A stretch of 64,000 nucleotides of DNA, taken from contig SRMA01025353.1 of NCBI GenBank assembly GCA_007224835.1, forward strand, positions 363,535 through 427,534, given 5' to 3'. This document shows positions 1 through 64,000 of this stretch, piece by piece. The notes under the pieces are model-generated. The model had not been told where the DNA came from. It searched no databases and worked only from the letters and a program-made list of their open reading frames with translations. Position 1 is the stretch's first letter, and the number at the start of each line of letters is the position of its first letter. This stretch comes from Danionella cerebrum (taxonomy: Eukaryota). The translations under genes and the position numbers were made by a program.

Positions 1-340
1 ATGTTCGCTAAAAGAGTATAGATTTACAAGCAAATGTTTTAAAATTCCATCAAATATAAAAAAATGAAAGTATAAAATATTCCCCCCAAAAATCACAAAA
101 GCAAAACATGTTCCCTAAAACGAATGCATTTTCAAACAAAATCAAAATTGCATACATTTCCAAGTGAAAGCAAAAAATATTCCCAAACATTCATGCATTT
201 TAAAGTGAAAGCAAAACATTTTCAAGACAAACATGGTCTCAAAAAAATTCTAAATTCACAAGCGAAAAAAAAAAAAATCAACATCAATCAGTCCATGAAT
301 ATATCGGACACAATTCGTACATTTAGAATGAAAACCAGTT
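1..340. repeat. A-rich degenerate tandem repeat (aaagcaaaaNattcc / gcattttcaaa units)
   Basis: Visible ~40-bp periodicity. Likely spns1 intronic or 3'-region satellite-like sequence. Confidence 0.4.
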
Positions 341-636
341 AAAAATATGTACAAACATGTTAATTAATTCAAGTAAATCCTTGTAACAATAAAAAAAAAA
401 CATGACTTTTGGGAGACATTTTTACAATAATTGCTTTGGTCTCTATAGTTTTATGGTACGTAGAAATGAAAAGCATTATTTTCAAAGTGTATCCAGAATT
501 AAAATTATACCCATAGAATAGAGACATACAGAATAATTAATTCATTTGGATCAAACTAATACACATGACTTTTTATTCATTACTTATTTATGTGGCTATC
601 CCAAAAATAGACAGTGATGTCATCAGAATAACTTAC

Positions 637-805
637 CAGACGCCACATAGTTCTCTGCCAAATCTCGGTCTTTCTCTATAAAGAGAGCCGTGGCCAAAAA
701 GAAAGCCCCGCCCCCTACAGCCACAAAAGTGCACAGCAGCAGTGACAACTGAAGTGAACGAAACTCCCACATGTAAGAGTCTGACTCCTTTATCGAGTCT
801 GAAAC
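637..805 (-). CDS. spns1: spns1 coding exon 11 (VSDSIKESDSYMWEFRSLQLSLLLCTFVAVGGGAFFLATALFIEKDRDLAENYVAS); the terminal exon(s) were not located
   Basis: Matches human ISDRLRRNWPPSFLSEFRALQFSLMLCAFVGALGGAAFLGTAIFIEADRRRAQ. It ends at a strong GTAAGT donor at 636-631, in phase 1, so the CDS continues beyond the window start. Confidence 0.7.
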
Positions 806-894
806 CTTAACGGGTAAAAGAAAAGGATCCAAGCATTATTGCAAGTTCTGACGGCTTCAAAAAGCTTTTGAGTCCTTTAGTGAGATGAACATAC

Positions 895-993
895 CACTCC
901 AATGAGGTACGGGCTAATAGCGTCTCCAAGCAAGTGTGAGAGCACAATCTGAAAGGCTTCTGCAGTGGAACGCCGTGTAGGGATCACAACATA
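895..993 (-). CDS. spns1: spns1 coding exon 10 ([33 protein letters not shown])
   Basis: Near-identical to human [33 protein letters not shown]. Acceptor ttttcag, donor GTATGT. Confidence 0.8.
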
Positions 994-1662
994 CTGAAAA
1001 AGATAAACGCAACATCAAGTACTCAAGCATCACTCCAATTTTACATGATCTTTCACTTTTATTACAAGTCTATCTAAAATATTTGGTCATTCATTTATTT
1101 TCCAAACTGCTAATTCCCTTTTGGAGTCACAGGGGCCTGCCGGTGCCTATCTCCAGCGCGTATTTTGGCGAAAAGCAACGTGTCGCCAGTCCTTCGCAGG
1201 GCAACCTTCACTCACTCGTTCACAGCTAAGAGGAATTTAGATTATTCAGTTAACCTAACCGCATGTTTTTTGGGATTGTGGGGGAAACTGGAGTATCCGG
1301 AGGAAACCCACGCAAGCACGGGGAGAACATGCAAACTCCTTCCAGGAAGGTCACAGGAGAGCCTTCCAACTGGTAGGCCACAGTGCTACCCACTGCACCA
1401 CCTTCTTGCCCCTTTAAACCTTTATTTTCAGCAACCATGAGAAATTAATGTTCATGTTCTAAATATGAACCTAATTTTAAATACTAAGCCACTTAATGCT
1501 ATTGCTCAATGATCACTTTAAATGCTATTTTTTGTGTAACAACCAATAGAGTAGTTAAACTAGCTGCAAACACTATATAGTACACGAACTTGACTGTCCA
1601 GTTAAATCCTTAAATTCTTCATTCCTTTGACTTGTGTGAATAAAAAGTGAGGAAAAACTCAC

Positions 1663-1728
1663 CAGGAGAATGTCGGCAACAATGGCCCAATTCATAGATA
1701 GGAATGTCTCACCCAAAAAGATAAAGAC
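1663..1728 (-). CDS. spns1: spns1 coding exon 9 (VFIFLGETFLSMNWAIVADILL)
   Basis: Matches human IFIFIGETLLSMNWAIVADILL. Acceptor tttcatcag, donor GTGAGT. Confidence 0.8.
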
Positions 1729-1839
1729 CTGATGAAAGCACAAAAAGTCTGTTATCATTACAGTCAGCAATAACATTGGGAGAGAGAGAAGGAGGGGTGA
1801 GTTAATAACACAGTCAATGGGGTCAGATGAGTGTCTTAC

Positions 1840-2029
1840 ATATGTGGCCACAGTGCTGGCCTGAGCAAACATGATGGAAAGATACAGAAACGGAGCAGCG
1901 AGGAGAAGTCCTGCAGCACAGACTAGAGGGTCTGCTCGGGGTGTTCTGATCCTCAGCATCTTGCTGGCTTGCACTCCACTCGCTACACCCAAGATCCCTG
2001 TTACAACTGTGATGGTACCAAAAATCAGA
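1840..2029 (-). CDS. spns1: spns1 coding exon 8 (SLIFGTITVVTGILGVASGVQASKMLRIRTPRADPLVCAAGLLLAAPFLYLSIMFAQASTVATY)
   Basis: Matches human SLIFGLITCLTGVLGVGLGVEISRRLRHSNPRADPLVCATGLLGSAPFLFLSLACARGSIVATY. Donor GTAAGA. Confidence 0.8.
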
Positions 2030-2124
2030 CTGGAGGGAGATATCAGGAACGTCATTAGTAGATTGTTTGAAACGGAGTGAAAATTATAATCGAAATGGGA
2101 ACATAAGAGATAATGGTTTGGTAC

Positions 2125-2277
2125 CTGTCTGAGTCATCACATGGAGCTTTAAAGCAAGGCAGCTTCACTCCAGTGAAGACACCTGCTCTAAATAAAAAGG
2201 CAGGAGCCCACAGAGCCAATGATCCTGTCACAAATGCCACAGCGGTGAAACCGAATGTGGACAGAATAAAGCTTGGA
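2125..2277 (-). CDS. spns1: spns1 coding exon 7 (NPSFILSTFGFTAVAFVTGSLALWAPAFLFRAGVFTGVKLPCFKAPCDDSD)
   Basis: Matches human NPSFVLSSLGFTAVAFVTGSLALWAPAFLLRSRVVLGE. Acceptor tttttcag, donor GTACCA. Confidence 0.75.
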
Positions 2278-2384
2278 CTGAAAAAGAACAGATGCATTTA
2301 AGAAAATGAAAAAGAAAACGCATTTAGGTCTGGAAATAGAGATATTATTTTAAACGTGTAATTATTTTTCTCTTATGATCGAAC

Positions 2385-2870
2385 CGTTCAAGTCACATAC
2401 AGTTGTGCTCATGAGTTTACATACGCTGGCAAATTTTCTGATTTCTTGGCCATTTTTTCAAAACTAATAAACATGGTTAGGTGAAGTAATTTCTTGTCAA
2501 ATAACTGTGTTTACTCTTTTTAAATCAAAATGACAACAGAAACTTTGAACCTGATCAAAAGTTTACACTAAAAAAGTAATATTTTGTAACATAAATGACA
2601 GCCTGAGGTCTCTTGAGGTAGTTGTGGATGAAGGTCTTTATCTTCTCTGTTGGTAAAGCAGCACATTTTTCTTGGCAAAAAGCCTCCAACTCTTGTAAAT
2701 TGAGTTCTCTCCAGACTGGTTCAATGAAATTGTCTGGTGAAACCAATCACAAGTAGACTTGGCCTTGTGTTTTGGATCGTTATCATGTTGGAATGTCCAG
2801 CAACGTCCCATGTGCAGCTTCCGGGCTAATGATGCACATTTTCCTTTGAGAACAAGCTGCATTCATCTTC
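2385..2870 (-). mobile_element. Tc1-like DNA transposon remnant (terminal repeat cagttgtgctcatgagtttacatac plus a transposase fragment with FQHDNDPKH) inside a spns1 intron
   Basis: Track ORF 2638-2862 (-) contains [16 protein letters not shown], the Tc1 DDE-region signature. The terminal sequence TTTACATAC is Tc1-like. Confidence 0.7.
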
Positions 2871-3158
2871 CCAAAAATTCTGATAAAGTTTCATGTGCCT
2901 TTGGAGCTCATACATCCCCACATCACTGCCTTTTGTTTCACTTTGCGTTCCATTCATGTTGACTCCTCTCCAAATTTTGTGTTTCTGGTTATGGCCCAAC
3001 CACTAACCATACATAGAAAAAAATGCTTTTGTGCCGTATTTTCTGGAAAAAAAAAAAAATGCCCTAGAAATCAGGCAATTTGTCAGGGTGTGTAAATGTA
3101 TGAGCGGAAATGTTTAATATTACACCAGGAAAAAAAATATTACTTAAAATTGACTGAC

Positions 3159-3301
3159 TTTTTACAAAGTGCTTTCATATCCGCAAACCAGCTGGTTCTG
3201 TGCAGCGTGTGCTCGGGGTGAGCTTCAATTGCGCCTCGCTTTGGTTCATGGACCACAAAGAACAAGAGGAACACAGCTACAATTCCTAAACCTGGTGTCA
3301 C
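3159..3301 (-). CDS. spns1: spns1 coding exon 6 (VTPGLGIVAVFLLFFVVHEPKRGAIEAHPEHTLHRTSWFADMKALCK)
   Basis: Matches human VTPGLGVVAVLLLFLVVREPPRGAVERH...TSWWADLRALAR. Acceptor ttcttcag, donor GTCAGT, ends in phase 2. Confidence 0.75.
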
Positions 3302-3379
3302 CTGAAGAAGAGACAAAGCGTTGAGAAAAAGGAACAACTTTCATCTGGTGATTAAAACATCTACATGCAAAGACATACC

Positions 3380-3446
3380 CGAAGTGCCCAGTGCCAGTCC
3401 TCGGCCATATTATCCACCTTTGAGCCCACGATATACCCAAGACCAC
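3380..3446 (-). CDS. spns1: spns1 coding exon 5 (SGLGYIVGSKVDNMAEDWHWALR)
   Basis: Matches human [23 protein letters not shown]. Acceptor cctcag, donor GTATGT. Confidence 0.8.
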
Positions 3447-3556
3447 TGAGGATACAACAGCAATAGATATAAGGAGAACTGGGATGAACACAACATGGTA
3501 ACAAAATAATAACATGAAAACCCAGAGCATTGTCACTAATGGAAGATGTGTATTAC

Positions 3557-3708
3557 CTGCCCACTGGGATTGCAAAGTAAAAGATGGAGAGCATGTTCGT
3601 TCTCTTTTCCTTGATGAAGAGGTCAGCAATGACCGTGGGAGCGATGGTCGAATAACTGGCTTCCCCAACACCCACCAGCCCTCTCGTCAACAACAGCGCC
3701 CAGAAATG
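3557..3708 (-). CDS. spns1: spns1 coding exon 4 ([50 protein letters not shown])
   Basis: Near-identical to human [32 protein letters not shown]...[13 protein letters not shown]. Acceptor tcatag, donor GTAATA. Confidence 0.8.
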
Positions 3709-3811
3709 CTATGAAAGGTTTAATCTTGTTTAGTTTAATGAACCTACACAGACTAAAGCAAAGACTTTTTATGTTGGGGATATCTCATAGATGTTTTTGG
3801 AATGGGCTTAC

Positions 3812-3948
3812 GTCTTTCCCGATGAAGGAGCTGGCCAGTGTTACTATGGACCAGAAGAAAATCCCCACGCACATAATCAGCTTCCTATTGTACCGGTCAC
3901 CAAGGTATCCAAAGAGTGGAGCCAAGAACATGTAGCTGCAGATGAAGA
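3812..3948 (-). CDS. spns1: spns1 coding exon 3 ([46 protein letters not shown])
   Basis: Matches human [44 protein letters not shown]. Acceptor cctcttcag, donor GTAAGC. Confidence 0.8.
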
Positions 3949-4019
3949 CTGAAGAGGAAACAAGGACTAATTAAACTGCTACTAATAATCGCATGTACTA
4001 CACTCTGCAGAATGCGCAC

Positions 4020-4085
4020 CTGTCTGAAGTAGCCCTGACTTTCCATCGCTTATGCTGAAGAAATGCTCAATGTCTGGAAGTACAC
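4020..4085 (-). CDS. spns1: spns1 coding exon 2 (VLPDIEHFFSISDGKSGLLQT)
   Basis: Matches human VLPDIEQFFNIGDSSSGLIQT. Acceptor tttcag, donor GTGCGC, phase continuous with exon 1. Confidence 0.75.
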
Positions 4086-4352
4086 CTGAAAGAAAGAACA
4101 TATCTCAAAATACTGATATTAAAGTGAAACAATAGGGTAAGAGCCTGTAATCTATACCTTTAGTAAAATGCTCAGCATAAATGAGTATACACAAGTTTGT
4201 CAGAAAACGTTAAGTAAAAAATGTTTCTCAAGCCCATGTTGGGGTGTTTTCAGTTTTGCTTCAAGCAATTTAAGTGAAACTGTAGAATGCTGAAGAGCCA
4301 TCGACGCTATACTTGGCATTACAGCGTTGTGTTGTGTGGTTGATCTTGTCAC

Positions 4353-4554
4353 CTGCCACTGTGAATCTGTCCATATAATTCAATAAGTTGATATAGCAGA
4401 GCACAATCACAGTCAATTTCGCTCTTCTGTCGGACACTCCACTGGCAGGCTCCTCCTCTTCAGGCTGAGTAGATCCCACCCCATTTTTAATAGGCCCCTC
4501 CTCCTCATTATCATCCGAGAAGAAGGGTGTGGTATCTGCCTCTGTTTGAGACAT
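4353..4554 (-). CDS. spns1: spinster homolog 1 (MFS lysophospholipid transporter), coding exon 1. ATG at 4554-4552; the exon itself begins at an acceptor at 4562, so a non-coding 5' exon lies upstream
   Basis: Translation MSQTEADTTPFFSDDNEEEGPIKNGVGSTQPEEEEPASGVSDRRAKLTVIVLCYINLLNYMDRFTVAG matches the spinster N-terminus (human SPNS1 ...ALIVAVLCYINLLNYMDRFTVAG). Donor GTGACA follows. Confidence 0.8.
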
Positions 4555-5749
4555 CGCTCCTGCTGAAAAAAACAAAGAGGACAAAAATTATATCAGTGCA
4601 CAAAACTAGTTCAAGAACAATTGACCTCATCGCGCAAACGATGGTGGTTCTAATAAAATAAAAATCATATTTCTTAAGTTTTTTTTTAAGATTGTAACAG
4701 ATCTCTGGGTTGTATATAGCCTTAATTCAGATTTCAAACAGTGGAGAAGAATGCACTGCGTAAACAGAAGAAATGTGAGATATATCTGTTAAGATTCATA
4801 TTTTTTTAATAATGCACCCAAGCAAACCAATTGCTCCGGTGACAATGGTTTGATTGTGATTTTTGCTTCAGTGCAGAAAAATCTCGGATAAATTAAGCAA
4901 ATCTTACATAATATCATAATATCTGCACAAAAACTTAGTAATAGTAAGAAATACACCTTTCCAATTAGTGAATACATATGTTAAGATGTTGTATATTCTG
5001 TTGTGATACTGTTTAATTAAGTAAACTCTAAAATAATTCAAATTTATTAAAAAAAGATTGCATTTAGATTTTCTAAAACGTTCCCGATCACCAACTCTAT
5101 TCTGAAACGGGATTTGGCAAAATAGAGGACAATATCCTCTTTTCAGATGCAAAGTTTCAAAATATGAGGAAGATGGTGAAGGAAGCTTGTGATCCAAATC
5201 AATCTAACCACAGTGTCATGTGAATTTTAGGAAATAGCGAGGAATAACTTGTTGCAGAAATCTGAATCCATTTACACATGCATACTAATTAAATGTAGCT
5301 ATAAGTTTAAGGGCATGTTTTTTGCAGAGGCAGAACCCAAAGACGTTGAAAAGGCACTCCAGAAGATCCTTTATCAACTTTTAGTTATCTGAAATGTCAG
5401 CTAAACCCAGTTTGAGATGAAGCAGCTTTTGTTGCTGACTGAGGACATCTGATGCTGGGGTTGACAAACACTAGATCTATGTTCACTGGACAGTTAAGCA
5501 ACATGTCCAGTCAGCTGAGCGTCCAGGAAACTAAAGGCGCACGGAAAATCTGTATTTTGCTTTTTGGGCGTAGTTGATGTTAACTTCCATTACATTTGTA
5601 TACATTTTTATATTATAAAACACAACTAAAAGTTTGTTTTAACATATGCGTTGTTAGTAAATTTGAAAAACAAAAAAGGCATAGACAACCAAGGCTTTAG
5701 AACAAGAAACACGAATTGTCTCCTATCTGTTGTGTCCTATGCTTTGTTT

Positions 5750-6010
5750 ACTGATCGGTGACACCCTTCGAACGTTACAGTAAGTTACGTTACCTGCAAA
5801 GTCAGTCTTTGGCGTCCTCGGCGTCTCCTTCGAGCTTACTCCTGGTGGTTGAGAGGTTCCAATCCGATAACTTTACCTGACCTCCTGAGTGAACATTTTA
5901 ACGGCGGTGCATGTACTCTATTGGGACAGAGCAGCGGTGCAGTGGAGTTTTGTTGATTTACAAGATCAGCACGACGCCATCTTGGAATTACGCAGTATTT
6001 CCGGTATAGT
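5750..6010 (-). promoter_or_regulatory. spns1: Putative spns1 non-coding first exon and core promoter. CpG-containing, with candidate donors CAG|GTAAAG (~5877) and CAG|GTAACG (~5797)
   Basis: The coding exon 1 acceptor at 4562 implies an upstream 5' exon. This is the only CpG-rich, non-repetitive segment between spns1 and the nfatc2ip 3' end. It holds an ETS-like CCGGAAAT motif. Confidence 0.3.
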
Positions 6011-6594
6011 CATGTGAGGGCAACCCCCCCCCCCAAGACAGAAATGAAAACACGACGTACGCATCTCGTGTTTTGATAACGTTTTTTTACTTTCACAAGA
6101 GCATATTATTAAAAATGGCCACCACGTGAATTAATAAAAAAACCCAAAACTTAATTATACAATATTGAAAAAGTATCTTTAAGAAAAAAAACAACCACCA
6201 CACAAAACCGCTTTACCCTTAAATTAATTTTTGTCCCCGTTCCTTCATTTTTAACTCTGTTACTTTTGTAAATATATTAATAATTAAACTATACGTTTAA
6301 TATAAATCTATAGATACAATTAAATGTACTAAATAAGTGCATTTATTCATTAATAAACACATCTAATTATTGTATTTGATTATTAATTTTTGCTCACCTT
6401 ATGAATCCATAAATGTTAAATTGCGTAGAATTGCTATTGAACTATTCTGTTCTGTTTCAGACTGTAATAGGTCATAATGAAGCTTTAAATTTTAACCTTA
6501 AATGTGTAAACAAATCATCTAAAAAAATTCCAGGAGAAAAAGCCTCTAATAGCTTAATTAACATATACATGCAACACAATTATTGCACACAATG

Positions 6595-6625
6595 TCAATT
6601 TATTGAAATTTTATTAAGCAATGAA
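6595..6625 (-). terminator. nfatc2ip: nfatc2ip poly(A) signals (two AATAAA hexamers on the minus strand) about 120-150 nt after the stop
   Basis: The minus-strand reading contains cttAATAAAatttcAATAAAttgac downstream of the stop codon. Confidence 0.45.
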
Positions 6626-6742
6626 ACTATTCCGCTAAACTCTAAAACTAGTTTGGTACCTCTACAAACTTAATTTACATGTGTTCTGCTCAGAACAAAT
6701 AAAATTAACTTCTTTGCGACAACTGAAACATTTCAGTAGCAT

Positions 6743-6904
6743 TTAGGTCCAGACTTCTATGACATCACCATCCTCCATGTCCAGGTCAGCTGGGGTCTGA
6801 TCAAAGGAGACCCTTGTACCGTCAAAGTAGAACTTGGCCCTCCTTCTAGCCCTGGCAGGCCAACTAGAAACATACTGATCCAAGACGGTCCCAAGAGGAG
6901 CATT
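6743..6904 (-). CDS. nfatc2ip: nfatc2ip terminal coding exon (NAPLGTVLDQYVSSWPARARRRAKFYFDGTRVSFDQTPADLDMEDGDVIEVWT, stop TAA)
   Basis: KFYFDGTRVSFDQTPADLDMEDGDVIEVW matches the human NFATC2IP C-terminus SFFFDGTKLSGRELPADLGMESGDLIEVWG. Acceptor tattatag. Confidence 0.85.
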   Translation of the reverse strand, partial: NAPLGTVLDQYVSSWPARARRRAKFYFDGTRVSFDQTPADLDMEDGDVIEVWT

Positions 6905-6976
6905 CTATAATAAACAAATGAATATATGCACTGCTTGTATTTACAAGAATAAATGTAAAAGACAAAGCAAACAGAC

Positions 6977-7071
6977 ATTTTTAATTGAATACTCCAGCAG
7001 CGATGTTTTTTCTTTGCCTTGGAGCCGCACAGTAATGACATCACTCGTGCTACTCTCCTCACGTTTGTTCT
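6977..7071 (-). CDS. nfatc2ip: nfatc2ip coding exon 8 (ENKREESSTSDVITVRLQGKEKTSLLEYSIKN); start of Ubl domain 2
   Basis: VRLQGKEK is the conserved start of NIP45 ULD2 (human RLRVQGKEK). Acceptor aacag. The donor GTCTGT is weak, so the 3' boundary is uncertain by a few nt. Confidence 0.6.
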
Positions 7072-7173
7072 CTGTTATTACACAATCTGAACACAGAAGA
7101 TAAAAAGAACGACTCATGCAGATTTCTGAATATGTTAAACATAAACAATAAACACAAAGTGAATAATTATTAC

Positions 7174-7318
7174 CTATTATATCAGCTATGCCGAGACCCA
7201 GCTCTGCAATGGAGGAGTGAACAGGAAGGTCCATGTCTTTCTTTAATAGCAGAATGTGGCTGGATGAGACATTGAGTTTGAGGGCAAGTTGTTCTACAGC
7301 TTTACTTAAAGGAGCAGT
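7174..7318 (-). CDS. nfatc2ip: nfatc2ip coding exon 7 (TAPLSKAVEQLALKLNVSSSHILLLKKDMDLPVHSSIAELGLGIADII); remainder of Ubl domain 1
   Basis: Ubl-fold C-terminal half (LPVHSSIAELGLGIADII, compare human PADLGLESGDLIEV). Acceptor gattgcag, donor AG|GTAATA. Confidence 0.7.
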
Positions 7319-7402
7319 CTGCAATCATAAGATTTACACAAACTACAGTCCACTTCCCATTGAAAATGGTTTAAACGGAAATTGATGAAATGTTCCACTT
7401 AC

Positions 7403-7649
7403 AGTCAGCAGTGGGATTTTGTATAACTCTGTTCGGCATCGAAATTTTAGCGAGATTACTCGTCCTCTGTCCTCAGCATTTGAGGGACGTCTATTCTGTT
7501 TATTGTCAGATGAAATGATAATGATATCGTCGTCATCATCGTAGTCCTTTCCTGGAGAAGGAGAGCTTCTATATTCGATTTCAGGCTCTTGAGGTTCAGG
7601 AGAACAGTATACGAGAGAGCCAATCGCATCCAGTTTTCTGTTGATTTCT
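7403..7649 (-). CDS. nfatc2ip: nfatc2ip coding exon 6 (EINRKLDAIGSLVYCSPEPQEPEIEYRSSPSPGKDYDDDDDIIIISSDNKQNRRPSNAEDRGRVISLKFRCRTELYKIPLLT); start of ubiquitin-like domain 1
   Basis: RVISLKFRCRTEL matches the start of human NIP45 ULD1 (RLRFRCRADL). Acceptor tttaccag, donor GTAAGT. Confidence 0.7.
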
Positions 7650-8152
7650 CTGGTAAAGCAAACGTGTTCGTTATGCCGTACCTCTTATACTTTAATTATA
7701 TACATTCTTCTAATATCAAGCATCATTAGGTTCCATTTCTCTCACTTACTCCTAGAAACAGAGGCTGAAAATATACCCCCATGAATCAGCTATTAATCAT
7801 ACATTATTCCTGTAAAACTAGCATTTTTGTCCTTTAAATTACTTGCTGGGTCCAAGGATCACTAGAAACGTAGAGCTACACAGAACTTGTTCATTCACAA
7901 AAGATTTGGATCCCTCCTTTCCCTCAAGTAAATGTACAAAAGGGCTCAGAAGTAGAAGTTAAACTCAGTCCTGGTCTAGTACATCTCTGTTCTTCCATTA
8001 ATCCACATCCCAGAATCTCCAAACCTAACAGGAGGTCCTTAATTCGTGTGCACTGGTGTGTTTTGTTAACAATGAAGCTAAACAGTGCCAGTTTGAGGCA
8101 CTACAGGAACAGAGTTGCCTTCCCTTGCCTTAGAGACCGCATTAATACTCAC

Positions 8153-8236
8153 AGTAGTTTTTTGTTTGCCCGTCTGCTCCGTTTCATCTGAGGAGTACAT
8201 AGTGGAGGAGGTGGAGATGGGGAATGAAAGGTTTCT
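8153..8236 (-). CDS. nfatc2ip: nfatc2ip coding exon 5 (ETFHSPSPPPPLCTPQMKRSRRANKKL)
   Basis: Acceptor ctctttag, donor GTGAGT. The proline-rich plus basic stretch resembles human NFATC2IP PPPSPP...RRSRRLR. Confidence 0.55.
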
Positions 8237-8739
8237 CTAAAGAGCACAGGGATGGTTTAGGTTAAAGAAGATGTATTAAGTGAGGTCTGTTAATTAATAA
8301 ATAAACAAACCTAGAACCTCATACATCAAAGTAATAAATGTATATATCTGCTAAGCATTCATTTCTGTCTGTTTTGGCCTTTGGCAGCTATTATAGGTGA
8401 TGAAGTGAAGTAGAGTTCAATAAAACCCAGAATCGGGTTCGCAACCACAAAATAAGATTTCGACTATGAAAATGGTAATAATGTGCAGCACATTTTTATA
8501 TATGGACAAAAAAAGTTTTAGACCTAAAATAAAAGTGAAAAAGCATGTAAAATATTAAAAAGATTGGCTCTCGAACATAGGTCTCAAATATGTGATTCAA
8601 AAACCGTATCATCCAAAAGCTTTAATATTACCAGCTAAATAAATAACTCATAACAAAACCCAAATAAAAAAAGATTTACCTTCTTTCTGAATACCTCTGC
8701 CAAAATTACTTTTTTGACAATCCTCTTAAAATCACTTAC

Positions 8740-8836
8740 CGAGGCTCTGTCGGCTCTGTTTCCTCTTCTGAGCCACTCAGATCGATGCTAACTACTGGTT
8801 TATATTTACGGGGTGGGGAATGATCCTTTTCTTCAT
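8740..8836 (-). CDS. nfatc2ip: nfatc2ip coding exon 4 (DEEKDHSPPRKYKPVVSIDLSGSEEETEPTEP); acidic, serine-rich
   Basis: Acceptor attctag, donor GTAAGT. Frame is continuous. The acidic SIDLSGSEEE stretch is typical of the NIP45 N-terminal region. Confidence 0.55.
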
Positions 8837-9041
8837 CTAGAATTCGGTAGACATCAGGGAAAAAATTATTTTATTTGGTTATTTTAAGTATTTAGGGATT
8901 AGAGTTTGTCTACATTTAGGACATCCCACATCAAGTAGTCAACATAAATAGTTTGACTTTTCTCCATAAACAAGATGTACGTATAGAATGCAGTAAAAAA
9001 AAAATACATTTCACACAGATTTACACAAGAGGTAACTTTAC

Positions 9042-9096
9042 CTTTCAAACTGGTGTGCCTGAAAGTTGCTGGATTCAGATTGAGTGAGCTGTTTAC
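9042..9096 (-). CDS. nfatc2ip: nfatc2ip coding exon 3 (VNSSLNLNPATFRHTSLK)
   Basis: Acceptor tgtatgcag, donor GTAAAG. It supplies the phase-1 nucleotide that the next exon requires. Confidence 0.5.
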
Positions 9097-9189
9097 CTGC
9101 ATACAATTTTAATTATTGTCTGCTGTATTTCCACTTTATACACCAATCTTATGTTGTTGTTTTTGTAAAGTTGAGCAATATATTCGCAC

Positions 9190-9297
9190 CTTGTTGGAAT
9201 ACACAGGTACAGTAGTGATGGACGAGGCGTTGATGAGACGTCGACGCTTGGGAGGTTTTGATACTGGAACAGTAACATCACTGACGGTGACAGACGG
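9190..9297 (-). CDS. nfatc2ip: nfatc2ip coding exon 2 (PSVTVSDVTVPVSKPPKRRRLINASSITTVPVYSNK) with a basic NLS-like KRRR
   Basis: Open frame between acceptor acttcag and donor GTGCGA. Phase is consistent with the flanking exons. Confidence 0.55.
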
Positions 9298-9993
9298 CTG
9301 AAGTTAAACAAAAAGAATGCATCTGAGTTCAAGTACATAGACTTTTTAAAACACAAGTTGCCAAGGAAACCATTAAAATGACCTTATTAATCTATGAAAA
9401 TTAATCTACGAGACACTGCACAAACATTTGGAGTTAGGTTTTTGCCTTGAAGCCAAACCATATACTCTTGCACACGGAAGAACTGCAGCCAAACGAATCT
9501 GGAACTTTAGAATTGGCAATGTTGGGGAAGTTAGTTTAGTTACAGTAGATAAATACACAATCTGCTTATTTCAAGGCCAATTTAATTTAATTATTCTGTA
9601 TGCGCAATTTTTTCTATGCCAAAGATCAACTTTGAAAGAAATTTGGTGTTTGAGCTGAACGAAATAGAACACATTTATAATTTTCTTCTTTTACATAGCA
9701 AAAAAAATTAATTTAATCCGTAGAGCTCCATGTAGAATATACTTAATGGGAAATCAGAATGCCTCTTTTTGTGCACAAGTTGCCGATACCTAGGCTAAAC
9801 TAAACTTACGTTTACGTAGATGTTAAGTACAGCACCGTTTAGAAACGAACGTTTATAATAATTTAAACAAAACAGCTGAAAGGCGTTTTAACAATCTTTA
9901 ATTATAAAAAGAGATTAGCATGCTATCGCTAACGTCACAAAATTCTGTGCGTTTACTCCTACTTTCGCTATCCTGTTAAGAACGAAATCTCAC

Positions 9994-10005
9994 CGTTTCA
10001 TCCAT
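9994..10005 (-). CDS. nfatc2ip: nfatc2ip first coding exon, 4 codons (MDET), followed by donor GTGAGA
   Basis: ATG at 10005-10003 in a CpG-containing promoter context. The phase-0 donor joins in frame to exon 2. It is the only arrangement I found that keeps the frame, but a 12-nt coding segment needs transcript confirmation. Confidence 0.45.
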
Positions 10006-10009
10006 ATTG

Positions 10010-10330
10010 CGTTTCTCCGCACAGTCCTCCAATAGTCGTTCCGCCTCTGCTTGTCATTCTACAATCTCTCTGCCTCCATTGGTTCAATGAAGTTTATGTC
10101 CCGCCTTACCTGCATTTTCATTTGACAAATAGGGAAGACTTAAACCCGCCTCCGCTTTATTCCAATTGGCTGATCCGGCGCCATTAACCGTTTCTATCTT
10201 TTCTTTGATTGGTTTAGCTTGGCGATTATCCTTTTCACTCTACGCCTCTCGATGCGTAATGGGAAGCGACTAAGCTGCAGTTCCTCAACAGGCCGCTTGA
10301 AGCTGGCTCCAATAGCCCAAAAGGCAAAAG
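10010..10330 (-). promoter_or_regulatory. nfatc2ip: nfatc2ip promoter region with CCAAT/ATTGG boxes (ccaattggctg at ~10161, ttgattggttt at ~10205), CpG-containing
   Basis: It lies immediately upstream of the ATG and first donor. Palindromic CCAAT boxes and CpG dinucleotides are present, unlike the surrounding AT-rich DNA. Confidence 0.4.
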
Positions 10331-10376
10331 AAATTATATTTCCACCCCTGGCTCCAATCTTTTTAATGTTGTAGAT

Positions 10377-10760
10377 CAGTGGTTCTCAAACTTTTTTGGT
10401 AAAGCCCCTCTTTAAACATTTAAAAGAATCTGGGCCCCCCAAAATGTAAAATACATATTATTTAATAATTAATTAATAATTATTCTAATGTAAAATAAAT
10501 GTAACTACTTCTTAATGTTAAATGACACATTATTTATAACTTATTCAAGTGACAATTCAGTATGGATGCAGAAACTTCGTTGCAGCTACCATAGCAATGG
10601 CATTGTGGGAAATGTAGTTTTTTTTCAAACATTAAAAACTTTTAAGCTTTCGCGGGCCAGGGCCTTGAGTTTAACACATGTGCTCTACATCTTTTGGCTG
10701 TTTATTTTAGCAGTGCCTGGGCGACCTCCACTTTGAAAACCACTGTTGTAGATCTCTACA
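10377..10760. mobile_element. MITE-like non-autonomous element bounded by ~17-20 bp terminal inverted repeats (cagtggttctcaaac ... gtttgaaaaccactg)
   Basis: tcagtggttctcaaactttttt at 10377 and ccactttgaaaaccactgttg at ~10728 are reverse complements. There is no coding capacity between them. Confidence 0.4.
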
Positions 10761-11184
10761 ATTAACCGTCTTAAACATTCTGAGGAGGGTGATTTAAAAA
10801 AAAAAAAATTGGTTTAAGATTTATTTTACCTTAAAGTAATGCATTATTTAAGGGCATGTTAAACTATTCAATTAAAAATGTTAAGTGTTGCATCCAGTAA
10901 GACACTAAAAACATTAAATTATTGACCCACATCTGTTCTTATACAATAAATACCAGTAGTGATTATTATCATACAAACATCTCACTTGATGAATATATAA
11001 TAGACAAAATATTTATAAAAAATTTAGTTTTTCCTTCACATCTAACAGTAGAAAATGTATACTAAACAGTAGCATAAAAAATGAGTAATGTACAAGGTAA
11101 ACAAGAAGAGACAAAAGCACAACAACAGGAAGAAAACAGGCATTTTCAATAAGTCTTTTAGTAATATTTAGTCACTTCTTCATA

Positions 11185-11301
11185 TCACTTCTTTTTGTTC
11201 TCCTTGCAGGCTACAACATATCTCTGTGCTACGTTGAGGGGTGGAGAATATCCATCAGCATATGATGTGTCCTCAAACAGAACAGAATAGTCATCTTGAG
11301 G
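11185..11301 (-). CDS. sgf29: sgf29 terminal coding exon (PQDDYSVLFEDTSYADGYSPPLNVAQRYVVACKENKKK, stop TGA)
   Basis: Matches human PQDDYSVLFEDTSYADGYSPPLNVAQRYVVACKEPKKK. The nine reconstructed exons total 293 codons, matching human SGF29 length. Confidence 0.9.
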   Translation of the reverse strand, partial: PQDDYSVLFEDTSYADGYSPPLNVAQRYVVACKENKKK

Positions 11302-11447
11302 CTGGAAAAGAGGTCAGATTTCTCAATCAAATGACTCTTCAATCATACAAAGCTATTCAAACAATGTAACAACTCTGTAGCTTGATTGGCTTGAGAAAAA
11401 CTTGTCACAGAGTTGTTTTTTACTATTTTTGATCTTGTTCCCCTCAC

Positions 11448-11610
11448 CCGATGTGGTGGTGTGTGGATCAGAGCTCGGTAAAAGCAAGTCGTCTGTGGAT
11501 AGAGGGCTAGAACAAGCTGATCTTTACTGAACAGAGCCTCTGGGTCTGTCTCAGGGTTTGCCTTCCACTGTGGGAGAGGAATGATTCTTCTTCGACTTAA
11601 AGTGTGTCTC
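11448..11610 (-). CDS. sgf29: sgf29 coding exon 8 (RHTLSRRRIIPLPQWKANPETDPEALFSKDQLVLALYPQTTCFYRALIHTPPHR); Tudor domain
   Basis: Matches human RHTLSRRRVIPLPQWKANPETDPEALFQKEQLVLALYPQTTCFYRALIHAPPQR. Acceptor gtgttcag, donor GTGAGG. Confidence 0.9.
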
Positions 11611-12621
11611 CTGAACACAAGAGTAAATAAGAAACAATGAGCTTATCACAGTTTGTTTGTGAGTTATTAAATAGAACTAAAATGACACAATCATGGAAAT
11701 GTTTGAGGTGCTAGAACACATTTTTTTAAGATAATAACATGAATACTTGGTCTGCTTTAGACACATACCAATAAACTATCCAATCACTGAGTGATTACGT
11801 GAATACATTAATGAACTGCAAAAATATGCATGAAAGTATTTATTAATTTATACGCGAAACTCTCAGGATCACTTTTTGAAAGTGAATTTTATGAATGGTT
11901 GACAGTACTCATGTGACAGGACTCTCAAATGTTCAAAAAGTAAACGCTGCAATCTGACAGTTTAATTCTCACAGGGCTGTGGGTAAAGCCAGCAAATCGT
12001 TTAACGTCCGGTAAATACAACAGAGCTTGATAAGTTTACCACCAAGATAGTTTCATCAATGGTAGTCAACATTATACGTGAATTAAATGTGATGTTGCCC
12101 TTTATTTCAGGACCACAATATCTGGTCCATGTGTTAACAATGATCACTCGATCAACAAATCTGAGCAAATCTTTTCTACACTGCTATATGAAAAACTGCC
12201 AGTGAACAATGCGCGGAAGAAAATGTGCAGGAGATAAAAAAAACACTCCTTGGTATTTAATGAATTTATGGCTGATAAAAGTGAGGTGTGAAAGTGGATT
12301 GTTGGCTAAACATCTGAAGCCTTTCACACAGTTTTCTGGAAATATTTCAGGAAACTTGAAGCCGCATTCTGATTGGTTCACCTTGACGGGATTTCCAGGA
12401 GAAGCCCTTTTTTCTCGTTTGTTGCACATAGGTCAGTTGTTATGGTGTGAGATTAATACGCCCCCAAACATTACGCTATGCGAAATTGATTGTCACTCAA
12501 ATACCGTCGTGGGTGGGTCATGGCCAAAGAACCATTTCTGAGGCAAATTATAAAAGGGCAGGGCACTTTTATTTACCACAAAAATGACTTTAAAAGATTA
12601 CGAAATTCTAAGTGTACGTAC

Positions 12622-12657
12622 TCTTTTCCTTCTTCATCGATGTCATCTACTTCATAC
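12622..12657 (-). CDS. sgf29: sgf29 coding exon 7, a 36-nt micro-exon (KYEVDDIDEEGKE)
   Basis: Encodes exactly the human KYEVDDIDEEGKE segment. Acceptor tttattag, donor GTACGT. It is required to keep exons 6 and 8 in frame. Confidence 0.8.
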
Positions 12658-12739
12658 CTAATAAAGACAGCAAAACCGTGCAACGTTAGCATTCATATAA
12701 TCACACGCAAAGACTAAAAATCAGAGAACAGATGAATAC

Positions 12740-12886
12740 TTGTTAGTTGAATGGTTGTAGCTGACAACTTCTGCAAGAATCCACTGTTCATCCCCATCCA
12801 CGGCCTTCACACGTGCCGCGACCTTATCCCCCTGCTTAGCTACATAGTCACTGCTCGCTGGTATAGCACCACACAATGGAGGAGGA
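12740..12886 (-). CDS. sgf29: sgf29 coding exon 6 (SPPPLCGAIPASSDYVAKQGDKVAARVKAVDGDEQWILAEVVSYNHSTN); start of the tandem Tudor region
   Basis: Near-identical to human KPPPLCGAIPASGDYVARPGDKVAARVKAVDGDEQWILAEVVSYSHATN. Donor GTATTC. Confidence 0.85.
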
Positions 12887-12973
12887 CTGAAGATGTAGCA
12901 GAATATTAGTCTCAATATTCATTTCCCAAAGCAAACAGGCGATAAATCAAAATAATGTTTGTTGAAAGGCTAC

Positions 12974-13103
12974 CTCTCTCCAGGTTTGCCAATCCATAGT
13001 GGAAGGGTCATGGCTGACTGTTGTAAGAGGGTCATCAGGACACCTCTACGCATGGTCTTTCTGGGTGGGTCAGAGTCACTGTACACTCCAGCCATCCTAG
13101 CCG
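12974..13103 (-). CDS. sgf29: sgf29 coding exon 5 (AARMAGVYSDSDPPRKTMRRGVLMTLLQQSAMTLPLWIGKPGE)
   Basis: Matches human AAKIAGLYNDSEPPRKTMRRGVLMTLLQQSAMTLPLWIGKPGD. Acceptor tctacag, donor GTAGCC. Confidence 0.85.
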
Positions 13104-13169
13104 CTGTAGAGATCGAAAACCATCAAATCAGAATACAATCCGATTTACACAGTAGGAACCAAGACTTAC

Positions 13170-13234
13170 CAATCCGTCTCTCCTCCAAAAGGGACTTAAT
13201 TTCAGCAATCTTGTCAAGTGCCCTTCGAAGTATA
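13170..13234 (-). CDS. sgf29: sgf29 coding exon 4 (SILRRALDKIAEIKSLLEERRI)
   Basis: Matches human NILRKALDKIAEIKSLLEERRI. Acceptor ttcacag, donor GTAAGT. Confidence 0.85.
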
Positions 13235-13857
13235 CTGTGAAAGGGACGTAAATAAGAACGATCTTTATAAAAGATCAAAGCACTTAGACAGGCTAGCAAC
13301 GTAAAATGATTTCTAGTTTTATAAAACAAAATGCTGTAAACAAATACTGCTTTGGCTGCATGTTTGGGGTCCCTGATGGATAAGCATCTATACATTTCTC
13401 AGCATTGAGAAAACCATTAATCCTGAACAAATTTCCAACTCCATTTGCAGAAATGCAGCCACAAACATTCAAGGAACCTCCACCATGCTTCAGTGTTGGC
13501 TACAGACACTTATTATAGCATCGCTCCTTTCTGCTACAGCTAAATGTTTAAAATCGTGAGTCATCAGTGCAGTGTCAGGCCTGCCTTTAAATTTGCACCG
13601 TGCTGTATCTAAGTGAATTAAAGATAAATATGTGATGAATACATTTTTAAAATAATGTTTAACATGATGTGACTCTTCTGGGGGAGCAAAAGAACCACAA
13701 GATGGAGCCACATCATTGGATGCTTATATATTTTAACATTGTACACAAGTAGTAGGAAATGTATTTTCTGTCCTTTTGGCTCATCAAAAACAACAACAAC
13801 AAAAAAACAACAACGATACTCTACAAATTAAATAGATGGACATCTAAATCAAGTTAC

Positions 13858-13930
13858 CTGCATTCAGCTTCAGCATCAGCTTTAGCCGTTGTGTACAGAC
13901 CCCGCAATTTTGTTCGGTAATATGGAGAAG
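13858..13930 (-). CDS. sgf29: sgf29 coding exon 3 (TSPYYRTKLRGLYTTAKADAEAEC)
   Basis: Matches human ISPYYRTKLRGLYTTAKADAEAEC. Acceptor ctccttag, donor GTAACT. Confidence 0.85.
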
Positions 13931-14022
13931 CTAAGGAGTAAGAATATGGAAATCAAATGATGTCTTAATCTGAAAAGCTGTTTATTTGTAACTGTTCTCA
14001 CAATGTCAAACACATGTCTTAC

Positions 14023-14098
14023 TCTTATTTTCAGTCTGCATCCTCTCATGAGTTTTCTGGATGTTGAGGAGGTTGTGTTCACTTCTAGATCGCTCTTC
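14023..14098 (-). CDS. sgf29: sgf29 coding exon 2 (EERSRSEHNLLNIQKTHERMQTENK)
   Basis: Matches human EERSRSEHNLVNIQKTHERMQTENK. Acceptor aaacacag, donor GTAAGA. Confidence 0.85.
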
Positions 14099-14283
14099 CT
14101 GTGTTTGAACCATCAGGGTTTTAAAATACGAGGTGCAATGCACAGGAAAGCAAACTATGTTTGAATAATATCAAATGACATTTTATTAAACGGCTAGTGG
14201 TTATCCTAATCAATGCTTTTGGATTCTTTCAAAGCATGCGTTCTCAGATAACTGCTTTGAATATTTGTGCAAGTGCATCTCAC

Positions 14284-14358
14284 CTGAGTTTGCTTGATGA
14301 AGTGATGCAGCTCATTCAGGAGCTCCACGATTTTGGTGTCGGCTGACACCAAAGCCAT
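14284..14358 (-). CDS. sgf29: SAGA complex associated factor 29, coding exon 1 (MALVSADTKIVELLNELHHFIKQTQ)
   Basis: Matches human SGF29 MALVSADSRIAELLTELHQLIKQTQ. ATG at 14358-14356, donor GTGAGA. Confidence 0.85.
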
Positions 14359-17300
14359 TGTGCCTGCAGGAGGGATTGTGGATTAGTAGTTGTATAAATT
14401 CACTTTTCCAAGTTATAACTAATAAATGTAAGTCAACAGAATTAAAACAAAAAAGAAATCTTTGATAAAATAACGTTTTATTGATTAAACCATGTATTTA
14501 GTAATTAAACTGGACTATTTTCGTTTTATAAAGCAATAGTAAAATCAGCAATCCCTTAATAACAATTAATTTAGATAAATGTAGCTACGCGGCAGACCAC
14601 TTGAATGCATGATGCTAGCACGCACAGATTAGCAAGAAAACAGCAAATCTCACCTTTAAACAAACAGCTAGCCTATAACCTTCAAACTACCCTTGTGTTG
14701 ATACGTGAACTATAATTAAAAAATATTTATTAATAAAATGGTCGCTTTCCCAAAAAGAAAGTACGCCTTTGTTTACGCTTTTGGGTCGTTAGCTTTTTAG
14801 CTCCTTCTTCTTCTGGTGTTTTATTGGCAGTTTGGAGCCTAGCTCTTTGGAGCATTACTGCCACCATCTGGGTTGCAGTTTGAGTGCAAGATGGATAAAG
14901 GAAAAAAATGTAATCATGAATATGTACTGTATATTTTTTTTATACATCGATAATCCATATGGTGTAAAAATCGTATTTATATACACACATCTATCTTACA
15001 GTTTTTGATCTCTGATATCCATCCTAAAATAAATTTCTTGTACTTTTAAGGAATATTAATATATTTTTATAAGATCTAGTGTCCTTTAATAAAATCTTTT
15101 TTCTTAGTTCTATCAGAATTGTTCTTTCTACATCATATGCTATAATTATATGTTCTATATTCTACATTTGAGCTCATTAGCTAGGCCTTATATGGATCCT
15201 TTGAAAGGATCGTGGCGTATTTTCCAAACGTGTTTTTACCGTATTTTTAGTGGGTCATTTACTTTTACTACTAGCTTATAATGAATATAATGACGCACAT
15301 ATACTTCTTAAATGTAATTATTCTACTTAAATATTTGTCACGTTATGTAAAAAAAAAAGCAAATTGTTTAAAATGTGCAGTTTTAAATGGCCATCCTTAT
15401 CTCCATCGTTTGGGTAAATGACAGATTCCACATGTTTTTGAGGTTTCCAAAAATGTATTTCATAATTTACATAATTAACAATTTAGTTGTCAAATTATTA
15501 TTTAATGTATTTTATTTCTTAATGTTATTTAATTCAAATAAGTTTTTGTTGACTGGGAATATCTTTGGTCTAAAAATGCCTTTAGTGGATAATGTGACCG
15601 AAAACAAGAATCCAGACAAGATTGTGAATGATTACTGATAAGCGGTTGTTAATTTAGAAATCTGGATATGGAATAAAATGATGAAGAGAGGCTGAGAGAT
15701 TAGATGGATTTGCAGAATTGTGTTTTCATAGCATAAAATGGAGTTTCTTGGCACAACCCAAATCTGTGTAAATATTTACAGTACAGCACACTCTCACATG
15801 ATCAGAATGAAGCCAAGGCAAAGATAAACAACAGACAGATCTGTGTTAAACTTGGGGAGCTGGTGGTTGTATTATGACTATAGAAACTCTGTTCGCCAAA
15901 ACACGCTGAGAGCTACTTCAACCTCGCTGTAAAAACTAGCACAATGTGTTCTACTCCCTGTGATTCTTTATGACAGCAATAAATGTTTATTTTTCCTTAT
16001 TTCTCCTGAAGCTTTCACTCATGTAGCACATTTTCATGATAGTAGGAAAAATATGAACGTATTGCACTGAAACGGTTTCCCCCTGAATAACACTTTCCAA
16101 AAATATCCAGTAGAGTCAGTCCTCATCAATCTCTGCCAAATTCCACTAGAAGGGATATAGATATTTTTAATGGCATGTGCTTATATTAACGCATATATTC
16201 TAAAATGGTTCATTATTTAAAACGTTTACCATTTTGTCTTTTGGCATGCTTTCTGAAATAATATGTGCCTTGCCCTTTGAAATGTGGCATTTGACCAGAC
16301 CATTCTGACCTGCGTGAAAAAAACCTTGAACATCAAATACAATTCTGCTTAATCTTTCAGCTCTAGTCTATTTGCCTTTTCATTTATTGTGAAATACTGT
16401 ATGCAAGAAACAAAGCAGCCACACACAGACTATGTGCTACTGTGCCAATTGCAGCAGATGGCATTCAATGCCCCTTTTGCTGATGAAGACAGAGCCCTAT
16501 GCAGAAGAATGAGTCATGTTTGATGAGTTTATCTAGAAAAAAATAAAATTAAATAGTCATTGTGTGAAGACATGGTGTGGAGAAAACAGCAAGACTAATT
16601 AAAACACATCGTTTGGCTTTCAAATGACCATAACTGGATCTGTGTCCTGATCAAAGCATAAAAAATGCAGTTTATTAAGCTTTGCATGCTCCCCAAAGAC
16701 TTTATTTTAACTAAAGGATCAGGTTAGTGGGTCACAGTCCAGAGAGAGGGACGTGAGAAGTTTGAACACAGAGTCAGGTGTAAAATTACTGTGATAAACA
16801 TTAACTGGAATAATCTAATCTCTGTCAGATAAAAGCAAACACTCAGACTAAACTGTGTGTTAAAGGGATAGTTCCACTTAATAATCAAAATGTTCAGCTT
16901 TAAGTTCCTCCATTTCTTATTTTTGTTTGTCTTAAAAACACGTAGAACTGCAATTTATATCACAAAATTCAAAACTGCTTATATCCCATATTTCCAATAT
17001 GTTTCTCAGAGTTTTTGTCGAGTTTTTGGAGTTGGTTTAAATAAAAGAATAAAAAGTGTGTTTTGTTTAAATCTGCAAATATGACTACTTTTAATTAAAT
17101 AAACTATGATAATAATGATAATTGGCAGCACGGTGGTGCAGTGTGTAGCCTGCCTTTGACCTGAAGTGCACCAGCAGAACCCTGTGATCCTAAAAAGGAT
17201 GAAGTGAGTAAAGAAAATGAATGAATCAGGCTATACTGTAAAATAACAATTAAATAATGTATTGTGTTACATTTACTTTTACCTATATTTTTAGTCATTT

Positions 17301-17359
17301 TTCAGAGTAAATTTTGTAGACGCACTGTGCGATTTTAGTCAGATCTAAAAACAATTTTT

Positions 17360-17955
17360 AAATAATTACTTAGCAAACAAAATGCTGAGAATGAATAAAA
17401 GAGAAATCGAAGATACCAAAAGTAATATTTGGTGTAGCCACCCTTTATGGCAGCAATTATTTTCGGTGCCCTTGAACACTTTATGAAGGAACTCTGCTGG
17501 TGGTTGTTCCAAACATCTCGGGGGAACTAAGCACAGATCTTCTCTCTTCATGTAATCCCAGACACTTGTTGATGTTGAGATCAGAGCTCTGTGCGAGGCG
17601 TGCCACCACTTCCACTACACGTTGTCCTCTTTTTACTCTGAAAAAAGTTCTTAATCACTTTTCCTTCATGTTTGGGCTCATTGTCCTGCTGCAGAATACG
17701 CATGTGGCAAATCATACGCCTCCCTGATTGTATTGCATGATGGATAAGTATCTGCCTGTATTTCTCAGGCATCATTAATCGTGACAAAATCTCCAAGTAA
17801 TTTGCAGAAATGCTGCTCCAAATGTTCAAGGAACCATTCTCCAGCCCCATGAACAAACTACATTCTGGGTGTACCTGGAACCCACTTTTTTCTGCAAGAT
17901 CTTGGGGTGTGCAGTAATTTCTATTAGTTCTTATTGTTGCTTGATCATACACCTA
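17360..17955 (-). mobile_element. Tc1-like transposase remnant (ILQQDNEPKHEGKVIKNFF)
   Basis: Track ORF 17581-17952 (-) carries the Tc1 QQDN(D/E)PKH motif. Similar remnants occur at ~13380-13500, ~30890-31250 and ~33720-33800. Confidence 0.65.
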
Positions 17956-18331
17956 GCTTGAATCCGGCCTGGTGAGGTCTATAATTAACATTCTCTGGCA
18001 CCCTTTGATGACTTTTCACTGTGAAAATAACAGAATCACATGAGCAGTTTTGTCTATAATACATGGAAAAATAAAAATAGACCTACATTGATAGACAAAA
18101 GAAACATGTCATGTGCTCTAAAGGACAGTCTGCTTGACAAACAAACATGAACTCCGATGATGCAACTGGTTTCTGGTCATGTCGACCCATCATCCTCCTC
18201 CTCAGCTCGAGGAGAAGAAGGCGGAGCGACGCCTTTAAAAGAACACGACTGGCTGCATGTAAACAACACAGAAGAACTCGGGACGATTGTTTAGTAGTTT
18301 CTCAAATTTATTATCATCCTTCGCTGTGAAA

Positions 18332-18431
18332 ATGAGCAACCACGTCGACGTGAAAAACATTGAACCCACCACTTTTGAGGACCGCTACTACGATGAATAT
18401 GAATATTATAACTTGACAGACCGCTACACCG
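18332..18431 (+). CDS. nupr1: nuclear protein 1 (p8 stress protein), coding exon 1 (MSNHVDVKNIEPTTFEDRYYDEYEYYNLTDRYT)
   Basis: First in-frame ATG. Donor GTAAGC in phase 1. The product joins exon 2 to give a ~75-aa protein, as expected for NUPR1. Confidence 0.7.
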
Positions 18432-18525
18432 GTAAGCTTTTTCCTTGTACTTTTATTTTAAATACTTTTTAACGCGTTGTTGTGTCTTATTTTAAGTTCC
18501 CTTACGCATTTCCTGTGTTTACCAG

Positions 18526-18653
18526 AGTGCACTAGTCGTAAAGGCAGGTCGAAGAAGGAGGCGAGCGCGAACACCAACAGACCCAACCCCGCGGGCCATG
18601 AGCGCAAAATAGTGGAAAAACTACAGAACGCAGAGAAGAAATCCAAAGAGTGA
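18526..18653 (+). CDS. nupr1: nupr1 coding exon 2 (ECTSRKGRSKKEASANTNRPNPAGHERKIVEKLQNAEKKSKE, stop TGA)
   Basis: Matches human NUPR1 GGRKGRTKREAAANTNRPSPGGHERKLVTKLQNSERKKRGARR. Acceptor gtttaccag. Confidence 0.8.
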
Positions 18654-19018
18654 CTCAAAAAGGTGAGTTAAAACACCCACCGACCGATTTGCAAAATAAA
18701 ATAAAACGTTGCTAACTGTATGTCCGTGTTTTTCCAATAGATTCAAACGGACGGCTTTAACTGGCAAGCGACCACTGGTGTCTGTGCGGGTCATGAGCGC
18801 GAGGCTTGAGAAAGTCCGCCCCGAGATCAAAGCTCGATGAGCGGCCTGAGACTGGGAAAAGCTCCAGCTCCAAGGAATCAGGAGTTTTGTCATGCGCAGA
18901 ACTTGTTCAGAGGAACCGATATGTCTGGGATGGGAAACGCCCATTTTATAGAGTGTAGTTTGCACCGTGTTTGTTTAAACGTTTTAAATGGTGAATCATT
19001 TTAAAAGCTACTTTTATA

Positions 19019-19024
19019 AATAAA
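19019..19024 (+). terminator. nupr1: AATAAA poly(A) signal, probably for nupr1, ~370 nt after the stop
   Basis: ttttatAAATAAAgacacg. No other gene is nearby on the plus strand. Confidence 0.35.
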
Positions 19025-22000
19025 GACACGTTTTTCTTTAAACCCTGATGTAATTTGTCTTTGTATGGGTCTCCTAAAGGGCTGTGATGTTGGGTGCAAA
19101 CATTAGGGTAGGAGAAATGCATGCAATCTTCCACAATATGAGTGAAAGTACAATGATTAAAAAAAATAAAATCAAACGTATCTGCCTAGAACTCATTAAA
19201 ATAGGCAATGCATTTATTTTTAGTTCTCAGCGCCACCTATCTATCTTCCAGTTAAAACATCAGAGTGAGAGTTTGTCTTTGGCCAATAGAGGGCAGGAGT
19301 GCTGCAGTTAAAGAGAAAATGAACCCTGCAAATGAATTTCGACTGAAGTGGATCGAATTTCGTTTAAGAGCAGTTCAATACCCTTATTAGTATCCTTTCA
19401 ACCAGAGCTAGAAGTGGTGTAAACAAATGCAAGCCATTCACATGCAGAGGATCTCTGTTTTCACACAAAAAACAATTTCTCATCAATACAAGTTTGCAGC
19501 AGATATTATTATTTGGCAATTATTTTTACAAGCTGCTCATGTGTGCCTCAATCATTTAAAAAAATAAATAAATCAGTGACTGCAGTGACTTAATGGAAAC
19601 AAGAGGTTTTACTTCTAAAAGTCTTAAATGAACACCTTTTATTGAAATCAACAGGTGCTTAAACATCTGTTTTAGGCTGATTCAACATGTACAGAGACAA
19701 ACCAATGCATTAGATTAAACCTAATCAGTTGAAGGCCGCTGGAATCTTTCTAGGTTGATCAGTTTGATCTCCTTTTGACTCTCCAAACGTGCATTGAATG
19801 TTATCAGCAGCAAGTGAAGGTCAATGGCCCTCATCTGTAGTCCAAAAGCTCACGGCGGTGTACTGTATGAGCCAAGGAAGTATATAATATATAAACAGCT
19901 GCTGGACTGTGATCAACATGCCAAATTCCAGAAAAAGCATGATGATTAAAACTGATACGTAATGTTTTCATGCTCTTTAATTAGTGGCAAAGCAGCAAAT
20001 CTGCAAAGGCATCTATTGTTTCTGTGGGTTTTCCTTTTCTTCTACTGTTTCCATCAGTGCATTAATGGTAGCCCATAGAGCTGCAGAAGGTTATGAAATT
20101 TTGCACACTGATAGATGAGAGTCTGACCATTAACCACCCCAGTTTTTAGGTCTCTGACTCAAACTCTCTAGTGCTACCACTAGTTTCACCTGTGTTTATC
20201 CTAAAAGGTTATGTACCATATGGAACCAAATGTAGGAACCATATGTTTTGCCCAAATTCTAAACCTAATTAAATTATCCATTTTTATTTCGTTTCAAAAA
20301 CCTTCTTTTGTGAATTTATCCTAGGCCGCGTGTCTGATATTCTCAAAATTTTATCCAAATCATCTACTGACTGATCCAAATACACGTTTGGAATTGAAAT
20401 TGGTACTGCTTTTGATGAGCTTGTGAATAACTTGAGTAACACTTGCTAAAATCTTCACAAAGCTTTAGTGAATTGACACCAAACTTGCTGTATGTTGTAA
20501 CAGTTGTCTTAGGTTGCATGCACAGATTTTGAGCAGTGCCCCCTTGTGGCATGGTGATTTTATTATTATTATTATTTTTATTATGCTTATAATTCACATG
20601 TCATTATGGAATGAGTTTCAATGCATACAAAGTGTAAAGCTGAGATAATTGCCCAACATTACCATGTCAGCCATTTTGATTTATGTCAAAAACCACAGTA
20701 CGGGTATTTTGTAAACATATTTGTTGGGGAAAGTGAACCGTTCCCTCTCCGTTTTGTGGAGGAAGAGCAGTTGACCCCTTCTGATTCCATCTCAATCTTG
20801 TCAAAATAGTACAGGTCTTCCCCCTGAGTCATAAATTTAAATGTTTATAACATAACTTCTCCAATATAAAGTACATTCAGATAATAGAACAAACGTTGAC
20901 ATGTATGTTTGAAACCTAATTTTATTGTGAAAACAATAAGGTAAAATGTTTAAACACTGCAATAACCTTTGCTACCTTTATTCTAATGTCAAAAATCTGC
21001 CCTTGCCCTTTTCCTTGGGTCATAGTTGTCTGAACTTCCTGTCGGTCATATTTAAACCTACTTCTTCAAACCTCCCAGAATCAGGACATCTCAGACCTTT
21101 CTAGATTTTCTAGAGTTACGATTTATTGTTGACATGACTAGCTTGGTGGCGCCGTGTCAAGTTGATTCCTAAGCTCTATCTTTGGAATAAGAAAAGCTCT
21201 CAAATCATTTGACGAATCGTCGTCAAAGCCTAAGGCTGACCATAAAGAATCAGTAGGCAACAGTGACACTTATTTGCCAAAATTCATACAGCTTTAAATA
21301 ATGTTCAAATGCATATCAGTTTGTTTATAATCATATCAAAATGTCTTTGTTTCCACGTCTGATGCTGTTTCAGCTTACACCTTGCCTGCGAAAAGCTTGG
21401 CCCTGTATCACCGCTTTGCAGCAATCTTTCTTTCATATGTTTGTGTTCACATTGAATGAAGGGACAAGAATAGTTTCCTCATCTCGACTTCCCCTTGGCA
21501 CCTTGCTAGCAAGCACAAGATAATCCATTTATGCCACACTCCTACAGAAACACGTGGCTGTGAAACCTTGTTCCTTACACCGTAACAAACACAGTTTGAA
21601 TTTTTCATGTACACATCTTAAGATATAAACATGATACAGTGAACCTGAGCCTTTCTGAAAACTAATGCTATTAATCCAGAAGAGAAAACTGTTGCATCAC
21701 TGAACTAGTTCCTCTATATGTTTCATGAATCTTTTCATTTCACCAAGCTAAAGGTCATTTGTTCAAATTGAAAAGCTTGTAAAAATTAGTATTTTTACAT
21801 ATAGGCCAGTTTAAATGTCTGATATCTGATATAATGGTGGATGTAAGTGGTAGATTACTCACCAACATCTTGGAACAATAGAATACAAGCAAAATACAAA
21901 TTTAAATGTAAAGCTAATCTGAAAGCAACAGTAGTGTTGTGTGACGACCCTCTGGTCTCTTAATTATTTCTGCATTTATTTGTGTTGGCTTTAATTTTTT

Positions 22001-22789
22001 GTGTAAAACCATTAAAACAAAAAAAAAGTATTTTTAGACATTGCCAGTGCTTTAATGTGACTAACTTGACTTTGGAGCAGTTGGATTCAAAGTATTATGT
22101 TTACTCCTCATCTCCCAGTCCATCGTATCTCTACAGGTACGGAAGCTCCTCCTGTTACCTAGCAACAAGCCTTTGGAAATTCCAAAAGAGACCCAGAAAC
22201 CATACTTTTCCTCCCAGTGCACATTGTGTTAGTGTCTGTGTGTGCGTAGGTTAAGATAGATGAGTGTGAGGAGTACACACGTAAAAGTCAGAAACTCCGC
22301 TCAGTGTGTCAGATGTGCTTGTGTTTATGTCTGATCATCATTCTGAGCATCTGGTGGCACTCACAGTCAGAGCCTGTGCTGAAAACAATGCAAGAGTGCT
22401 TTGCTGAGAGCGTTTGTGTGTGATTTCATGCATGAGAGCTTTGGGTCAGCACTACGTCTGCATGTGTGGGTCGGTGTTTAGATATTCATAGCACACTTTG
22501 ACTTGATCCCGATCTTCCTATCTGCACTCGCGGTCAGTGTGCTAATGTGGCTGGCATCGTGTTTCTCATTATTTGCCTGTGTGCATTAGTCTGTGTTTTT
22601 GTTTGTGTACTTGGACGTGGAAGAATCGAATAGAAGAATTCTAATACACATTTTGACACAACGATGCTAAAAAGTGAAAACAAATGTACACAAATAGAAA
22701 CTCATTTGAGATGTGTTTACAACTAGATCGCTAAAGTTTGTGGACAAGCTTTTAAAAGTTGGCCTGTAAAAGTGCTCTTTAAAAGTGTT

Positions 22790-23200
22790 TACCAGCAAAA
22801 TGGAATGGTTGCCAGGGTAGAACTTTTGGTTGCTATGGAGGAGTCAGTGACTTCATATAAAGTTCCCCTTGGCAGTAATATAAACCAACCCCGATGATTT
22901 TTCTTAGCTGAGGTAGTGATTTGCCAAAATTGTGCTATGGTAAAAAAATCACGTTGCTATGGAGGAGGGTAGTGACCTAAAATAATGTTCTGTTTGTCAC
23001 AGTTAGTAATGTAAACCAATCCCCATATATTTATCATTTACTATGGATGAGATAAATGAGAAAAAAATCAGAAAATTTGGTTGCTAGGGTAAACAGTTTG
23101 CAAAGGAGCCGTCAATGAATAGTTAATTTGTTACTATGAGTAGCTTAAACAAACTAGCATCTCTCTAAACATCGTCATAGCAACCTGCTTTTAATTTTTA
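22790..23200. repeat. Dispersed repeat family with internal 'ggttgctatgg / ggttgctaggg' sub-repeats. The same family recurs at 32150-32480, 33880-34140 and 53290-53540
   Basis: Four copies share blocks such as ttgctatggaggag..cagtgac..ataaaccaaccccgatgatttt..tagctgaggtag. Confidence 0.5.
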
Positions 23201-24924
23201 ATGGCCTTTATGAGTGAAATGTACTTATTTAATCCCTCCTAGGCACAAGTATTACAAAGTCTGACCTCATTTTAAGTCAATGGACAATTTCCCAGCATTC
23301 TCCCTGTGGACAGAGATTTGACAAGAAATGTATTTCCTAACATTTATATGTTCCTGATTGCTATACTCTTGTGCTACAAAATAAATATTCAATAAGGTTC
23401 TCAAGTATTTTTTTTTTACCTTTGTTAAAGGTTTTAAGAGAATCTATTGATTTTTAAAGATTTAAGGAGCGAAGGGATGATACATTAGAAAAAAAATTAA
23501 ATACATTTCCAGATTTTCGCATTAAAAAGTTACATTTTAAAGAAGTCATGATTAAAATGATAAAGATGTCACACCATATGACAATTTAAGACATTGGTGT
23601 AGCAAATTGATAGAAAAAAATGCATATTTTCAACATCTAATAACAGAACATACAGAGTCAGATATACACAAAAATATTTCAGGGGTGAAATTTCTTTGAA
23701 GTAAAAAACAAAAAAAAAAAATGAAACTAAATTCGGTTTATAGGTCGACTTTACTCTGCACTACTCTCTTTTTCTGCCCACGTATTATGCCCCTGGGTGC
23801 TTTAGACCTTTTCTAATCTGATAGACGGGCCATGGAAAAGATAACTAAAGCAGTATCTTCTGCATATGCATCACTGCATACATTTTCACTTACAGTGCAT
23901 AGAAACAGCATAAATAATTATCATATTTGCTCACAGAACTGGCATTCTTTACAGGCTGGAGAGTGGTACAATATGGAGAGTCTGCAGGCAACAGTTAAGC
24001 ATGGTGGGGGTTTCTCCAAGCATTTTGTCACACTTTCTTTCTCCTCTAAATTGTTTGTGTATTTGTTAATGTTTTTCATTCCAGATGCATCCACAGTGAT
24101 GCTGAAAAATAACATTCACAAGTGATATGTGCGTTAATGGCAGTGAGTGATTCTGCTGTGTTTCTCCATCCGTCGTTTTTTTTTTCCTCTCTCTTCCCGG
24201 TGCTTTTTTCTCACATGTTGTTTGCTCCTTCACTTTCTGGCCTCCTCATCTGGTCGTCAAAGAGCTGCTGGTGGTGGATAATTAACCCACCCATCTCAAT
24301 TACTCACCGATGGTCTTGAATTGATTGAAAACAATCGCGTTTTAATTTCATACACATTAGTGTCCGCTGCTCTTTAGACTCCTTTTCTTCTCACAGCCCT
24401 TTTCCAACGGTGACCATCTTCTGGAGATCTGAAGATGCTTTTGATCTTGTGCTGCCGAAATAGGAATTCAGATGTACGGAGTCCAATTAAATTTCAATTT
24501 GACTCAAAGTGAAACAAATGGCACGTATTCTTCAAGAACATTGTTTTACTGCAACTCATTACCATGGTGACAGTCGGGTCGAGTTTAGGGGACGTGACAT
24601 CATCACTTTGATGTCTGGTACTGTCAGTGTCAGTGTCACTCAAAGGAAACAGAGGGTCTCCTCCAGATCGCTCTTTCTTTGTTTTATTTCTTCACGAGTG
24701 GAAGCTTAAATTCAATCATGTTTCATTTCGTTCTGACACGTTCTGATTGAAAAGAAAGCTTATGAAGAAATCAATAGCTGTGCGACTGTCCTGGAATCAG
24801 CTGCACTTGACATCTCATACAAGAAAAGATCATTTGGATTTGAAAACACAAGCTGCTATACTGTCTTCATACAAAATAAACATTTTGTTGAATTTTTAAA
24901 AATTGGTTCAATGACTCTTAACCA

Positions 24925-25432
24925 ACTCAGTGGCCACTTTATTAGGTACACCCGTCCAACTGCTCGTTAATGCAAATTTCAAAATTAGCCAATCACATCA
25001 CATCACAGCAACTCAATGCATTTAGGCACGTAGACATGGTCACCACCATCTGGGAAGGGATTGTGATTTAATCGACTCTGAACGTTGCAAGGTTGTTGGT
25101 GCCATAGTAATTCAGAAACTGCTGATCTACAGGGATTTTCACACACAATCATCTCTAGGGTTTACAGTAGAGCATCTCTGAACACACAACCTGAACATTT
25201 TACAAATGGGCTACAGCAGCAGAAGACCACACTGGGTGCCACTCTTAGCAGCTAAGAACAGGAAACTGAGGCTACAATTCAGTGAAGCTGACAAATCTGC
25301 AGCAAGTGTGTGATGCTCTCATGTCAATATGGAGCAAACTCTGAGGAGTCTTTCCAGTACCGTGTTAAATCTATGCCATGAAGGATTAGACAGTTCTGAG
25401 ATGGGGGTACCTAATGAAGTGGCCGGCAGGAG
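24925..25432. mobile_element. ~500-bp non-autonomous Tc1/mariner-type element with terminal inverted repeats (ggccactttattaggtacacc ... ggtacctaatgaagtggcc)
   Basis: Perfect ~20-bp inverted termini. A second copy with the same termini and internal sequence lies at 42225-42965, and a solo end at ~44917-44950. Confidence 0.7.
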
Positions 25433-26519
25433 TATGTTAAAATAAACATTTTTTTCTTTAAGTCACCAAATAAATGTCACAAAGCATTTGCATTTTTCAA
25501 TAAAAGTATTTTGTGTTCTTCGTCTAAGAATTCTATTGTTTTTCAAAGGAATATAATTATTTAATATCTTTTAAATCAAGAAACTACTTAATTATGCATA
25601 TGCACAATCCTGTTATTAACTTAGAGTACTGGTTTATTTCTGTACTTCTTATGATGAATTGTTTATTAAGAAGGTGCCATGATTATGAAAAGTCCTAGTG
25701 CCTGTAAACATTTCAGTAGGATCTGATTTTATTTTATATACTGAGAAAAAAGCACCACACATTTGCATGAACGTCGGCATTACATTTTATTGATATTTAG
25801 CATGTTTTTCTTGTCTAAATGCACTTGAACCAGATATGGTTGGATGAACGGAGGATGCCACAATTGTGTCTTCTTTATAAAATAATTCAAATGTGAGTTT
25901 TACACAACAGGAAGCATTCAAACTTGCCCTTATATAAATGCCAGTGACCCTCTGGAACAATCTAAAGGTCAAAACAGATGTTTTACAACCCAACATATCG
26001 GGTTCATTTGTACTTTTAAACATTTATTCAGTTTTATCTTGCTTTAAAACAAGGTACAGTTGATATTTCATATTTGTGTGTCAATATGTTGGAATCTAAT
26101 TTTAAAAAGAGAAAAGCTATATCTGTTTTCTCGAACAGAGCGGCATCAAAAAAAGTAATTGATTCAAAAACATCCCAATTTTTATCAAGGGGGTTACTGG
26201 GGTGTATTATCTAGGACATAATACACATACATAATCTTTTTTTTATTGAGAAACAAGAGGATTCTTGCAAAATTACTGCAAAATTATTACTGTTACATAC
26301 TCTAAGCGCACAAATGTTCACACTGCCACCTAGTGGGTGAATGATATTATACACTCTTATACAAATCAAACTAGACCCTGGAGTGCTTAGCATTACGGTC
26401 TGAAAACGTTTAAGATTAATTTAAACTGTAAATATTGAATTTAGACAGTAAATTTTTAAATTGTTTCAATTTAGGCTTTGAAAAATATATTTTAATTTAT
26501 TTTTAAGTGTTTTGATTAG

Positions 26520-26900
26520 TATTGTCCCTGCAATGGACTGGTGACCTGTCCAGGGTGTACCCCTGCTTCTCGCCCAATGTGCGCTGGAGATAGGCACCTT
26601 AATGTAGGTATTTATCATATTGTTACACCCCTAGTGCTTAGTTCTCCAAGATGTTTGGAACAACCTCAAAGCAGAGTTCCTGTAGAAGTACTCTTGACTG
26701 CAGACCTTAGATGGGATAAGCCCCACCCACTGGAGTTGCAGCCCCACCCATTGAATGTTGAATTGTGACGTCACCACCATGATAAACAGGTTTAGGCTTA
26801 GGATTAGGGTGAGGGAGTACAACCAATGAGATGACACGTGGGCAGGTGGTTCAAGGGGGTGGGGCTGCATGTTTGGTGGGTGTGGCTTAACCCGTCTGCA
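26520..26900. repeat. Teleost interspersed repeat (SINE-like) fragment containing tggactggtgacctgtccagggtgtacccctgcttctcgcccaa
   Basis: I recognise this motif as recurring in fish SINE/DNA-element consensus sequences. I cannot name the family without a Dfam search. Confidence 0.4.
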
Positions 26901-29048
26901 GACAGAGGCGTCTCAGTGTGGCTTGGGTAACAGCTGCTAGATTGAAGGGTGGTCATTCAAAATATTGATTTGATTTTCTACATTTTTTTTGTTTAATTTG
27001 CTGCAAATTGAAGGATTTACCCATCACTCCACCCCACAACTTTTCACAGTGATGTAGCTCTCAACAATATTCAACTACCCTTTTCAGAATCATATCCTTT
27101 AATGTGGTGTTCCATGACACGAACAGATGATGCACTTTGATAGTGATCATACAATATCCGTGTCTGCACGGTTTATGAAACACGATTCACAACCACCACA
27201 GCAAAAGCATTCCCTCACGGATCAAATCCCTGGCTTTTGAACTCATTATTATTGAGTCTTATTAACTAACCCTAGTAGCATTTTATAATAGAGGGCCACT
27301 TGACCTACAGCTTATGCATTTAACGGATAGAATCCAATTAGGACGGCTCATTTAGACCTTGATCGGACTGTGGTAGTAACAGTGAATTGTGATGCAGAAA
27401 AAAAATAACATACTGAGTCTGTGGGGCTTATGGGTAAAATGAGACTGGCTAATTGGGATGGCAGGCCAGCACGTTAGTGGGAAGCTTTCCACCCCATTTG
27501 CTATCTGCCAGACACTTCACTCTCCTTTTGTTACATCTGGGTGACAGAGGCACATAGATCAGCATGATCGCATTCTAAAAAGAGTTGTGTTAGGAGAGGG
27601 CGCAGCACTAGGGATTTCATGAGCTGCTAATATATTATGCCACACATCTGCGAGAGAGACGGACAAGCCAATGTGGTAAAAAAAAGTATTTGATGCACAA
27701 AAATATTCTCAACTGTGCACATACAGCAGAGGAAAAGACAGAAAATCCTCAGGGAGGAGATGGAAAGAATAGGTATAGGAGAGATGGCAGCGGGAATGAG
27801 TGGGAAGAGATCGGAGGAGAATAATGGGGGGGGGGGGGTAGGAGATCAAGGAAGCAGTGGTTTTTAATGAGGCAAAAAAAGAAATGAAGAAGGGATTACG
27901 CTGCAGACGTAAAGCAAAAGAGATTTCAAATGGAATTAGATCAAGTCCAGTTCAGAACAAAAAATATAATAAATAAGTTTTGTGATCTGCGGATGTGTCT
28001 TATGTGGGAGTGTGTATCCTCACGCGTGTATCATTAGCCATCATTAGAGTAAATTACATAGAAGGAGAGAGACAGATGCTGCTTTTGGCACCTCTAACTG
28101 TAGTTTGAACCCTCGCACCACAGAAACATACTGAGCAAACGACAGCCAAGAGGATGACGATACAAGCATGCAGCGAGAGAAAGAAATATTTGGTCCCCTG
28201 CTGGTTTTTGGAATCGAAAAGCAAGAAAATGATCAGTGAATAAATCAGTTCTTAATGCTAGGCTCGTTTAACTAGCGAGAGAAAGGAAAGCATTTTTAAA
28301 TTAAAGCTGCAAGCAGCGTTCAAAGGATCCAGAGCGTTCAAAACACAACCAGTGAAACAACCAAAAACTTTGGGTCATTTGAAAAGTTTCTGATTTCACA
28401 GGAGTAAACAGAGTTGTTTGACAATAAGTGGCTTCACCCAACCACCAGCTATGAGTTAAAATAATGCATTTATGTCATCCTCAATATTTTCAGAATAATT
28501 AGAAAATCTGTCAGGGTACATGTACAAACTGCACATGCTTAACTCATGTAGCAACCCCTTGGATCCCAGAGAGAAAGTCTCGACAGGTGCTCTAGGGTTT
28601 CGTTTAGTTAAATACTCGCAGTACCATCAGCTCCTTTCCATCTTACACCATCGCACCGTGAAAACTGCTTTCAAAATATACAAACAAACATTTCACAATA
28701 CAGTTGTAAGGGTGGTCCATGGGTTGATCTTACACAGTTCCTAACAAATATAAACTCCTTATTATGTTAAACAGATAAAATGCCAAACCTTCGTACACAC
28801 AACAATGCATTTCAAAAATACAAGACACTAATCCTGAGGAAAACGAACAAACATACCTTGCTGCGCTCACCAAGGAATGCAAATGTCTAATACGCTGATC
28901 CTTTTCTTCTGTTACTAAACAGGCGTCAAAGTTTACTTTATTGTGCAAATGAGACTTAAAACTTGGAGACATTCCTAAAAAAGCCTTCCTCATGATCAAA
29001 CCTGTGCAAGCTACGGTGTCACACACAGGCCAAAATTCAATTCTACAC

Positions 29049-29068
29049 ACACACACACACACACACAC
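29049..29068. repeat. (CA)10 microsatellite
   Basis: acacacacacacacacacac. Confidence 0.95.
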
Positions 29069-30486
29069 TATTCAGGCACATACAATATCCAGTCACACAT
29101 CCGCACACCAAACACATTAAAGGACGCACATTTGCAAATATATCAAATTTAGAAATTAGACATATTTATAATTTGCTCAAAATGCAAACATTCAGGGACT
29201 AGTTTACAACTCAAAATGATGTGCAAATCACTAAAAACTGCCATAATTATAAATGGAAATTTGTTCTCTTCCTCTTGCAATTCGTTTAAGATAATTTTAA
29301 GTCGACGTGCATTCATTTGCTCTGTCAACATTAATAAGCAGGGCGTCTCTATCTGTCTGCATGAAGGATTTAGAGTTCTCTTAAAGGTACAGGTCCTTTC
29401 ATCAATAGTTTTGTCACCACAAACATTTTCAGCTTCTCTGCTTACAGAAAAAAAGGAACAAATACGTTTAATTTCTTTAATCCAGTTAAGTGGCTATCGT
29501 ATTCTACATATTGTAACAAATACACGCTTTAATCATTGAGCAAATAATCCATAATAAAGTCCCTTCTTGGCACGGTTGCAGAGTAACACACACCGACACA
29601 GTGCACAGAGAACCAAGGAAAGTGAGTGGCAGCGACAAACAGAAGCATGCCCACAGGAAATGGAATTAGCCGTAGCGTAAGAGAAAGTGTTGCACATGTG
29701 ACTCAGTCCGAACACACTCTAACAAACACATCACTCCTTCCGTCTTTCCCTCCCTTTCGCCCATCTGTAATCCTGCCCGGATTGTTTTATGCCACACATT
29801 CTCTCCTCTTTATCTCTGGCTCTTCTCCTCCTCCTCTCTCTCTCGCTTTCTCTCCCACACACCATCTCTCCCTCCCCCTCCTCCCCTCTCTCCCTCTTTC
29901 TCCCGTTCTCCATCTCTGTCACTTGCACCACCTGTTAGTGCAGACTCTTGTGCTTTGGAATTCACTTGTTTATGAGGGACTCTTTCACACTCGCACAAAG
30001 GTAAGGGAAAAAACCTCCGCCGTCACCTCTGCTGGTAACTTCCAAGCATCTGTTATGTCATTTAACCTCCTTGTCTATAGCTTTATTTGTTTGTCCCTCT
30101 CTTTGCAAACGCCTCCCCCCTTTCTCTCTTGGAATCTGTAATTAGCCAGTCCATTGTTAACCCCTTGTTGCTGTGTTAATAGTTTTTTTGTGCTTATAAT
30201 TGTTGCTAAAGTCTTTACTTCTCCTGCTCTGCGCTCTGTCTTTGTTAAGTATTAATGTAGTAACATATGCGTTCACATTAACCTTTTCACTCTCTTCCTG
30301 TGACTCCCTCCACCTCCAACTCTCATTTGCTCTTTGTTTGTATGTATTTGTAACTTTAGGACGAGCGTTCTGACAGGTCAGGAGGACGTCGAAATAATCC
30401 AGCTCTCATTAACACTCTAATATGAGATAATAGAATGCTTTTTTTGTGTGTGAAGTGCTTGTCGAAACCTGTGATGCACATCGTGC

Positions 30487-30552
30487 CCTCTTTTTCTCTC
30501 TCTCTCTCTCTCTCTATCTCTCCCTCTCTCTCTCTCCAGCTCTCTCCCTCTC
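30487..30552. repeat. (TC)n microsatellite, with (GA)11 nearby at 30661-30684 and CT-rich low complexity at 29780-29930
   Basis: tctctctctctctctctctatctctccctctctctctc ; gagagagagagagagagagaga. Confidence 0.9.
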
Positions 30553-31999
30553 TCCATCACTGACGGAAACAGTGAGTGACTGTGAAACGCTGATGTGCCT
30601 CTCATCAGGACCACTGATACCATGTGAATAAAAGAGAACATGATAACACACTGATGAAGCATGAGAGAGAGAGAGAGAGAGAGAAACTTCAGGAAATCTT
30701 GAACAATCTTTTCAATGGAATGAACAGATTTAATGTGGAGGTGCACACAGTACTGTGCAAAAGTTTGAGGCAGTTGGTAAACAATGCTGTACACAAAGAA
30801 TGCTTGGAGAAATGTAAACGTTCATTTATTTTAATCATTGAACGCATTCAAATCTAAAGTATATCAGGATTTTCAGTTCTTCTAGCTGCATTTGCACTCA
30901 GATCAGCAGTAAATCAGCAGTACTTTTTGTTCTTCTTCATGCTGAAGATAGTTCTCTATGTTTGGAGTCATTGTCCTGCTGCAGAATAAATTAGCAACCA
31001 ATCATACGCATCCCTGATGGGGTACACCATTCTGATCCATTTTAATCCTAAACAAATCATTTACAGAAATTCAGACCCAAACGTTTAAGGAACCTCCACC
31101 TTGCAGAGCACATGAATATGTTGGAGGTTTGGCTGCAACTCTTCCACTTCTGGATTTCTCTGGACAGAGTTTCTGGGTTCCTCTGGTTTCTGCCAGTTCT
31201 GAGCTGTTACTGCTGTACATTTTCTATTGTTGAAGTGTAATTAGCTTAATGTTTCTTTCATCTGGTGTTAGTTTTCTTGGCTGACCACTGTGTCTGTTCC
31301 TTTTGCTTCTTGCAAAAGAGCTTGAACACCCTGAAACCCCTGTTTATTTTGGCATTGATGTCTGGGAGAGACCTTGTTGATGCAGAATAACTACCTGGTG
31401 CAGTGCAGCGTGCAGTGGAATATTTATTTTCCTCACAGTACTTTTGATGTTTCACAGAGTTAATAGGATAATGGACAGCCAGTCGTAACAATAGATAGAG
31501 TTTGGGATCAGCATGATTTCAGGCAGATGCAGCGGAGACTGAGATAACTAAATATCCTGGAAGAGCAAATTAGATGCTTCTGTCATAGAATTAAACCCAC
31601 TCTTCCACTTGATTAGTTAATTTGATCTGCTAATGAATAAGTTGACAGCGTCCCAAATCCCCAATATAGCTCTGAATTTAATAATGTGAGTTTTGAGTGT
31701 CAACAGTGCGTGTCATAATGCACTGTGATAATACAGTGCCAAACTGAGGCAGTCATTTACAGTACTGGAAAATCTCCACTCGTTACCCCCCCCCCCCCCA
31801 TCACTTCTCAACAGCCTCTTCATGTCTTGCTGTGATCTAATCTTAAGCGCTGACATTCATTCGTTTGCTTACTACACGCAGTACGCTAGATTTCAATGTG
31901 CACAGTTCAAAGCAAACGCTGGGCTAAAGAGCCTGTGCGATGTTATGACTCACTGCAGTGTTCAAGTTCTTTTCAAGAAGGGGCATAACAGGGAGGGGT

Positions 32000-34140
32000 A
32001 CTTTTTAGTGTTTACACTGCATGAAGTTTACTTTTAAGAATAACTGTCTTTGTGACCTGCCAATAATAATATTAATAACTGGACGGGTGAACTCTGATGT
32101 TGGCTTGTACTTGTGCTGTTTAAAACTATTTTTGTAAATGTTGCCATTTTCACAAGTTACATAAACCAACCCCCTTCCCCTTGTCTCTATGATTTTCATA
32201 AGCTGAGGTAGGGATGTGCCAAAATGGTTGCTATGGTAAATATTCTAGTTGCTATGGAGTTGTCAGTGATATAATATAATGTTCATCATGTCAATATGAG
32301 TAAAAAAAAAACCAACTCCTATATCTCGATGATTTTCATTAGCTGATTTGCTGATTTTCTGCTATGTTCAGAAAAATTGTTTGCTTGGGTAAACTGTTTG
32401 GTTGCTAGGGAGCTGTCAGTGATAGTAATACATGATTTTATTTGTTACTATGACTAGCATAAGCAAACCCCCATTTCTCTATTATCTTTAATCTTGAAGA
32501 ATTTTTTGGTGCCATTTTGTTTTTGATGTCAATGGTAATGGTAACTCCTTTTAGAGCCTGGGTTTCAAATACTTTTGCACAGCATCTGCTATGTTCTGAT
32601 AGTGTCCACAAGTGTGGTCTGATTGAAGAACAAACAAACATATGTATCCTCAACTTTAAAATAAAAATTAATAATTTATAAACAACTCAAGTAATGCCTT
32701 GAAAAACTGTCTATGGGACAACAAATGAGCGCTGACTCCAGTTTAGGCTGATAAAACGAACGTTCATTTAAATATCTGGCTTGAAATATCAGAAAAGTCA
32801 GACTCCATGTATAGTGCACGGAAAGAGCTGAAATGGCCCTGAATATTTACCTCAAAGAAACATTCTCATAAGATGAGAGAGAGACATATCACATTTAGAT
32901 GATAACAGTTATCAGATTTGTTCCAGTGTGAAAGTATGAGTTCATTGGAAATCTCATTTCATCAAATGCTTTTCGATGCAAATTGGCAGTTCCCTCAGTC
33001 TGAGGGCGAAAACACAATCCTTAGATTTCAGCCATTGCCACTGAAGTGCAAATCATCCCAAATGTTTAGAGAAATAATGAAACATACAGGCTTTGAGCCA
33101 TCGTGGTTCGCTTTATGATGTACAGCAGGTGGTGGGAAGAGATTTGATTTGAGGGATGAATAAAAATTCTTCTTGGCATGAAGTGCTGTGCTAATCACTA
33201 ATCTTGTTAGCGTCCATGTGCCATGATCTTATTAGCCATGCTGCACCAATGCCACTTTATCAACTTACCTGCCCCCACCACAGAGATGGCCATGATGGCT
33301 GTCAAATCAGAAGGTGTCCTGATGGATTGACAGGGAGGATGTGCTCCAGCGGCTTGTAATGACAGGCCAAGAGGACCAAAATTGCCTTAAAGGTCAAAAG
33401 TGTATTAGTTTGGGACCCATTACTGTATTCTTGAGAGTATATCTTCTCAGCAAGAAACATGATCGATTTCTTCTTTAGTGCCATAAAAGTAAATCTAATT
33501 GAAATGCAAAAATAGTACTTCAAAAAAAGTAATATGATTCAATTCCTCATTTAGACTCTGACTTGGACCCGAAACTTGGTCTCCAACACCAGATGACTAT
33601 ATCATTATTAATGATTTTACTTTTAGTTTTTGCAAGATTACTTCAATACATCACTTCCAGAACTTCTATTTCCTTTTATGGATCTCTTCTAGTTCTTGAT
33701 GAATTTGGTTGTGTTTTGGGGGTCAATGATAAATAAGTATCTGCCATTAACACCATTAATCCTGATCAAACCTCAACTGCGTTTGCAGAAATGAAGTCCC
33801 AAATGTTCAACAAATACTAAACCAAAGAATAATGGTAAACTGTCTTTGTGACCTGCCATAAAACAACAAGGCAGCAATTTAATAATAATATTAATAACTA
33901 AATGGCTGAACTTTGATTTTGGTTGTTTTTCACAACAAGTTACATAAACCAACCCCCGCGTCTCTTTGATTTTCATAAGCTGAGGTAGGGATGTGCCAAA
34001 ATTGTTGCTATGGTAAACATTCTAATTGCTACGGAGTTGTCAGTGATATAATATAATGTTAATCATGTTGTCAATATAAATAAAATAAACCCACCCCCAT
34101 ATCTCGATGATTTTCTGTATGAAATTCCAGCATGCCTCAT
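32000..34140. repeat. Local ~0.5-kb segmental duplication: 32000-32480 and 33790-34140 are collinear copies (aataactg..tctttgtgacctgcc..taataatattaataact..ggttgctatgg..)
   Basis: The two blocks are collinear, including flanks beyond the dispersed repeat (ctgtctttgtgacctgcca, aaccaacccc, gattttcataagctgaggtagggatgtgccaaaat). Confidence 0.5.
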
Positions 34141-35234
34141 TGTTGCCATCATTATACAAAATCCTAGTCACTCATTGGCTGCCAATGCTGTCATTCTGGA
34201 GATTCTGGCACCTAATTGGACGTTGGTATCAGACAAAGCCCATGATTGCCCAACTATACACTATATTCCTCAAATTATTCACCTAAATTATTAGTCACAT
34301 TGGGAAACAGGAAAGAAGATGACGACAGAGAGAAAATCAAAGCACACATAGAAAAAATCCTGGATGTCGAGCGGTTTATACTGTTGGTGCTGATCACTGG
34401 GAGCTGTTTGACAAAAATTTGTAGAAAAGAGGATTTGTGGTGCGGCACATCTTTCCTGTTTCCTGTACAAAGTCGCTATGAAAATATGAGATGAGCAACA
34501 CCAAGCGTATCTTTTACATCCTACTCATGTCATCAAAAGAGCCAGCTTTCATTGGTCGTTCTCCTTGCAAAATACGGATCCAATATGGCTCTCCAAATCT
34601 CTTTCGTTGACACCACTCATTCGGTTCTGATGCGTGAGCTCCTGTTGCCGCCCATGGTTCTCAATCGAGGCAGGTTTTCGGACTGTAAATTTGGTACAGT
34701 GTTTATTGGCTTTAACTCCTCTTCGAAAGCTTCTGAACTTCCCACAACACATTTGTGAGGTCACACTGATGTAAGACTAGGTCTGGCTCACAGTCTTCGT
34801 TCTAAATCAGGCCAATCAAGCTCATCCATTCATCAACTATTTGAAAACATCTGCACACTATACACCTCAGTGTCTACTGACCCGCTCTGTCATATAACGT
34901 CTCCCACCACTCTGCTTTTGTGCCCCAATCACTTTCCCTTTATTTTAATTCTTGAGAATAGAAGAAATTTCCCAGTGGAATCACCGAGCTGTTAAGAGCG
35001 GCCTATTCCATGTGCTTCACTTTATACACATGTGGCCACGGAAGTGATTGGAACATCTGAATTTGATTATTTAGACAAGAGAGGGAATCCTTTTGTTAAT
35101 ACAGAATAGCGTGTGTAGGAAAATTGGCTTCCTCTTTAATTTGCTCTTGCAAATGAATCCATCAATCCATGACATTTTTTCAGACATTCTTTGAAGAATT
35201 TTGTTTGGTTTGCCCATAGAAACAAGAAGTTCAT

Positions 35235-35700
35235 GTGAGCACCGCATACAGCTGTGCTCATAGGTTTACACACGCTGGTAAAATTTCAGATTTCGCATTC
35301 ATTTTTCAGAAAATTTGAATGATGACACAAAAAAACAACTGTTTTTAAATCATAATGACAACAGAAACTCCAAATCACCATGATCAAAAGGCTCTTAATC
35401 TTTTGCATTTCTTCCTTTAACATCAATGACAGCCAGACGTCTCTTGAGGTGGTTGTCAATGAAGTTCTTTATCATCTCTGTTGGTAAAGCAGTCCATTCT
35501 TCTTGAAAAAAAGCTGTAAAGTCTTGCATGAACTGTATAAAGGCAATAAAGCAGCGTCTCTATAACTCATATAATTTTCTCTCCTTCTACCAAACTCATT
35601 CGTATGCCCCCCTCGCTCCAGCTCTAACTCTTGTGAAAACGCTCTCTTTGCTTGTCTCCGTGACAATAAATCGCTGCTCTGTTTTTGAGCATGGGTCACG
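35235..35700 (-). mobile_element. Tc1-like element fragment, same family as 2385-2870 (cagctgtgctcataggtttacacacgctgg...)
   Basis: Strong similarity of the terminal and subterminal sequence to the spns1-intron copy. Confidence 0.6.
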
Positions 35701-38058
35701 TTAAGGATGAGAGAAAAAGGTCTGAAATCGAAATTGTGCAGTCACAGAAGCTCAGAACAGTTTTGACACTCCAGGTCATATAATCTCAGTCTCTGGAGAT
35801 ATTAGAAATCAAATCTATATTTGACAGTCGGTCAAAATAAACAACCTCAAACATGACTCTTTAGAGGGCAAGGTTTTTCAATTTAGCCAGGAAGATACCA
35901 AGGTTCATCGTCTACATTTAATAAAACCAAGGAATCCTTTGGAGAGAAACTCATCCATGCAGTGCTTCTGGCTTCAAGCATAGATTTTTCCTCACGACTT
36001 CTAAATAAACCAGAGAAGGGCTTAGATGGTGAGTTCTTAAAGCTAAACTTTATAAGCCGCAGCATCCAAACGCCCACTCTCCTCCAACCCTGAACCTCCA
36101 GCCGCTCTGCTTCCTCTATGCTTTGAACCTACTCACGATCGCAGCATCGTATGTGCTGGAGTTTGCAGCTCAACTTCGCAACCTTGTTATTTATTTGCTG
36201 CAGTTTAAAGCATACGAAGCTCCATACAGGTATCTTTTGGTGTAGGCTACACTTTCCATTTTGACATTTCCATTATCTCTCAAGAAGATATCTTCGGTTG
36301 GCCTTAATGGCCTCATGGAATGGATGACTAAATGACTTTCTGTGAAAGCGAGGGCCCTTAAGATCTGCGTTGTGAAAACCCGCTGGGGCAATTTTTGAGA
36401 AATTGTGCACTCTGGAAAATCCCCTTTTGAGCTTTTCGAGAAGTTTGATGGCTGTTTTCAACACCTGCCCTTGAGCTGGAGAGTCAGTACACATCATATC
36501 CGTTTCTTATTTATTTTAGATGTTTAGAACAAAATGAAAGAACACAGAGCTGATTATGTGTTCAATTTTGATGGTTTCGTCTCTTTGCACGTTTCACAGC
36601 GTTGCAAAGTGGTCGGTTTCTAATCAAATAGCTATGAAAAGCAAGATATTTTGGTGAAAGAACGTCTAGAAATAAAGCCAATCGACATGTTTTGGATTGT
36701 TTGAGATAACCCATTCAGACATGAAAGAACATAACATCTCCACTTAATGTACAACGATATTAGTTAGTGATGCAAAGGCTAAAGGTGGAGTTATGTGGGA
36801 AGGCTTTCTTGTTCTGCTGAGAACTTCACTATAGCTTTAGAAAATGCTGGGCAGCCAGCTCAAAAAGCATTGCAATAATACACTCAGATGGTCTTCAGTG
36901 CGTGTTCTAGGTTGAAGGTCTGGATGCTATGGCTGAACATTGCGTTTTCATTTTATTTATATTCTATCCTTTTCTGTCTCATCTTCTTCTGTACATGTAT
37001 GTAGCTCTTGGTTTCATAACTGGTGTTGTATCCATGGAAAGCTAAGCTCCAGAAACTGCCATTCCTTGTACTGATGCTTTTACAGAAATTAATTTTGTCT
37101 TTACTAGTCAATGCCTTTTATGACCGTTTTTTTTTTACTACTTTACAATTTGCTCAAAATTGTAACTTTAAAGCAGATTGCGTGATATCCATTTAAAGTA
37201 CAACCACAGCTTTTTTTAAAGATATTTTTCCATTTTTTCATTGTGATTGTTTCATTTCTAGTAATTTTTTTTTACTGCAAACAATAACAAAATATGAGAA
37301 CATAATTTTTATAGTAAAGATCAAAAGTTTTGAGACAAAAAAGGTCAAAACAACAGGAAAAATATATTAAAACATAAACTTTTTAAAATTACTGCATGCA
37401 AAGACCACTAAGGGTTAATCTTTCCCAGTTGTGGATGCTACATCTCAATTTCTTCTTGATCTTCTGTTTCCACCTAACTCTGTCCTCAGTATCCTCTACT
37501 CTTGCACCAAGTAACCCTAAAATATAGCTAAAACAATTTTAAATTAAAATCCTGAACAGGCTTTGTGAAATCAGAGTGATTTCTTCTTTGTATAATTAAA
37601 TGTATGCAACAACTTGGTCCTTCGAGCCGGATTTTAACATGCAGGAATTTTTGGTATGGAAGCTTCCTTTTTGATCCTGTCACGTTTTTAATATCATGTA
37701 AGCATCTATTAAAAAGGGGCATCTATAAAAAAATGGAACTCCACAGAGTGACTTTTGTTATTCGCAGGTGTTTTTCTTGCACTGCTACTGCACATTGCTA
37801 TTGTTGACTTAACTCGAAAGGCATATTTAAGCTTTTAAAAACAGGGGAACATCACTTCTGAGTTTCACAGCTCTTCAAAAAGCTATCAGGTCCAAATCGG
37901 TGCAAATTTGGAAGATGACTTTATTTTGATAATATTGAACCAAAAGATCCTTGAAAGATCCAGAAGCTTTTGTGTGCAGGATTTATACAATCTTTCAGTA
38001 TCTGGAAGCAAAGGATTTAAAATAGTAACTTTTAAATAGAGTTTTAATATTTAGTTAG

Positions 38059-38421
<363 letters not shown>

Positions 38422-38956
38422 TGACATTTTGTGCTCAATTACCTGGAGACAATCCCACACAAATATTTGAGAGTCAGACATCAGTAGACAACTGAAACTG
38501 TATGGTTTCATGGAAGTATAATCATGTTATATAAGCCGTACAGTACCCTCTTAGCATATAAACAGCCTATGAGTCACATTTGAGTGCAGCACAGGAAGCC
38601 TTGATAAATCCTCTTTAAATACAGTCAACTTTTAAAAACATACACTTAAAGTATAACAACGTAAATGCCAAAGATAGAATATCCATCAACAGGGACCTGC
38701 TTCTCAAATGGCGGATGTCATTCTTAGCCATTTGCTTTTGTTTACACAAAATAATTGCGTTTCATTTATTATAGACTCGCAAGAAAGGAAACGAAGCATG
38801 ATAATTACGTTTAAAAACACAAATCCTCTATTTTAGTATTCAGAGCACTAGCAGTTTTCAGACATGCATTCCTTATAATTATATTCCAGTTTTGTTTAAT
38901 CTACTTCCTGTCTGGGTTGATGTTATTAACAATTGTCGTTTCTATGATTGCATAGC

Positions 38957-39036
38957 TGCACTGGGGACATTAGAATTCGAGCTGAGGTATGAGAGAGAGA
39001 CTAGTTCACTCCACTGTACCATCATCAGAGCCAAGG
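38957..39036 (+). CDS. doc2a: doc2a coding exon 2 (TALGTLEFELRYERETSSLHCTIIRAK); start of C2A
   Basis: Matches DOC2A ATALGTLEFDLLYDQASCTLHCSILRAK. Acceptor ttgcatag, donor GTAACA. Confidence 0.85.
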
Positions 39037-39181
39037 TAACATCCATCTCACACCTCTCCACACGAACCCACACCTATGCCTGAATCTACTACAAAAACCT
39101 ACTGGCGATTTAGCCTTTAGCCATTGGTTGTGTTTCAGCATGGCTTCACAACATTTTTTAAACAGCAGTCTACTCTAATAA

Positions 39182-39322
<141 letters not shown>

Positions 39323-41876
39323 TGATTGTACTTTATAATATTTATGGGAAGGGTTAGTACAGATTGTGGTATGACTGCATAGGCTTGTTTAAATTCTGAC
39401 CCAGATTAGAGTTATACGTAATCTAGTTCCAAAGAATTGATTGATCCATGCAAAGTGGTAGGTTTATTTCAATAGTGAAAAACAAATACCAAAAATGCCT
39501 TTAAAAAAATTGCACTTAATATTGTAAAGTAAGTATTTAACCCATTCACAAAAATAGTTTGATTTTTGACTATAGAGGGTGTAGACACGATGCAATGGTA
39601 GCAGGAAGTTATGATGTGAGTAGGAAAAGGCAATGGCATATTCATGTGCAAAGAGTAAATGTGAGCAACCGTTGAAAATAAAGAGAAGCTGTTGTGTGAT
39701 TGACTGTTTGAAACCCGATTTCAAAAACTTCCTTTCTATAAACCTCAGAAATCCAGATGAGAAGAAAAAATGGAATATAGGGACTGAATCATGCATGAAA
39801 TACTCTATCTGTGTGCTCAAGTTGTGCTGGAGATCGTTTTGTGAGTCTTTGTGAGACGGGCCTTAAGTGATGTCGAAATGTGAATCAGACTAATGCGGAT
39901 GCAATGCAGAGTCACCATATGGTTATATCTATGGTTACACCATAGAGTCACCTGGTTGAAAGGACAAGGGGAGTTTGGTTTAGCTCGTGAAGACCAAGAA
40001 TTGAACCTTGTGGAACTTCTGTGAGCAGCTGCTGAGTCTTTGATATCTCGCCCCCCAATCAATTGAAGGATCTACCAGTGAGATACCTGAAAACAGTCCA
40101 GTGAGTGTAGACAGTAGGATCTGATGGTTGATCCTCGTCAAAGGCTGCACAGTATGATAAAAAAAGACAAATCACTGAGAGAAGAGCAGTCTTCTGTAGA
40201 ACGTCTAAATGATTGTTCATTGGCAAACTTAAGACCCATAGTAGACACATAATTTTAGTCCTTCACATTAAGTGGAGTTCACTTTCAAATGAACAGTGTG
40301 ATACATGAAAGTCATTTTTTGAGTAAGAGTATAAAAAAGGACTTTTATAAATGTTCACACAATATTAGAAAGGAACTATGGGGGCAGGGTCTCAGAAAGA
40401 AGCTTCATATACTAAAAATCCGGCTCGAAGGACCATTTGGAAGGAAGAAATACTGGCACCACAAAGCCTGAACAGTTATCATGACATTCATAATATCCTC
40501 GTTATAACTATCTTGAGATGTTTCTTCTGTTTGTGAATAATCTCACCTACAGTTGTCTCTTTAGAACCAAGCTGCTTTTGACGATGCTCTTGAAGTCCAT
40601 TTCCTTCCTTATCAAAAATCTAGTCGCTGAAATCCCTGAGCAGCTATTTGGTCTCTATACATTTATTCAGGAGGTTAACAATCATTCTGAACCTGAATGA
40701 TGGCTTCTCTGGACAGGTATTTAGTACAGATACCGCAAATCTTGCTGATTGATAAGGGATCAAATCAGATATTTCTGTGATTCTGTCGAAATTAACATGC
40801 CATTACTGATGATTTCTTTGTCTGTTCATAAAGATCTAAGGCTAAATGCATCTTTGCCTCTTTGTATGTACAATACCTGTTAAACAAACATCAATAAAAA
40901 TAATGAAATGTATTTTTTTACCTTTTAACATCTCATCCTCACAGAATGAACAGAAGAAGTTAATTTTTTAATTAATTAAATTTTGCACAGGCCAATAATC
41001 ATAGCTAGCATTTACTAGGAGAAGAATCTGTAAAAATCACTTTTTACTTCTGGATGGTCCACAGTTCATTCTGGGGGTTCTGTGCTACAGATGCATTTGA
41101 TTGCTATGATTTCCTCACCGCGTCGAAATTTTCACATAATCCACTTTTATTTCTAAGTAACTTACCCAATTTCCGTAAATCTGCCCCTTAAACTGAGTGG
41201 GTACTTTAAGCATCATTAACAAATTGTGCCTGCCTCTTTCACTGCAAATTATCTGGTAGAAGCTGCAAGAACAAGGACATTGGGATTTGCTCCCAGTCGG
41301 AGACAAAAGCATCAGAGGAGCATTGATGTTGGGTGATGGGGCCTGACTCACAGTGGGCTTTCTAACGCAGTCCAATAGACTTCTATGCTTTTCAAGTCTG
41401 GTCTTTGTGGGCGTCACGTTATACGATGCCATTTTATTTTAGCTGTTGCTTTGTGCGCTGCATTATCATACTGCAACATAAAAAGCGCACTCGTCAAACT
41501 CGTCTGAGGCACATTATGACGTCTAGCAAACAGCATAAATCCAACTTGGATCCACTGCTTTGTTTAAGTAAATAAAAATGGATTATTCCACCCCACGTTT
41601 TACATGCTGGCATTTTATATAGTAGAAATTCTCTGGGGAAGGGGTGAAATGAATGAAAAATAGTAAATTCTACATATTATCTCAGGTCTATATGTTGGGA
41701 GGGATAGCAGAATGCTCCAGTGAAATTAAGTGTAATAAATATATTTATTTATTACATTTCATTCTCCAACTAACCTCACAGTTTTGTCTTATTGCTTGAT
41801 AATTTCATGGCCGTTGTTTATGTTTTTGTGTGTGACTCCATATCATGACCCCAGCTCAAATCTTTCATACCTATAG

Positions 41877-42053
<177 letters not shown>

Positions 42054-42224
42054 TGATGGAACGATAAATCTACACGACTCAAAATGTTTTACTGACAAAG
42101 TTCCCAAAGTTACAGATACACATCTCTTGTGGATACTCTCTGATACACAAAGCTCTCAAAGTTTGGAGAAACTAAAGAAAAGATCAACAGAAATTCGGTT
42201 TGAAATTTATTTTATTGTGACACT

Positions 42225-42965
42225 CAACGGCCACTTTATTAAGTACACAAGTCCAACTACTTGTTTACGCAAATTTCTAATCAGCCAATCACATCGCAGC
42301 AACTCAATGCATTTAGGCATGTAGACATGGTTCAACCTGAGCATCAGAATGGGGAAGAAAAGAGATTTTAGTGATTGAGTGCACAAAACGTCAAACTACA
42401 GCAGCAGAAGACGACACTGAGGCTACAATTCGCACAGGCTCACCAAAGTTGGACAACGGAAGATTGTGATTTCTTGGATGGTTGGGTCAGAATTTGGCGT
42501 CAACAACATGAAAGCATGGATCCTTCCTGCCTTTAACAATGGTTCTGGCTTGTGGTGGTGGTGTAATGTACAGGGGATATTTTCTTTAGGCCCTTTAGTA
42601 CCAATTGAGCATTGTATCAACGCCACAGTCTCCCTGAGTATTGTTGCTGACCATGTCTATCCCTTTATAACCACGGGTCCCCATCTTCTGGTGCTACTTA
42701 CAGCAAGAGAACTCTCCATGTCATAAAAACACATCTCAGACTGGTTTCATGAAAATGAGTTCACTGTACTCAAATATTCTCAGTAGTCACCAGATCTCAA
42801 TCCAGTAAAGCATTCAAATCTGAGGCAACTATGTGATGCTTTCATGTCAATATGAAGCAAACTCTCAGAGTAATGTTTTTAGTACCTTGTTGAATCTGTG
42901 CCATGAAGAATTAAGGCAGTTCGGTTCTAATAATGGGTACCTAATAAAGTGGCCAGTGAGTGTAT
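42225..42965. mobile_element. Second copy of the 'ccactttatta(a/g)gtacac' TIR element, in doc2a intron 4
   Basis: cggccactttattaagtacac at 42228 and ggtacctaataaagtggcc at ~42935. The internal sequence (agccaatcacatc..caactcaatgcatttaggc..tagacatgg) matches the 24.9-kb copy. Confidence 0.65.
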
Positions 42966-43630
42966 ATTTGTATATTGTTTTTAAGTGGGCAACTCTAGGT
43001 GGATTGCAAATCTATTCTGGATATAACTTGAGATTTTTTGACAGCGGGCTGCATATCTATCTTTGACAGTAGGTGTGTAGGTGTCTGACAGAGTGTGACT
43101 GCTTTGCACATCTTCCTGACGCGTGGAAACCTTCAGGGTTGATCTAGTTGTACTCTTGCGTACATCTTGGCAGCCTGAATATTTTTACAATGTAAAAAGC
43201 CACTCTTCAGTCTTATCATCCCCAAGGCTCCTCTTAAAATCTGAAGTGACTGTTGTAGCTCTCAGGTCTTTCCTGTGATTATCCTGCAGAAAATTACCTA
43301 AGTGCTCATGTCACACGTGAACAGTATCCCCTGGCAACCTGCAACTAGGATCACTGGTGTTTTCAAACTTGCCCTTTTTCTGTGGCAAGGTGACAGTAGT
43401 CCAGAGAAAAGTCATTTAGCCGTTTATCTCTAAGGGAGAGCGCCGGAGCAGTGGAGAGTATATTCTGCAAACATTCAAGTGGAGCTTTGAAAAAAAGAGC
43501 ATCCGCTTATTTCTGAGCCAAAAATAACTTCTTAATCCCATTCATAAATATACATTTCTGTCTGAGCAATTTCCAGCCCTTGCTGCTCTGTGGATGCCAA
43601 TTTTATCACGTGCGCCCATGCAGCATTTAA

Positions 43631-43837
<207 letters not shown>

Positions 43838-45547
43838 TAATGACATCTTTTGCTTGAGAAATGTTGTTTAGCTCTAATTAATACAAGCTGGTTCCTGCTA
43901 ATCAAAAGAACTTTACTGGACCACTTCCTGCAGGGCTCAACAGCCCGTGGCATGTGTGCCAACTTGGCAAGTGGGGGGATAATCACTCGCGTGTGAGCAC
44001 AAGCAAATGAAGTGAAAGGATGTTATTCAAATAAAGTCCCTCAAGACTTTATTATAAAGCACATTCAAGGTAAAACAACTCGAAGGTCAATGGCCTTTTT
44101 ATTAAGGGAACGTTTGAAACAATCTTAGTTAGTGTGTGGAGTGAACTACTGAGATTTATGGAATGTTTAAGAAAACATTGACAATTGAAATTGACTATAA
44201 AAACAAATCCTTATTTACATAAACAGTGCTCAGCAGAAATGAGTGCACCCCACTACATTTGTTAGAATACCTTTTCTTTCAGATTCAAATTTTTTTTATA
44301 AGATACTATACTACAAAATACTTCCATGGATGTGGGCCATTGATTGCAAACAAGATTGTGCAAACATGCAAAAATGACTATACCGCAATTATAGCCTTAG
44401 GAGAAAAGCCATGCTTAAGACAAGAAAATTCTAAATATAACAGGCGTTCAACCACAGGTGACTCTAATGATCCATTTAAGCGGTGTCCAGCAGACAGATG
44501 ACTAATACTAGGGCATTACTGGGAAAAGAAAAGCCCCTCCAATTTCAGCATTGGCTCCCCATGGAAGAAAAATGTCACAAAATCTGATAAAGAAAATATT
44601 TTCTTTGTTTAAAAAAAAGTAATAATTGTATCCATTTATTCTGAGCACTGGTAGGCTTGAAAAAATGTAAATCTCCTCTGGTAAATTCCTTTTAAGGCAG
44701 AAATTATTTAATGGATGTTTAGCATCCATTAAGGCAACTGCCTTTTCTATAATTAATACTGAATAGGCATCTGGAATCTCTCTATTTTGTCTTATTTCGC
44801 CGCTTCTTTCCAAACCCTGTCTGACATATCTTCCCAATTTGAACTGCAGCAGATCATCAGATACCATTTCTGAATGCATTGAGTTGCTGATTAGGGAATT
44901 GCGTTACCAGCAGTTTGACATGTGTACCTAATAAAGTGGCCGGTGAGTGTATTGTTCCGTGATAAACAGTTAGACCCCAATCATTTATAAAGAGAAATTT
45001 CAGATAAAGCAAACTAAAACTCCTCAGTATTAAATGTTTCAGCCTCGATATAACCTCGAAGAATAAACTTTCTAACACCTTTGATTATCTTTTTATAGCA
45101 GATGTTTAGGGACTGTGAATTTTGTTAGTGTTTTGTAAGGTACATTTTTGTGCTCTGAGAAGAAAACCCATCTCAGTGCAATATTTTCCTTGAGGTAAGG
45201 ACTCTTTAAATAACAGGAAATGTTCAGGTGCTCCTTTGCTAAAAATAAAACTACATTCCAACAGACTATTGGTTAATTTAGAATTGATGGATGAACTTGC
45301 ACCTTGACTGGACATGTTGATTAAGTAACATTTCATCTGAGATGAGATCATCAAGGTTAGGAGCGCCTCTGGTGTTAGCAGGGTTAAGATGCCATAACTA
45401 TTCACAGATTAGCATAGGAGCTCGATTTGAGGTTGTTCGTTCATTTATAGAGGCATTCATTGTAAATCTCAAAACCATGGCTGTAAAGAAGTTGCCAAAT
45501 ACATCCAGAGAATGACTTTATCTCTGTTTCCTTTCTTTGTCTGGCAG

Positions 45548-45607
45548 CTTCCCTCTCCCACAGCCATGGGAGCAGCGCTGCGAGGGATTTCCTGTTACCT
45601 ACGAGAG
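45548..45607 (+). CDS. doc2a: doc2a coding exon 6, a 60-nt linker exon (LPSPTAMGAALRGISCYLRE)
   Basis: Corresponds to the DOC2A-specific linker LASPSSMSAALRGISCYLKE, which DOC2B lacks. Acceptor ctggcag, donor GTAATC. This is the main basis for calling the gene doc2a rather than doc2b. Confidence 0.8.
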
Positions 45608-46189
45608 GTAATCTTCCTTTAACCAGAGGCTTTTTCTCACGCATTCTGTAAACAGCGCAATTATTAAAGTGCAGGTACTGACAGTTCCAGACTCTAGTTA
45701 GCAATTAAGTTTAAAATAGTGCAAGCTTATAATTACTGCCCAATATTTTCATAGTAGGGTCTAAACTCATTTGCATTTCAACAAGAACATAGAGAACAGT
45801 GGCACAGAAGAAATCGATTAATATTTTTATCACCATCCAAATTTGTTCCCATCACGCCAAAGCGCCCCGCAATGAGACAAAGTGGAACGTGAAAAGACCG
45901 TGTGGGAATATGAGCGGAGGACGAGGGCTGGTTAAGGAAAGGGCAGGGACGCGGATGCTCTCTCTGTGCATCTCCTTGTTTTTAACAAATCCCCGCTTTG
46001 TCTGTCAACAAGAACGAATGTGGCATCCATAAATGACGAATTAGATTAGCCAAATGGCAACGTGGCCCCCGGAGAGACGAGATACAATTTGTTCTGTTTA
46101 ACTCGGTGTTGTACAGCACTTAGGGTGCCAAAGCCTCGCGTTGAGGATTTTATAGCAGACGCTGCTGAAGAGAGGCCAAAGAAAAAAAG

Positions 46190-46850
46190 GTGAGGGAGAT
46201 GGAGAGAGAGGGGAGATATGGGGAGAGAGAGATGGAGAAAGAGAATGGGAGGAGAGCAAGAGAGAGAGATAGGAAGAGGGAGAAAGAGAGAGAGAAAGAA
46301 GCAACAAGAGAGGGGGGATATAGGGACAGAGGGAGAGGCAGAGGAGGAGAGAGAGAGAGATGAAGAGAGAGAAATGGGGGAGGGGGGAAGTGATGGAGAG
46401 GGAGAGAGAAGCAGGGGGATATAGGGAGAGAAGCAGAGGGGGAGAGAGAGATATGAGGGGGGCAGAGAGAGGGACATGAAGAAAGGAAGAGGTGGAGAGC
46501 TATATATGGGCCAATATAGGGAGAGAGGGTGAGAGGGAAAGAAAGATAGAGGATATGGGGAGAGAAATGGGAGAGGCAGAGGAATAGAGGGAGTGAGAGA
46601 GAGGGTGAAGAGAGGGGGGGATGAGGGAGAGTGAGAAAGAGAGGGAGAGGGAGGGCAAAAGAGGGAACGAGAAATAGTGAGAGAGTGGATGAGGGGGAGA
46701 GAGATGGGGGAGAGAGGGAGAGCCAGAGAAGGAGGAAGAAGAGGAGAGGGGTGGAGAGAGAAGAGGGAGACAGTGGGAGAGGGGAAAAGGAGAGGGGAGA
46801 GAGAGGGAGAAGGAGAGAGAGAGAAAGCGTTCATCTGATGTAAACATGGC
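46190..46850. repeat. ~650-bp purine-rich (GA/GGA/GAGAGG) low-complexity tract followed by (CT)n at 46925-46980, in doc2a intron 6
   Basis: Almost exclusively G/A on the plus strand. This produces spurious long ORFs on both strands. Confidence 0.9.
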
Positions 46851-46942
46851 TCAATGCTCAAACCAGGAATAGAGATCCTAGCTCACAAATGTTTAATTAG
46901 CACAACAGAAATATATAGATAAAAGTCTTCTCTCTCTCCCCC

Positions 46943-46975
<33 letters not shown>

Positions 46976-49900
46976 ATTTCAAATGACAGAAACTAGTAAA
47001 AAAAGTCATTTATAAGGACAAAAGATGACAGAATATTTTGCCACCAATCTGAAAGTGGCAGAGATTGCAGAAGAGAATAATTACATTGTCAAAGGAAGGG
47101 GAGCGATTACATAATAAGAAAGATGGAGACGGCATTGATGGAAAGATTAGGAAGAGGAGAGAGAGGTTACAGGGTTATGAATGGACAGAGGGTGCCGGAT
47201 GAGTGACAGACTACACACTCTGAGGTCTCCGGAGGAAGAGAACTAGAACTGACAGGGGGAAACCACTGGAGTGCTTAGAGCAACAGCACAGACTGTGTCG
47301 GTTCAGAGCCTGTTGAAATCAAATGATGCTCAAAGGAGAGACGAGGACAAAGATTATAAGTAAAATATTTAATTAGCTGTACCTTTCCAGTGAGAGATTT
47401 AACTCTACAAATGTTCTACTGGACAGGTCTCTTCTTCCTCTCTTCACCTCATTAATCAGATTTTCAAAACGATAATATTATTTTCATTTCATGGGAGACG
47501 TCATGGGAGTTTTTAACAGTGTGCTCAGCCTACAGAGATTAATTGGATTCGCAAGAGTTACCGTAGCACGATTGCAATGCCACAAAAGCAACTATTTAAA
47601 AGGAATGGGCTGTAAATCACAAAACTAAATCATTAGTATTCACTCCGAGCATTCGCGCATGGCTATTGCTTTAACGCTACAAAAACATCGCACCCACCCA
47701 GCTCCTGTGGTGCAAAATTATTCCTTTTCCCATCCCACCCCTCTTTTTATCCCAATTAATTTACTGTTGAGAAAAACTTTACCCTGCTTGGGTTAATGGA
47801 ATAATTGAAGTAGACACTGGCTCCAGATTGACTCCTCCCGAAAGACGTTTAGTAAACTGTATTTAAACTTTGAGCGCCGTCCAATGATAAATAACGAATG
47901 AAGTGGACTTGGAATTTGAAATACGCTCTTTTTGTTATCATTGGAGCAAACTTTCAGTTAAAAGTGTTTTTCATCAAGTTAAAATTTTAAGCAGTAATTA
48001 AAGCTGCAAGCAGCAATCAAAGGGCACTCGCACATCCGGCTCTATCACCTCTCGGTGGTCTGTTTTTTGCAATATGCACTACGACCAATCCCTATTTAGG
48101 ATATGTATTCAAGCAAGAACTGAACACTACAGGCAAAATTATGTCACGACCCACAGGTGGCACTGTGAATGAGAATATTTTTCTGCCCAATATCCTTTTT
48201 TTCTGGCTGCAGCGAAAGAGGAGAGACAGGAAGCTATGTGGAGAGAAAGATTGCAAATAGACGTCAAGCTCAGGATTCGAACCAACATCGCCTTGTACAA
48301 CCGCACACATACATATCCTGAGCGCCAGCCACTAAGTCTTTGGCTAATATTCTTGTCGAAATTTGCTAAAAGGAGCATATTATGAATGTTTCCTGTGGAA
48401 TCATAAATGAGATTGTACATTGTAGAACTTAAATTTGGGACTGATCACACACTGTATAGCTGAGGTATAACAGCACTCTTTATGGTGAAATGTTGACTTT
48501 TAACGGAAAAAAAAAATCTATTTCAAAAAAGCTTAGCAATTTAATATCCCATTTACCTTTAGCTAAGACTCTTGAAGTTTGGAGGTGAACGGATACAATC
48601 CCTAGGAGGAATAAATTTAAAATATTAAAAATGAAAAAACTTGCTCCAACATATTATTTTGTAGGTATTAGTCCATGTGGTCCGCGTTCCAAATGTCGAA
48701 AACAGTATTAAACAGCATAAAATGGGATATTTCATACTGTAATATAACTGATACTGTAGGTTGCTATTTAGTTTTGTTCAGGCATGGACTCTTAACATGC
48801 CTGGCTGACTCGAACCCGATCGGACATTGCATGGCTGAGTTATTAACAATATTTTGAATATTGTTGGCCACAAAAAACAATTTTAACATCCCGTAAAACG
48901 TAAGACTGGTGGAGTTCGGAGGTGAACAGATAAACTCTCTAGGTACGACACCCCTCTTGGGTTTGTCCCTGTATCTCTCTTGGCAACCCGAGATGGCATG
49001 TATAGATGTTGTAAATAAAGCAAAATAGCACCTGATGCCACATATGTCTTCTCAGAGAACGGGAGAATGGGGTCAACCCTCTAAAGAGAGATGAACAAAT
49101 ACTTTTGGGGTATGTGCAATTAAAAGAGCAGCATGGTATCAATTTTATTTCATATTCAACAGAAAAAGATGTACATGTGTTTAGAAAGCCATCATTGTTT
49201 TTTTAGATGAACCTCTGCTATTGAAAAGCCAGCACTGTTGAATACAGCTGGGGTTTGTGACAATAAGAAGGGGGAGAAACACGCCCCAGAGGCAAAAGAA
49301 GGATGAGAGCATCTCAGACAGAGCTATTGGCGCAACAGTCACTTTGTTTATTTCAAGCTTTTGATTTCGGTGTCATGACTGGCACACATTCTGGTGGTGG
49401 TTGATGACGGGTGCCATGCCATCTGCCTGCTAATCACACAAATCTAAATATGAAAGCTGTGCCACGGTGTGTGCGCTGTCTCCTGGACACCTGTTTACCT
49501 GCTGGATGGAAACACCCTTTCATTATCATTAGCGAGGGCTGATTACCGGGGTCATTAGTGTCGAGCGCAAGCAGAAGCAGAAGGAATCCAAATTTAACAT
49601 TTAAGCCTCACAAAATACACTAAGCCCATTCAGAAATGCCACTGGCTTTTTTAATTAGGCGAAGAAACTTGGGCTGTCAGAGGAAAGCTTCTGCTACGCT
49701 GCCATCTGCTTGTTTGCAGCTAATTTGGTGCTCAAATTTATTCTATACTCCAGCATAAACCTCTCATCTCGTAATAGTTTATGATGCTATTGAGACATTT
49801 CTGAAAGAGCTTGTGGCACATAAAAATCAGATTAATGTCATTTCTTCCGAAAGTCTGAAATGTATTTATTTAAACAAAGTCGACAATGGCGACTGACCTT

Positions 49901-50694
49901 AAGTGTCTGTCTTTCTAGCATTGAACCGCTAATCATCACTTATGGGTTTTAACGCAGATGTTGCCTTTCTCTTTGTCCTCCCACAATCACTCAAGGAACT
50001 TTGTCTCATGCTCCTTCCCTCTCCAAAAGCATAGATCCTCATCTAATTACATTATTGAAACATCACCTTTGCCAGCAAACAGGTTTGGCTTGGCATGATT
50101 CGCACTAATGGGCATACAGATGCTCGCAGCCCTAGCACAAAAGCACACACAAACACAAACAGAAAGGTCTATAAGGCTCAAGGTAAAAAACTAGAAATAA
50201 CAAGGAAGAAAACAAACAGAGGGAGAGAGACACGGAGATGATTACCCTATTGATCCTGTCCTTTCGCTTGTTATGCCGGAGAAAGAGACACTGAGAAGAC
50301 AGACAGTTCAAAGGAAAGGAATACAGGAGTAGAGTATGACAGGAAGTCACAAATCTCACTGCTCTTGATGAGAATTTGCCATGCTGAGATATTAACCTTC
50401 ACTCATAAATGCGAGGGAACTCACTTCCAGGGTTAATGTACGGTCATGAAAATGACGAATGTGATTTCCTCTCTATTATACGACTACGGTTAATCAAAGA
50501 AATGTGATAACTGTGTAGCTTAGTAGGGATTTCCCTAAAACATCACAAGATATTTCAAAAAGAGCTGTTTTTGCAGAGGGAAAAACGGAATTACAAATTG
50601 TAGTTAAATAATTTCCTCAATTTCATAGACTTAAACTGCAAGGACATTAATATTTTAATAGAATTTTTGCATTAATAGACTGTTAAATGATCTG

Positions 50695-50975
50695 CAAGCT
50701 CTGGATTCAGGTTTCCCTACTTAGTTCCCCTACCTCGAGTTTCCACACCTAGTTCCCCTACCTCAAGTTTCCACACCTAGCTCCTCTACCTCAAGTTTCC
50801 ACACCTAGCTCCTCTACCTCGAGTTTCCACACCTAGTTCCCCTACCTCAAGTTTCCACACCTACTTCCCCTACCTCGAGTTTCCACACCTAGTTCCCCTA
50901 CCTCAAGTTTCCACACCTAGCTCCTCTACCTCGAGTTTCCACACCTACTTCCCCTACCTCGAGTTTCCACACCTA
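50695..50975. repeat. Minisatellite: ~28-29-bp unit (cctacctcRagtttccacacctaSYtcc) x ~9
   Basis: Directly visible tandem copies with minor variants (cgag/caag, tagtt/tagct/tactt). Confidence 0.9.
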
Positions 50976-50989
50976 GTTGCATTGTTGTT

Positions 50990-51300
50990 TTGTTGAGCTT
51001 GCGACCCACTACTTCACTGGAGCTTGATTTAAATTATTTTGTGGTTGGTTCCTTTCTTTCCCAGAACATTGAGTTGATTTTTCGATTCCACAATGTTGGG
51101 TTAATTTTTAGATCCTATAATATTGGGTTGTTCCGTTTGATCCCCCAACATTGTCTTGTTCTTTCAGTTCGGCACCATTGGGTTGATTTTTCAATCTTGT
51201 AATATTGGCTTGTTCTTTTGATTCTGCAACATTGAGATCTTCCTTTTGATCTTGCAACTTTGGGCGATTCATTTCAATCCCAATTTCTGAAGATTATGCC
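50990..51300. repeat. Second tandem array: ~45-bp degenerate unit (tYgattYYacaaYattgRgttRttYYtttt)
   Basis: About seven diverged copies, immediately adjacent to the first minisatellite. Confidence 0.7.
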
Positions 51301-52909
51301 ATACTGGGTTTCACAGGAAGAAGAAACTAACACAAATGAGTGCTCTTGGTGTTTCCGCCACCATTAAATCAATCTCAACTTTGATTCTTTCTATTTTAAT
51401 CTATTAGCTCCTAACTATAATAGCAATTAACACTTTATTCTCTACAGATGCTTTATGAAAAATTTCTCGTCAATATTGTTGCTCTCACTATGTGTTGCAT
51501 ATTCATCAGTATTCGCAGCATGCATTAATAATGTCATTTAAATAAGCTTTTCCCTACCCTTCCAAATTTGTGAGTGAGAGAGAGCGAGTTAGCGAGAGTG
51601 TGTCTGTCTGTGTGTGTGTGTGAATGCACGGCACCACATCATAAAATTATGTCTCATTACATCTCCAGATCTCAGAAATCCTTAAGAGGCTGTGCTTAGA
51701 TCTTCCCGGTTCCTCATTTATAAGCCATTGCACCAGATCTGAGGCTAAACAGGCCAAAGAGGAAAGGATATTTCTGTTTTTTTAGTAAATGAGTTGTAAT
51801 GGTGCATTACAGAAGTCTAAACATGCTACAAAGGATTCTATAATGTGTATTACAAGAAGTATTAGTGTCAAAATGTAATATTTTTGCAATTCACGAAACA
51901 GATTGTTGCTTAATGCTAACATGATAAACATGTAGCCAGCTGTTTAGCATTCACCCATCGTATCCAGAGGGAATCCTTGTCATTGGATTATCTTTTACCC
52001 TGTCACATTTAATAGAGATGATCTATTAAAGCTTGCTACAGCTCTGTATTGGTATCCCTTAACAAACAGATCAGTTCCTTTACTGCTGTTGTCACTTTGA
52101 TAAAGCTTTTACACTAAAATCTACAAAATAATGATTCTCTTGGAAATATTCAAGGAGATTTCCAGAACAATGTGAATTTGTTGATTCTAGAGAAACCGGG
52201 GGTAAACAAAGCGTGATGGGGCATTCGAATATGTGCCTCATGTAGCTTTAAATCATAAACCTCAACACTTTCCACAGATTCTAGTATTTCCACCAGGAAC
52301 AGTCTTCGCAACAAAAACTTAAATGTTGTAGCAGAGGGAGACTCTGTTAAAATCATTTCAAAGAAACGGAAATATCAAACACATTAATGATTCGGAAGGC
52401 AAACCATGATAGATCCTGGCCCTTTTCTGATGTTGACAGATATGAAGTCCTTAAATACCTTTAACATTTGAAACCATGTAAACATGCCACAGGAAATTGA
52501 ATCATCAGTGTTTTGCTAGGATTTCTGCTGGTGGTTTTGTGATTCACAATCTCTTTTATCACCCTCATACCAAGCCTCCTCTAGAAGACCATTTCTGGAA
52601 AGTGTATTTTATGCAGCTGTCTCATTTCTGTCATTTCCATTCGCTGTTAGCATATTTTTGGTAATTCATTGAACGATTCATAACTGTTCAAAAATCCATT
52701 GTAATGTGATGTTTTCAAAATGTGCCTTTTACAGCTATAGCTCTAAAAGAAACATGCTTTTGGGATGTTGCTGTGTACCCTGTAAAAAGTGAGATGTTAT
52801 AGTGATTAGTGATATGATCTTTTCAGTCATTTAAATTTCAATATTTTATTTTTTAGTGATATTGTGCAAAATTGTCTAATATTAACACTTTGATAAAAGA
52901 TATTAATAA

Positions 52910-53107
<198 letters not shown>

Positions 53108-54102
53108 TGAGATTTCTGTAATTGAAAAGCATTTAGATGCTGCATAAAGGTAGTAGCGCTTTGGCTTCTTTAGCGTTCCAAAATTAAGAGAACAACAGTG
53201 CAAACGAGTAGCTGTAAATCTAAATGGCTTAAGTTTGTACACAAACTTTGATGTTGGCTTGTAAATTGCTGTTAAAGTCATGTCTCAGTGACTTTCCTAA
53301 GATGAGATAGAGATATGAAAAATTGGTTGCTATGGCAAACAGTCCGGTTGCTATGGAGAGGTCAATGACTTCATATACGGTCCCCATATCACTGTGAGTG
53401 TAACAAAAAAATCCACATATCTTTGTCATTTACCAAAACTTGGTTGCTAGGGTAAATTACTTGGTTGCTAGGGAGTTGATCTCATAAAAATTAGTTTATT
53501 ACTATGATTAACAAAAAACGACCCCGCTACAATGTTTCATAATTTATTTTCAATCATTATTTTAAGTCAATGGTAAATCTTTAAGCCCTTTTAGATCCTA
53601 GGGTACTTTGCACATTTTTTTGTCTAAAGAACATAATACAAGTAACAATATTTCACAATGCAAACATAATTAATGGTATAAGGAGGCAAAAAAATACTGA
53701 CGTCCTACGACTTTCTTCTGATGTGTCCCTGCACCTCACTGTCTCTTATCTAATCTTTCATTATTTCTCACATCATGTATTAAAATAAACACTTCTAAAC
53801 AGTTCTGCCTCTCCAGGCAAAATGGCATAAGAACAGACAGGACCCCCACCCACGCTCACATCCCTTCCAGTCACTTCTCTCTCTCCGTCTATTCCTTTCA
53901 GACACACATTTGCGTTCTCTCTTTTCCTCAGGATCAAAGCCATATTCTAACTGTGTGTCTTGAGGGAGGGTGCGTGAGCGTTAACAGCAGCACATAAAGC
54001 AAATCTCATTTTTATGGAAGCCAGTTGGAAATCCCCACAAAAGCCGAAAAGCGTGGCACAGATGTGTCCGAAGTGTGTTTCGTACTGTCTTGCTCTTACT
54101 AG

Positions 54103-54240
<138 letters not shown>

Positions 54241-55710
54241 TGAGTGTTAATGAGATGTCTGCTCCAATATTTCTGTGCTCACTTCACATTCCCAAAAGAC
54301 GTAAAGGCTCTTTTATCTTTCATCATTTCCATAATGTGCCTGTTTCACTTGGACACTGCATGCATTTTTTTTTTCCGCCTTCTCCTCCAACCCGTCTGTC
54401 TCACGCGGTCTCTGTCATGTGGGTGGCAGGCGAGCAGCAGAAAGGCTAAGTGTTCTGTTTCATTCACTCAGAAGTAATAGAGACCCAGGCCGGTCATATA
54501 ATTACTCCTCGCCTCAGATTGAAGCTTTCTCACATAGGGCTATCTGCTTAAAAGCAGGTTTGCCCTCCGCTCCATAGGAGTCCTCTCACAAAAATCATGA
54601 TTTCATATCATATCAAACTGCTCATGAGGGGGCCAACATTACCGGAAGGAACAAGAGAGGGAGCTCTTCATATAAAGCTTCTCTATGTTTTATATTTAGA
54701 AATTCTTCCAGTTTCATTCCTGTGGCTCCATTTGGCTTTAGGGGAGCAAGGCTGGTAAAGGTCAGATGAAGAAGTTCCTGGAGGGTTTATTATTGGTTTA
54801 TTATTATGTGTACAGTACTGTAGGCACGTATTTATATTCAGGAATAATATGTTGTTTAATTTATTTTGTTAAATAAGGGATTTTGTAGGATTATAGTTGG
54901 GGGTTAAATGAGCAACAAGTTCTGCCAAACAGATGCTTTTCTAGTCGTGTAACAGTTTACAAAAACTACAGTTTTGGTTCGTTTTCAATTAAGCAATAAT
55001 AATAATAATAATAATAATACACAAAATTCCTTATTTTTTAAATAGAAATACAAGCAAATTAACCCTTTGATGTATGGAGCCTTTTTAAGCCATTTTATTA
55101 TTTTTGCTCCAATAAATTACTTTTAAATGATTTTTTGTGGCAGTGCTTCTTTTTTTACAAATTTGTTTTTATTACTTTACACTATAATTCCACAAAGAAC
55201 ATGCAATACCATCAGGGAGGTGTATGGGAGCCCGCAAATGCATGACCCGAAACACACAGCATGGCCACAGAGATCTCAACATCATTGAGTGTTTCTGAGG
55301 TTGTGTGAGGAAGAGATGTGAGAAAGCTGCATTCCACAACAAATCTGTGCTTAGTTCTCAAAGATGGAACAACTTTAACCAGAGTTTGTTCAAATACCAT
55401 GTACAAGTGTATCAAGGAAACCCTATTTAGTGTGAACACTTATCAAAATATTAAAAAAAAAACAGCAGAATTTGTCATTTTGTAAGCTTTTTTTTTTTTG
55501 CACGGTACATTACACGGAAGAAACAGGGTTTCATATTCTGATCATTCCCCAGCTTGCTTCTGAGTTCTCACAGTGATCCATTTGAAAAAAAACCTGTTTG
55601 ACGTGTCCTTTGAAATGAACTTTGGGGGTGGTGGGGGGGAGGGGGTGGATTGAGGGCTGGGGGCATCGTTCTTCATCTTTCAAAATGAGCTGAAATTGAT
55701 GATCCACTGA

Positions 55711-55983
<273 letters not shown>

Positions 55984-56072
55984 TAGTTGCATTCAATGAC
56001 CTATGCTAAGCTACGCTAAAAGTGTCATCCACAAATACAAAAAGTTATGTGTTCCTTTAAAAGTTTAGTATA

Positions 56073-56520
56073 CTATATACAGTTGTGCTCATAGGCCATT
56101 TTTTCAGAAGAAGTGGAAAGTGGGGGATTTTGTTGAAAACAACAAACATTTCTGCTACAACTGCCAGAAAAATTGTATGGGATGCAAAGAAAAACCCACA
56201 AATAACTTCAGCTGGGCTAAATACAGGGCTGTCTAAAAATGTGATGTGGCTTTTTAAAGGAGAAAAATAAGGAGACACTTGAAGAAAAATGGGTTGCATG
56301 GTCGAGTTGCCAGAAAATAGCCATTACTACACAAATTCCACAAAGAACGCTGCTTATAAAACGCCAAACGGCTCCAAGACAAGCTCCAGACTTCTGGAAC
56401 ATGGAACGATGAGACCAAAATTTTACTTTTTGTCAACAATCATAAACTCTACATTGTTGGTCAAGTGACTGCTCCGGGTACAGTGCCGTAAACCAAGGAC
56501 AATGCTAACTTTTAGTTGTA
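56073..56520 (+). mobile_element. Tc1-like element 5' part (terminal repeat tacagttgtgctcatagg plus the transposase N-terminal coding remnant) in doc2a intron 9
   Basis: Terminal repeat motif plus translated fragments resembling the Tc1 transposase N-terminal region (…TAGLNTGLSKNVMW…, …HGTMRPKFYFLSTIINS…). Confidence 0.55.
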
Positions 56521-56771
56521 TCGGCAGTAATGGTTAGGCATTACGGATACTCAAACATTTACATACTCCAAAATATCTGTACATTAGGGGCTAGGGTTCA
56601 CTCCTATCATCAAACATTGGGTTGTTATAGAGTTAGGAGACGTGATCAATCTGAACCCGCCCCTTTCTCTGCAGGCTCCAATCAGACTCCTCTATATAAA
56701 CAGTATTTGGTAATGTAATACTTTTTGTTAAAAGTCAGATAATGAACTGAAAACCCTCTCTTGAATGCCAG

Positions 56772-56908
56772 GTGGTGTGTGCCTGAGCTGTCACGTTCAA
56801 GGAGATGCCCTTCGCCACTGGATGGACTGTTTGAGGAACAAAGGTCAGAAGGTTGAACGCTGGCACATTCTAGCCAATGAGCTGCCTCAGACCACCTGCC
56901 ACGACTGA
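56772..56908 (+). CDS. doc2a: doc2a terminal coding exon (GGVCLSCHVQGDALRHWMDCLRNKGQKVERWHILANELPQTTCHD, stop TGA)
   Basis: Matches the DOC2 C-terminus ([39 protein letters not shown]...SD). Acceptor tgccag. The ten exons total 422 codons. Confidence 0.85.
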
Positions 56909-59900
56909 GGAAGAAGCCAGGAAATCAAACAGGATAGGTTAATGGCTTTGATTGGTATGAGGTGAACAGAGATAATTATACGAGCTAACTAGGGGCCAAG
57001 TGTTCGGAAGTAAATTACACACTTGGAAGGTGGAGGATGGGCTGAGTCAGCGTCACTCTGCAAGGGTTCCACACACTTCTCTTTCACTCACTGCTGCACG
57101 TTTTCTACACATTTTGTAAAGTTGGGGTCAATTTCACTCGAATGGAATCTTGTGTAGCACTGTTTTGGACTGCAATGTATCTCAATGTTCAGTGTTTCCG
57201 TAATGCTTGCAGCCACGAAACGTCTTAACCAAACGCGGGGGGTGCATGTGAGCTAACTGAAAAACATTTACTGCATCATCACGACAGCATGGGAAAAGTG
57301 GTATTACTCTCAGTGTTGTCAAATGAGGAGGACCTGATTCCCATCCATTTTGTAGCATGATTTCAATATGGCGGTTTTCAATTTCCTTTAAAAACACGAG
57401 TTTTATGGACATGCTACACTTTGATATCGCATACGTTGTTACTTAATATATTTTTGGGACCAACTGTTTATATGTGCCACGTACAAGGACTATCTGGAGT
57501 GCGTCTGCATGCGTTTGCGAGTGTCATCTGGTTGTTTTGTACCCCAAAAAAGTGCTGTATTCTTGAGGAATTTGTGATTTGCATTTATATGAAGTGCTCA
57601 TGTACAAATTGGAAATACATTTGAAATGCATTGCTCTTTACGATGTGCGTGAGTTTCCTGTATTCTCTTCAAACGAACATGGATTAGAATTGGAATTGCC
57701 ATGCAAGCAACACATTTATTGTGATCCCCAACGTCATTTGAGCACTCTTCACTGGAATAACATCATTTACAGAGGCTTCCAAGTGGGAACGGTCCCAGTT
57801 CTCTATTAACCTGCCAGATAACATCAGGTTTTTTTGCTTCTGTAGATTTTACCAGACATGTTGTATAATTTGGCCTTTTATTTTAAAATGCTAATGGTCT
57901 GACTCGTCTATGCTAAGCTACACTAAAACAACTTTCAATCTAAATATTTCTAGTTGTGCCTTAATTAGCGTGTTTTGTTTGGAAGCGCCAAACTAGCACA
58001 TTTGACATTGTTGTCCTGTATTTCAGTGATTAATTACTCAAATTGCCACTAGTCCTGGATGCTGTGGTCCTCAACATTGCCTTTCCTTTTTTAAAAACAG
58101 TTGTCATCATTGAAATTGACAGGAAAGTCCAGTTGATCTATTGTGGCTCGAGATATGGCCAGATGTCTACCGCCATCTTCTTATGACATGTGTGTTTCAT
58201 ACTGTGGGGAACAGTATTTATGACAGGGGCTACGGTCCACTGGACATTGTCACAAGAAATCTGATTTAAAATAAGTTTTGAAATGTTAATGAGAAGATTA
58301 CTTACATTTGTCTCTTTGGTCGTGCTGGCGGCCGTCTTACCCCTTTGTTTCGAAGTATAGCTCCAGACATCTTTTGGGACTAAGATCCATACAGTTGTTC
58401 TTCTATCAAAAGAGAATTGGGACACCCCTTCACCTCATATAGGTAAGGATAAGAGGTAGAACCGACTCAATCTTTTTATCCTGGTTTACTGGGGCATTTA
58501 TGAGATTTACAAGATGTATTTAAATGGTATATGAGTAAAGATTTTAATTTAACAGCTCATTATGCTGAAGAAAATGTCTTTTTCTCATTCTTCTGTTACG
58601 TTTAGAGCATTCATAATGAGTAAAGAGTCTTGAGAAAAATATATGTGACAGCTTTATTACTAATTTAATGCTGGAATTGTATGCATCAAGTTAAATATTA
58701 AAATACAGCATGGGAATATAGTAATAATCAATTCACGCTGTCTGGATGTTTGAAGGGAGGGAATGAGTAAATAACAATTATAAAAATGGCTCCTTATAAA
58801 TAAATCATGAAAGACTAGAAAAGTTATGCAAAATAACATGTAGAGTAATTTGGGGGATTGGCGTCTGATAAAAATAGTTCTTTACTGCTCAACATTGCCA
58901 CCAAGTGGAAATATACTGTATTTTTCCAGGAAATGGACACAGGTGGTCTGAACACAAGGTTCAAAATGCTTTTGAACAGCATTTCCTTTCTTAGACTTAG
59001 ACTGCTTTTAGCACCTCATCCAGATTGGTACAAAACCAGAACTGGTGAGGGCAGGGGTTTTACACTTTTCCTAACTTCAAATTTCAGCACTTTCAATGTG
59101 CATTTTCATGCTTTTCTAACACAAGACGAACGTGGTAAGTTACATTTATGTGGTCTGTATGCTTTTTCACATTAAATCCATTATTTTTCACACAATATGA
59201 CATTTATTGTTTATTGACATTTGGATTTATCTGTCTGGTGTTAAGAGAAATTTATCATTTTTATCAAACAATTTCATCAAACACACAAGCACAATGAAAG
59301 GCAACAAAAAACTCAACTGAACCAAATATAGTGCCAAGTAAATCCATGGTGAGGAGCTGAAGATCATTTTTGTATATGTTGCTGGTTCACATTTTGGGCA
59401 TAATTTATATTTTTCGTCTTCCAGCCAACATGCATTAAAACAAAAACTTACTGGCATGTTTTTATCACCGGCTCCATTCCAGGGGCTCACGTCCAGTGAA
59501 AGATTCCATTACTGCAGCCACCTGTGTAGTCTCGAGTTATTATGCGCAAAAACTTTACCCAAACCAAAAACTGATTAAGAAAACAAATTATTATGAAAGC
59601 AACACAATTGAAAAACAAGAATTAATTGTGTGCTATTAGTGCATGAGGAAGCTACGTGGTTGTAGAGTTTTCTGCTTTTTGACCTGTCAGTGAGCTCAAC
59701 AACTGACCAGTCAGTGATCAACAGGAAGTTATCATGCTTTTTCTTTCCAATGAAGTGTCAGCGTGGGCAGATTAAGATGGAAAAGCCCAGAAAGTTGAGT
59801 CAAGCCGTTACAAAACAGGTTGATGGAATGGTGCATACTTGTCAACAGTATTCTCTGATTGGTTTGGAAATGGACTTCTAGGGCTGAAATTTTACATGCA

Positions 59901-60276
59901 TTGCTGGCAAAAGATGAGAAAACACTTCAGACAAATAAATCCATTTTATTCATCGGGTAAAGGATAACACTACAACTGATTTGTGTCTCCTGTTGGTCTG
60001 ATGACAGGGCACACAACACAAGAATGTGATTTATTTCAGCAACACCATTAAACACTGCTCTCCAAGGGTTTTCCGAGGACATGTCACTTACACTCTCTCA
60101 ATATCTGCCCACAGGCGACTCCCAGCATGCCACGTTTACGACATCTCACCCAGACAGCACCACTTATTTGACTCTGTGATCGAGCGCGGTAATTCTGCAC
60201 CCATGCGAAAGAATCAACAGGGATTCCTTCACCGGAATCTCTCCATTAGGTCTTTTAAGCCGGAAACAGCCCTCTC

Positions 60277-61148
60277 TCACCTATTATGAACGCGCATGTG
60301 ATTTCGACATGTGTAGGCGTCCTTGAAGCTGCGCCCACACACCGGACAGCCATAGAGACGTAACTGCAGATGCACGCGGCTGTGGTTCCTCAGAGTCCCG
60401 TCGTTGTTGAAGCGTTTGCCGCATTGGTCACAAACAAACGGCTTCTCGCCGGTGTGAATAACCATGTGCACTTTCAAACGTGAGTAGTGAGGGAACAGCT
60501 TTCCACACTGCGGGCATACATGTGTCCCAGGACGTTTGTGTCTTCCTCGTCCTCTAGTCTGCCTCGTTTCCTTGCTGAACGCTGGGTGATGTAGGGAATC
60601 GATATTAGCAAACTCCAGTTGACAGCTATTGGCGGTGGTGTCGTTTCTGAGCTTGGTGGTTTGATGACCCATGTTGTGGTTGACTTGAGGTACATTTGTT
60701 TTTGGGCTCGTCGTCCTCCTCAAATTTGGACCGACTTTGCTAATTGATTCCTGCTTTTGACTCATGTGCTTAGTAGACGGAAGAGCGGTGGAATTGGATG
60801 ATATCGGAGCTTTAGGATCACAAATACGGCTTATTTCAGAAGTTGCTGGTAATGGACTGCAGGAGGAGGTCTTGGTATCATTGGCTGGAGAGGGGAGGGG
60901 TTCACTAGGCTCTGTTTTAACTCCGCATTGAATCTCATTTAAACTGGAGGTCTCAAAGTCTTTATCGATTTGAGCCAGTGCATTTGGTAAACCGATGTCT
61001 GATTCATTTACTATGAGCACGTGGCTTGAGATCCCCTCCACCTTTGAGATCATACTCTGTTCATTTTGTGCTTGGTTCTGATAGAAATCTGTAGCCTCCG
61101 TGTTGATGTTCCAGTTTAGTCGAGGAGGTGAAGATGTCGGAGCAGGTC
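60277..61148 (-). CDS. C2H2 zinc-finger gene, coding exon 2: ~200-aa Ser/Thr/Pro/Asn-rich linker followed by three C2H2 fingers (CPQCGKLFPHYSRLKVHMVIHTGEKPF, CDQCGKRFNNDGTLRNHSRVH, CPVCGRSFKDAYTCRNHMRVH)
   Basis: Long ORF on the minus strand joined in phase to exon 1 via acceptor ttttctag at 61149. Canonical C-x2-C-x12-H-x3-H repeats with TGEKP linkers. Confidence 0.75.
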
Positions 61149-62253
61149 CTAGAAAATATGATTGATTTGAGAAAATCAGACGAATAAAACTGTACGCAAG
61201 CAAATTGAAAAAGTATCATAAGTAGCCAAAGTGTCAGCAACAAGACCCAAGGTAGTTATACTGTATTAACACATTTCAGCAGATAGGGGTTTTCAAGTTG
61301 TTCAAGCTCTTCTTAAGAGGCCAAAGAAACGGGCAACATTGCGGATTGTAGGATCAGTGGATGACCAATGAACCTTACTTCAGCAGATGAAAGATTACCA
61401 TCCTTTAAAATTGGAAGTTGTTCAGCAGTGCCATCATATCAGATCTGGCAGAAACCAGTGTATAGCCATCTACTGTCTGGAAGTCAGGCCAGACTTTATC
61501 TTCATGGAAGAGTTGTGTCCAAAAAGCTTCTAAAACGGGAACAAGGCCAAGCAACTCAAGTATGTTGGTAAACAGAACTGTCGATCAGACAACTGGCTTC
61601 CAAATTTGAAATATTTGATGTAGCAGGAGGCTGGATAATGTGTCTGCAAAGTGGAGGTTCCTTAAACGTTTGGGGCTGCATTTCTGCAAATGCCGTTTGA
61701 GAATTGGTCAGGATTATTGTTGTTCTCAATGGTGGGAAATCCAGTCAGTTATTTATCTATCATGCATTGCCATCAAGAGGCATATGATTGGCCATAAATG
61801 TATTGAGCCGTAGGACAATGACCGCAAACACACATGCAGTTAGGATTAAGTATTGGAGGTACATTTTGGACAGTTCTGTACTTGGGACAAAAAAACTGAA
61901 TTCTTTTTTAAATATATATGGCAGAACCCACGGTCATTTTGTGTATATATAGTGTATTCCTAAACCAAATATTTGCTCTAAAATGTACACGTTTTTAACC
62001 CTTAATTCGTTCACAGTTTGTAAAGTATTGAAGTAAAAAAATGACCTAAAAAAAGGCCCCAGAACAGAGAAAACGGTATAATCATTTTTGTACGTTCCAA
62101 TATAACATATTAGTTTGAGCCGTACGTTATTACAATGTTGAATAGAACCGTTACGACCGTTACGCCTCCAGTGATCACCATGGTAACACTAATGCGAGAG
62201 CAGAAAGTAAACAACTGTATTTAAGGCACGTATTTATTCAAAAGATGGTGTAC

Positions 62254-62437
62254 CGATTGAGTTCAGGATTTTCTCAACCTCCTTGAGTCTCCGTCTGAGG
62301 AAGTCGTTGTCTTTCTGCGCGCAGTCTAGCTCTTTCTCGTACTGCAGGACCGTCCCGCCGACCATCTCCACGATCTCTTCTAGCACCGCCATCAAGCGCC
62401 CCGTCACGAACGTGTTGATGACCTCAAGCTTCGTCAT
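62254..62437 (-). CDS. C2H2 zinc-finger gene, coding exon 1. Encodes a conserved teleost ZNF N-terminal domain (MTKLEVINTFVTGRLMAVLEEIVEMVGGTVLQYEKELDCAQKDNDFLRRRLKEVEKILNSI)
   Basis: ATG at 62437-62435, donor GTACAC in phase 1. The motif F-x3-RL-x4-EEI...EYE-x-E-x(8)-LL/RRL resembles the N-terminal ZNF-associated domain shared by large fish-specific ZNF families (FiNZ-like). I infer the family from memory of the motif, not from a search. Confidence 0.6.
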
Positions 62438-64000
62438 TTTGCTTTTGGCTCGTGGTTAAATGTAAGTTTAAATCGTCTTCGCAGTGATCGTATGTCTGCG
62501 TGTTAATGTATTTGTTCCTCATCCACAGAAACGAACAGTAGACTCTTGTAGTTGAGCGCCCGCTACAGGCGGGGAGTGGTATTAACAAACGATTTGATAC
62601 TGTAAATCTTGAATGTTGTGTATTATTAACAACAATTATAGAAAACTGTTTACTTATGAACGTCACAAATGAAAGAAAATGACGACGTAGTTTGATATAA
62701 ACATATGCTTTCCTAAAAGGCCTTTGGTCACAGTCACAGTTTTACCACAGCGGTGAGAATTGACATGATGCCATATGTAAACTGTAACTTTTAATACTTT
62801 TAAACATTTTTCGTTTACATTTATAGCTAATAAAAATCAGTTATCAGGAAATCACTCTAATGGATTCGAAATCCCATAAAACTCGGGTTGCAGTTTTTAA
62901 TCACTCAAGTGCCTTTGGTAGTTTTTAAATAAAAATTTCATCACAAATATGACAAATTGTGCATGTGTTCATTGTAGAAGGCAAAGGTATCTGTGTTCAG
63001 AGATGCTCATAGCCAATTCATTTTCATATTTGATTTGGAAATCTTACATTACTTTATTAATGATTATTCGGCAAACATATGTTCAGTTAGTGAGGGTAGC
63101 TAGATCTTAGTGTTTTACACTTCATACATACATCTTGCCCTTCTGTGTTTGAGAACAAAAAAGCTTTTTAAAACGAGCTTTAAATCTGTCATAATGATCT
63201 GGGTCTGATCCTGGGTTTTTGAACGTTTATATACATAATTAAATAAAAGGAATGTCAGACATTCGTGCAAATACATTGCTTTCCACATATAAAGGAATAA
63301 TCAGTTAGTCAGCAGTTCTTGTATTTTTTGTACATAAAATAACAAACATAGACAACACTGTCTTGAAACAGAACCCATTTATTTTACGATATTTGAAATT
63401 AAGAAATAATTTTTTTTTTCAAATTTCAAAGATACAAAGATATAGCAAGCATCCCCTCACTACAGAAAAAAGATAAAAATAAACATTTGCCAGATTTTAT
63501 ATAGTGTCTGTTCATGTTCAGAATCAGTTGCAATTTTTGTAGTATGCATCCTTAAAAAATATTATTTTGAAGAAACTGATCTGAATAAGCAAGAGAAAGA
63601 TCTTAATTCTTCATCGTCAATATTTTTTTTTTAAATATCGTAATTAATACAAATGTAAAACTCTGTATGGTTTTTAAGGTATCTCTGTGCCTTTATGGTT
63701 TTTAAAAGACAATTTCAGTAAACAAGAGTCAGACTTCAAGAGTCTGTTCCATACAAAGTTCAACCTTAACTAACCTTACCCAAACACATTAATCAAATTG
63801 GACACATGTGATCTATAGTATATTACCTTTGTCTCAACCTGCAGTATACTAGTATGTGGCAAAAGATGTTTTAAAAATATATTTTATTACCAAACTAACC
63901 ACAAGTAAAACATTTCAAGCCTGTTTCAATTTGAGTGTTTTTTCTTTGTGGGCAGGTGCCAATCACCAATCCCCCCCCCCAAAAAAAACTTCTTGGCACT

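Follow-up and report, generated by a model that had tools for sequence, protein, structure and literature searches.

The settings in which the genes analyzed here have been described include the human 16p11.2 region and the neighborhood of the teleost LAT gene. The ordered gene list of the human region runs IL27-NUPR1-SGF29-SULT1A2-SULT1A1-...-ATXN2L-TUFM-SH2B1-ATP2A1-RABEP2-CD19-NFATC2IP-SPNS1-LAT, with SULT1A2/1, NPIPB, EIF3C/CL, ATXN2L, TUFM, SH2B1, ATP2A1, RABEP2 and CD19 between NUPR1-SGF29 and NFATC2IP-SPNS1 (PMC11354020). This list bears out the preliminary description of the present locus, which had named NUPR1-SGF29 and NFATC2IP-SPNS1 as adjacent pairs in human. In mouse, Sult1a1 bounds the homologue of the BP4-BP5 interval (PMC4752317). 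Both the position and the orientation of LAT, SH2B1, ATXN2L, SPNS1, NFATC2IP and SGF29 are reported to be conserved among teleosts (PMC10839663, Fig. 1A), and the zebrafish homologues of 16p11.2 genes are clustered on chromosomes 3 and 12 (PMC3484866). The assembly of the small Danionella genome amounts to 735 Mb, and its median intron measures 462 bp, whereas that of zebrafish measures 1,119 bp (Kadobianskyi et al., 2019; PMC6710283).

The window, a 64,000-nucleotide stretch of Danionella cerebrum contig SRMA01025353.1, contains five genes of the 16p11.2 type, namely spns1, nfatc2ip, sgf29, nupr1 and doc2a, for which complete exon-intron models were built (Table 1). All 36 introns modelled in the five genes are bounded by GT-AG, and every reading frame is intact. 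Inside positions 600-18700, spns1, nfatc2ip and sgf29 occupy the minus strand and nupr1 the plus strand, as first described; a head-to-tail arrangement of all four holds for the former three genes, whereas sgf29 and nupr1 stand head-to-head and are divergently transcribed. The distances between these genes (2,188 bp from the spns1 ATG to the nfatc2ip stop, 1,179 bp from the nfatc2ip ATG to the sgf29 stop and 3,973 bp between the ATG codons of sgf29 and nupr1) leave no room for further genes. The human in-between genes are absent from the interval, in line with the claim that neither SULT1A nor immune genes intervene. From the nupr1 stop to the doc2a ATG the distance is 19,447 bp, in agreement with the approximately 20 kb first given, and the unassigned part of this gap is really about 11 kb, because the public Danionella doc2a model begins at window position 29972. 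From the bowfin spacing and the Albula locus tags, this gap was judged to have no room for a conserved gene. ORFs at 14.4-18.3, 18.7-30.2 and 56.9-64 kb represent only transposon debris and one zinc-finger gene, and scans of the window for Rfam families and tRNAs found nothing. The window has a GC content of about 38% and holds Tc1-like debris and fish-type zinc-finger genes. Judging from protein identity, it is very probably a stretch of the nuclear genome of the miniature cyprinid D. cerebrum, or possibly of a very close sister species, with five ordinary single-copy vertebrate genes whose neighborhood was inherited and not newly assembled.

Table 1. Positions of genes, exons and other features in the window (numbered from its first nucleotide).
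Feature	Position	Strand	Description
spns1 (spinster homologue 1, MFS transporter)	637..4554	-	11 coding exons modelled, 481 aa
spns1 exons 1-11	4554-4353, 4085-4020, 3948-3812, 3708-3557, 3445-3379, 3301-3159, 2277-2125, 2029-1840, 1728-1663, 993-895, 805-637	-	
nfatc2ip (NFATC2-interacting protein)	6743..10005, stop 6745-6743	-	9 coding exons, 339 aa
nfatc2ip exons	10005-9994 (MDET), 9297-9190, 9096-9042, 8836-8740, 8236-8153, 7649-7403, 7318-7174, 7086-6977, 6904-6746	-	
sgf29 (SAGA-associated factor 29)	11185..14358, stop 11187-11185	-	9 coding exons, 293 aa
sgf29 exons	14358-14284, 14098-14023, 13930-13858, 13234-13170, 13103-12974, 12886-12740, 12657-12622, 11610-11448, 11301-11188	-	
sgf29/nupr1 divergent interval	14359..18331	.	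start codon to start codon, 3,973 bp
Non-coding block conserved with Onychostoma	16689-16849		in sgf29/nupr1 interval
Tc1-like transposase relic	17581-17952		in sgf29/nupr1 interval
nupr1 (nuclear protein 1 / p8)	18332-18431, 18526-18653	+	2 coding exons, 75 aa
doc2a candidate 5' exon	~29972	+	first exon of public Danionella model
doc2a (double C2-like domain-containing protein alpha)	CDS 38101-56908	+	10 coding exons, 421 aa
doc2a exons	38101-38413, 38956-39035, 39203-39277, 41877-41986, 43699-43825, 45548-45607, 52922-53106, 54126-54207, 55738-55834, 56772-56908	+	

A public D. cerebrum contig of 523,711 bp carries DNTS_017822, 017842 and 017848, including models of Sgf29, Nfatc2ip and Doc2a. 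The window Sgf29 is exactly the deposited protein (TRY95638.1 / DNTS_017842), and the deposited Nfatc2ip and Doc2a models coincide with the window exon by exon where shared. The exact 75 aa Nupr1 and the full Nfatc2ip and Doc2a models are absent from the public collection, since some exons were modelled differently in the deposits. A zebrafish origin of the window (GRCz11 chromosome 3, the assembly to which the preliminary description had suggested aligning it) is refuted. Gene content and order do agree with zebrafish, but Danio introns fail to align, zebrafish Nfatc2ip reaches only 54-72% identity as opposed to 100% for the D. cerebrum model in shared exons, Sgf29 is exactly the D. cerebrum protein, and the zebrafish cluster is 2.7 times longer.

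Protein, Pfam and PDB comparisons point to orthology, not paralogy, of all five genes, as the preliminary description had assumed. The major-facilitator fold covers most of Spns1 (Pfam MFS_1, 132.6 bits, residues 53-408). The last spns1 coding exon is placed beyond the left window edge, because a strong donor (G|GTAAGT) follows '...ENYVAS', the zebrafish protein has 506 aa compared to 481 aa in the window model, and window positions 1-640 contain no tail-like ORF for the C-terminus. A read-through end ('...ASGKLF*') was rejected, as both the donor and the length of the zebrafish protein favor a missing last exon. Nfatc2ip ends in two tandem SUMO-like domains (Pfam Rad60-SLD, 45.3 bits), of which residues 175-250 match SLD1 (2l76, 50.5 bits) and residues 255-334 match SLD2 (2jxx, 60 bits) of human NFATC2IP. 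Its last residues, '...GDVIEVWT' before a TAA stop, lack a C-terminal di-glycine; judging from this sequence, the protein is not a conjugatable modifier. The short first exon was recognized from its homology to exon 1 of the zebrafish gene ('...TMAET|GTGAGT'); the first large exon does not contain the start codon, and several ATGs close by were discarded for being out of frame. Of 90 database matches, 89 have Rad60-SLD and 71 bear the name NFATC2IP, the top one being from D. cerebrum (P0121), which is 100% identical to the window in shared exons. The query also contained the Nupr1 sequence, and the sole match devoid of Rad60-SLD, an Aldrovandia nupr1+doc2 fusion (P0210), was retrieved through the Nupr1 part; no NUPR1 family match came back otherwise, and the PDB contains no NUPR1 entry. 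Identity to zebrafish Nfatc2ip is 54-72% in tblastn alignments and 71% in the database table.

Sgf29 is 98% identical to the Onychostoma protein and 91% identical to mammalian ones over the full length, and its C-terminal tandem Tudor domain is recognized by Pfam SGF29_Tudor (139.3 bits) and by the human SGF29 Tudor structure (182 bits). An N-terminal coiled coil is suggested by the alignment, and the 91% identity to the human protein makes binding of H3K4me2/3 in the SAGA complex plausible. Nupr1 matches Pfam Phospho_p8 (PF10195) with 94 bits at a cutoff of 25, and a p8 gene occupies the same divergent position beside sgf29 in Onychostoma and bowfin, which indicates positional orthology. Doc2a contains two C2 domains (Pfam, 184 bits), and a deposited D. 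cerebrum model (P0215) is identical to the window where the two overlap. Its N-terminus includes a 20-residue stretch conserved in the Doc2a proteins of zebrafish, sucker, bowfin and halosaur, which we take to be the Munc13-interacting region. The best 120 Doc2a matches are all C2-domain proteins from teleosts or bowfin, the majority carrying the name alpha or doc2a; identity is 95% to zebrafish, the closest among these 120, and 73% to bowfin.

The 16p11.2 labels would be wrong if the window encoded paralogues instead (spns2/3, another Ubl protein, doc2b/g, nupr2), or if it belonged to the second paralogon of the teleost duplication; these comparisons bear on that idea too. Two doc2a-like copies do exist in several teleosts (Xyrauchen with 94% and 75%, Esox with 81% and 73%, and two in Astyanax), but the window doc2a corresponds to the high-identity member wherever two copies are found, and none of the best 120 matches is named beta or gamma. 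Spns1 scores 473.7 bits against human SPNS1 compared to about 353 bits against SPNS2, the paralogue included in the PDB search, and both SUMO-like domains of Nfatc2ip fit human NFATC2IP better than SUMO2, which reaches only about 30 bits per domain. Paralogy is very improbable.

The same neighborhood recurs in other fishes. In the zebrafish region (GCA_049306965.1, CM111181.1, locus L005), genes, order and relative strands are those of the window, with sgf29(+), nfatc2ip(+) and spns1(+) preceded by a C2-domain gene on the opposite strand. The zebrafish doc2a record and the chromosome record holding nfatc2ip are both 67,698,726 bp long. Compared to Danio aesculapii, identity in the window exons is 82-92%, and the introns do not align. 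The order in Onychostoma is nupr1(-), sgf29(+) and a fused nfatc2ip+spns1 model(+), and Takifugu has sgf29(+) followed by nfatc2ip(+). In bowfin, nupr1(-) and sgf29(+) are divergent and nupr1(+) lies 9 kb before doc2a(+). The block arrangement was further traced in five lineages by fused models or neighboring locus tags; fused models join sgf29 and nfatc2ip in Arapaima and Paramormyrops and nupr1 and doc2a in Aldrovandia, and adjacent tags occur in Albula, Megalops and Oryzias javanicus. The published LAT neighborhood of Nile tilapia and other teleosts is the same block as in the window, in an account that makes no mention of nupr1 or doc2a and does not include Danionella (PMC10839663). In other teleosts, SH2B1, ATXN2L and LAT adjoin the block. 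Takifugu carries sh2b1 together with a LAT-like ORF upstream of its sgf29; no LAT-like ORF was found in the window. Tight juxtaposition might arise from a chimeric join or collapsed sequence, the public assembly of D. cerebrum being a hybrid draft whose scaffold N50 is 341 kb. Such an artefact is extremely improbable here, given that at least six other fishes, each assembled independently, repeat the order and orientation, and the GT-AG introns and open frames equally speak against it.

The preliminary description had proposed an ancient linkage group, and this holds for several of its parts, as the divergent nupr1/sgf29 pair occurs in bowfin and cyprinids, nupr1 and doc2a are adjacent in bowfin, and sgf29 and nfatc2ip adjoin across teleosts. 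Its limit is that direct sgf29-nfatc2ip adjacency is seen in teleosts; holosteans have one additional gene between the two, a gar model fuses ADP_ribosyl_GH with nfatc2ip, and reedfish nfatc2ip has different, unrelated neighbors. The last ancestor that bowfin and teleosts share very probably already had nupr1 and sgf29 as a divergent pair and nupr1 next to doc2a, and the sgf29-nfatc2ip-spns1 tandem is common to teleosts.

It is conceivable that selection holds the block together through shared regulation, either by a bidirectional sgf29/nupr1 promoter region or by interdigitated nupr1-doc2a enhancers. The divergent pair is maintained in both bowfin and cyprinids and its genes are neighbors in human too, the spacing of its two start codons varies little (3,973 bp in the window, about 3,820 bp in Onychostoma [9772 to 13593, L002], about 3,830 bp for bowfin [6173 to 10001, L004]), the interval includes the non-coding block conserved with Onychostoma, and the nupr1-doc2a adjacency is retained in bowfin and several teleosts. 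Yet the same interval accommodates a transposon relic, the 10 kb upstream of Takifugu sgf29 hold the LAT-like gene and sh2b1 but no detectable nupr1, tetrapods tolerate a separation of SGF29 and NFATC2IP by about a dozen genes, and reedfish nfatc2ip has its unrelated neighbors. Shared regulation is unlikely. Neutral retention of the inherited neighborhood probably accounts for the persistence of the linkage; no special mechanism appears to be indicated, and the genes would keep their usual separate functions, with Spns1 predicted to act as a lysosomal MFS transporter, Nfatc2ip as a SUMO-like-domain protein, Sgf29 as a Tudor reader of SAGA, Nupr1 as a nuclear protein induced by stress and Doc2a as a neuronal Ca2+ sensor.

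The density of the block can be ascribed to the small Danionella genome with its short introns and spacers, together with the absence from the fish interval of the dozen genes that intervene between human SGF29 and NFATC2IP. The median intron of spns1, nfatc2ip, sgf29 and nupr1 is 103 bp (27 introns, including the 696 bp first intron of nfatc2ip) and that of doc2a 1,530 bp, so that the four clustered genes, but not doc2a, are tighter than the genome median of 462 bp. From sgf29 ATG to spns1 ATG, zebrafish needs 26.4 kb, about 2.7 times more than the 9.8 kb of Danionella, and its nfatc2ip gene spans 11.4 kb compared to 3.3 kb. The claim that the region is highly compacted is correct as far as introns and intergenic distances are concerned, in a genome where such shrinkage is general (PMC6710283), but part of the contrast to human reflects a different gene order. 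The compaction fits the published small genome.

Human and window share the internal order NUPR1, SGF29, NFATC2IP, SPNS1, and presumably also the relative orientations, with human NUPR1 on the minus and SGF29, NFATC2IP and SPNS1 on the plus strand. They differ in that human SGF29 is more than ten genes away from NFATC2IP, with none between the two in Danionella, and in that hundreds of kb correspond to 18 kb. DOC2A, which had been called distal in human, sits in the proximal BP4-BP5 interval, on the SPNS1 side beyond SPNS1/LAT, whereas doc2a is found on the nupr1 side in Danionella and bowfin. With DOC2A at the opposite end of the block, the five genes are not collinear with human. The human layout has itself been reshaped, and distances in this rearranged region are a poor yardstick; in a bat, SGF29 is directly followed by SLX1. 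Five neighbors from one human interval of about 1.5 Mb would go far beyond chance. Overall, what was first observed at the locus is confirmed and its interpretation partly supported.

The arrangement is real, ordinary and already known, and its discovery value is small, as the public assembly of D. cerebrum already includes annotations of the genes, the SGF29-NFATC2IP-SPNS1-LAT neighborhood of teleosts has been published and fish counterparts of human chromosome 16 are visible in synteny browsers. The new models are cleaner than those deposited and contribute four further nfatc2ip exons, one doc2a exon skipped by the public model and a Nupr1 protein, for which no such entry was found in the public collection. 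Long-range chromatin contacts have been reported between the proximal and distal intervals of human 16p11.2 (PMC5508252). In ray-finned fishes, the distance from doc2a to nupr1 is 9-19 kb, and nfatc2ip and spns1, genes of the distal interval (BP2-BP3), are found no more than about 30 kb away from doc2a. This closeness might be the ancestral state of bony vertebrates and the human contacts a remnant of one ancient regulatory neighborhood split by primate rearrangements, a very improbable scenario. If true, the contacts between the proximal and distal intervals would trace to a single neighborhood that was pulled apart in primates.

The window has a GC content of about 38%, a fish-like composition, and its coding sequence consists of short pieces with introns between them, accompanied by Tc1-like transposase debris. 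Exon-intron structures were obtained with a small splice solver guided by reference sequences, and GT-AG boundaries were found in 36 of the 36 modelled introns of the five genes. These exon models bear out the coordinates and strands of the preliminary description, which had packed spns1, nfatc2ip, sgf29 and nupr1 into about 18 kb and placed doc2a ~20 kb further on; the latter distance is 19,447 bp from the nupr1 stop codon to the doc2a ATG. The head-to-tail layout that it had proposed holds except for sgf29 and nupr1, which are head-to-head. The spacers inside the four-gene cluster are only 2,188, 1,179 and 3,973 bp long and therefore leave no room for further genes. Transposon relics and repeats are placed in spns1 intron 6, in one intron each of sgf29 and doc2a, and between sgf29 and nupr1, and one repeat family is common to the window and Danio aesculapii (locus L001, 22683-23870).

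Genes, repeats and other features of the window
Feature	Position	Strand	Description
spns1	4554 down to 637	-	11 coding exons, 481 aa, incomplete
nfatc2ip	10005 down to 6746	-	9 coding exons, 339 aa
sgf29	14358 down to 11188	-	9 coding exons, 293 aa
nupr1	18332-18431, 18526-18653	+	2 coding exons, 75 aa
doc2a	38101-56908	+	10 coding exons, 421 aa
C2H2 zinc-finger gene	60280-61215, 62237-62455	-	downstream of doc2a
Non-coding block	16689-16849		in sgf29/nupr1 spacer; 160 bp, 76% conserved with Onychostoma
Tc1-like transposase relics	2513-2999, 17581-17952, 35338-35741		
Dispersed repeat copies	13394-13483 and 17669-17835 versus 61651-61830; 24925-25424 versus 42222-42954		
Low-complexity block	46049-46882		doc2a intron 6; strong purine skew, GC skew +0.36
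Similar CT-rich low-complexity sequence	29600-30800		around candidate doc2a 5' exon
Minisatellite	50711-50978		doc2a intron 6; 28 bp unit, 9.6 copies, 91% matches

Matches to paralogues instead of the named orthologues, against which the preliminary description had proposed to check its gene calls, were not obtained with the window proteins. Spns1 contains an MFS_1 domain (Pfam) and scores 473.7 bits against human SPNS1 versus about 353 bits against SPNS2. Its model terminates after '...ENYVAS' at a strong donor (G/GTAAGT), about 25 aa short of the 506 aa zebrafish Spns1, and no conserved C-terminal tail-like ORF was found in positions 1-640 (the left-edge 636 bp), which together place the last coding exon outside the window, to its left. 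Beyond it lat may follow, as the gene order reported for teleosts suggests.

Nfatc2ip contains two SUMO-like domains, each matching its human NFATC2IP counterpart separately (SLD1 versus 2l76, 50.5 bits; SLD2 versus 2jxx, 60 bits; SUMO2, about 30 bits per domain), and the di-glycine is absent from its C-terminal end. Among 90 database relatives of the query, 89 carry Rad60-SLD and 71 are named NFATC2IP. The top match is from D. cerebrum itself, with 100% identity across all shared exons after proper mapping; identity to the zebrafish protein is 54-72%. Exon 1, of four codons (10005-9994), was located via homology to zebrafish exon 1. The deposited D. cerebrum model (P0121, 272 aa) misses four 5' exons and runs into an intron.

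The assembled Sgf29, in which the SGF29 Tudor domain was found, shares 98% identity with a cyprinid Sgf29 and 91% with SGF29 of mammals, and equals TRY95638.1 (DNTS_017842, D. cerebrum) at every residue; one public D. cerebrum contig of 523,711 bp holds this protein together with the Nfatc2ip and Doc2a models. By these identities the window is D. cerebrum DNA and not zebrafish, and the alignment to GRCz11 proposed in the preliminary description would have been poor and hard to interpret. Nupr1 matches Pfam Phospho_p8 with 94 bits, and its position beside sgf29 argues for this p8 gene being NUPR1. The exact 75 aa protein was not found in a collection of 15 billion proteins, so nupr1 may be unannotated there.

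Doc2a has two C2 domains (Pfam), and its best 120 Doc2 matches are overwhelmingly named alpha and in no case beta or gamma, with identities within this set of 95% for zebrafish and 73% for bowfin. The public D. cerebrum model is identical to it wherever the two overlap and opens with an exon (upstream ATG) at 29972, so that doc2a probably extends back to about 30 kb. Exon 41877-41986 is omitted from this deposited model (P0215, 393 aa). The zinc-finger gene that follows in Danionella, where bowfin has a WD40 gene, contains a 312 aa ORF with C-terminal fingers (Pfam zf-C2H2, zf-H2C2_2); Pfam yields no hit for the N-terminal exon ('MTKLEVINTFVTGRLMAVLEEIVEMVGGTVLQYEKELD...'), which is separate from it.

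For comparison, loci of other fishes are read in the direction that makes sgf29 a plus-strand gene. The order is C2 gene(-), sgf29(+), nfatc2ip(+), spns1(+) in zebrafish, nupr1(-), sgf29(+) and a fused nfatc2ip+spns1 model(+) in Onychostoma, and sh2b1(+), two minus-strand genes, sgf29(+), nfatc2ip(+) in Takifugu. One of the Takifugu minus-strand genes is LAT-like (a transmembrane segment followed by CLHC, plus a YVNV motif), and nupr1 was undetectable upstream of sgf29 in Takifugu flavidus (L003, 1-7400), a stretch that also contains long acidic and Met/Val-rich low-complexity tracts. Bowfin has nupr1(-), sgf29(+) and an ADP-ribosylglycohydrolase gene(+), and in a second bowfin species nupr1(+) lies 9 kb upstream of doc2a(+) with no gene called in between. 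Upstream of Amia calva sgf29 are two nupr1 copies, 2.2 kb apart, whose tblastn results are identical (L004, 3358-4009 and 5522-6173), one alone being called as a gene; a recent tandem duplication or an error of assembly would account for them.

Mis-merged public gene models were taken as accidental witnesses of adjacency. Fusions of Sgf29 with Rad60-SLD occur in Arapaima and Paramormyrops, of ADP_ribosyl_GH with Rad60-SLD in gar, and of Nupr1 exon 1 with Doc2a in Aldrovandia, and doc2a, sgf29 and nfatc2ip are joined by consecutive locus tags in two Albula species, Megalops and Oryzias javanicus. The series sgf29-nfatc2ip-spns1 is thus general among teleosts, with one additional gene in holosteans, and these loci date the nupr1/sgf29 and nupr1-doc2a adjacencies to before the teleost genome duplication. 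Direct sgf29-nfatc2ip adjacency may not extend to all ray-finned fishes, since the flanking genes of reedfish nfatc2ip encode an Ig domain on one side and Sel1 repeats on the other.

The main alternative to neutral retention is that selective constraint by shared regulation holds the block together. It is favoured to some degree by the spacing between the head-to-head start codons of sgf29 and nupr1, which hardly varies at 3.8-4.0 kb, namely 3,973 bp in Danionella (14359-18331), about 3,820 bp in Onychostoma (L002, 9772-13593) and about 3,830 bp in bowfin (L004, 6173-10001), but is weakened by Takifugu, reedfish and tetrapods.

The density of the cluster matches the published picture of a small genome with short introns: the Danionella genome comprises 735 Mb, about half the zebrafish size, and its median intron measures 462 bp versus 1,119 bp in zebrafish (PMC6710283). 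The median intron of the four clustered genes is 103 bp (n=27, including the 696 bp first nfatc2ip intron), that of doc2a being longer (1,530 bp). The start codons of sgf29 and spns1 are 9.8 kb apart in Danionella versus 26.4 kb in zebrafish, and the Takifugu cluster is about as tight. Exons are only 82-92% identical in DNA to those of Danio aesculapii, and introns are unalignable.

The remaining compactness relative to human is a matter of gene content, the human intervening genes not being in this fish interval. SH2B1, ATXN2L and LAT adjoin the block in other teleosts (PMC10839663), and in Takifugu sh2b1 and the LAT-like ORF lie upstream of sgf29. Human order was taken from the gene list of a 678 kb deletion (GRCh37 28.50-29.18 Mb), which runs APOBR, IL27, NUPR1, SGF29, SULT1A2, SULT1A1, NPIPB8, EIF3C, EIF3CL and, later in the list, ATXN2L, TUFM, SH2B1, ATP2A1, RABEP2, CD19, NFATC2IP, SPNS1, LAT (PMC11354020). 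This list contains the adjacent pairs NUPR1/SGF29 and NFATC2IP/SPNS1 and supports the span of roughly 400 kb and the intervening genes named in the preliminary description. DOC2A had been called distal; it lies within BP4-BP5 (29.65-30.20 Mb), which the literature terms proximal (PMC11354020). Human DOC2A is located beyond SPNS1/LAT, whereas fish doc2a is located beyond nupr1, and the five genes are therefore not collinear with human.

The mouse homologue of BP4-BP5 has Sult1a1 as a boundary (PMC4752317). A Chelonia mydas (turtle) model (P0042) fuses SGF29 to a sulfotransferase, and in the bat Phyllostomus discolor SGF29 is a 30.5 kb gene with SLX1 within 5 kb on the opposite strand (L006, 10001-48880). 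Given mouse, turtle and bat, the human distances are unrepresentative. Bat, turtle and the mouse Sult1a1-Spn interval suggest that the distance between SGF29 and the BP4-BP5 genes in human is a derived state, and we infer a closer placement of SGF29 to the DOC2A block before primate rearrangement. The mouse gene order would agree with this.

The arrangement is already known: a shared position and strand of LAT, SH2B1, ATXN2L, SPNS1, NFATC2IP and SGF29 has been described for teleosts (PMC10839663), a catalogue of zebrafish counterparts of 16p11.2 genes, doc2a among them, places nearly all in clusters on chromosomes 3 or 12 (PMC3484866), and the genes are already annotated, with imperfect deposited models, in the public Danionella assembly. 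Chromatin contacts have been reported between the two human 16p11.2 CNV intervals (PMC5508252); a relation between these contacts and the fish adjacency of genes from both intervals is conceivable but very improbable. No unusual mechanism is indicated. Very probably the block is best explained as an old linkage group that was retained neutrally in a miniaturised genome.

What the first reader, a model, noticed from the sequence alone, without database searches (positions are those of the whole stretch)
60277..62437. Compact two-exon C2H2 ZNF gene with a fish-type N-terminal domain and only three fingers
Exon 1 encodes a ~60-aa domain (FVTGRLMAVLEEIVEMVGGTVLQYEKELDCAQKDNDFLRRRL) that I recognise as the N-terminal ZNF-associated domain of expanded teleost ZNF families (FiNZ-like). 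It is not a KRAB, SCAN or BTB domain. Exon 2 has a ~200-aa low-complexity S/T/P/N-rich linker and just three C-terminal fingers. Members of these families usually carry longer finger arrays and sit in clusters. A solitary 3-finger copy immediately downstream of doc2a may be an old, conserved member rather than a recent TE-controlling expansion.
Basis: partly seen in the sequence, partly recalled or inferred. Interest (0 to 1): 0.5.

Follow-up and report, generated by a model that had tools for sequence, protein, structure and literature searches.

The report
Conserved fish zinc-finger gene, not FiNZ

Summary
The gene is real. On the minus strand, exon 1 (62437-62254) and exon 2 (61148-60277) splice in frame. 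They give a 351-aa protein (not 369) identical to GenBank 'hypothetical protein DNTS_017833' of Danionella cerebrum.

The protein has three parts:
- a 58-residue N-terminal helix (pLDDT 96);
- a ~206-aa disordered linker, 40% S/T/P/N, with one conserved VKTEP motif;
- three C2H2 fingers.

Full-length orthologues exist across the teleost lineages sampled here, with the same phase-1 intron and the same convergent DOC2-family neighbour. A zebrafish transcript contig uses the orthologous junction. The fingers are under strong purifying selection (dN/dS 0.06).

The N-terminal domain matches 776 protein clusters. All 29 named clusters I looked up are teleost, and the domain is mostly N-terminal to 3-7 fingers. 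It is not FiNZ: reciprocal profile tests against real cyprinid FiNZ sequences (MAFIKEE...) fail, and FiNZ is 28 aa, Glu-rich and cyprinid-only. Pfam and PDB hold nothing similar.

Three fingers is a derived state: eels and mormyrids have 5, salmon, pike and smelt have 4, and carps plus Denticeps have 3. The gene is not truly solitary either. In zebrafish, bream and salmon the upstream neighbour starts with a paralogous copy of the domain.

Verdict: an ordinary conserved transcription factor carrying a mildly interesting uncharacterised domain.

The parts
62254..62437 (-). Exon 1, coding part (184 nt, phase 1). ATG at 62437. Encodes aa 1-61 plus the first base of codon 62.
   Evidence: The same 184-nt coding exon and the same donor context (CAATCG|GTACAC) occur in Megalobrama. 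Zebrafish has the same exon-1 end.
62258..62437 (-). N-terminal helical domain (aa 1-60) of the unnamed teleost ZNF-associated family. Predicted as one amphipathic helix spanning aa 3-60.
   Evidence: The profile finds 776 clusters. AF2 gives a helix at aa 3-60 with pLDDT 96 and 82-93 in the full-length model. Hydrophobic periodicity is 3.4-3.7 residues. It is the only copy in the window.
61149..62253 (-). Intron (1105 nt), GT...AG.
   Evidence: Intron position and phase are conserved in Megalobrama (1569 nt) and O. nerka (327 nt). In zebrafish the intron is spliced out in transcript contig L005.
60277..61148 (-). Exon 2, coding part, including the stop TGA at 60279-60277.
60517..61148 (-). 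Disordered S/T/P/N-rich linker (aa 62-272), ending in the basic RGRGRHKRPG patch just before finger 1.
   Evidence: pLDDT below 50 for aa 62-267. Composition. dN/dS 0.31.
60910..60921 (-). VKTE (aa 138-141), part of G/D-[VI]-K-x-E-P. This is the only strongly conserved island in the linker and fits the SUMO-acceptor consensus psi-K-x-E.
   Evidence: K139, E141 and P142 are invariant in 14 orthologues from Cypriniformes to Osmeriformes. Motif match. The SUMO role is inference.
60454..60516 (-). C2H2 finger 1 (aa 273-293), CPQCGKLFPHYSRLKVHMVIH.
60370..60432 (-). C2H2 finger 2 (aa 301-321), CDQCGKRFNNDGTLRNHSRVH. This is the signature finger of the orthologue group.
60286..60348 (-). C2H2 finger 3 (aa 329-349), CPVCGRSFKDAYTCRNHMRVH. 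It is preceded by an atypical LQLRLY linker instead of TGEKPY.
59988..60276 (-). Probable 3' UTR. AATAAA motifs lie at 60035-60030 and, just beyond the conserved stretch, at 59950-59945.
   Evidence: The blastn alignment with Megalobrama continues past the stop to 59988. The motifs were read. Assignment as a UTR is inference.
45515..56908 (+). Convergent neighbour: a DOC2-family double-C2 gene. Only its conserved exons and blocks were mapped. The last coding exon ends near 56905.
   Evidence: Collinear blastn blocks with Megalobrama. Assembled C2B exons match PDB 4ldc (DOC2B C2B) at E = 9.7e-65. A C2-domain gene sits in the same position in Megalobrama and O. nerka.

Best explanation
This is a functional, ancient, single-copy-per-lineage teleost transcription-factor gene, annotated in D. 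cerebrum as hypothetical protein DNTS_017833.

Shown:
- It has a two-exon structure.
- Exon 1 encodes a ~58-residue amphipathic helix that belongs to a large, unnamed family of N-terminal domains of teleost zinc-finger proteins. That family is distinct from FiNZ, KRAB, SCAN, BTB and ZAD.
- Exon 2 encodes a disordered linker and three C2H2 fingers. Their helix residues are almost unchanged between carps and salmonids.

Inferred mechanism:
- The three fingers read one fixed short DNA motif (roughly 9-10 bp) at host regulatory sites, not at fast-changing transposons.
- The long N-terminal helix cannot be stable alone. It probably pairs as a coiled coil, either with itself or with the paralogous domains encoded by its upstream neighbours. 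Pairing would double the DNA-reading surface or recruit a cofactor.
- The conserved VKTEP site in the linker is a likely SUMO acceptor that tunes, probably represses, transcriptional output.

The three-finger array is a truncated descendant of a five-finger ancestor.
For: Gene reality:
- The spliced ORF is 100% identical to a deposited protein.
- Intron position and phase are conserved in three other species.
- The zebrafish Logan contig L005 encodes the whole orthologue contiguously and aligns to the genome as two blocks that break at the same exon-1 end.

Conservation:
- Full-length orthologues occur in Cypriniformes, and in Salmoniformes, Esociformes and Osmeriformes.
- Orthologues carrying the signature fingers also occur in Anguilliformes, Osteoglossiformes and Clupeiformes.
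- Synteny with a convergent C2/DOC2 gene holds in Megalobrama and O. nerka.

Selection:
- dN/dS between Danionella and Megalobrama is 0.059 in the fingers, 0.35 in the N-domain and 0.31 in the linker.

N-domain:
- The profile finds 776 clusters at E <= 1e-3.
- 171 of 203 carriers have it at the N-terminus, usually ahead of 3-7 fingers.
- AF2 predicts a single helix at aa 3-60, with pLDDT 96.
- Hydrophobic periodicity is 3.4-3.7 residues, and core-like positions are near-invariant: L15, I22, N44, L47 and L51.
- The only Pfam echoes are sub-threshold hits to leucine-zipper and coiled-coil families (TSC22, GBR2_CC, Cnn_1N).

Not FiNZ.
Against: - No Danionella RNA evidence was available. Transcript support comes from zebrafish and a loach-like species only.
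- Danionella carries Gly at position 13, where 87% of 186 family members have Glu. It also has a shorter linker than other cyprinids (351 aa versus 371-398). Some relaxation in this lineage therefore cannot be excluded.
- Oligomerisation, SUMOylation, repression and the DNA target are all inferred. No multimer model or binding data could be produced.
- A conserved GG/GD pair at aa 27-28 could break the helix into a hairpin in vivo, although AF2 draws it as continuous.
- The N-domain dN/dS of 0.35 indicates only moderate constraint.
Confidence: 0.8

Rival explanations
1. One reading: the N-terminal domain is FiNZ or FiNZ-like, so the gene is an old offshoot of the cyprinid FiNZ-ZNF family that silences transposons at zygotic genome activation.
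For: - It has the same two-exon layout, with a domain exon followed by a finger exon, as described for FiNZ-ZNFs.
- The host is a cyprinoid fish.
Against: - FiNZ is 28 aa, Glu-rich and unique to cyprinids, and starts MAFIKEE (morpholino decoded).
- The N-domain HMM against 120 real FiNZ sequences gives a best E of 0.069 (6 bits).
- The FiNZ HMM against the orthologues gives E > 2.6 with negative bit scores, while its positive controls score 1e-23 and 8e-16. hhalign probability is 0.2%.
- The domain occurs in eels, mormyrids, salmonids, gobies and others.
- The fingers are under strong purifying selection (dN/dS 0.059), not the positive selection reported for FiNZ-ZNFs.
Confidence: 0.03
2. The N-domain is the actinopterygian 'KRAB-like' domain proposed by Carotti and colleagues. 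It would work by recruiting TRIM33 and NuRD to silence transposons.
For: - KRAB-like ZNFs are described as widespread in ray-finned fish, with an N-terminal domain plus C-terminal fingers and proteins of 434-487 aa.
- An Anguilla family member is auto-named 'zinc finger protein with KRAB and SCAN domains 5-like'.
Against: - No KRAB-like sequence or accession could be retrieved for a test.
- Pfam KRAB does not hit the domain even at E <= 10.
- The residue landmarks given in the paper (E33, L37, D42, hydrophobic residues at 25, 27 and 48) do not line up with the family consensus in any register I tried.
- KRAB is a two-helix bundle, whereas this domain is predicted as one 58-residue helix.
Confidence: 0.1
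3. The Danionella copy is a decaying or non-functional gene in a miniaturised, compact genome. It keeps an open frame only by recent descent.
For: - It has a unique E13G change at a residue that is Glu in 87% of the family.
- It is the shortest protein among the cyprinoid orthologues.
- An exact-sequence look-up found no transcript or gene record for this product.
Against: - The 351-codon frame is intact, with canonical GT/AG sites.
- dN/dS against Megalobrama is 0.26 overall and 0.059 in the fingers, at dS ~0.8.
- All zinc ligands and helix residues are intact.
- The flanking UTR-like sequence is conserved.
Confidence: 0.05

Closest known systems
FiNZ-ZNF genes of cyprinids (Wells et al. 2023, PMC10547256)
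   Same: - Two-exon layout: a short N-terminal domain exon followed by one exon carrying C2H2 fingers.
- Found in a cyprinoid genome.
- The N-domain has no Pfam family.
   Different: - There is no sequence similarity in reciprocal profile tests.
- The domain is ~58 aa, versus 28 aa for FiNZ.
- The first 28 residues hold 4 Glu, versus 9 in the FiNZ consensus (read).
- The domain is pan-teleost, not cyprinid-only.
- There are 3 conserved fingers under purifying selection, not long, fast-evolving arrays.
- The gene is syntenic with DOC2, not part of a large cluster.
SCAN-, BTB- and ZAD-type zinc-finger proteins (N-terminal oligomerisation domains)
   Same: The likely logic is the same: an N-terminal protein-protein interaction module, a disordered linker and C-terminal C2H2 fingers. 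ZAD and SCAN are also lineage-restricted.
   Different: - No Pfam hit to SCAN, BTB or ZAD.
- The predicted fold is a single long helix, not a globular domain.
- Oligomerisation has not been demonstrated here.
Leucine-zipper dimerisation segments (e.g. the TSC-22 family, PF01166)
   Same: - The second half of the domain (aa ~30-58) has 3.4-3.5-residue hydrophobic periodicity.
- It has a near-invariant Asn44 flanked by Leu47 and Leu51.
- 4 of 12 orthologue domains give sub-threshold TSC22 hits, best E = 6e-4.
   Different: - Hits are below Pfam thresholds and scattered over several unrelated coiled-coil families, so this is resemblance and not homology.
- DNA binding here is by C2H2 fingers, not by a basic region.
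Paralogues sharing the N-domain next to the gene: a BED-finger gene (~325-331 aa) and a long dispersed-finger ZNF (D. cerebrum DNTS_017849; zebrafish XP_073792797)
   Same: - The N-terminal domain is the same (E ~1e-21 to the profile).
- The BED paralogue lies on the same strand immediately upstream in zebrafish and Megalobrama; in O. nerka the upstream carrier is a 458-aa C2H2 ZNF instead.
- In Danionella they lie on the same contig.
   Different: They have different C-terminal DNA-binding modules: a BED finger, or 7-14 dispersed C2H2 fingers in proteins of up to ~2,700 aa.

Membership tests
C2H2 zinc-finger transcription factors | C-x2-C-x12-H-x3-H fingers that score above the Pfam gathering thresholds | tested here: met
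   zf-C2H2 scores 49.9 bits (cut-off 25.2) and zf-H2C2_2 scores 54 bits (cut-off 40), with three stretches. The regex finds three fingers. AF2 predicts beta-beta-alpha units.
FiNZ-ZNF (Wells 2023) | N-terminal 28-aa FiNZ sequence (consensus MAFIKEESEDMKIEETFRVKHEDTEEQT) | tested here: not met
   The gene starts MTKLEVIN. The FiNZ HMM against the orthologues gives E > 2.6. The N-domain HMM against 120 FiNZ sequences gives a best E of 0.069. hhalign probability is 0.2%.
FiNZ-ZNF (Wells 2023) | Restricted to cyprinid/cypriniform fish | tested here: not met
   The domain and the orthologues occur in Anguilliformes, Osteoglossiformes, Clupeiformes, Salmoniformes, Esociformes, Osmeriformes and acanthomorphs.
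FiNZ-ZNF (Wells 2023) | Domain exon upstream of a single exon encoding the finger array | tested here: met
   The gene has two coding exons. This layout is also shared with KRAB-ZNFs, so it is not diagnostic.
FiNZ-ZNF (Wells 2023) | Long, rapidly evolving finger arrays (the paper's ZNF screen kept arrays of 5 or more fingers) under positive selection, in large clusters | tested here: not met
   The gene has three fingers with dN/dS 0.059. The window holds a single copy. The neighbour is a DOC2 gene.
KRAB / SCAN / BTB / ZAD zinc-finger subfamilies | Pfam-detectable KRAB (PF01352), SCAN (PF02023), BTB (PF00651) or ZAD (PF07776) domain | tested here: not met
   None of these appears even at E <= 10 for the full protein or the N-terminal 62 aa, nor at E <= 1 for 12 orthologue N-domains.
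Actinopterygian 'KRAB-like' ZNFs (Carotti et al. 2022/2024) | N-terminal region alignable to the published KRAB-like domain, and TRIM33 interaction | not testable with these tools
   No sequence or accession is held in the papers or supplements. The landmark residues quoted do not fit the family consensus, but this check is weak.
Unnamed teleost ZNF N-terminal helical domain family (defined here by profile A2) | Significant match to the ~60-aa profile at the protein N-terminus, encoded by its own exon, followed by DNA-binding fingers | tested here: met
   The window copy scores E = 9.2e-35, but the profile includes it. Independent paralogues score 1e-20 to 1e-22. There are 776 clusters in total, and 171 of 203 carriers have the domain at the N-terminus.
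DOC2-linked orthologue group (signature finger FNNDGTL[RK]NH) | Signature fingers 1-3, the N-domain, the phase-1 intron after the domain, and a convergent DOC2/C2 neighbour | tested here: met
   Signature fingers. Intron. Synteny in Megalobrama and O. nerka.

The most novel reading that the evidence does not exclude
The N-terminal 58-residue helix would be an undescribed, teleost-wide zinc-finger-associated oligomerisation or effector domain. It would be a fish counterpart of SCAN, ZAD or BTB, with no Pfam or PDB entry and no hit in a search of the paper library for six peptide strings from the domain. It would let C2H2, BED and long dispersed-finger proteins pair through a coiled coil. The small conserved array next to DOC2 (long ZNF, BED gene, 3-finger ZNF) would be its ancestral core, whose members heterodimerise.
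Probability: 0.35. Interest if true: 0.5.

Novelty: new member of a known kind. Interest (0 to 1): 0.27.

Why it matters
The result matters mostly as a correction: not every fish ZNF N-terminal domain is FiNZ. This gene shows the opposite evolutionary mode from FiNZ-ZNFs. It is single-copy, syntenic and constrained in its fingers, so it should not be counted among transposon-arms-race ZNFs.

The by-product has modest value. The work defines a large family (776 clusters at 50% identity) of teleost proteins that share an uncatalogued long-helix N-terminal domain. It also finds a conserved paralogue array that offers a simple system (three genes, one domain) to test whether the domain mediates dimerisation or cofactor recruitment in zebrafish.

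Tried and rejected
- The exact-product look-up for the Danionella protein found nothing on record, so there is no Danionella context or transcript.
- Searching the N-domain alignment in the word-indexed database returned only short fragments and little taxonomy. Names had to come from the cluster look-ups.
- The Wells 2023 supplements that are held contain only BED files, with no FiNZ sequence. I instead decoded the published morpholino and fetched real FiNZ proteins using a consensus seeded from memory.
- The 'KRAB-like' sequences of Carotti et al. could not be obtained. One search was a malformed query. One search returned only transcript tables.
- The PDB profile search of the N-domain gave only non-significant coiled-coil hits, best E = 0.078.
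- A Foldseek search of the single-helix model against PDB gave zero matches, as expected for a lone helix.
- A literature search for peptide strings from the domain returned no papers. A keyword search for a named teleost ZNF-associated domain found only FiNZ papers. The killifish preprint was irrelevant.
- The Asd-4 Pfam hit (E = 0.028, 15 bits versus a cut-off of 29) was rejected as coiled-coil noise. Other members hit unrelated coiled-coil families instead.
- I considered and rejected a pseudogene reading.
- A tetrapod orthologue was not found. All non-teleost hits cover only the generic finger region, 15-29% of the query.
Full report
**1. Observation**

Reading the minus strand and splicing 62437-62254 to 61148-60277 gives a 1,056-nt frame and a 351-aa product. 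The donor is CAATCG|GTACAC, with GT at 62253-62252. The acceptor is ...TTTTCTAG|GA, with AG at 61150-61149, so exon 2 begins at 61148. An in-frame stop lies upstream of the ATG.

The product is 100% identical over its full length to 'hypothetical protein DNTS_017833 [Danionella cerebrum]'. This identifies the source genome and shows that the deposited annotation uses the same junction.

Pfam finds only C2H2 fingers, at aa 271-349, all above the gathering thresholds. It finds nothing significant in the first 62 aa. The linker (aa 62-268) is 39.6% S+T+P+N.

**2. Evidence that the gene is real, conserved and expressed in relatives**

- Orthologues in Otomorpha:
  - Full-length homologues at 100% query coverage occur across Cyprinoidei at 53-59% identity. 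They include zebrafish XP_005163891 and XP_021327049.
  - Suckers and loaches match at 45-50%.
- Orthologues in other lineages: Salmoniformes, Esociformes and Osmeriformes match at 30-35%.
- Synteny with Megalobrama:
  - Exon 1, exon 2 with ~290 nt beyond the stop, and a long series of blocks through 57.7-45.5 kb align collinearly.
  - These blocks belong to a convergent C2-domain gene.
- Identity of the neighbour: C2B exons assembled from the window match PDB 4ldc (DOC2B C2B) at 9.7e-65. The neighbour is therefore a DOC2-family gene. The PDB comparison does not separate doc2a from doc2b.
- Synteny with salmon: O. nerka shows the same ZNF-then-convergent-C2 arrangement.
- Intron conservation:
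  - The intron has the same position and phase. Exon-1 coding length is 184 nt in Danionella, Megalobrama and zebrafish, and 193 nt in O. nerka, all phase 1.
  - The Danionella and Megalobrama donor contexts are identical.
- Transcript evidence in zebrafish:
  - A 1,304-bp Logan contig (SRR10813977) encodes the entire 371-aa zebrafish orthologue without interruption.
  - It aligns to the zebrafish chromosome as two blocks, 9933-10184 and 12296-13351. The ~2.1-kb intron is spliced out exactly at the orthologous exon-1 end.
- Transcript evidence in a second species: a similar intron-less contig exists for a loach-like species.
- Selection: Nei-Gojobori dN/dS for Danionella versus Megalobrama is 0.059 for the fingers, 0.35 for the N-domain, 0.31 for the linker and 0.26 overall, at dS ~0.8.

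The pseudogene reading is therefore rejected. No Danionella RNA could be examined.

**3. Anatomy**

- AF2 on the 14-orthologue alignment predicts:
  - a confident helix at aa 3-60 (pLDDT 82-93);
  - disorder at aa 62-267;
  - three beta-beta-alpha fingers.
- The N-domain alone is predicted as one uninterrupted helix at aa 3-60, with mean pLDDT 96.
- Across 186 family instances, hydrophobicity has a 3.6-3.7-residue period in the first half and a 3.4-3.5-residue period in the second half.
- The family consensus is MTKLQlLNayLTERLMaAVeEILeVVGgTVlEYeEETaRtrRENEsLRRRLRE.
- Near-invariant residues include L15, I22, T29, Y33, N44, L47 and L51.
- The only Pfam echoes are sub-threshold hits to leucine-zipper or coiled-coil families (TSC22, GBR2_CC, Cnn_1N, Asd-4).
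- A PDB profile search finds nothing significant, and Foldseek finds nothing.
- In the linker, the one strongly conserved island is G/D-[VI]-K-T/S/V-E-P (aa 137-142 here). K139, E141 and P142 are invariant. It fits the psi-K-x-E SUMO consensus. That consensus comes from established knowledge, and its use here is inference.
- The finger helices are essentially fixed from carps to salmonids.

**4. The N-terminal domain is a widespread teleost ZNF domain, but not FiNZ**

*The family.*

- A profile of 12 orthologue N-domains, run against 1.84 billion representatives, finds 776 proteins at E <= 1e-3 and 186 at E <= 1e-10.
- Of the 203 carriers held locally, 171 have the domain at the very N-terminus.
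- Most carriers of 250 aa or more have 3-7 C2H2 fingers, and 34 have tandem copies.
- All 29 named clusters among the 30 I looked up are teleost. They include moray and freshwater eels, mormyrids, Denticeps, milkfish, gymnotiforms, a characin and zebrafish. They also include salmonids, galaxiids, opah, pipefishes, grouper, flounder, gobies and dragonets.

*FiNZ as published.*

- FiNZ is defined in Wells et al. 2023 as a 28-aa, Glu-rich N-terminal sequence unique to cyprinids.
- The published translation-blocking morpholino CTCTCCTCTTTAATAAACGCCATCT reverse-complements to ...ATG GCG TTT ATT AAA GAG GAG, which encodes MAFIKEE.
- A query seeded with a FiNZ consensus from memory retrieved 211 proteins. 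Every hit that carried a species name was from a cyprinid.
- Among the 120 listed hits, the commonest starts were MAFIKEE (31) and MKIEETF (21).

*The test.*

- The N-domain HMM against these FiNZ sequences gives a best E of 0.069 (6 bits).
- A FiNZ HMM against the orthologues gives E > 2.6 with negative scores.
- The same FiNZ HMM scores two true FiNZ-ZNFs, caught incidentally, at 1e-23 and 8e-16.
- hhalign probability is 0.2%.

The FiNZ label fails on sequence, length, composition and taxonomic range.

**5. Finger number and 'solitary' status**

Within the orthologue group, defined by the signature finger FNNDGTL[RK]NH, finger number varies by lineage:

| Lineage | Fingers |
|---|---|
| Moray eel and mormyrids | 5 |
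| Salmonids, pikes and smelts | 4 |
| Cypriniformes and the clupeiform Denticeps | 3 |

In the three-finger lineages the protein ends directly after finger 3. Three fingers is therefore an old, derived truncation of a longer array. It is probably otomorph-wide and is not a Danionella peculiarity.

The gene is also not isolated:

- The immediately upstream, same-strand neighbour begins with a paralogous N-domain in zebrafish (a zf-BED gene of 328 aa), Megalobrama (zf-BED, 331 aa) and O. nerka (a 458-aa ZNF).
- In D. cerebrum, locus DNTS_017849 lies on the same 523,711-bp contig. It encodes a BED-type protein and a long ZNF, both carrying the domain.
- These paralogues lie outside the window, which holds only one copy of the domain.

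**6. Mechanism**

Shown: the gene structure, the conservation, the helix prediction and the constraint on the fingers.

Inferred:
- The three invariant fingers bind one fixed short motif at host regulatory DNA.
- The 58-residue amphipathic helix forms a coiled coil, homotypic or with the neighbouring paralogues. This would increase DNA-binding valency or recruit a cofactor.
- The VKTEP lysine is SUMO-modified and modulates activity, probably repression.

Confidence:
- That the gene is a conserved functional TF gene with a non-FiNZ domain: about 0.9.
- For the specific coiled-coil and SUMO mechanism: about 0.4.

**7. Comparison and novelty**

The gene works like SCAN-, BTB- or ZAD-type ZNFs, which combine an N-terminal interaction module with fingers. 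It fails the Pfam membership tests for each of those families, and for FiNZ and KRAB. Whether it equals the 'KRAB-like' domain of Carotti et al. could not be tested, because no sequence is held.

The gene itself is already deposited as a hypothetical protein, and its orthologues carry arbitrary 'ZNF xxx-like' names. What is possibly new is the recognition of the N-domain family and of the DOC2-linked paralogue array.

Overall this is an ordinary conserved transcription-factor gene with a modestly interesting uncharacterised domain.

Noticed in passing
window 46192-46824 (+ strand): A ~630-bp polypurine (GA/GGGAGA-type) tract. GC skew reaches 0.89 and AT skew 0.73. It lies between blocks conserved with Megalobrama, upstream of or within the 5' part of the DOC2-family gene. 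A (TC)n run follows at 46929-46975.
   Followed up: partly
window 62399-62401 (codon 13, GGG): Danionella has Gly at N-domain position 13. The other 13 aligned orthologues have Glu, and 87% of 186 family instances have Glu; the remainder are mostly Lys or Gln. Danionella also has the shortest linker among the cyprinoid orthologues (351 aa versus 371-398).
   Followed up: partly
L004 143-310, L001 3003-3179, L002 3357-3503 (upstream neighbours in zebrafish, Megalobrama and O. nerka); D. cerebrum DNTS_017849, outside the window: A conserved small array of paralogues shares the N-domain but has different DNA-binding modules. It comprises a BED-finger gene and a long dispersed-finger ZNF of up to ~2,700 aa in other otophysans. 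It lies upstream of the 3-finger gene.
   Followed up: partly
P0027 (Cyprinus carpio UniRef model, 242 aa): This carp gene model joins exon 1 of the upstream BED-paralogue (MAKLDRLNTFMTERLMAAVKEIIFTVGRTV) to this gene's finger exon. It is either a read-through or chimeric transcript, or an annotation artefact.
   Followed up: no
window 56759-57672: Two non-coding blocks are 75-84% identical to Megalobrama between the DOC2 stop (~56905) and the ZNF 3' end. They are probably DOC2 3' UTR or shared regulatory sequence.
   Followed up: no
P0068, P0072, P0099 (moray eel, Metynnis and goby models): Some species have proteins or gene models with 4-5 tandem copies of the N-domain and no fingers. These suggest local tandem amplification of the domain exon, or fused gene models.
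   Followed up: no
P0212 (67-aa Logan fragment): This fragment is hit by both the N-domain profile (2e-12) and, weakly, the FiNZ profile (6e-5). It is the only sequence seen that touches both profiles. I did not inspect it.
   Followed up: no
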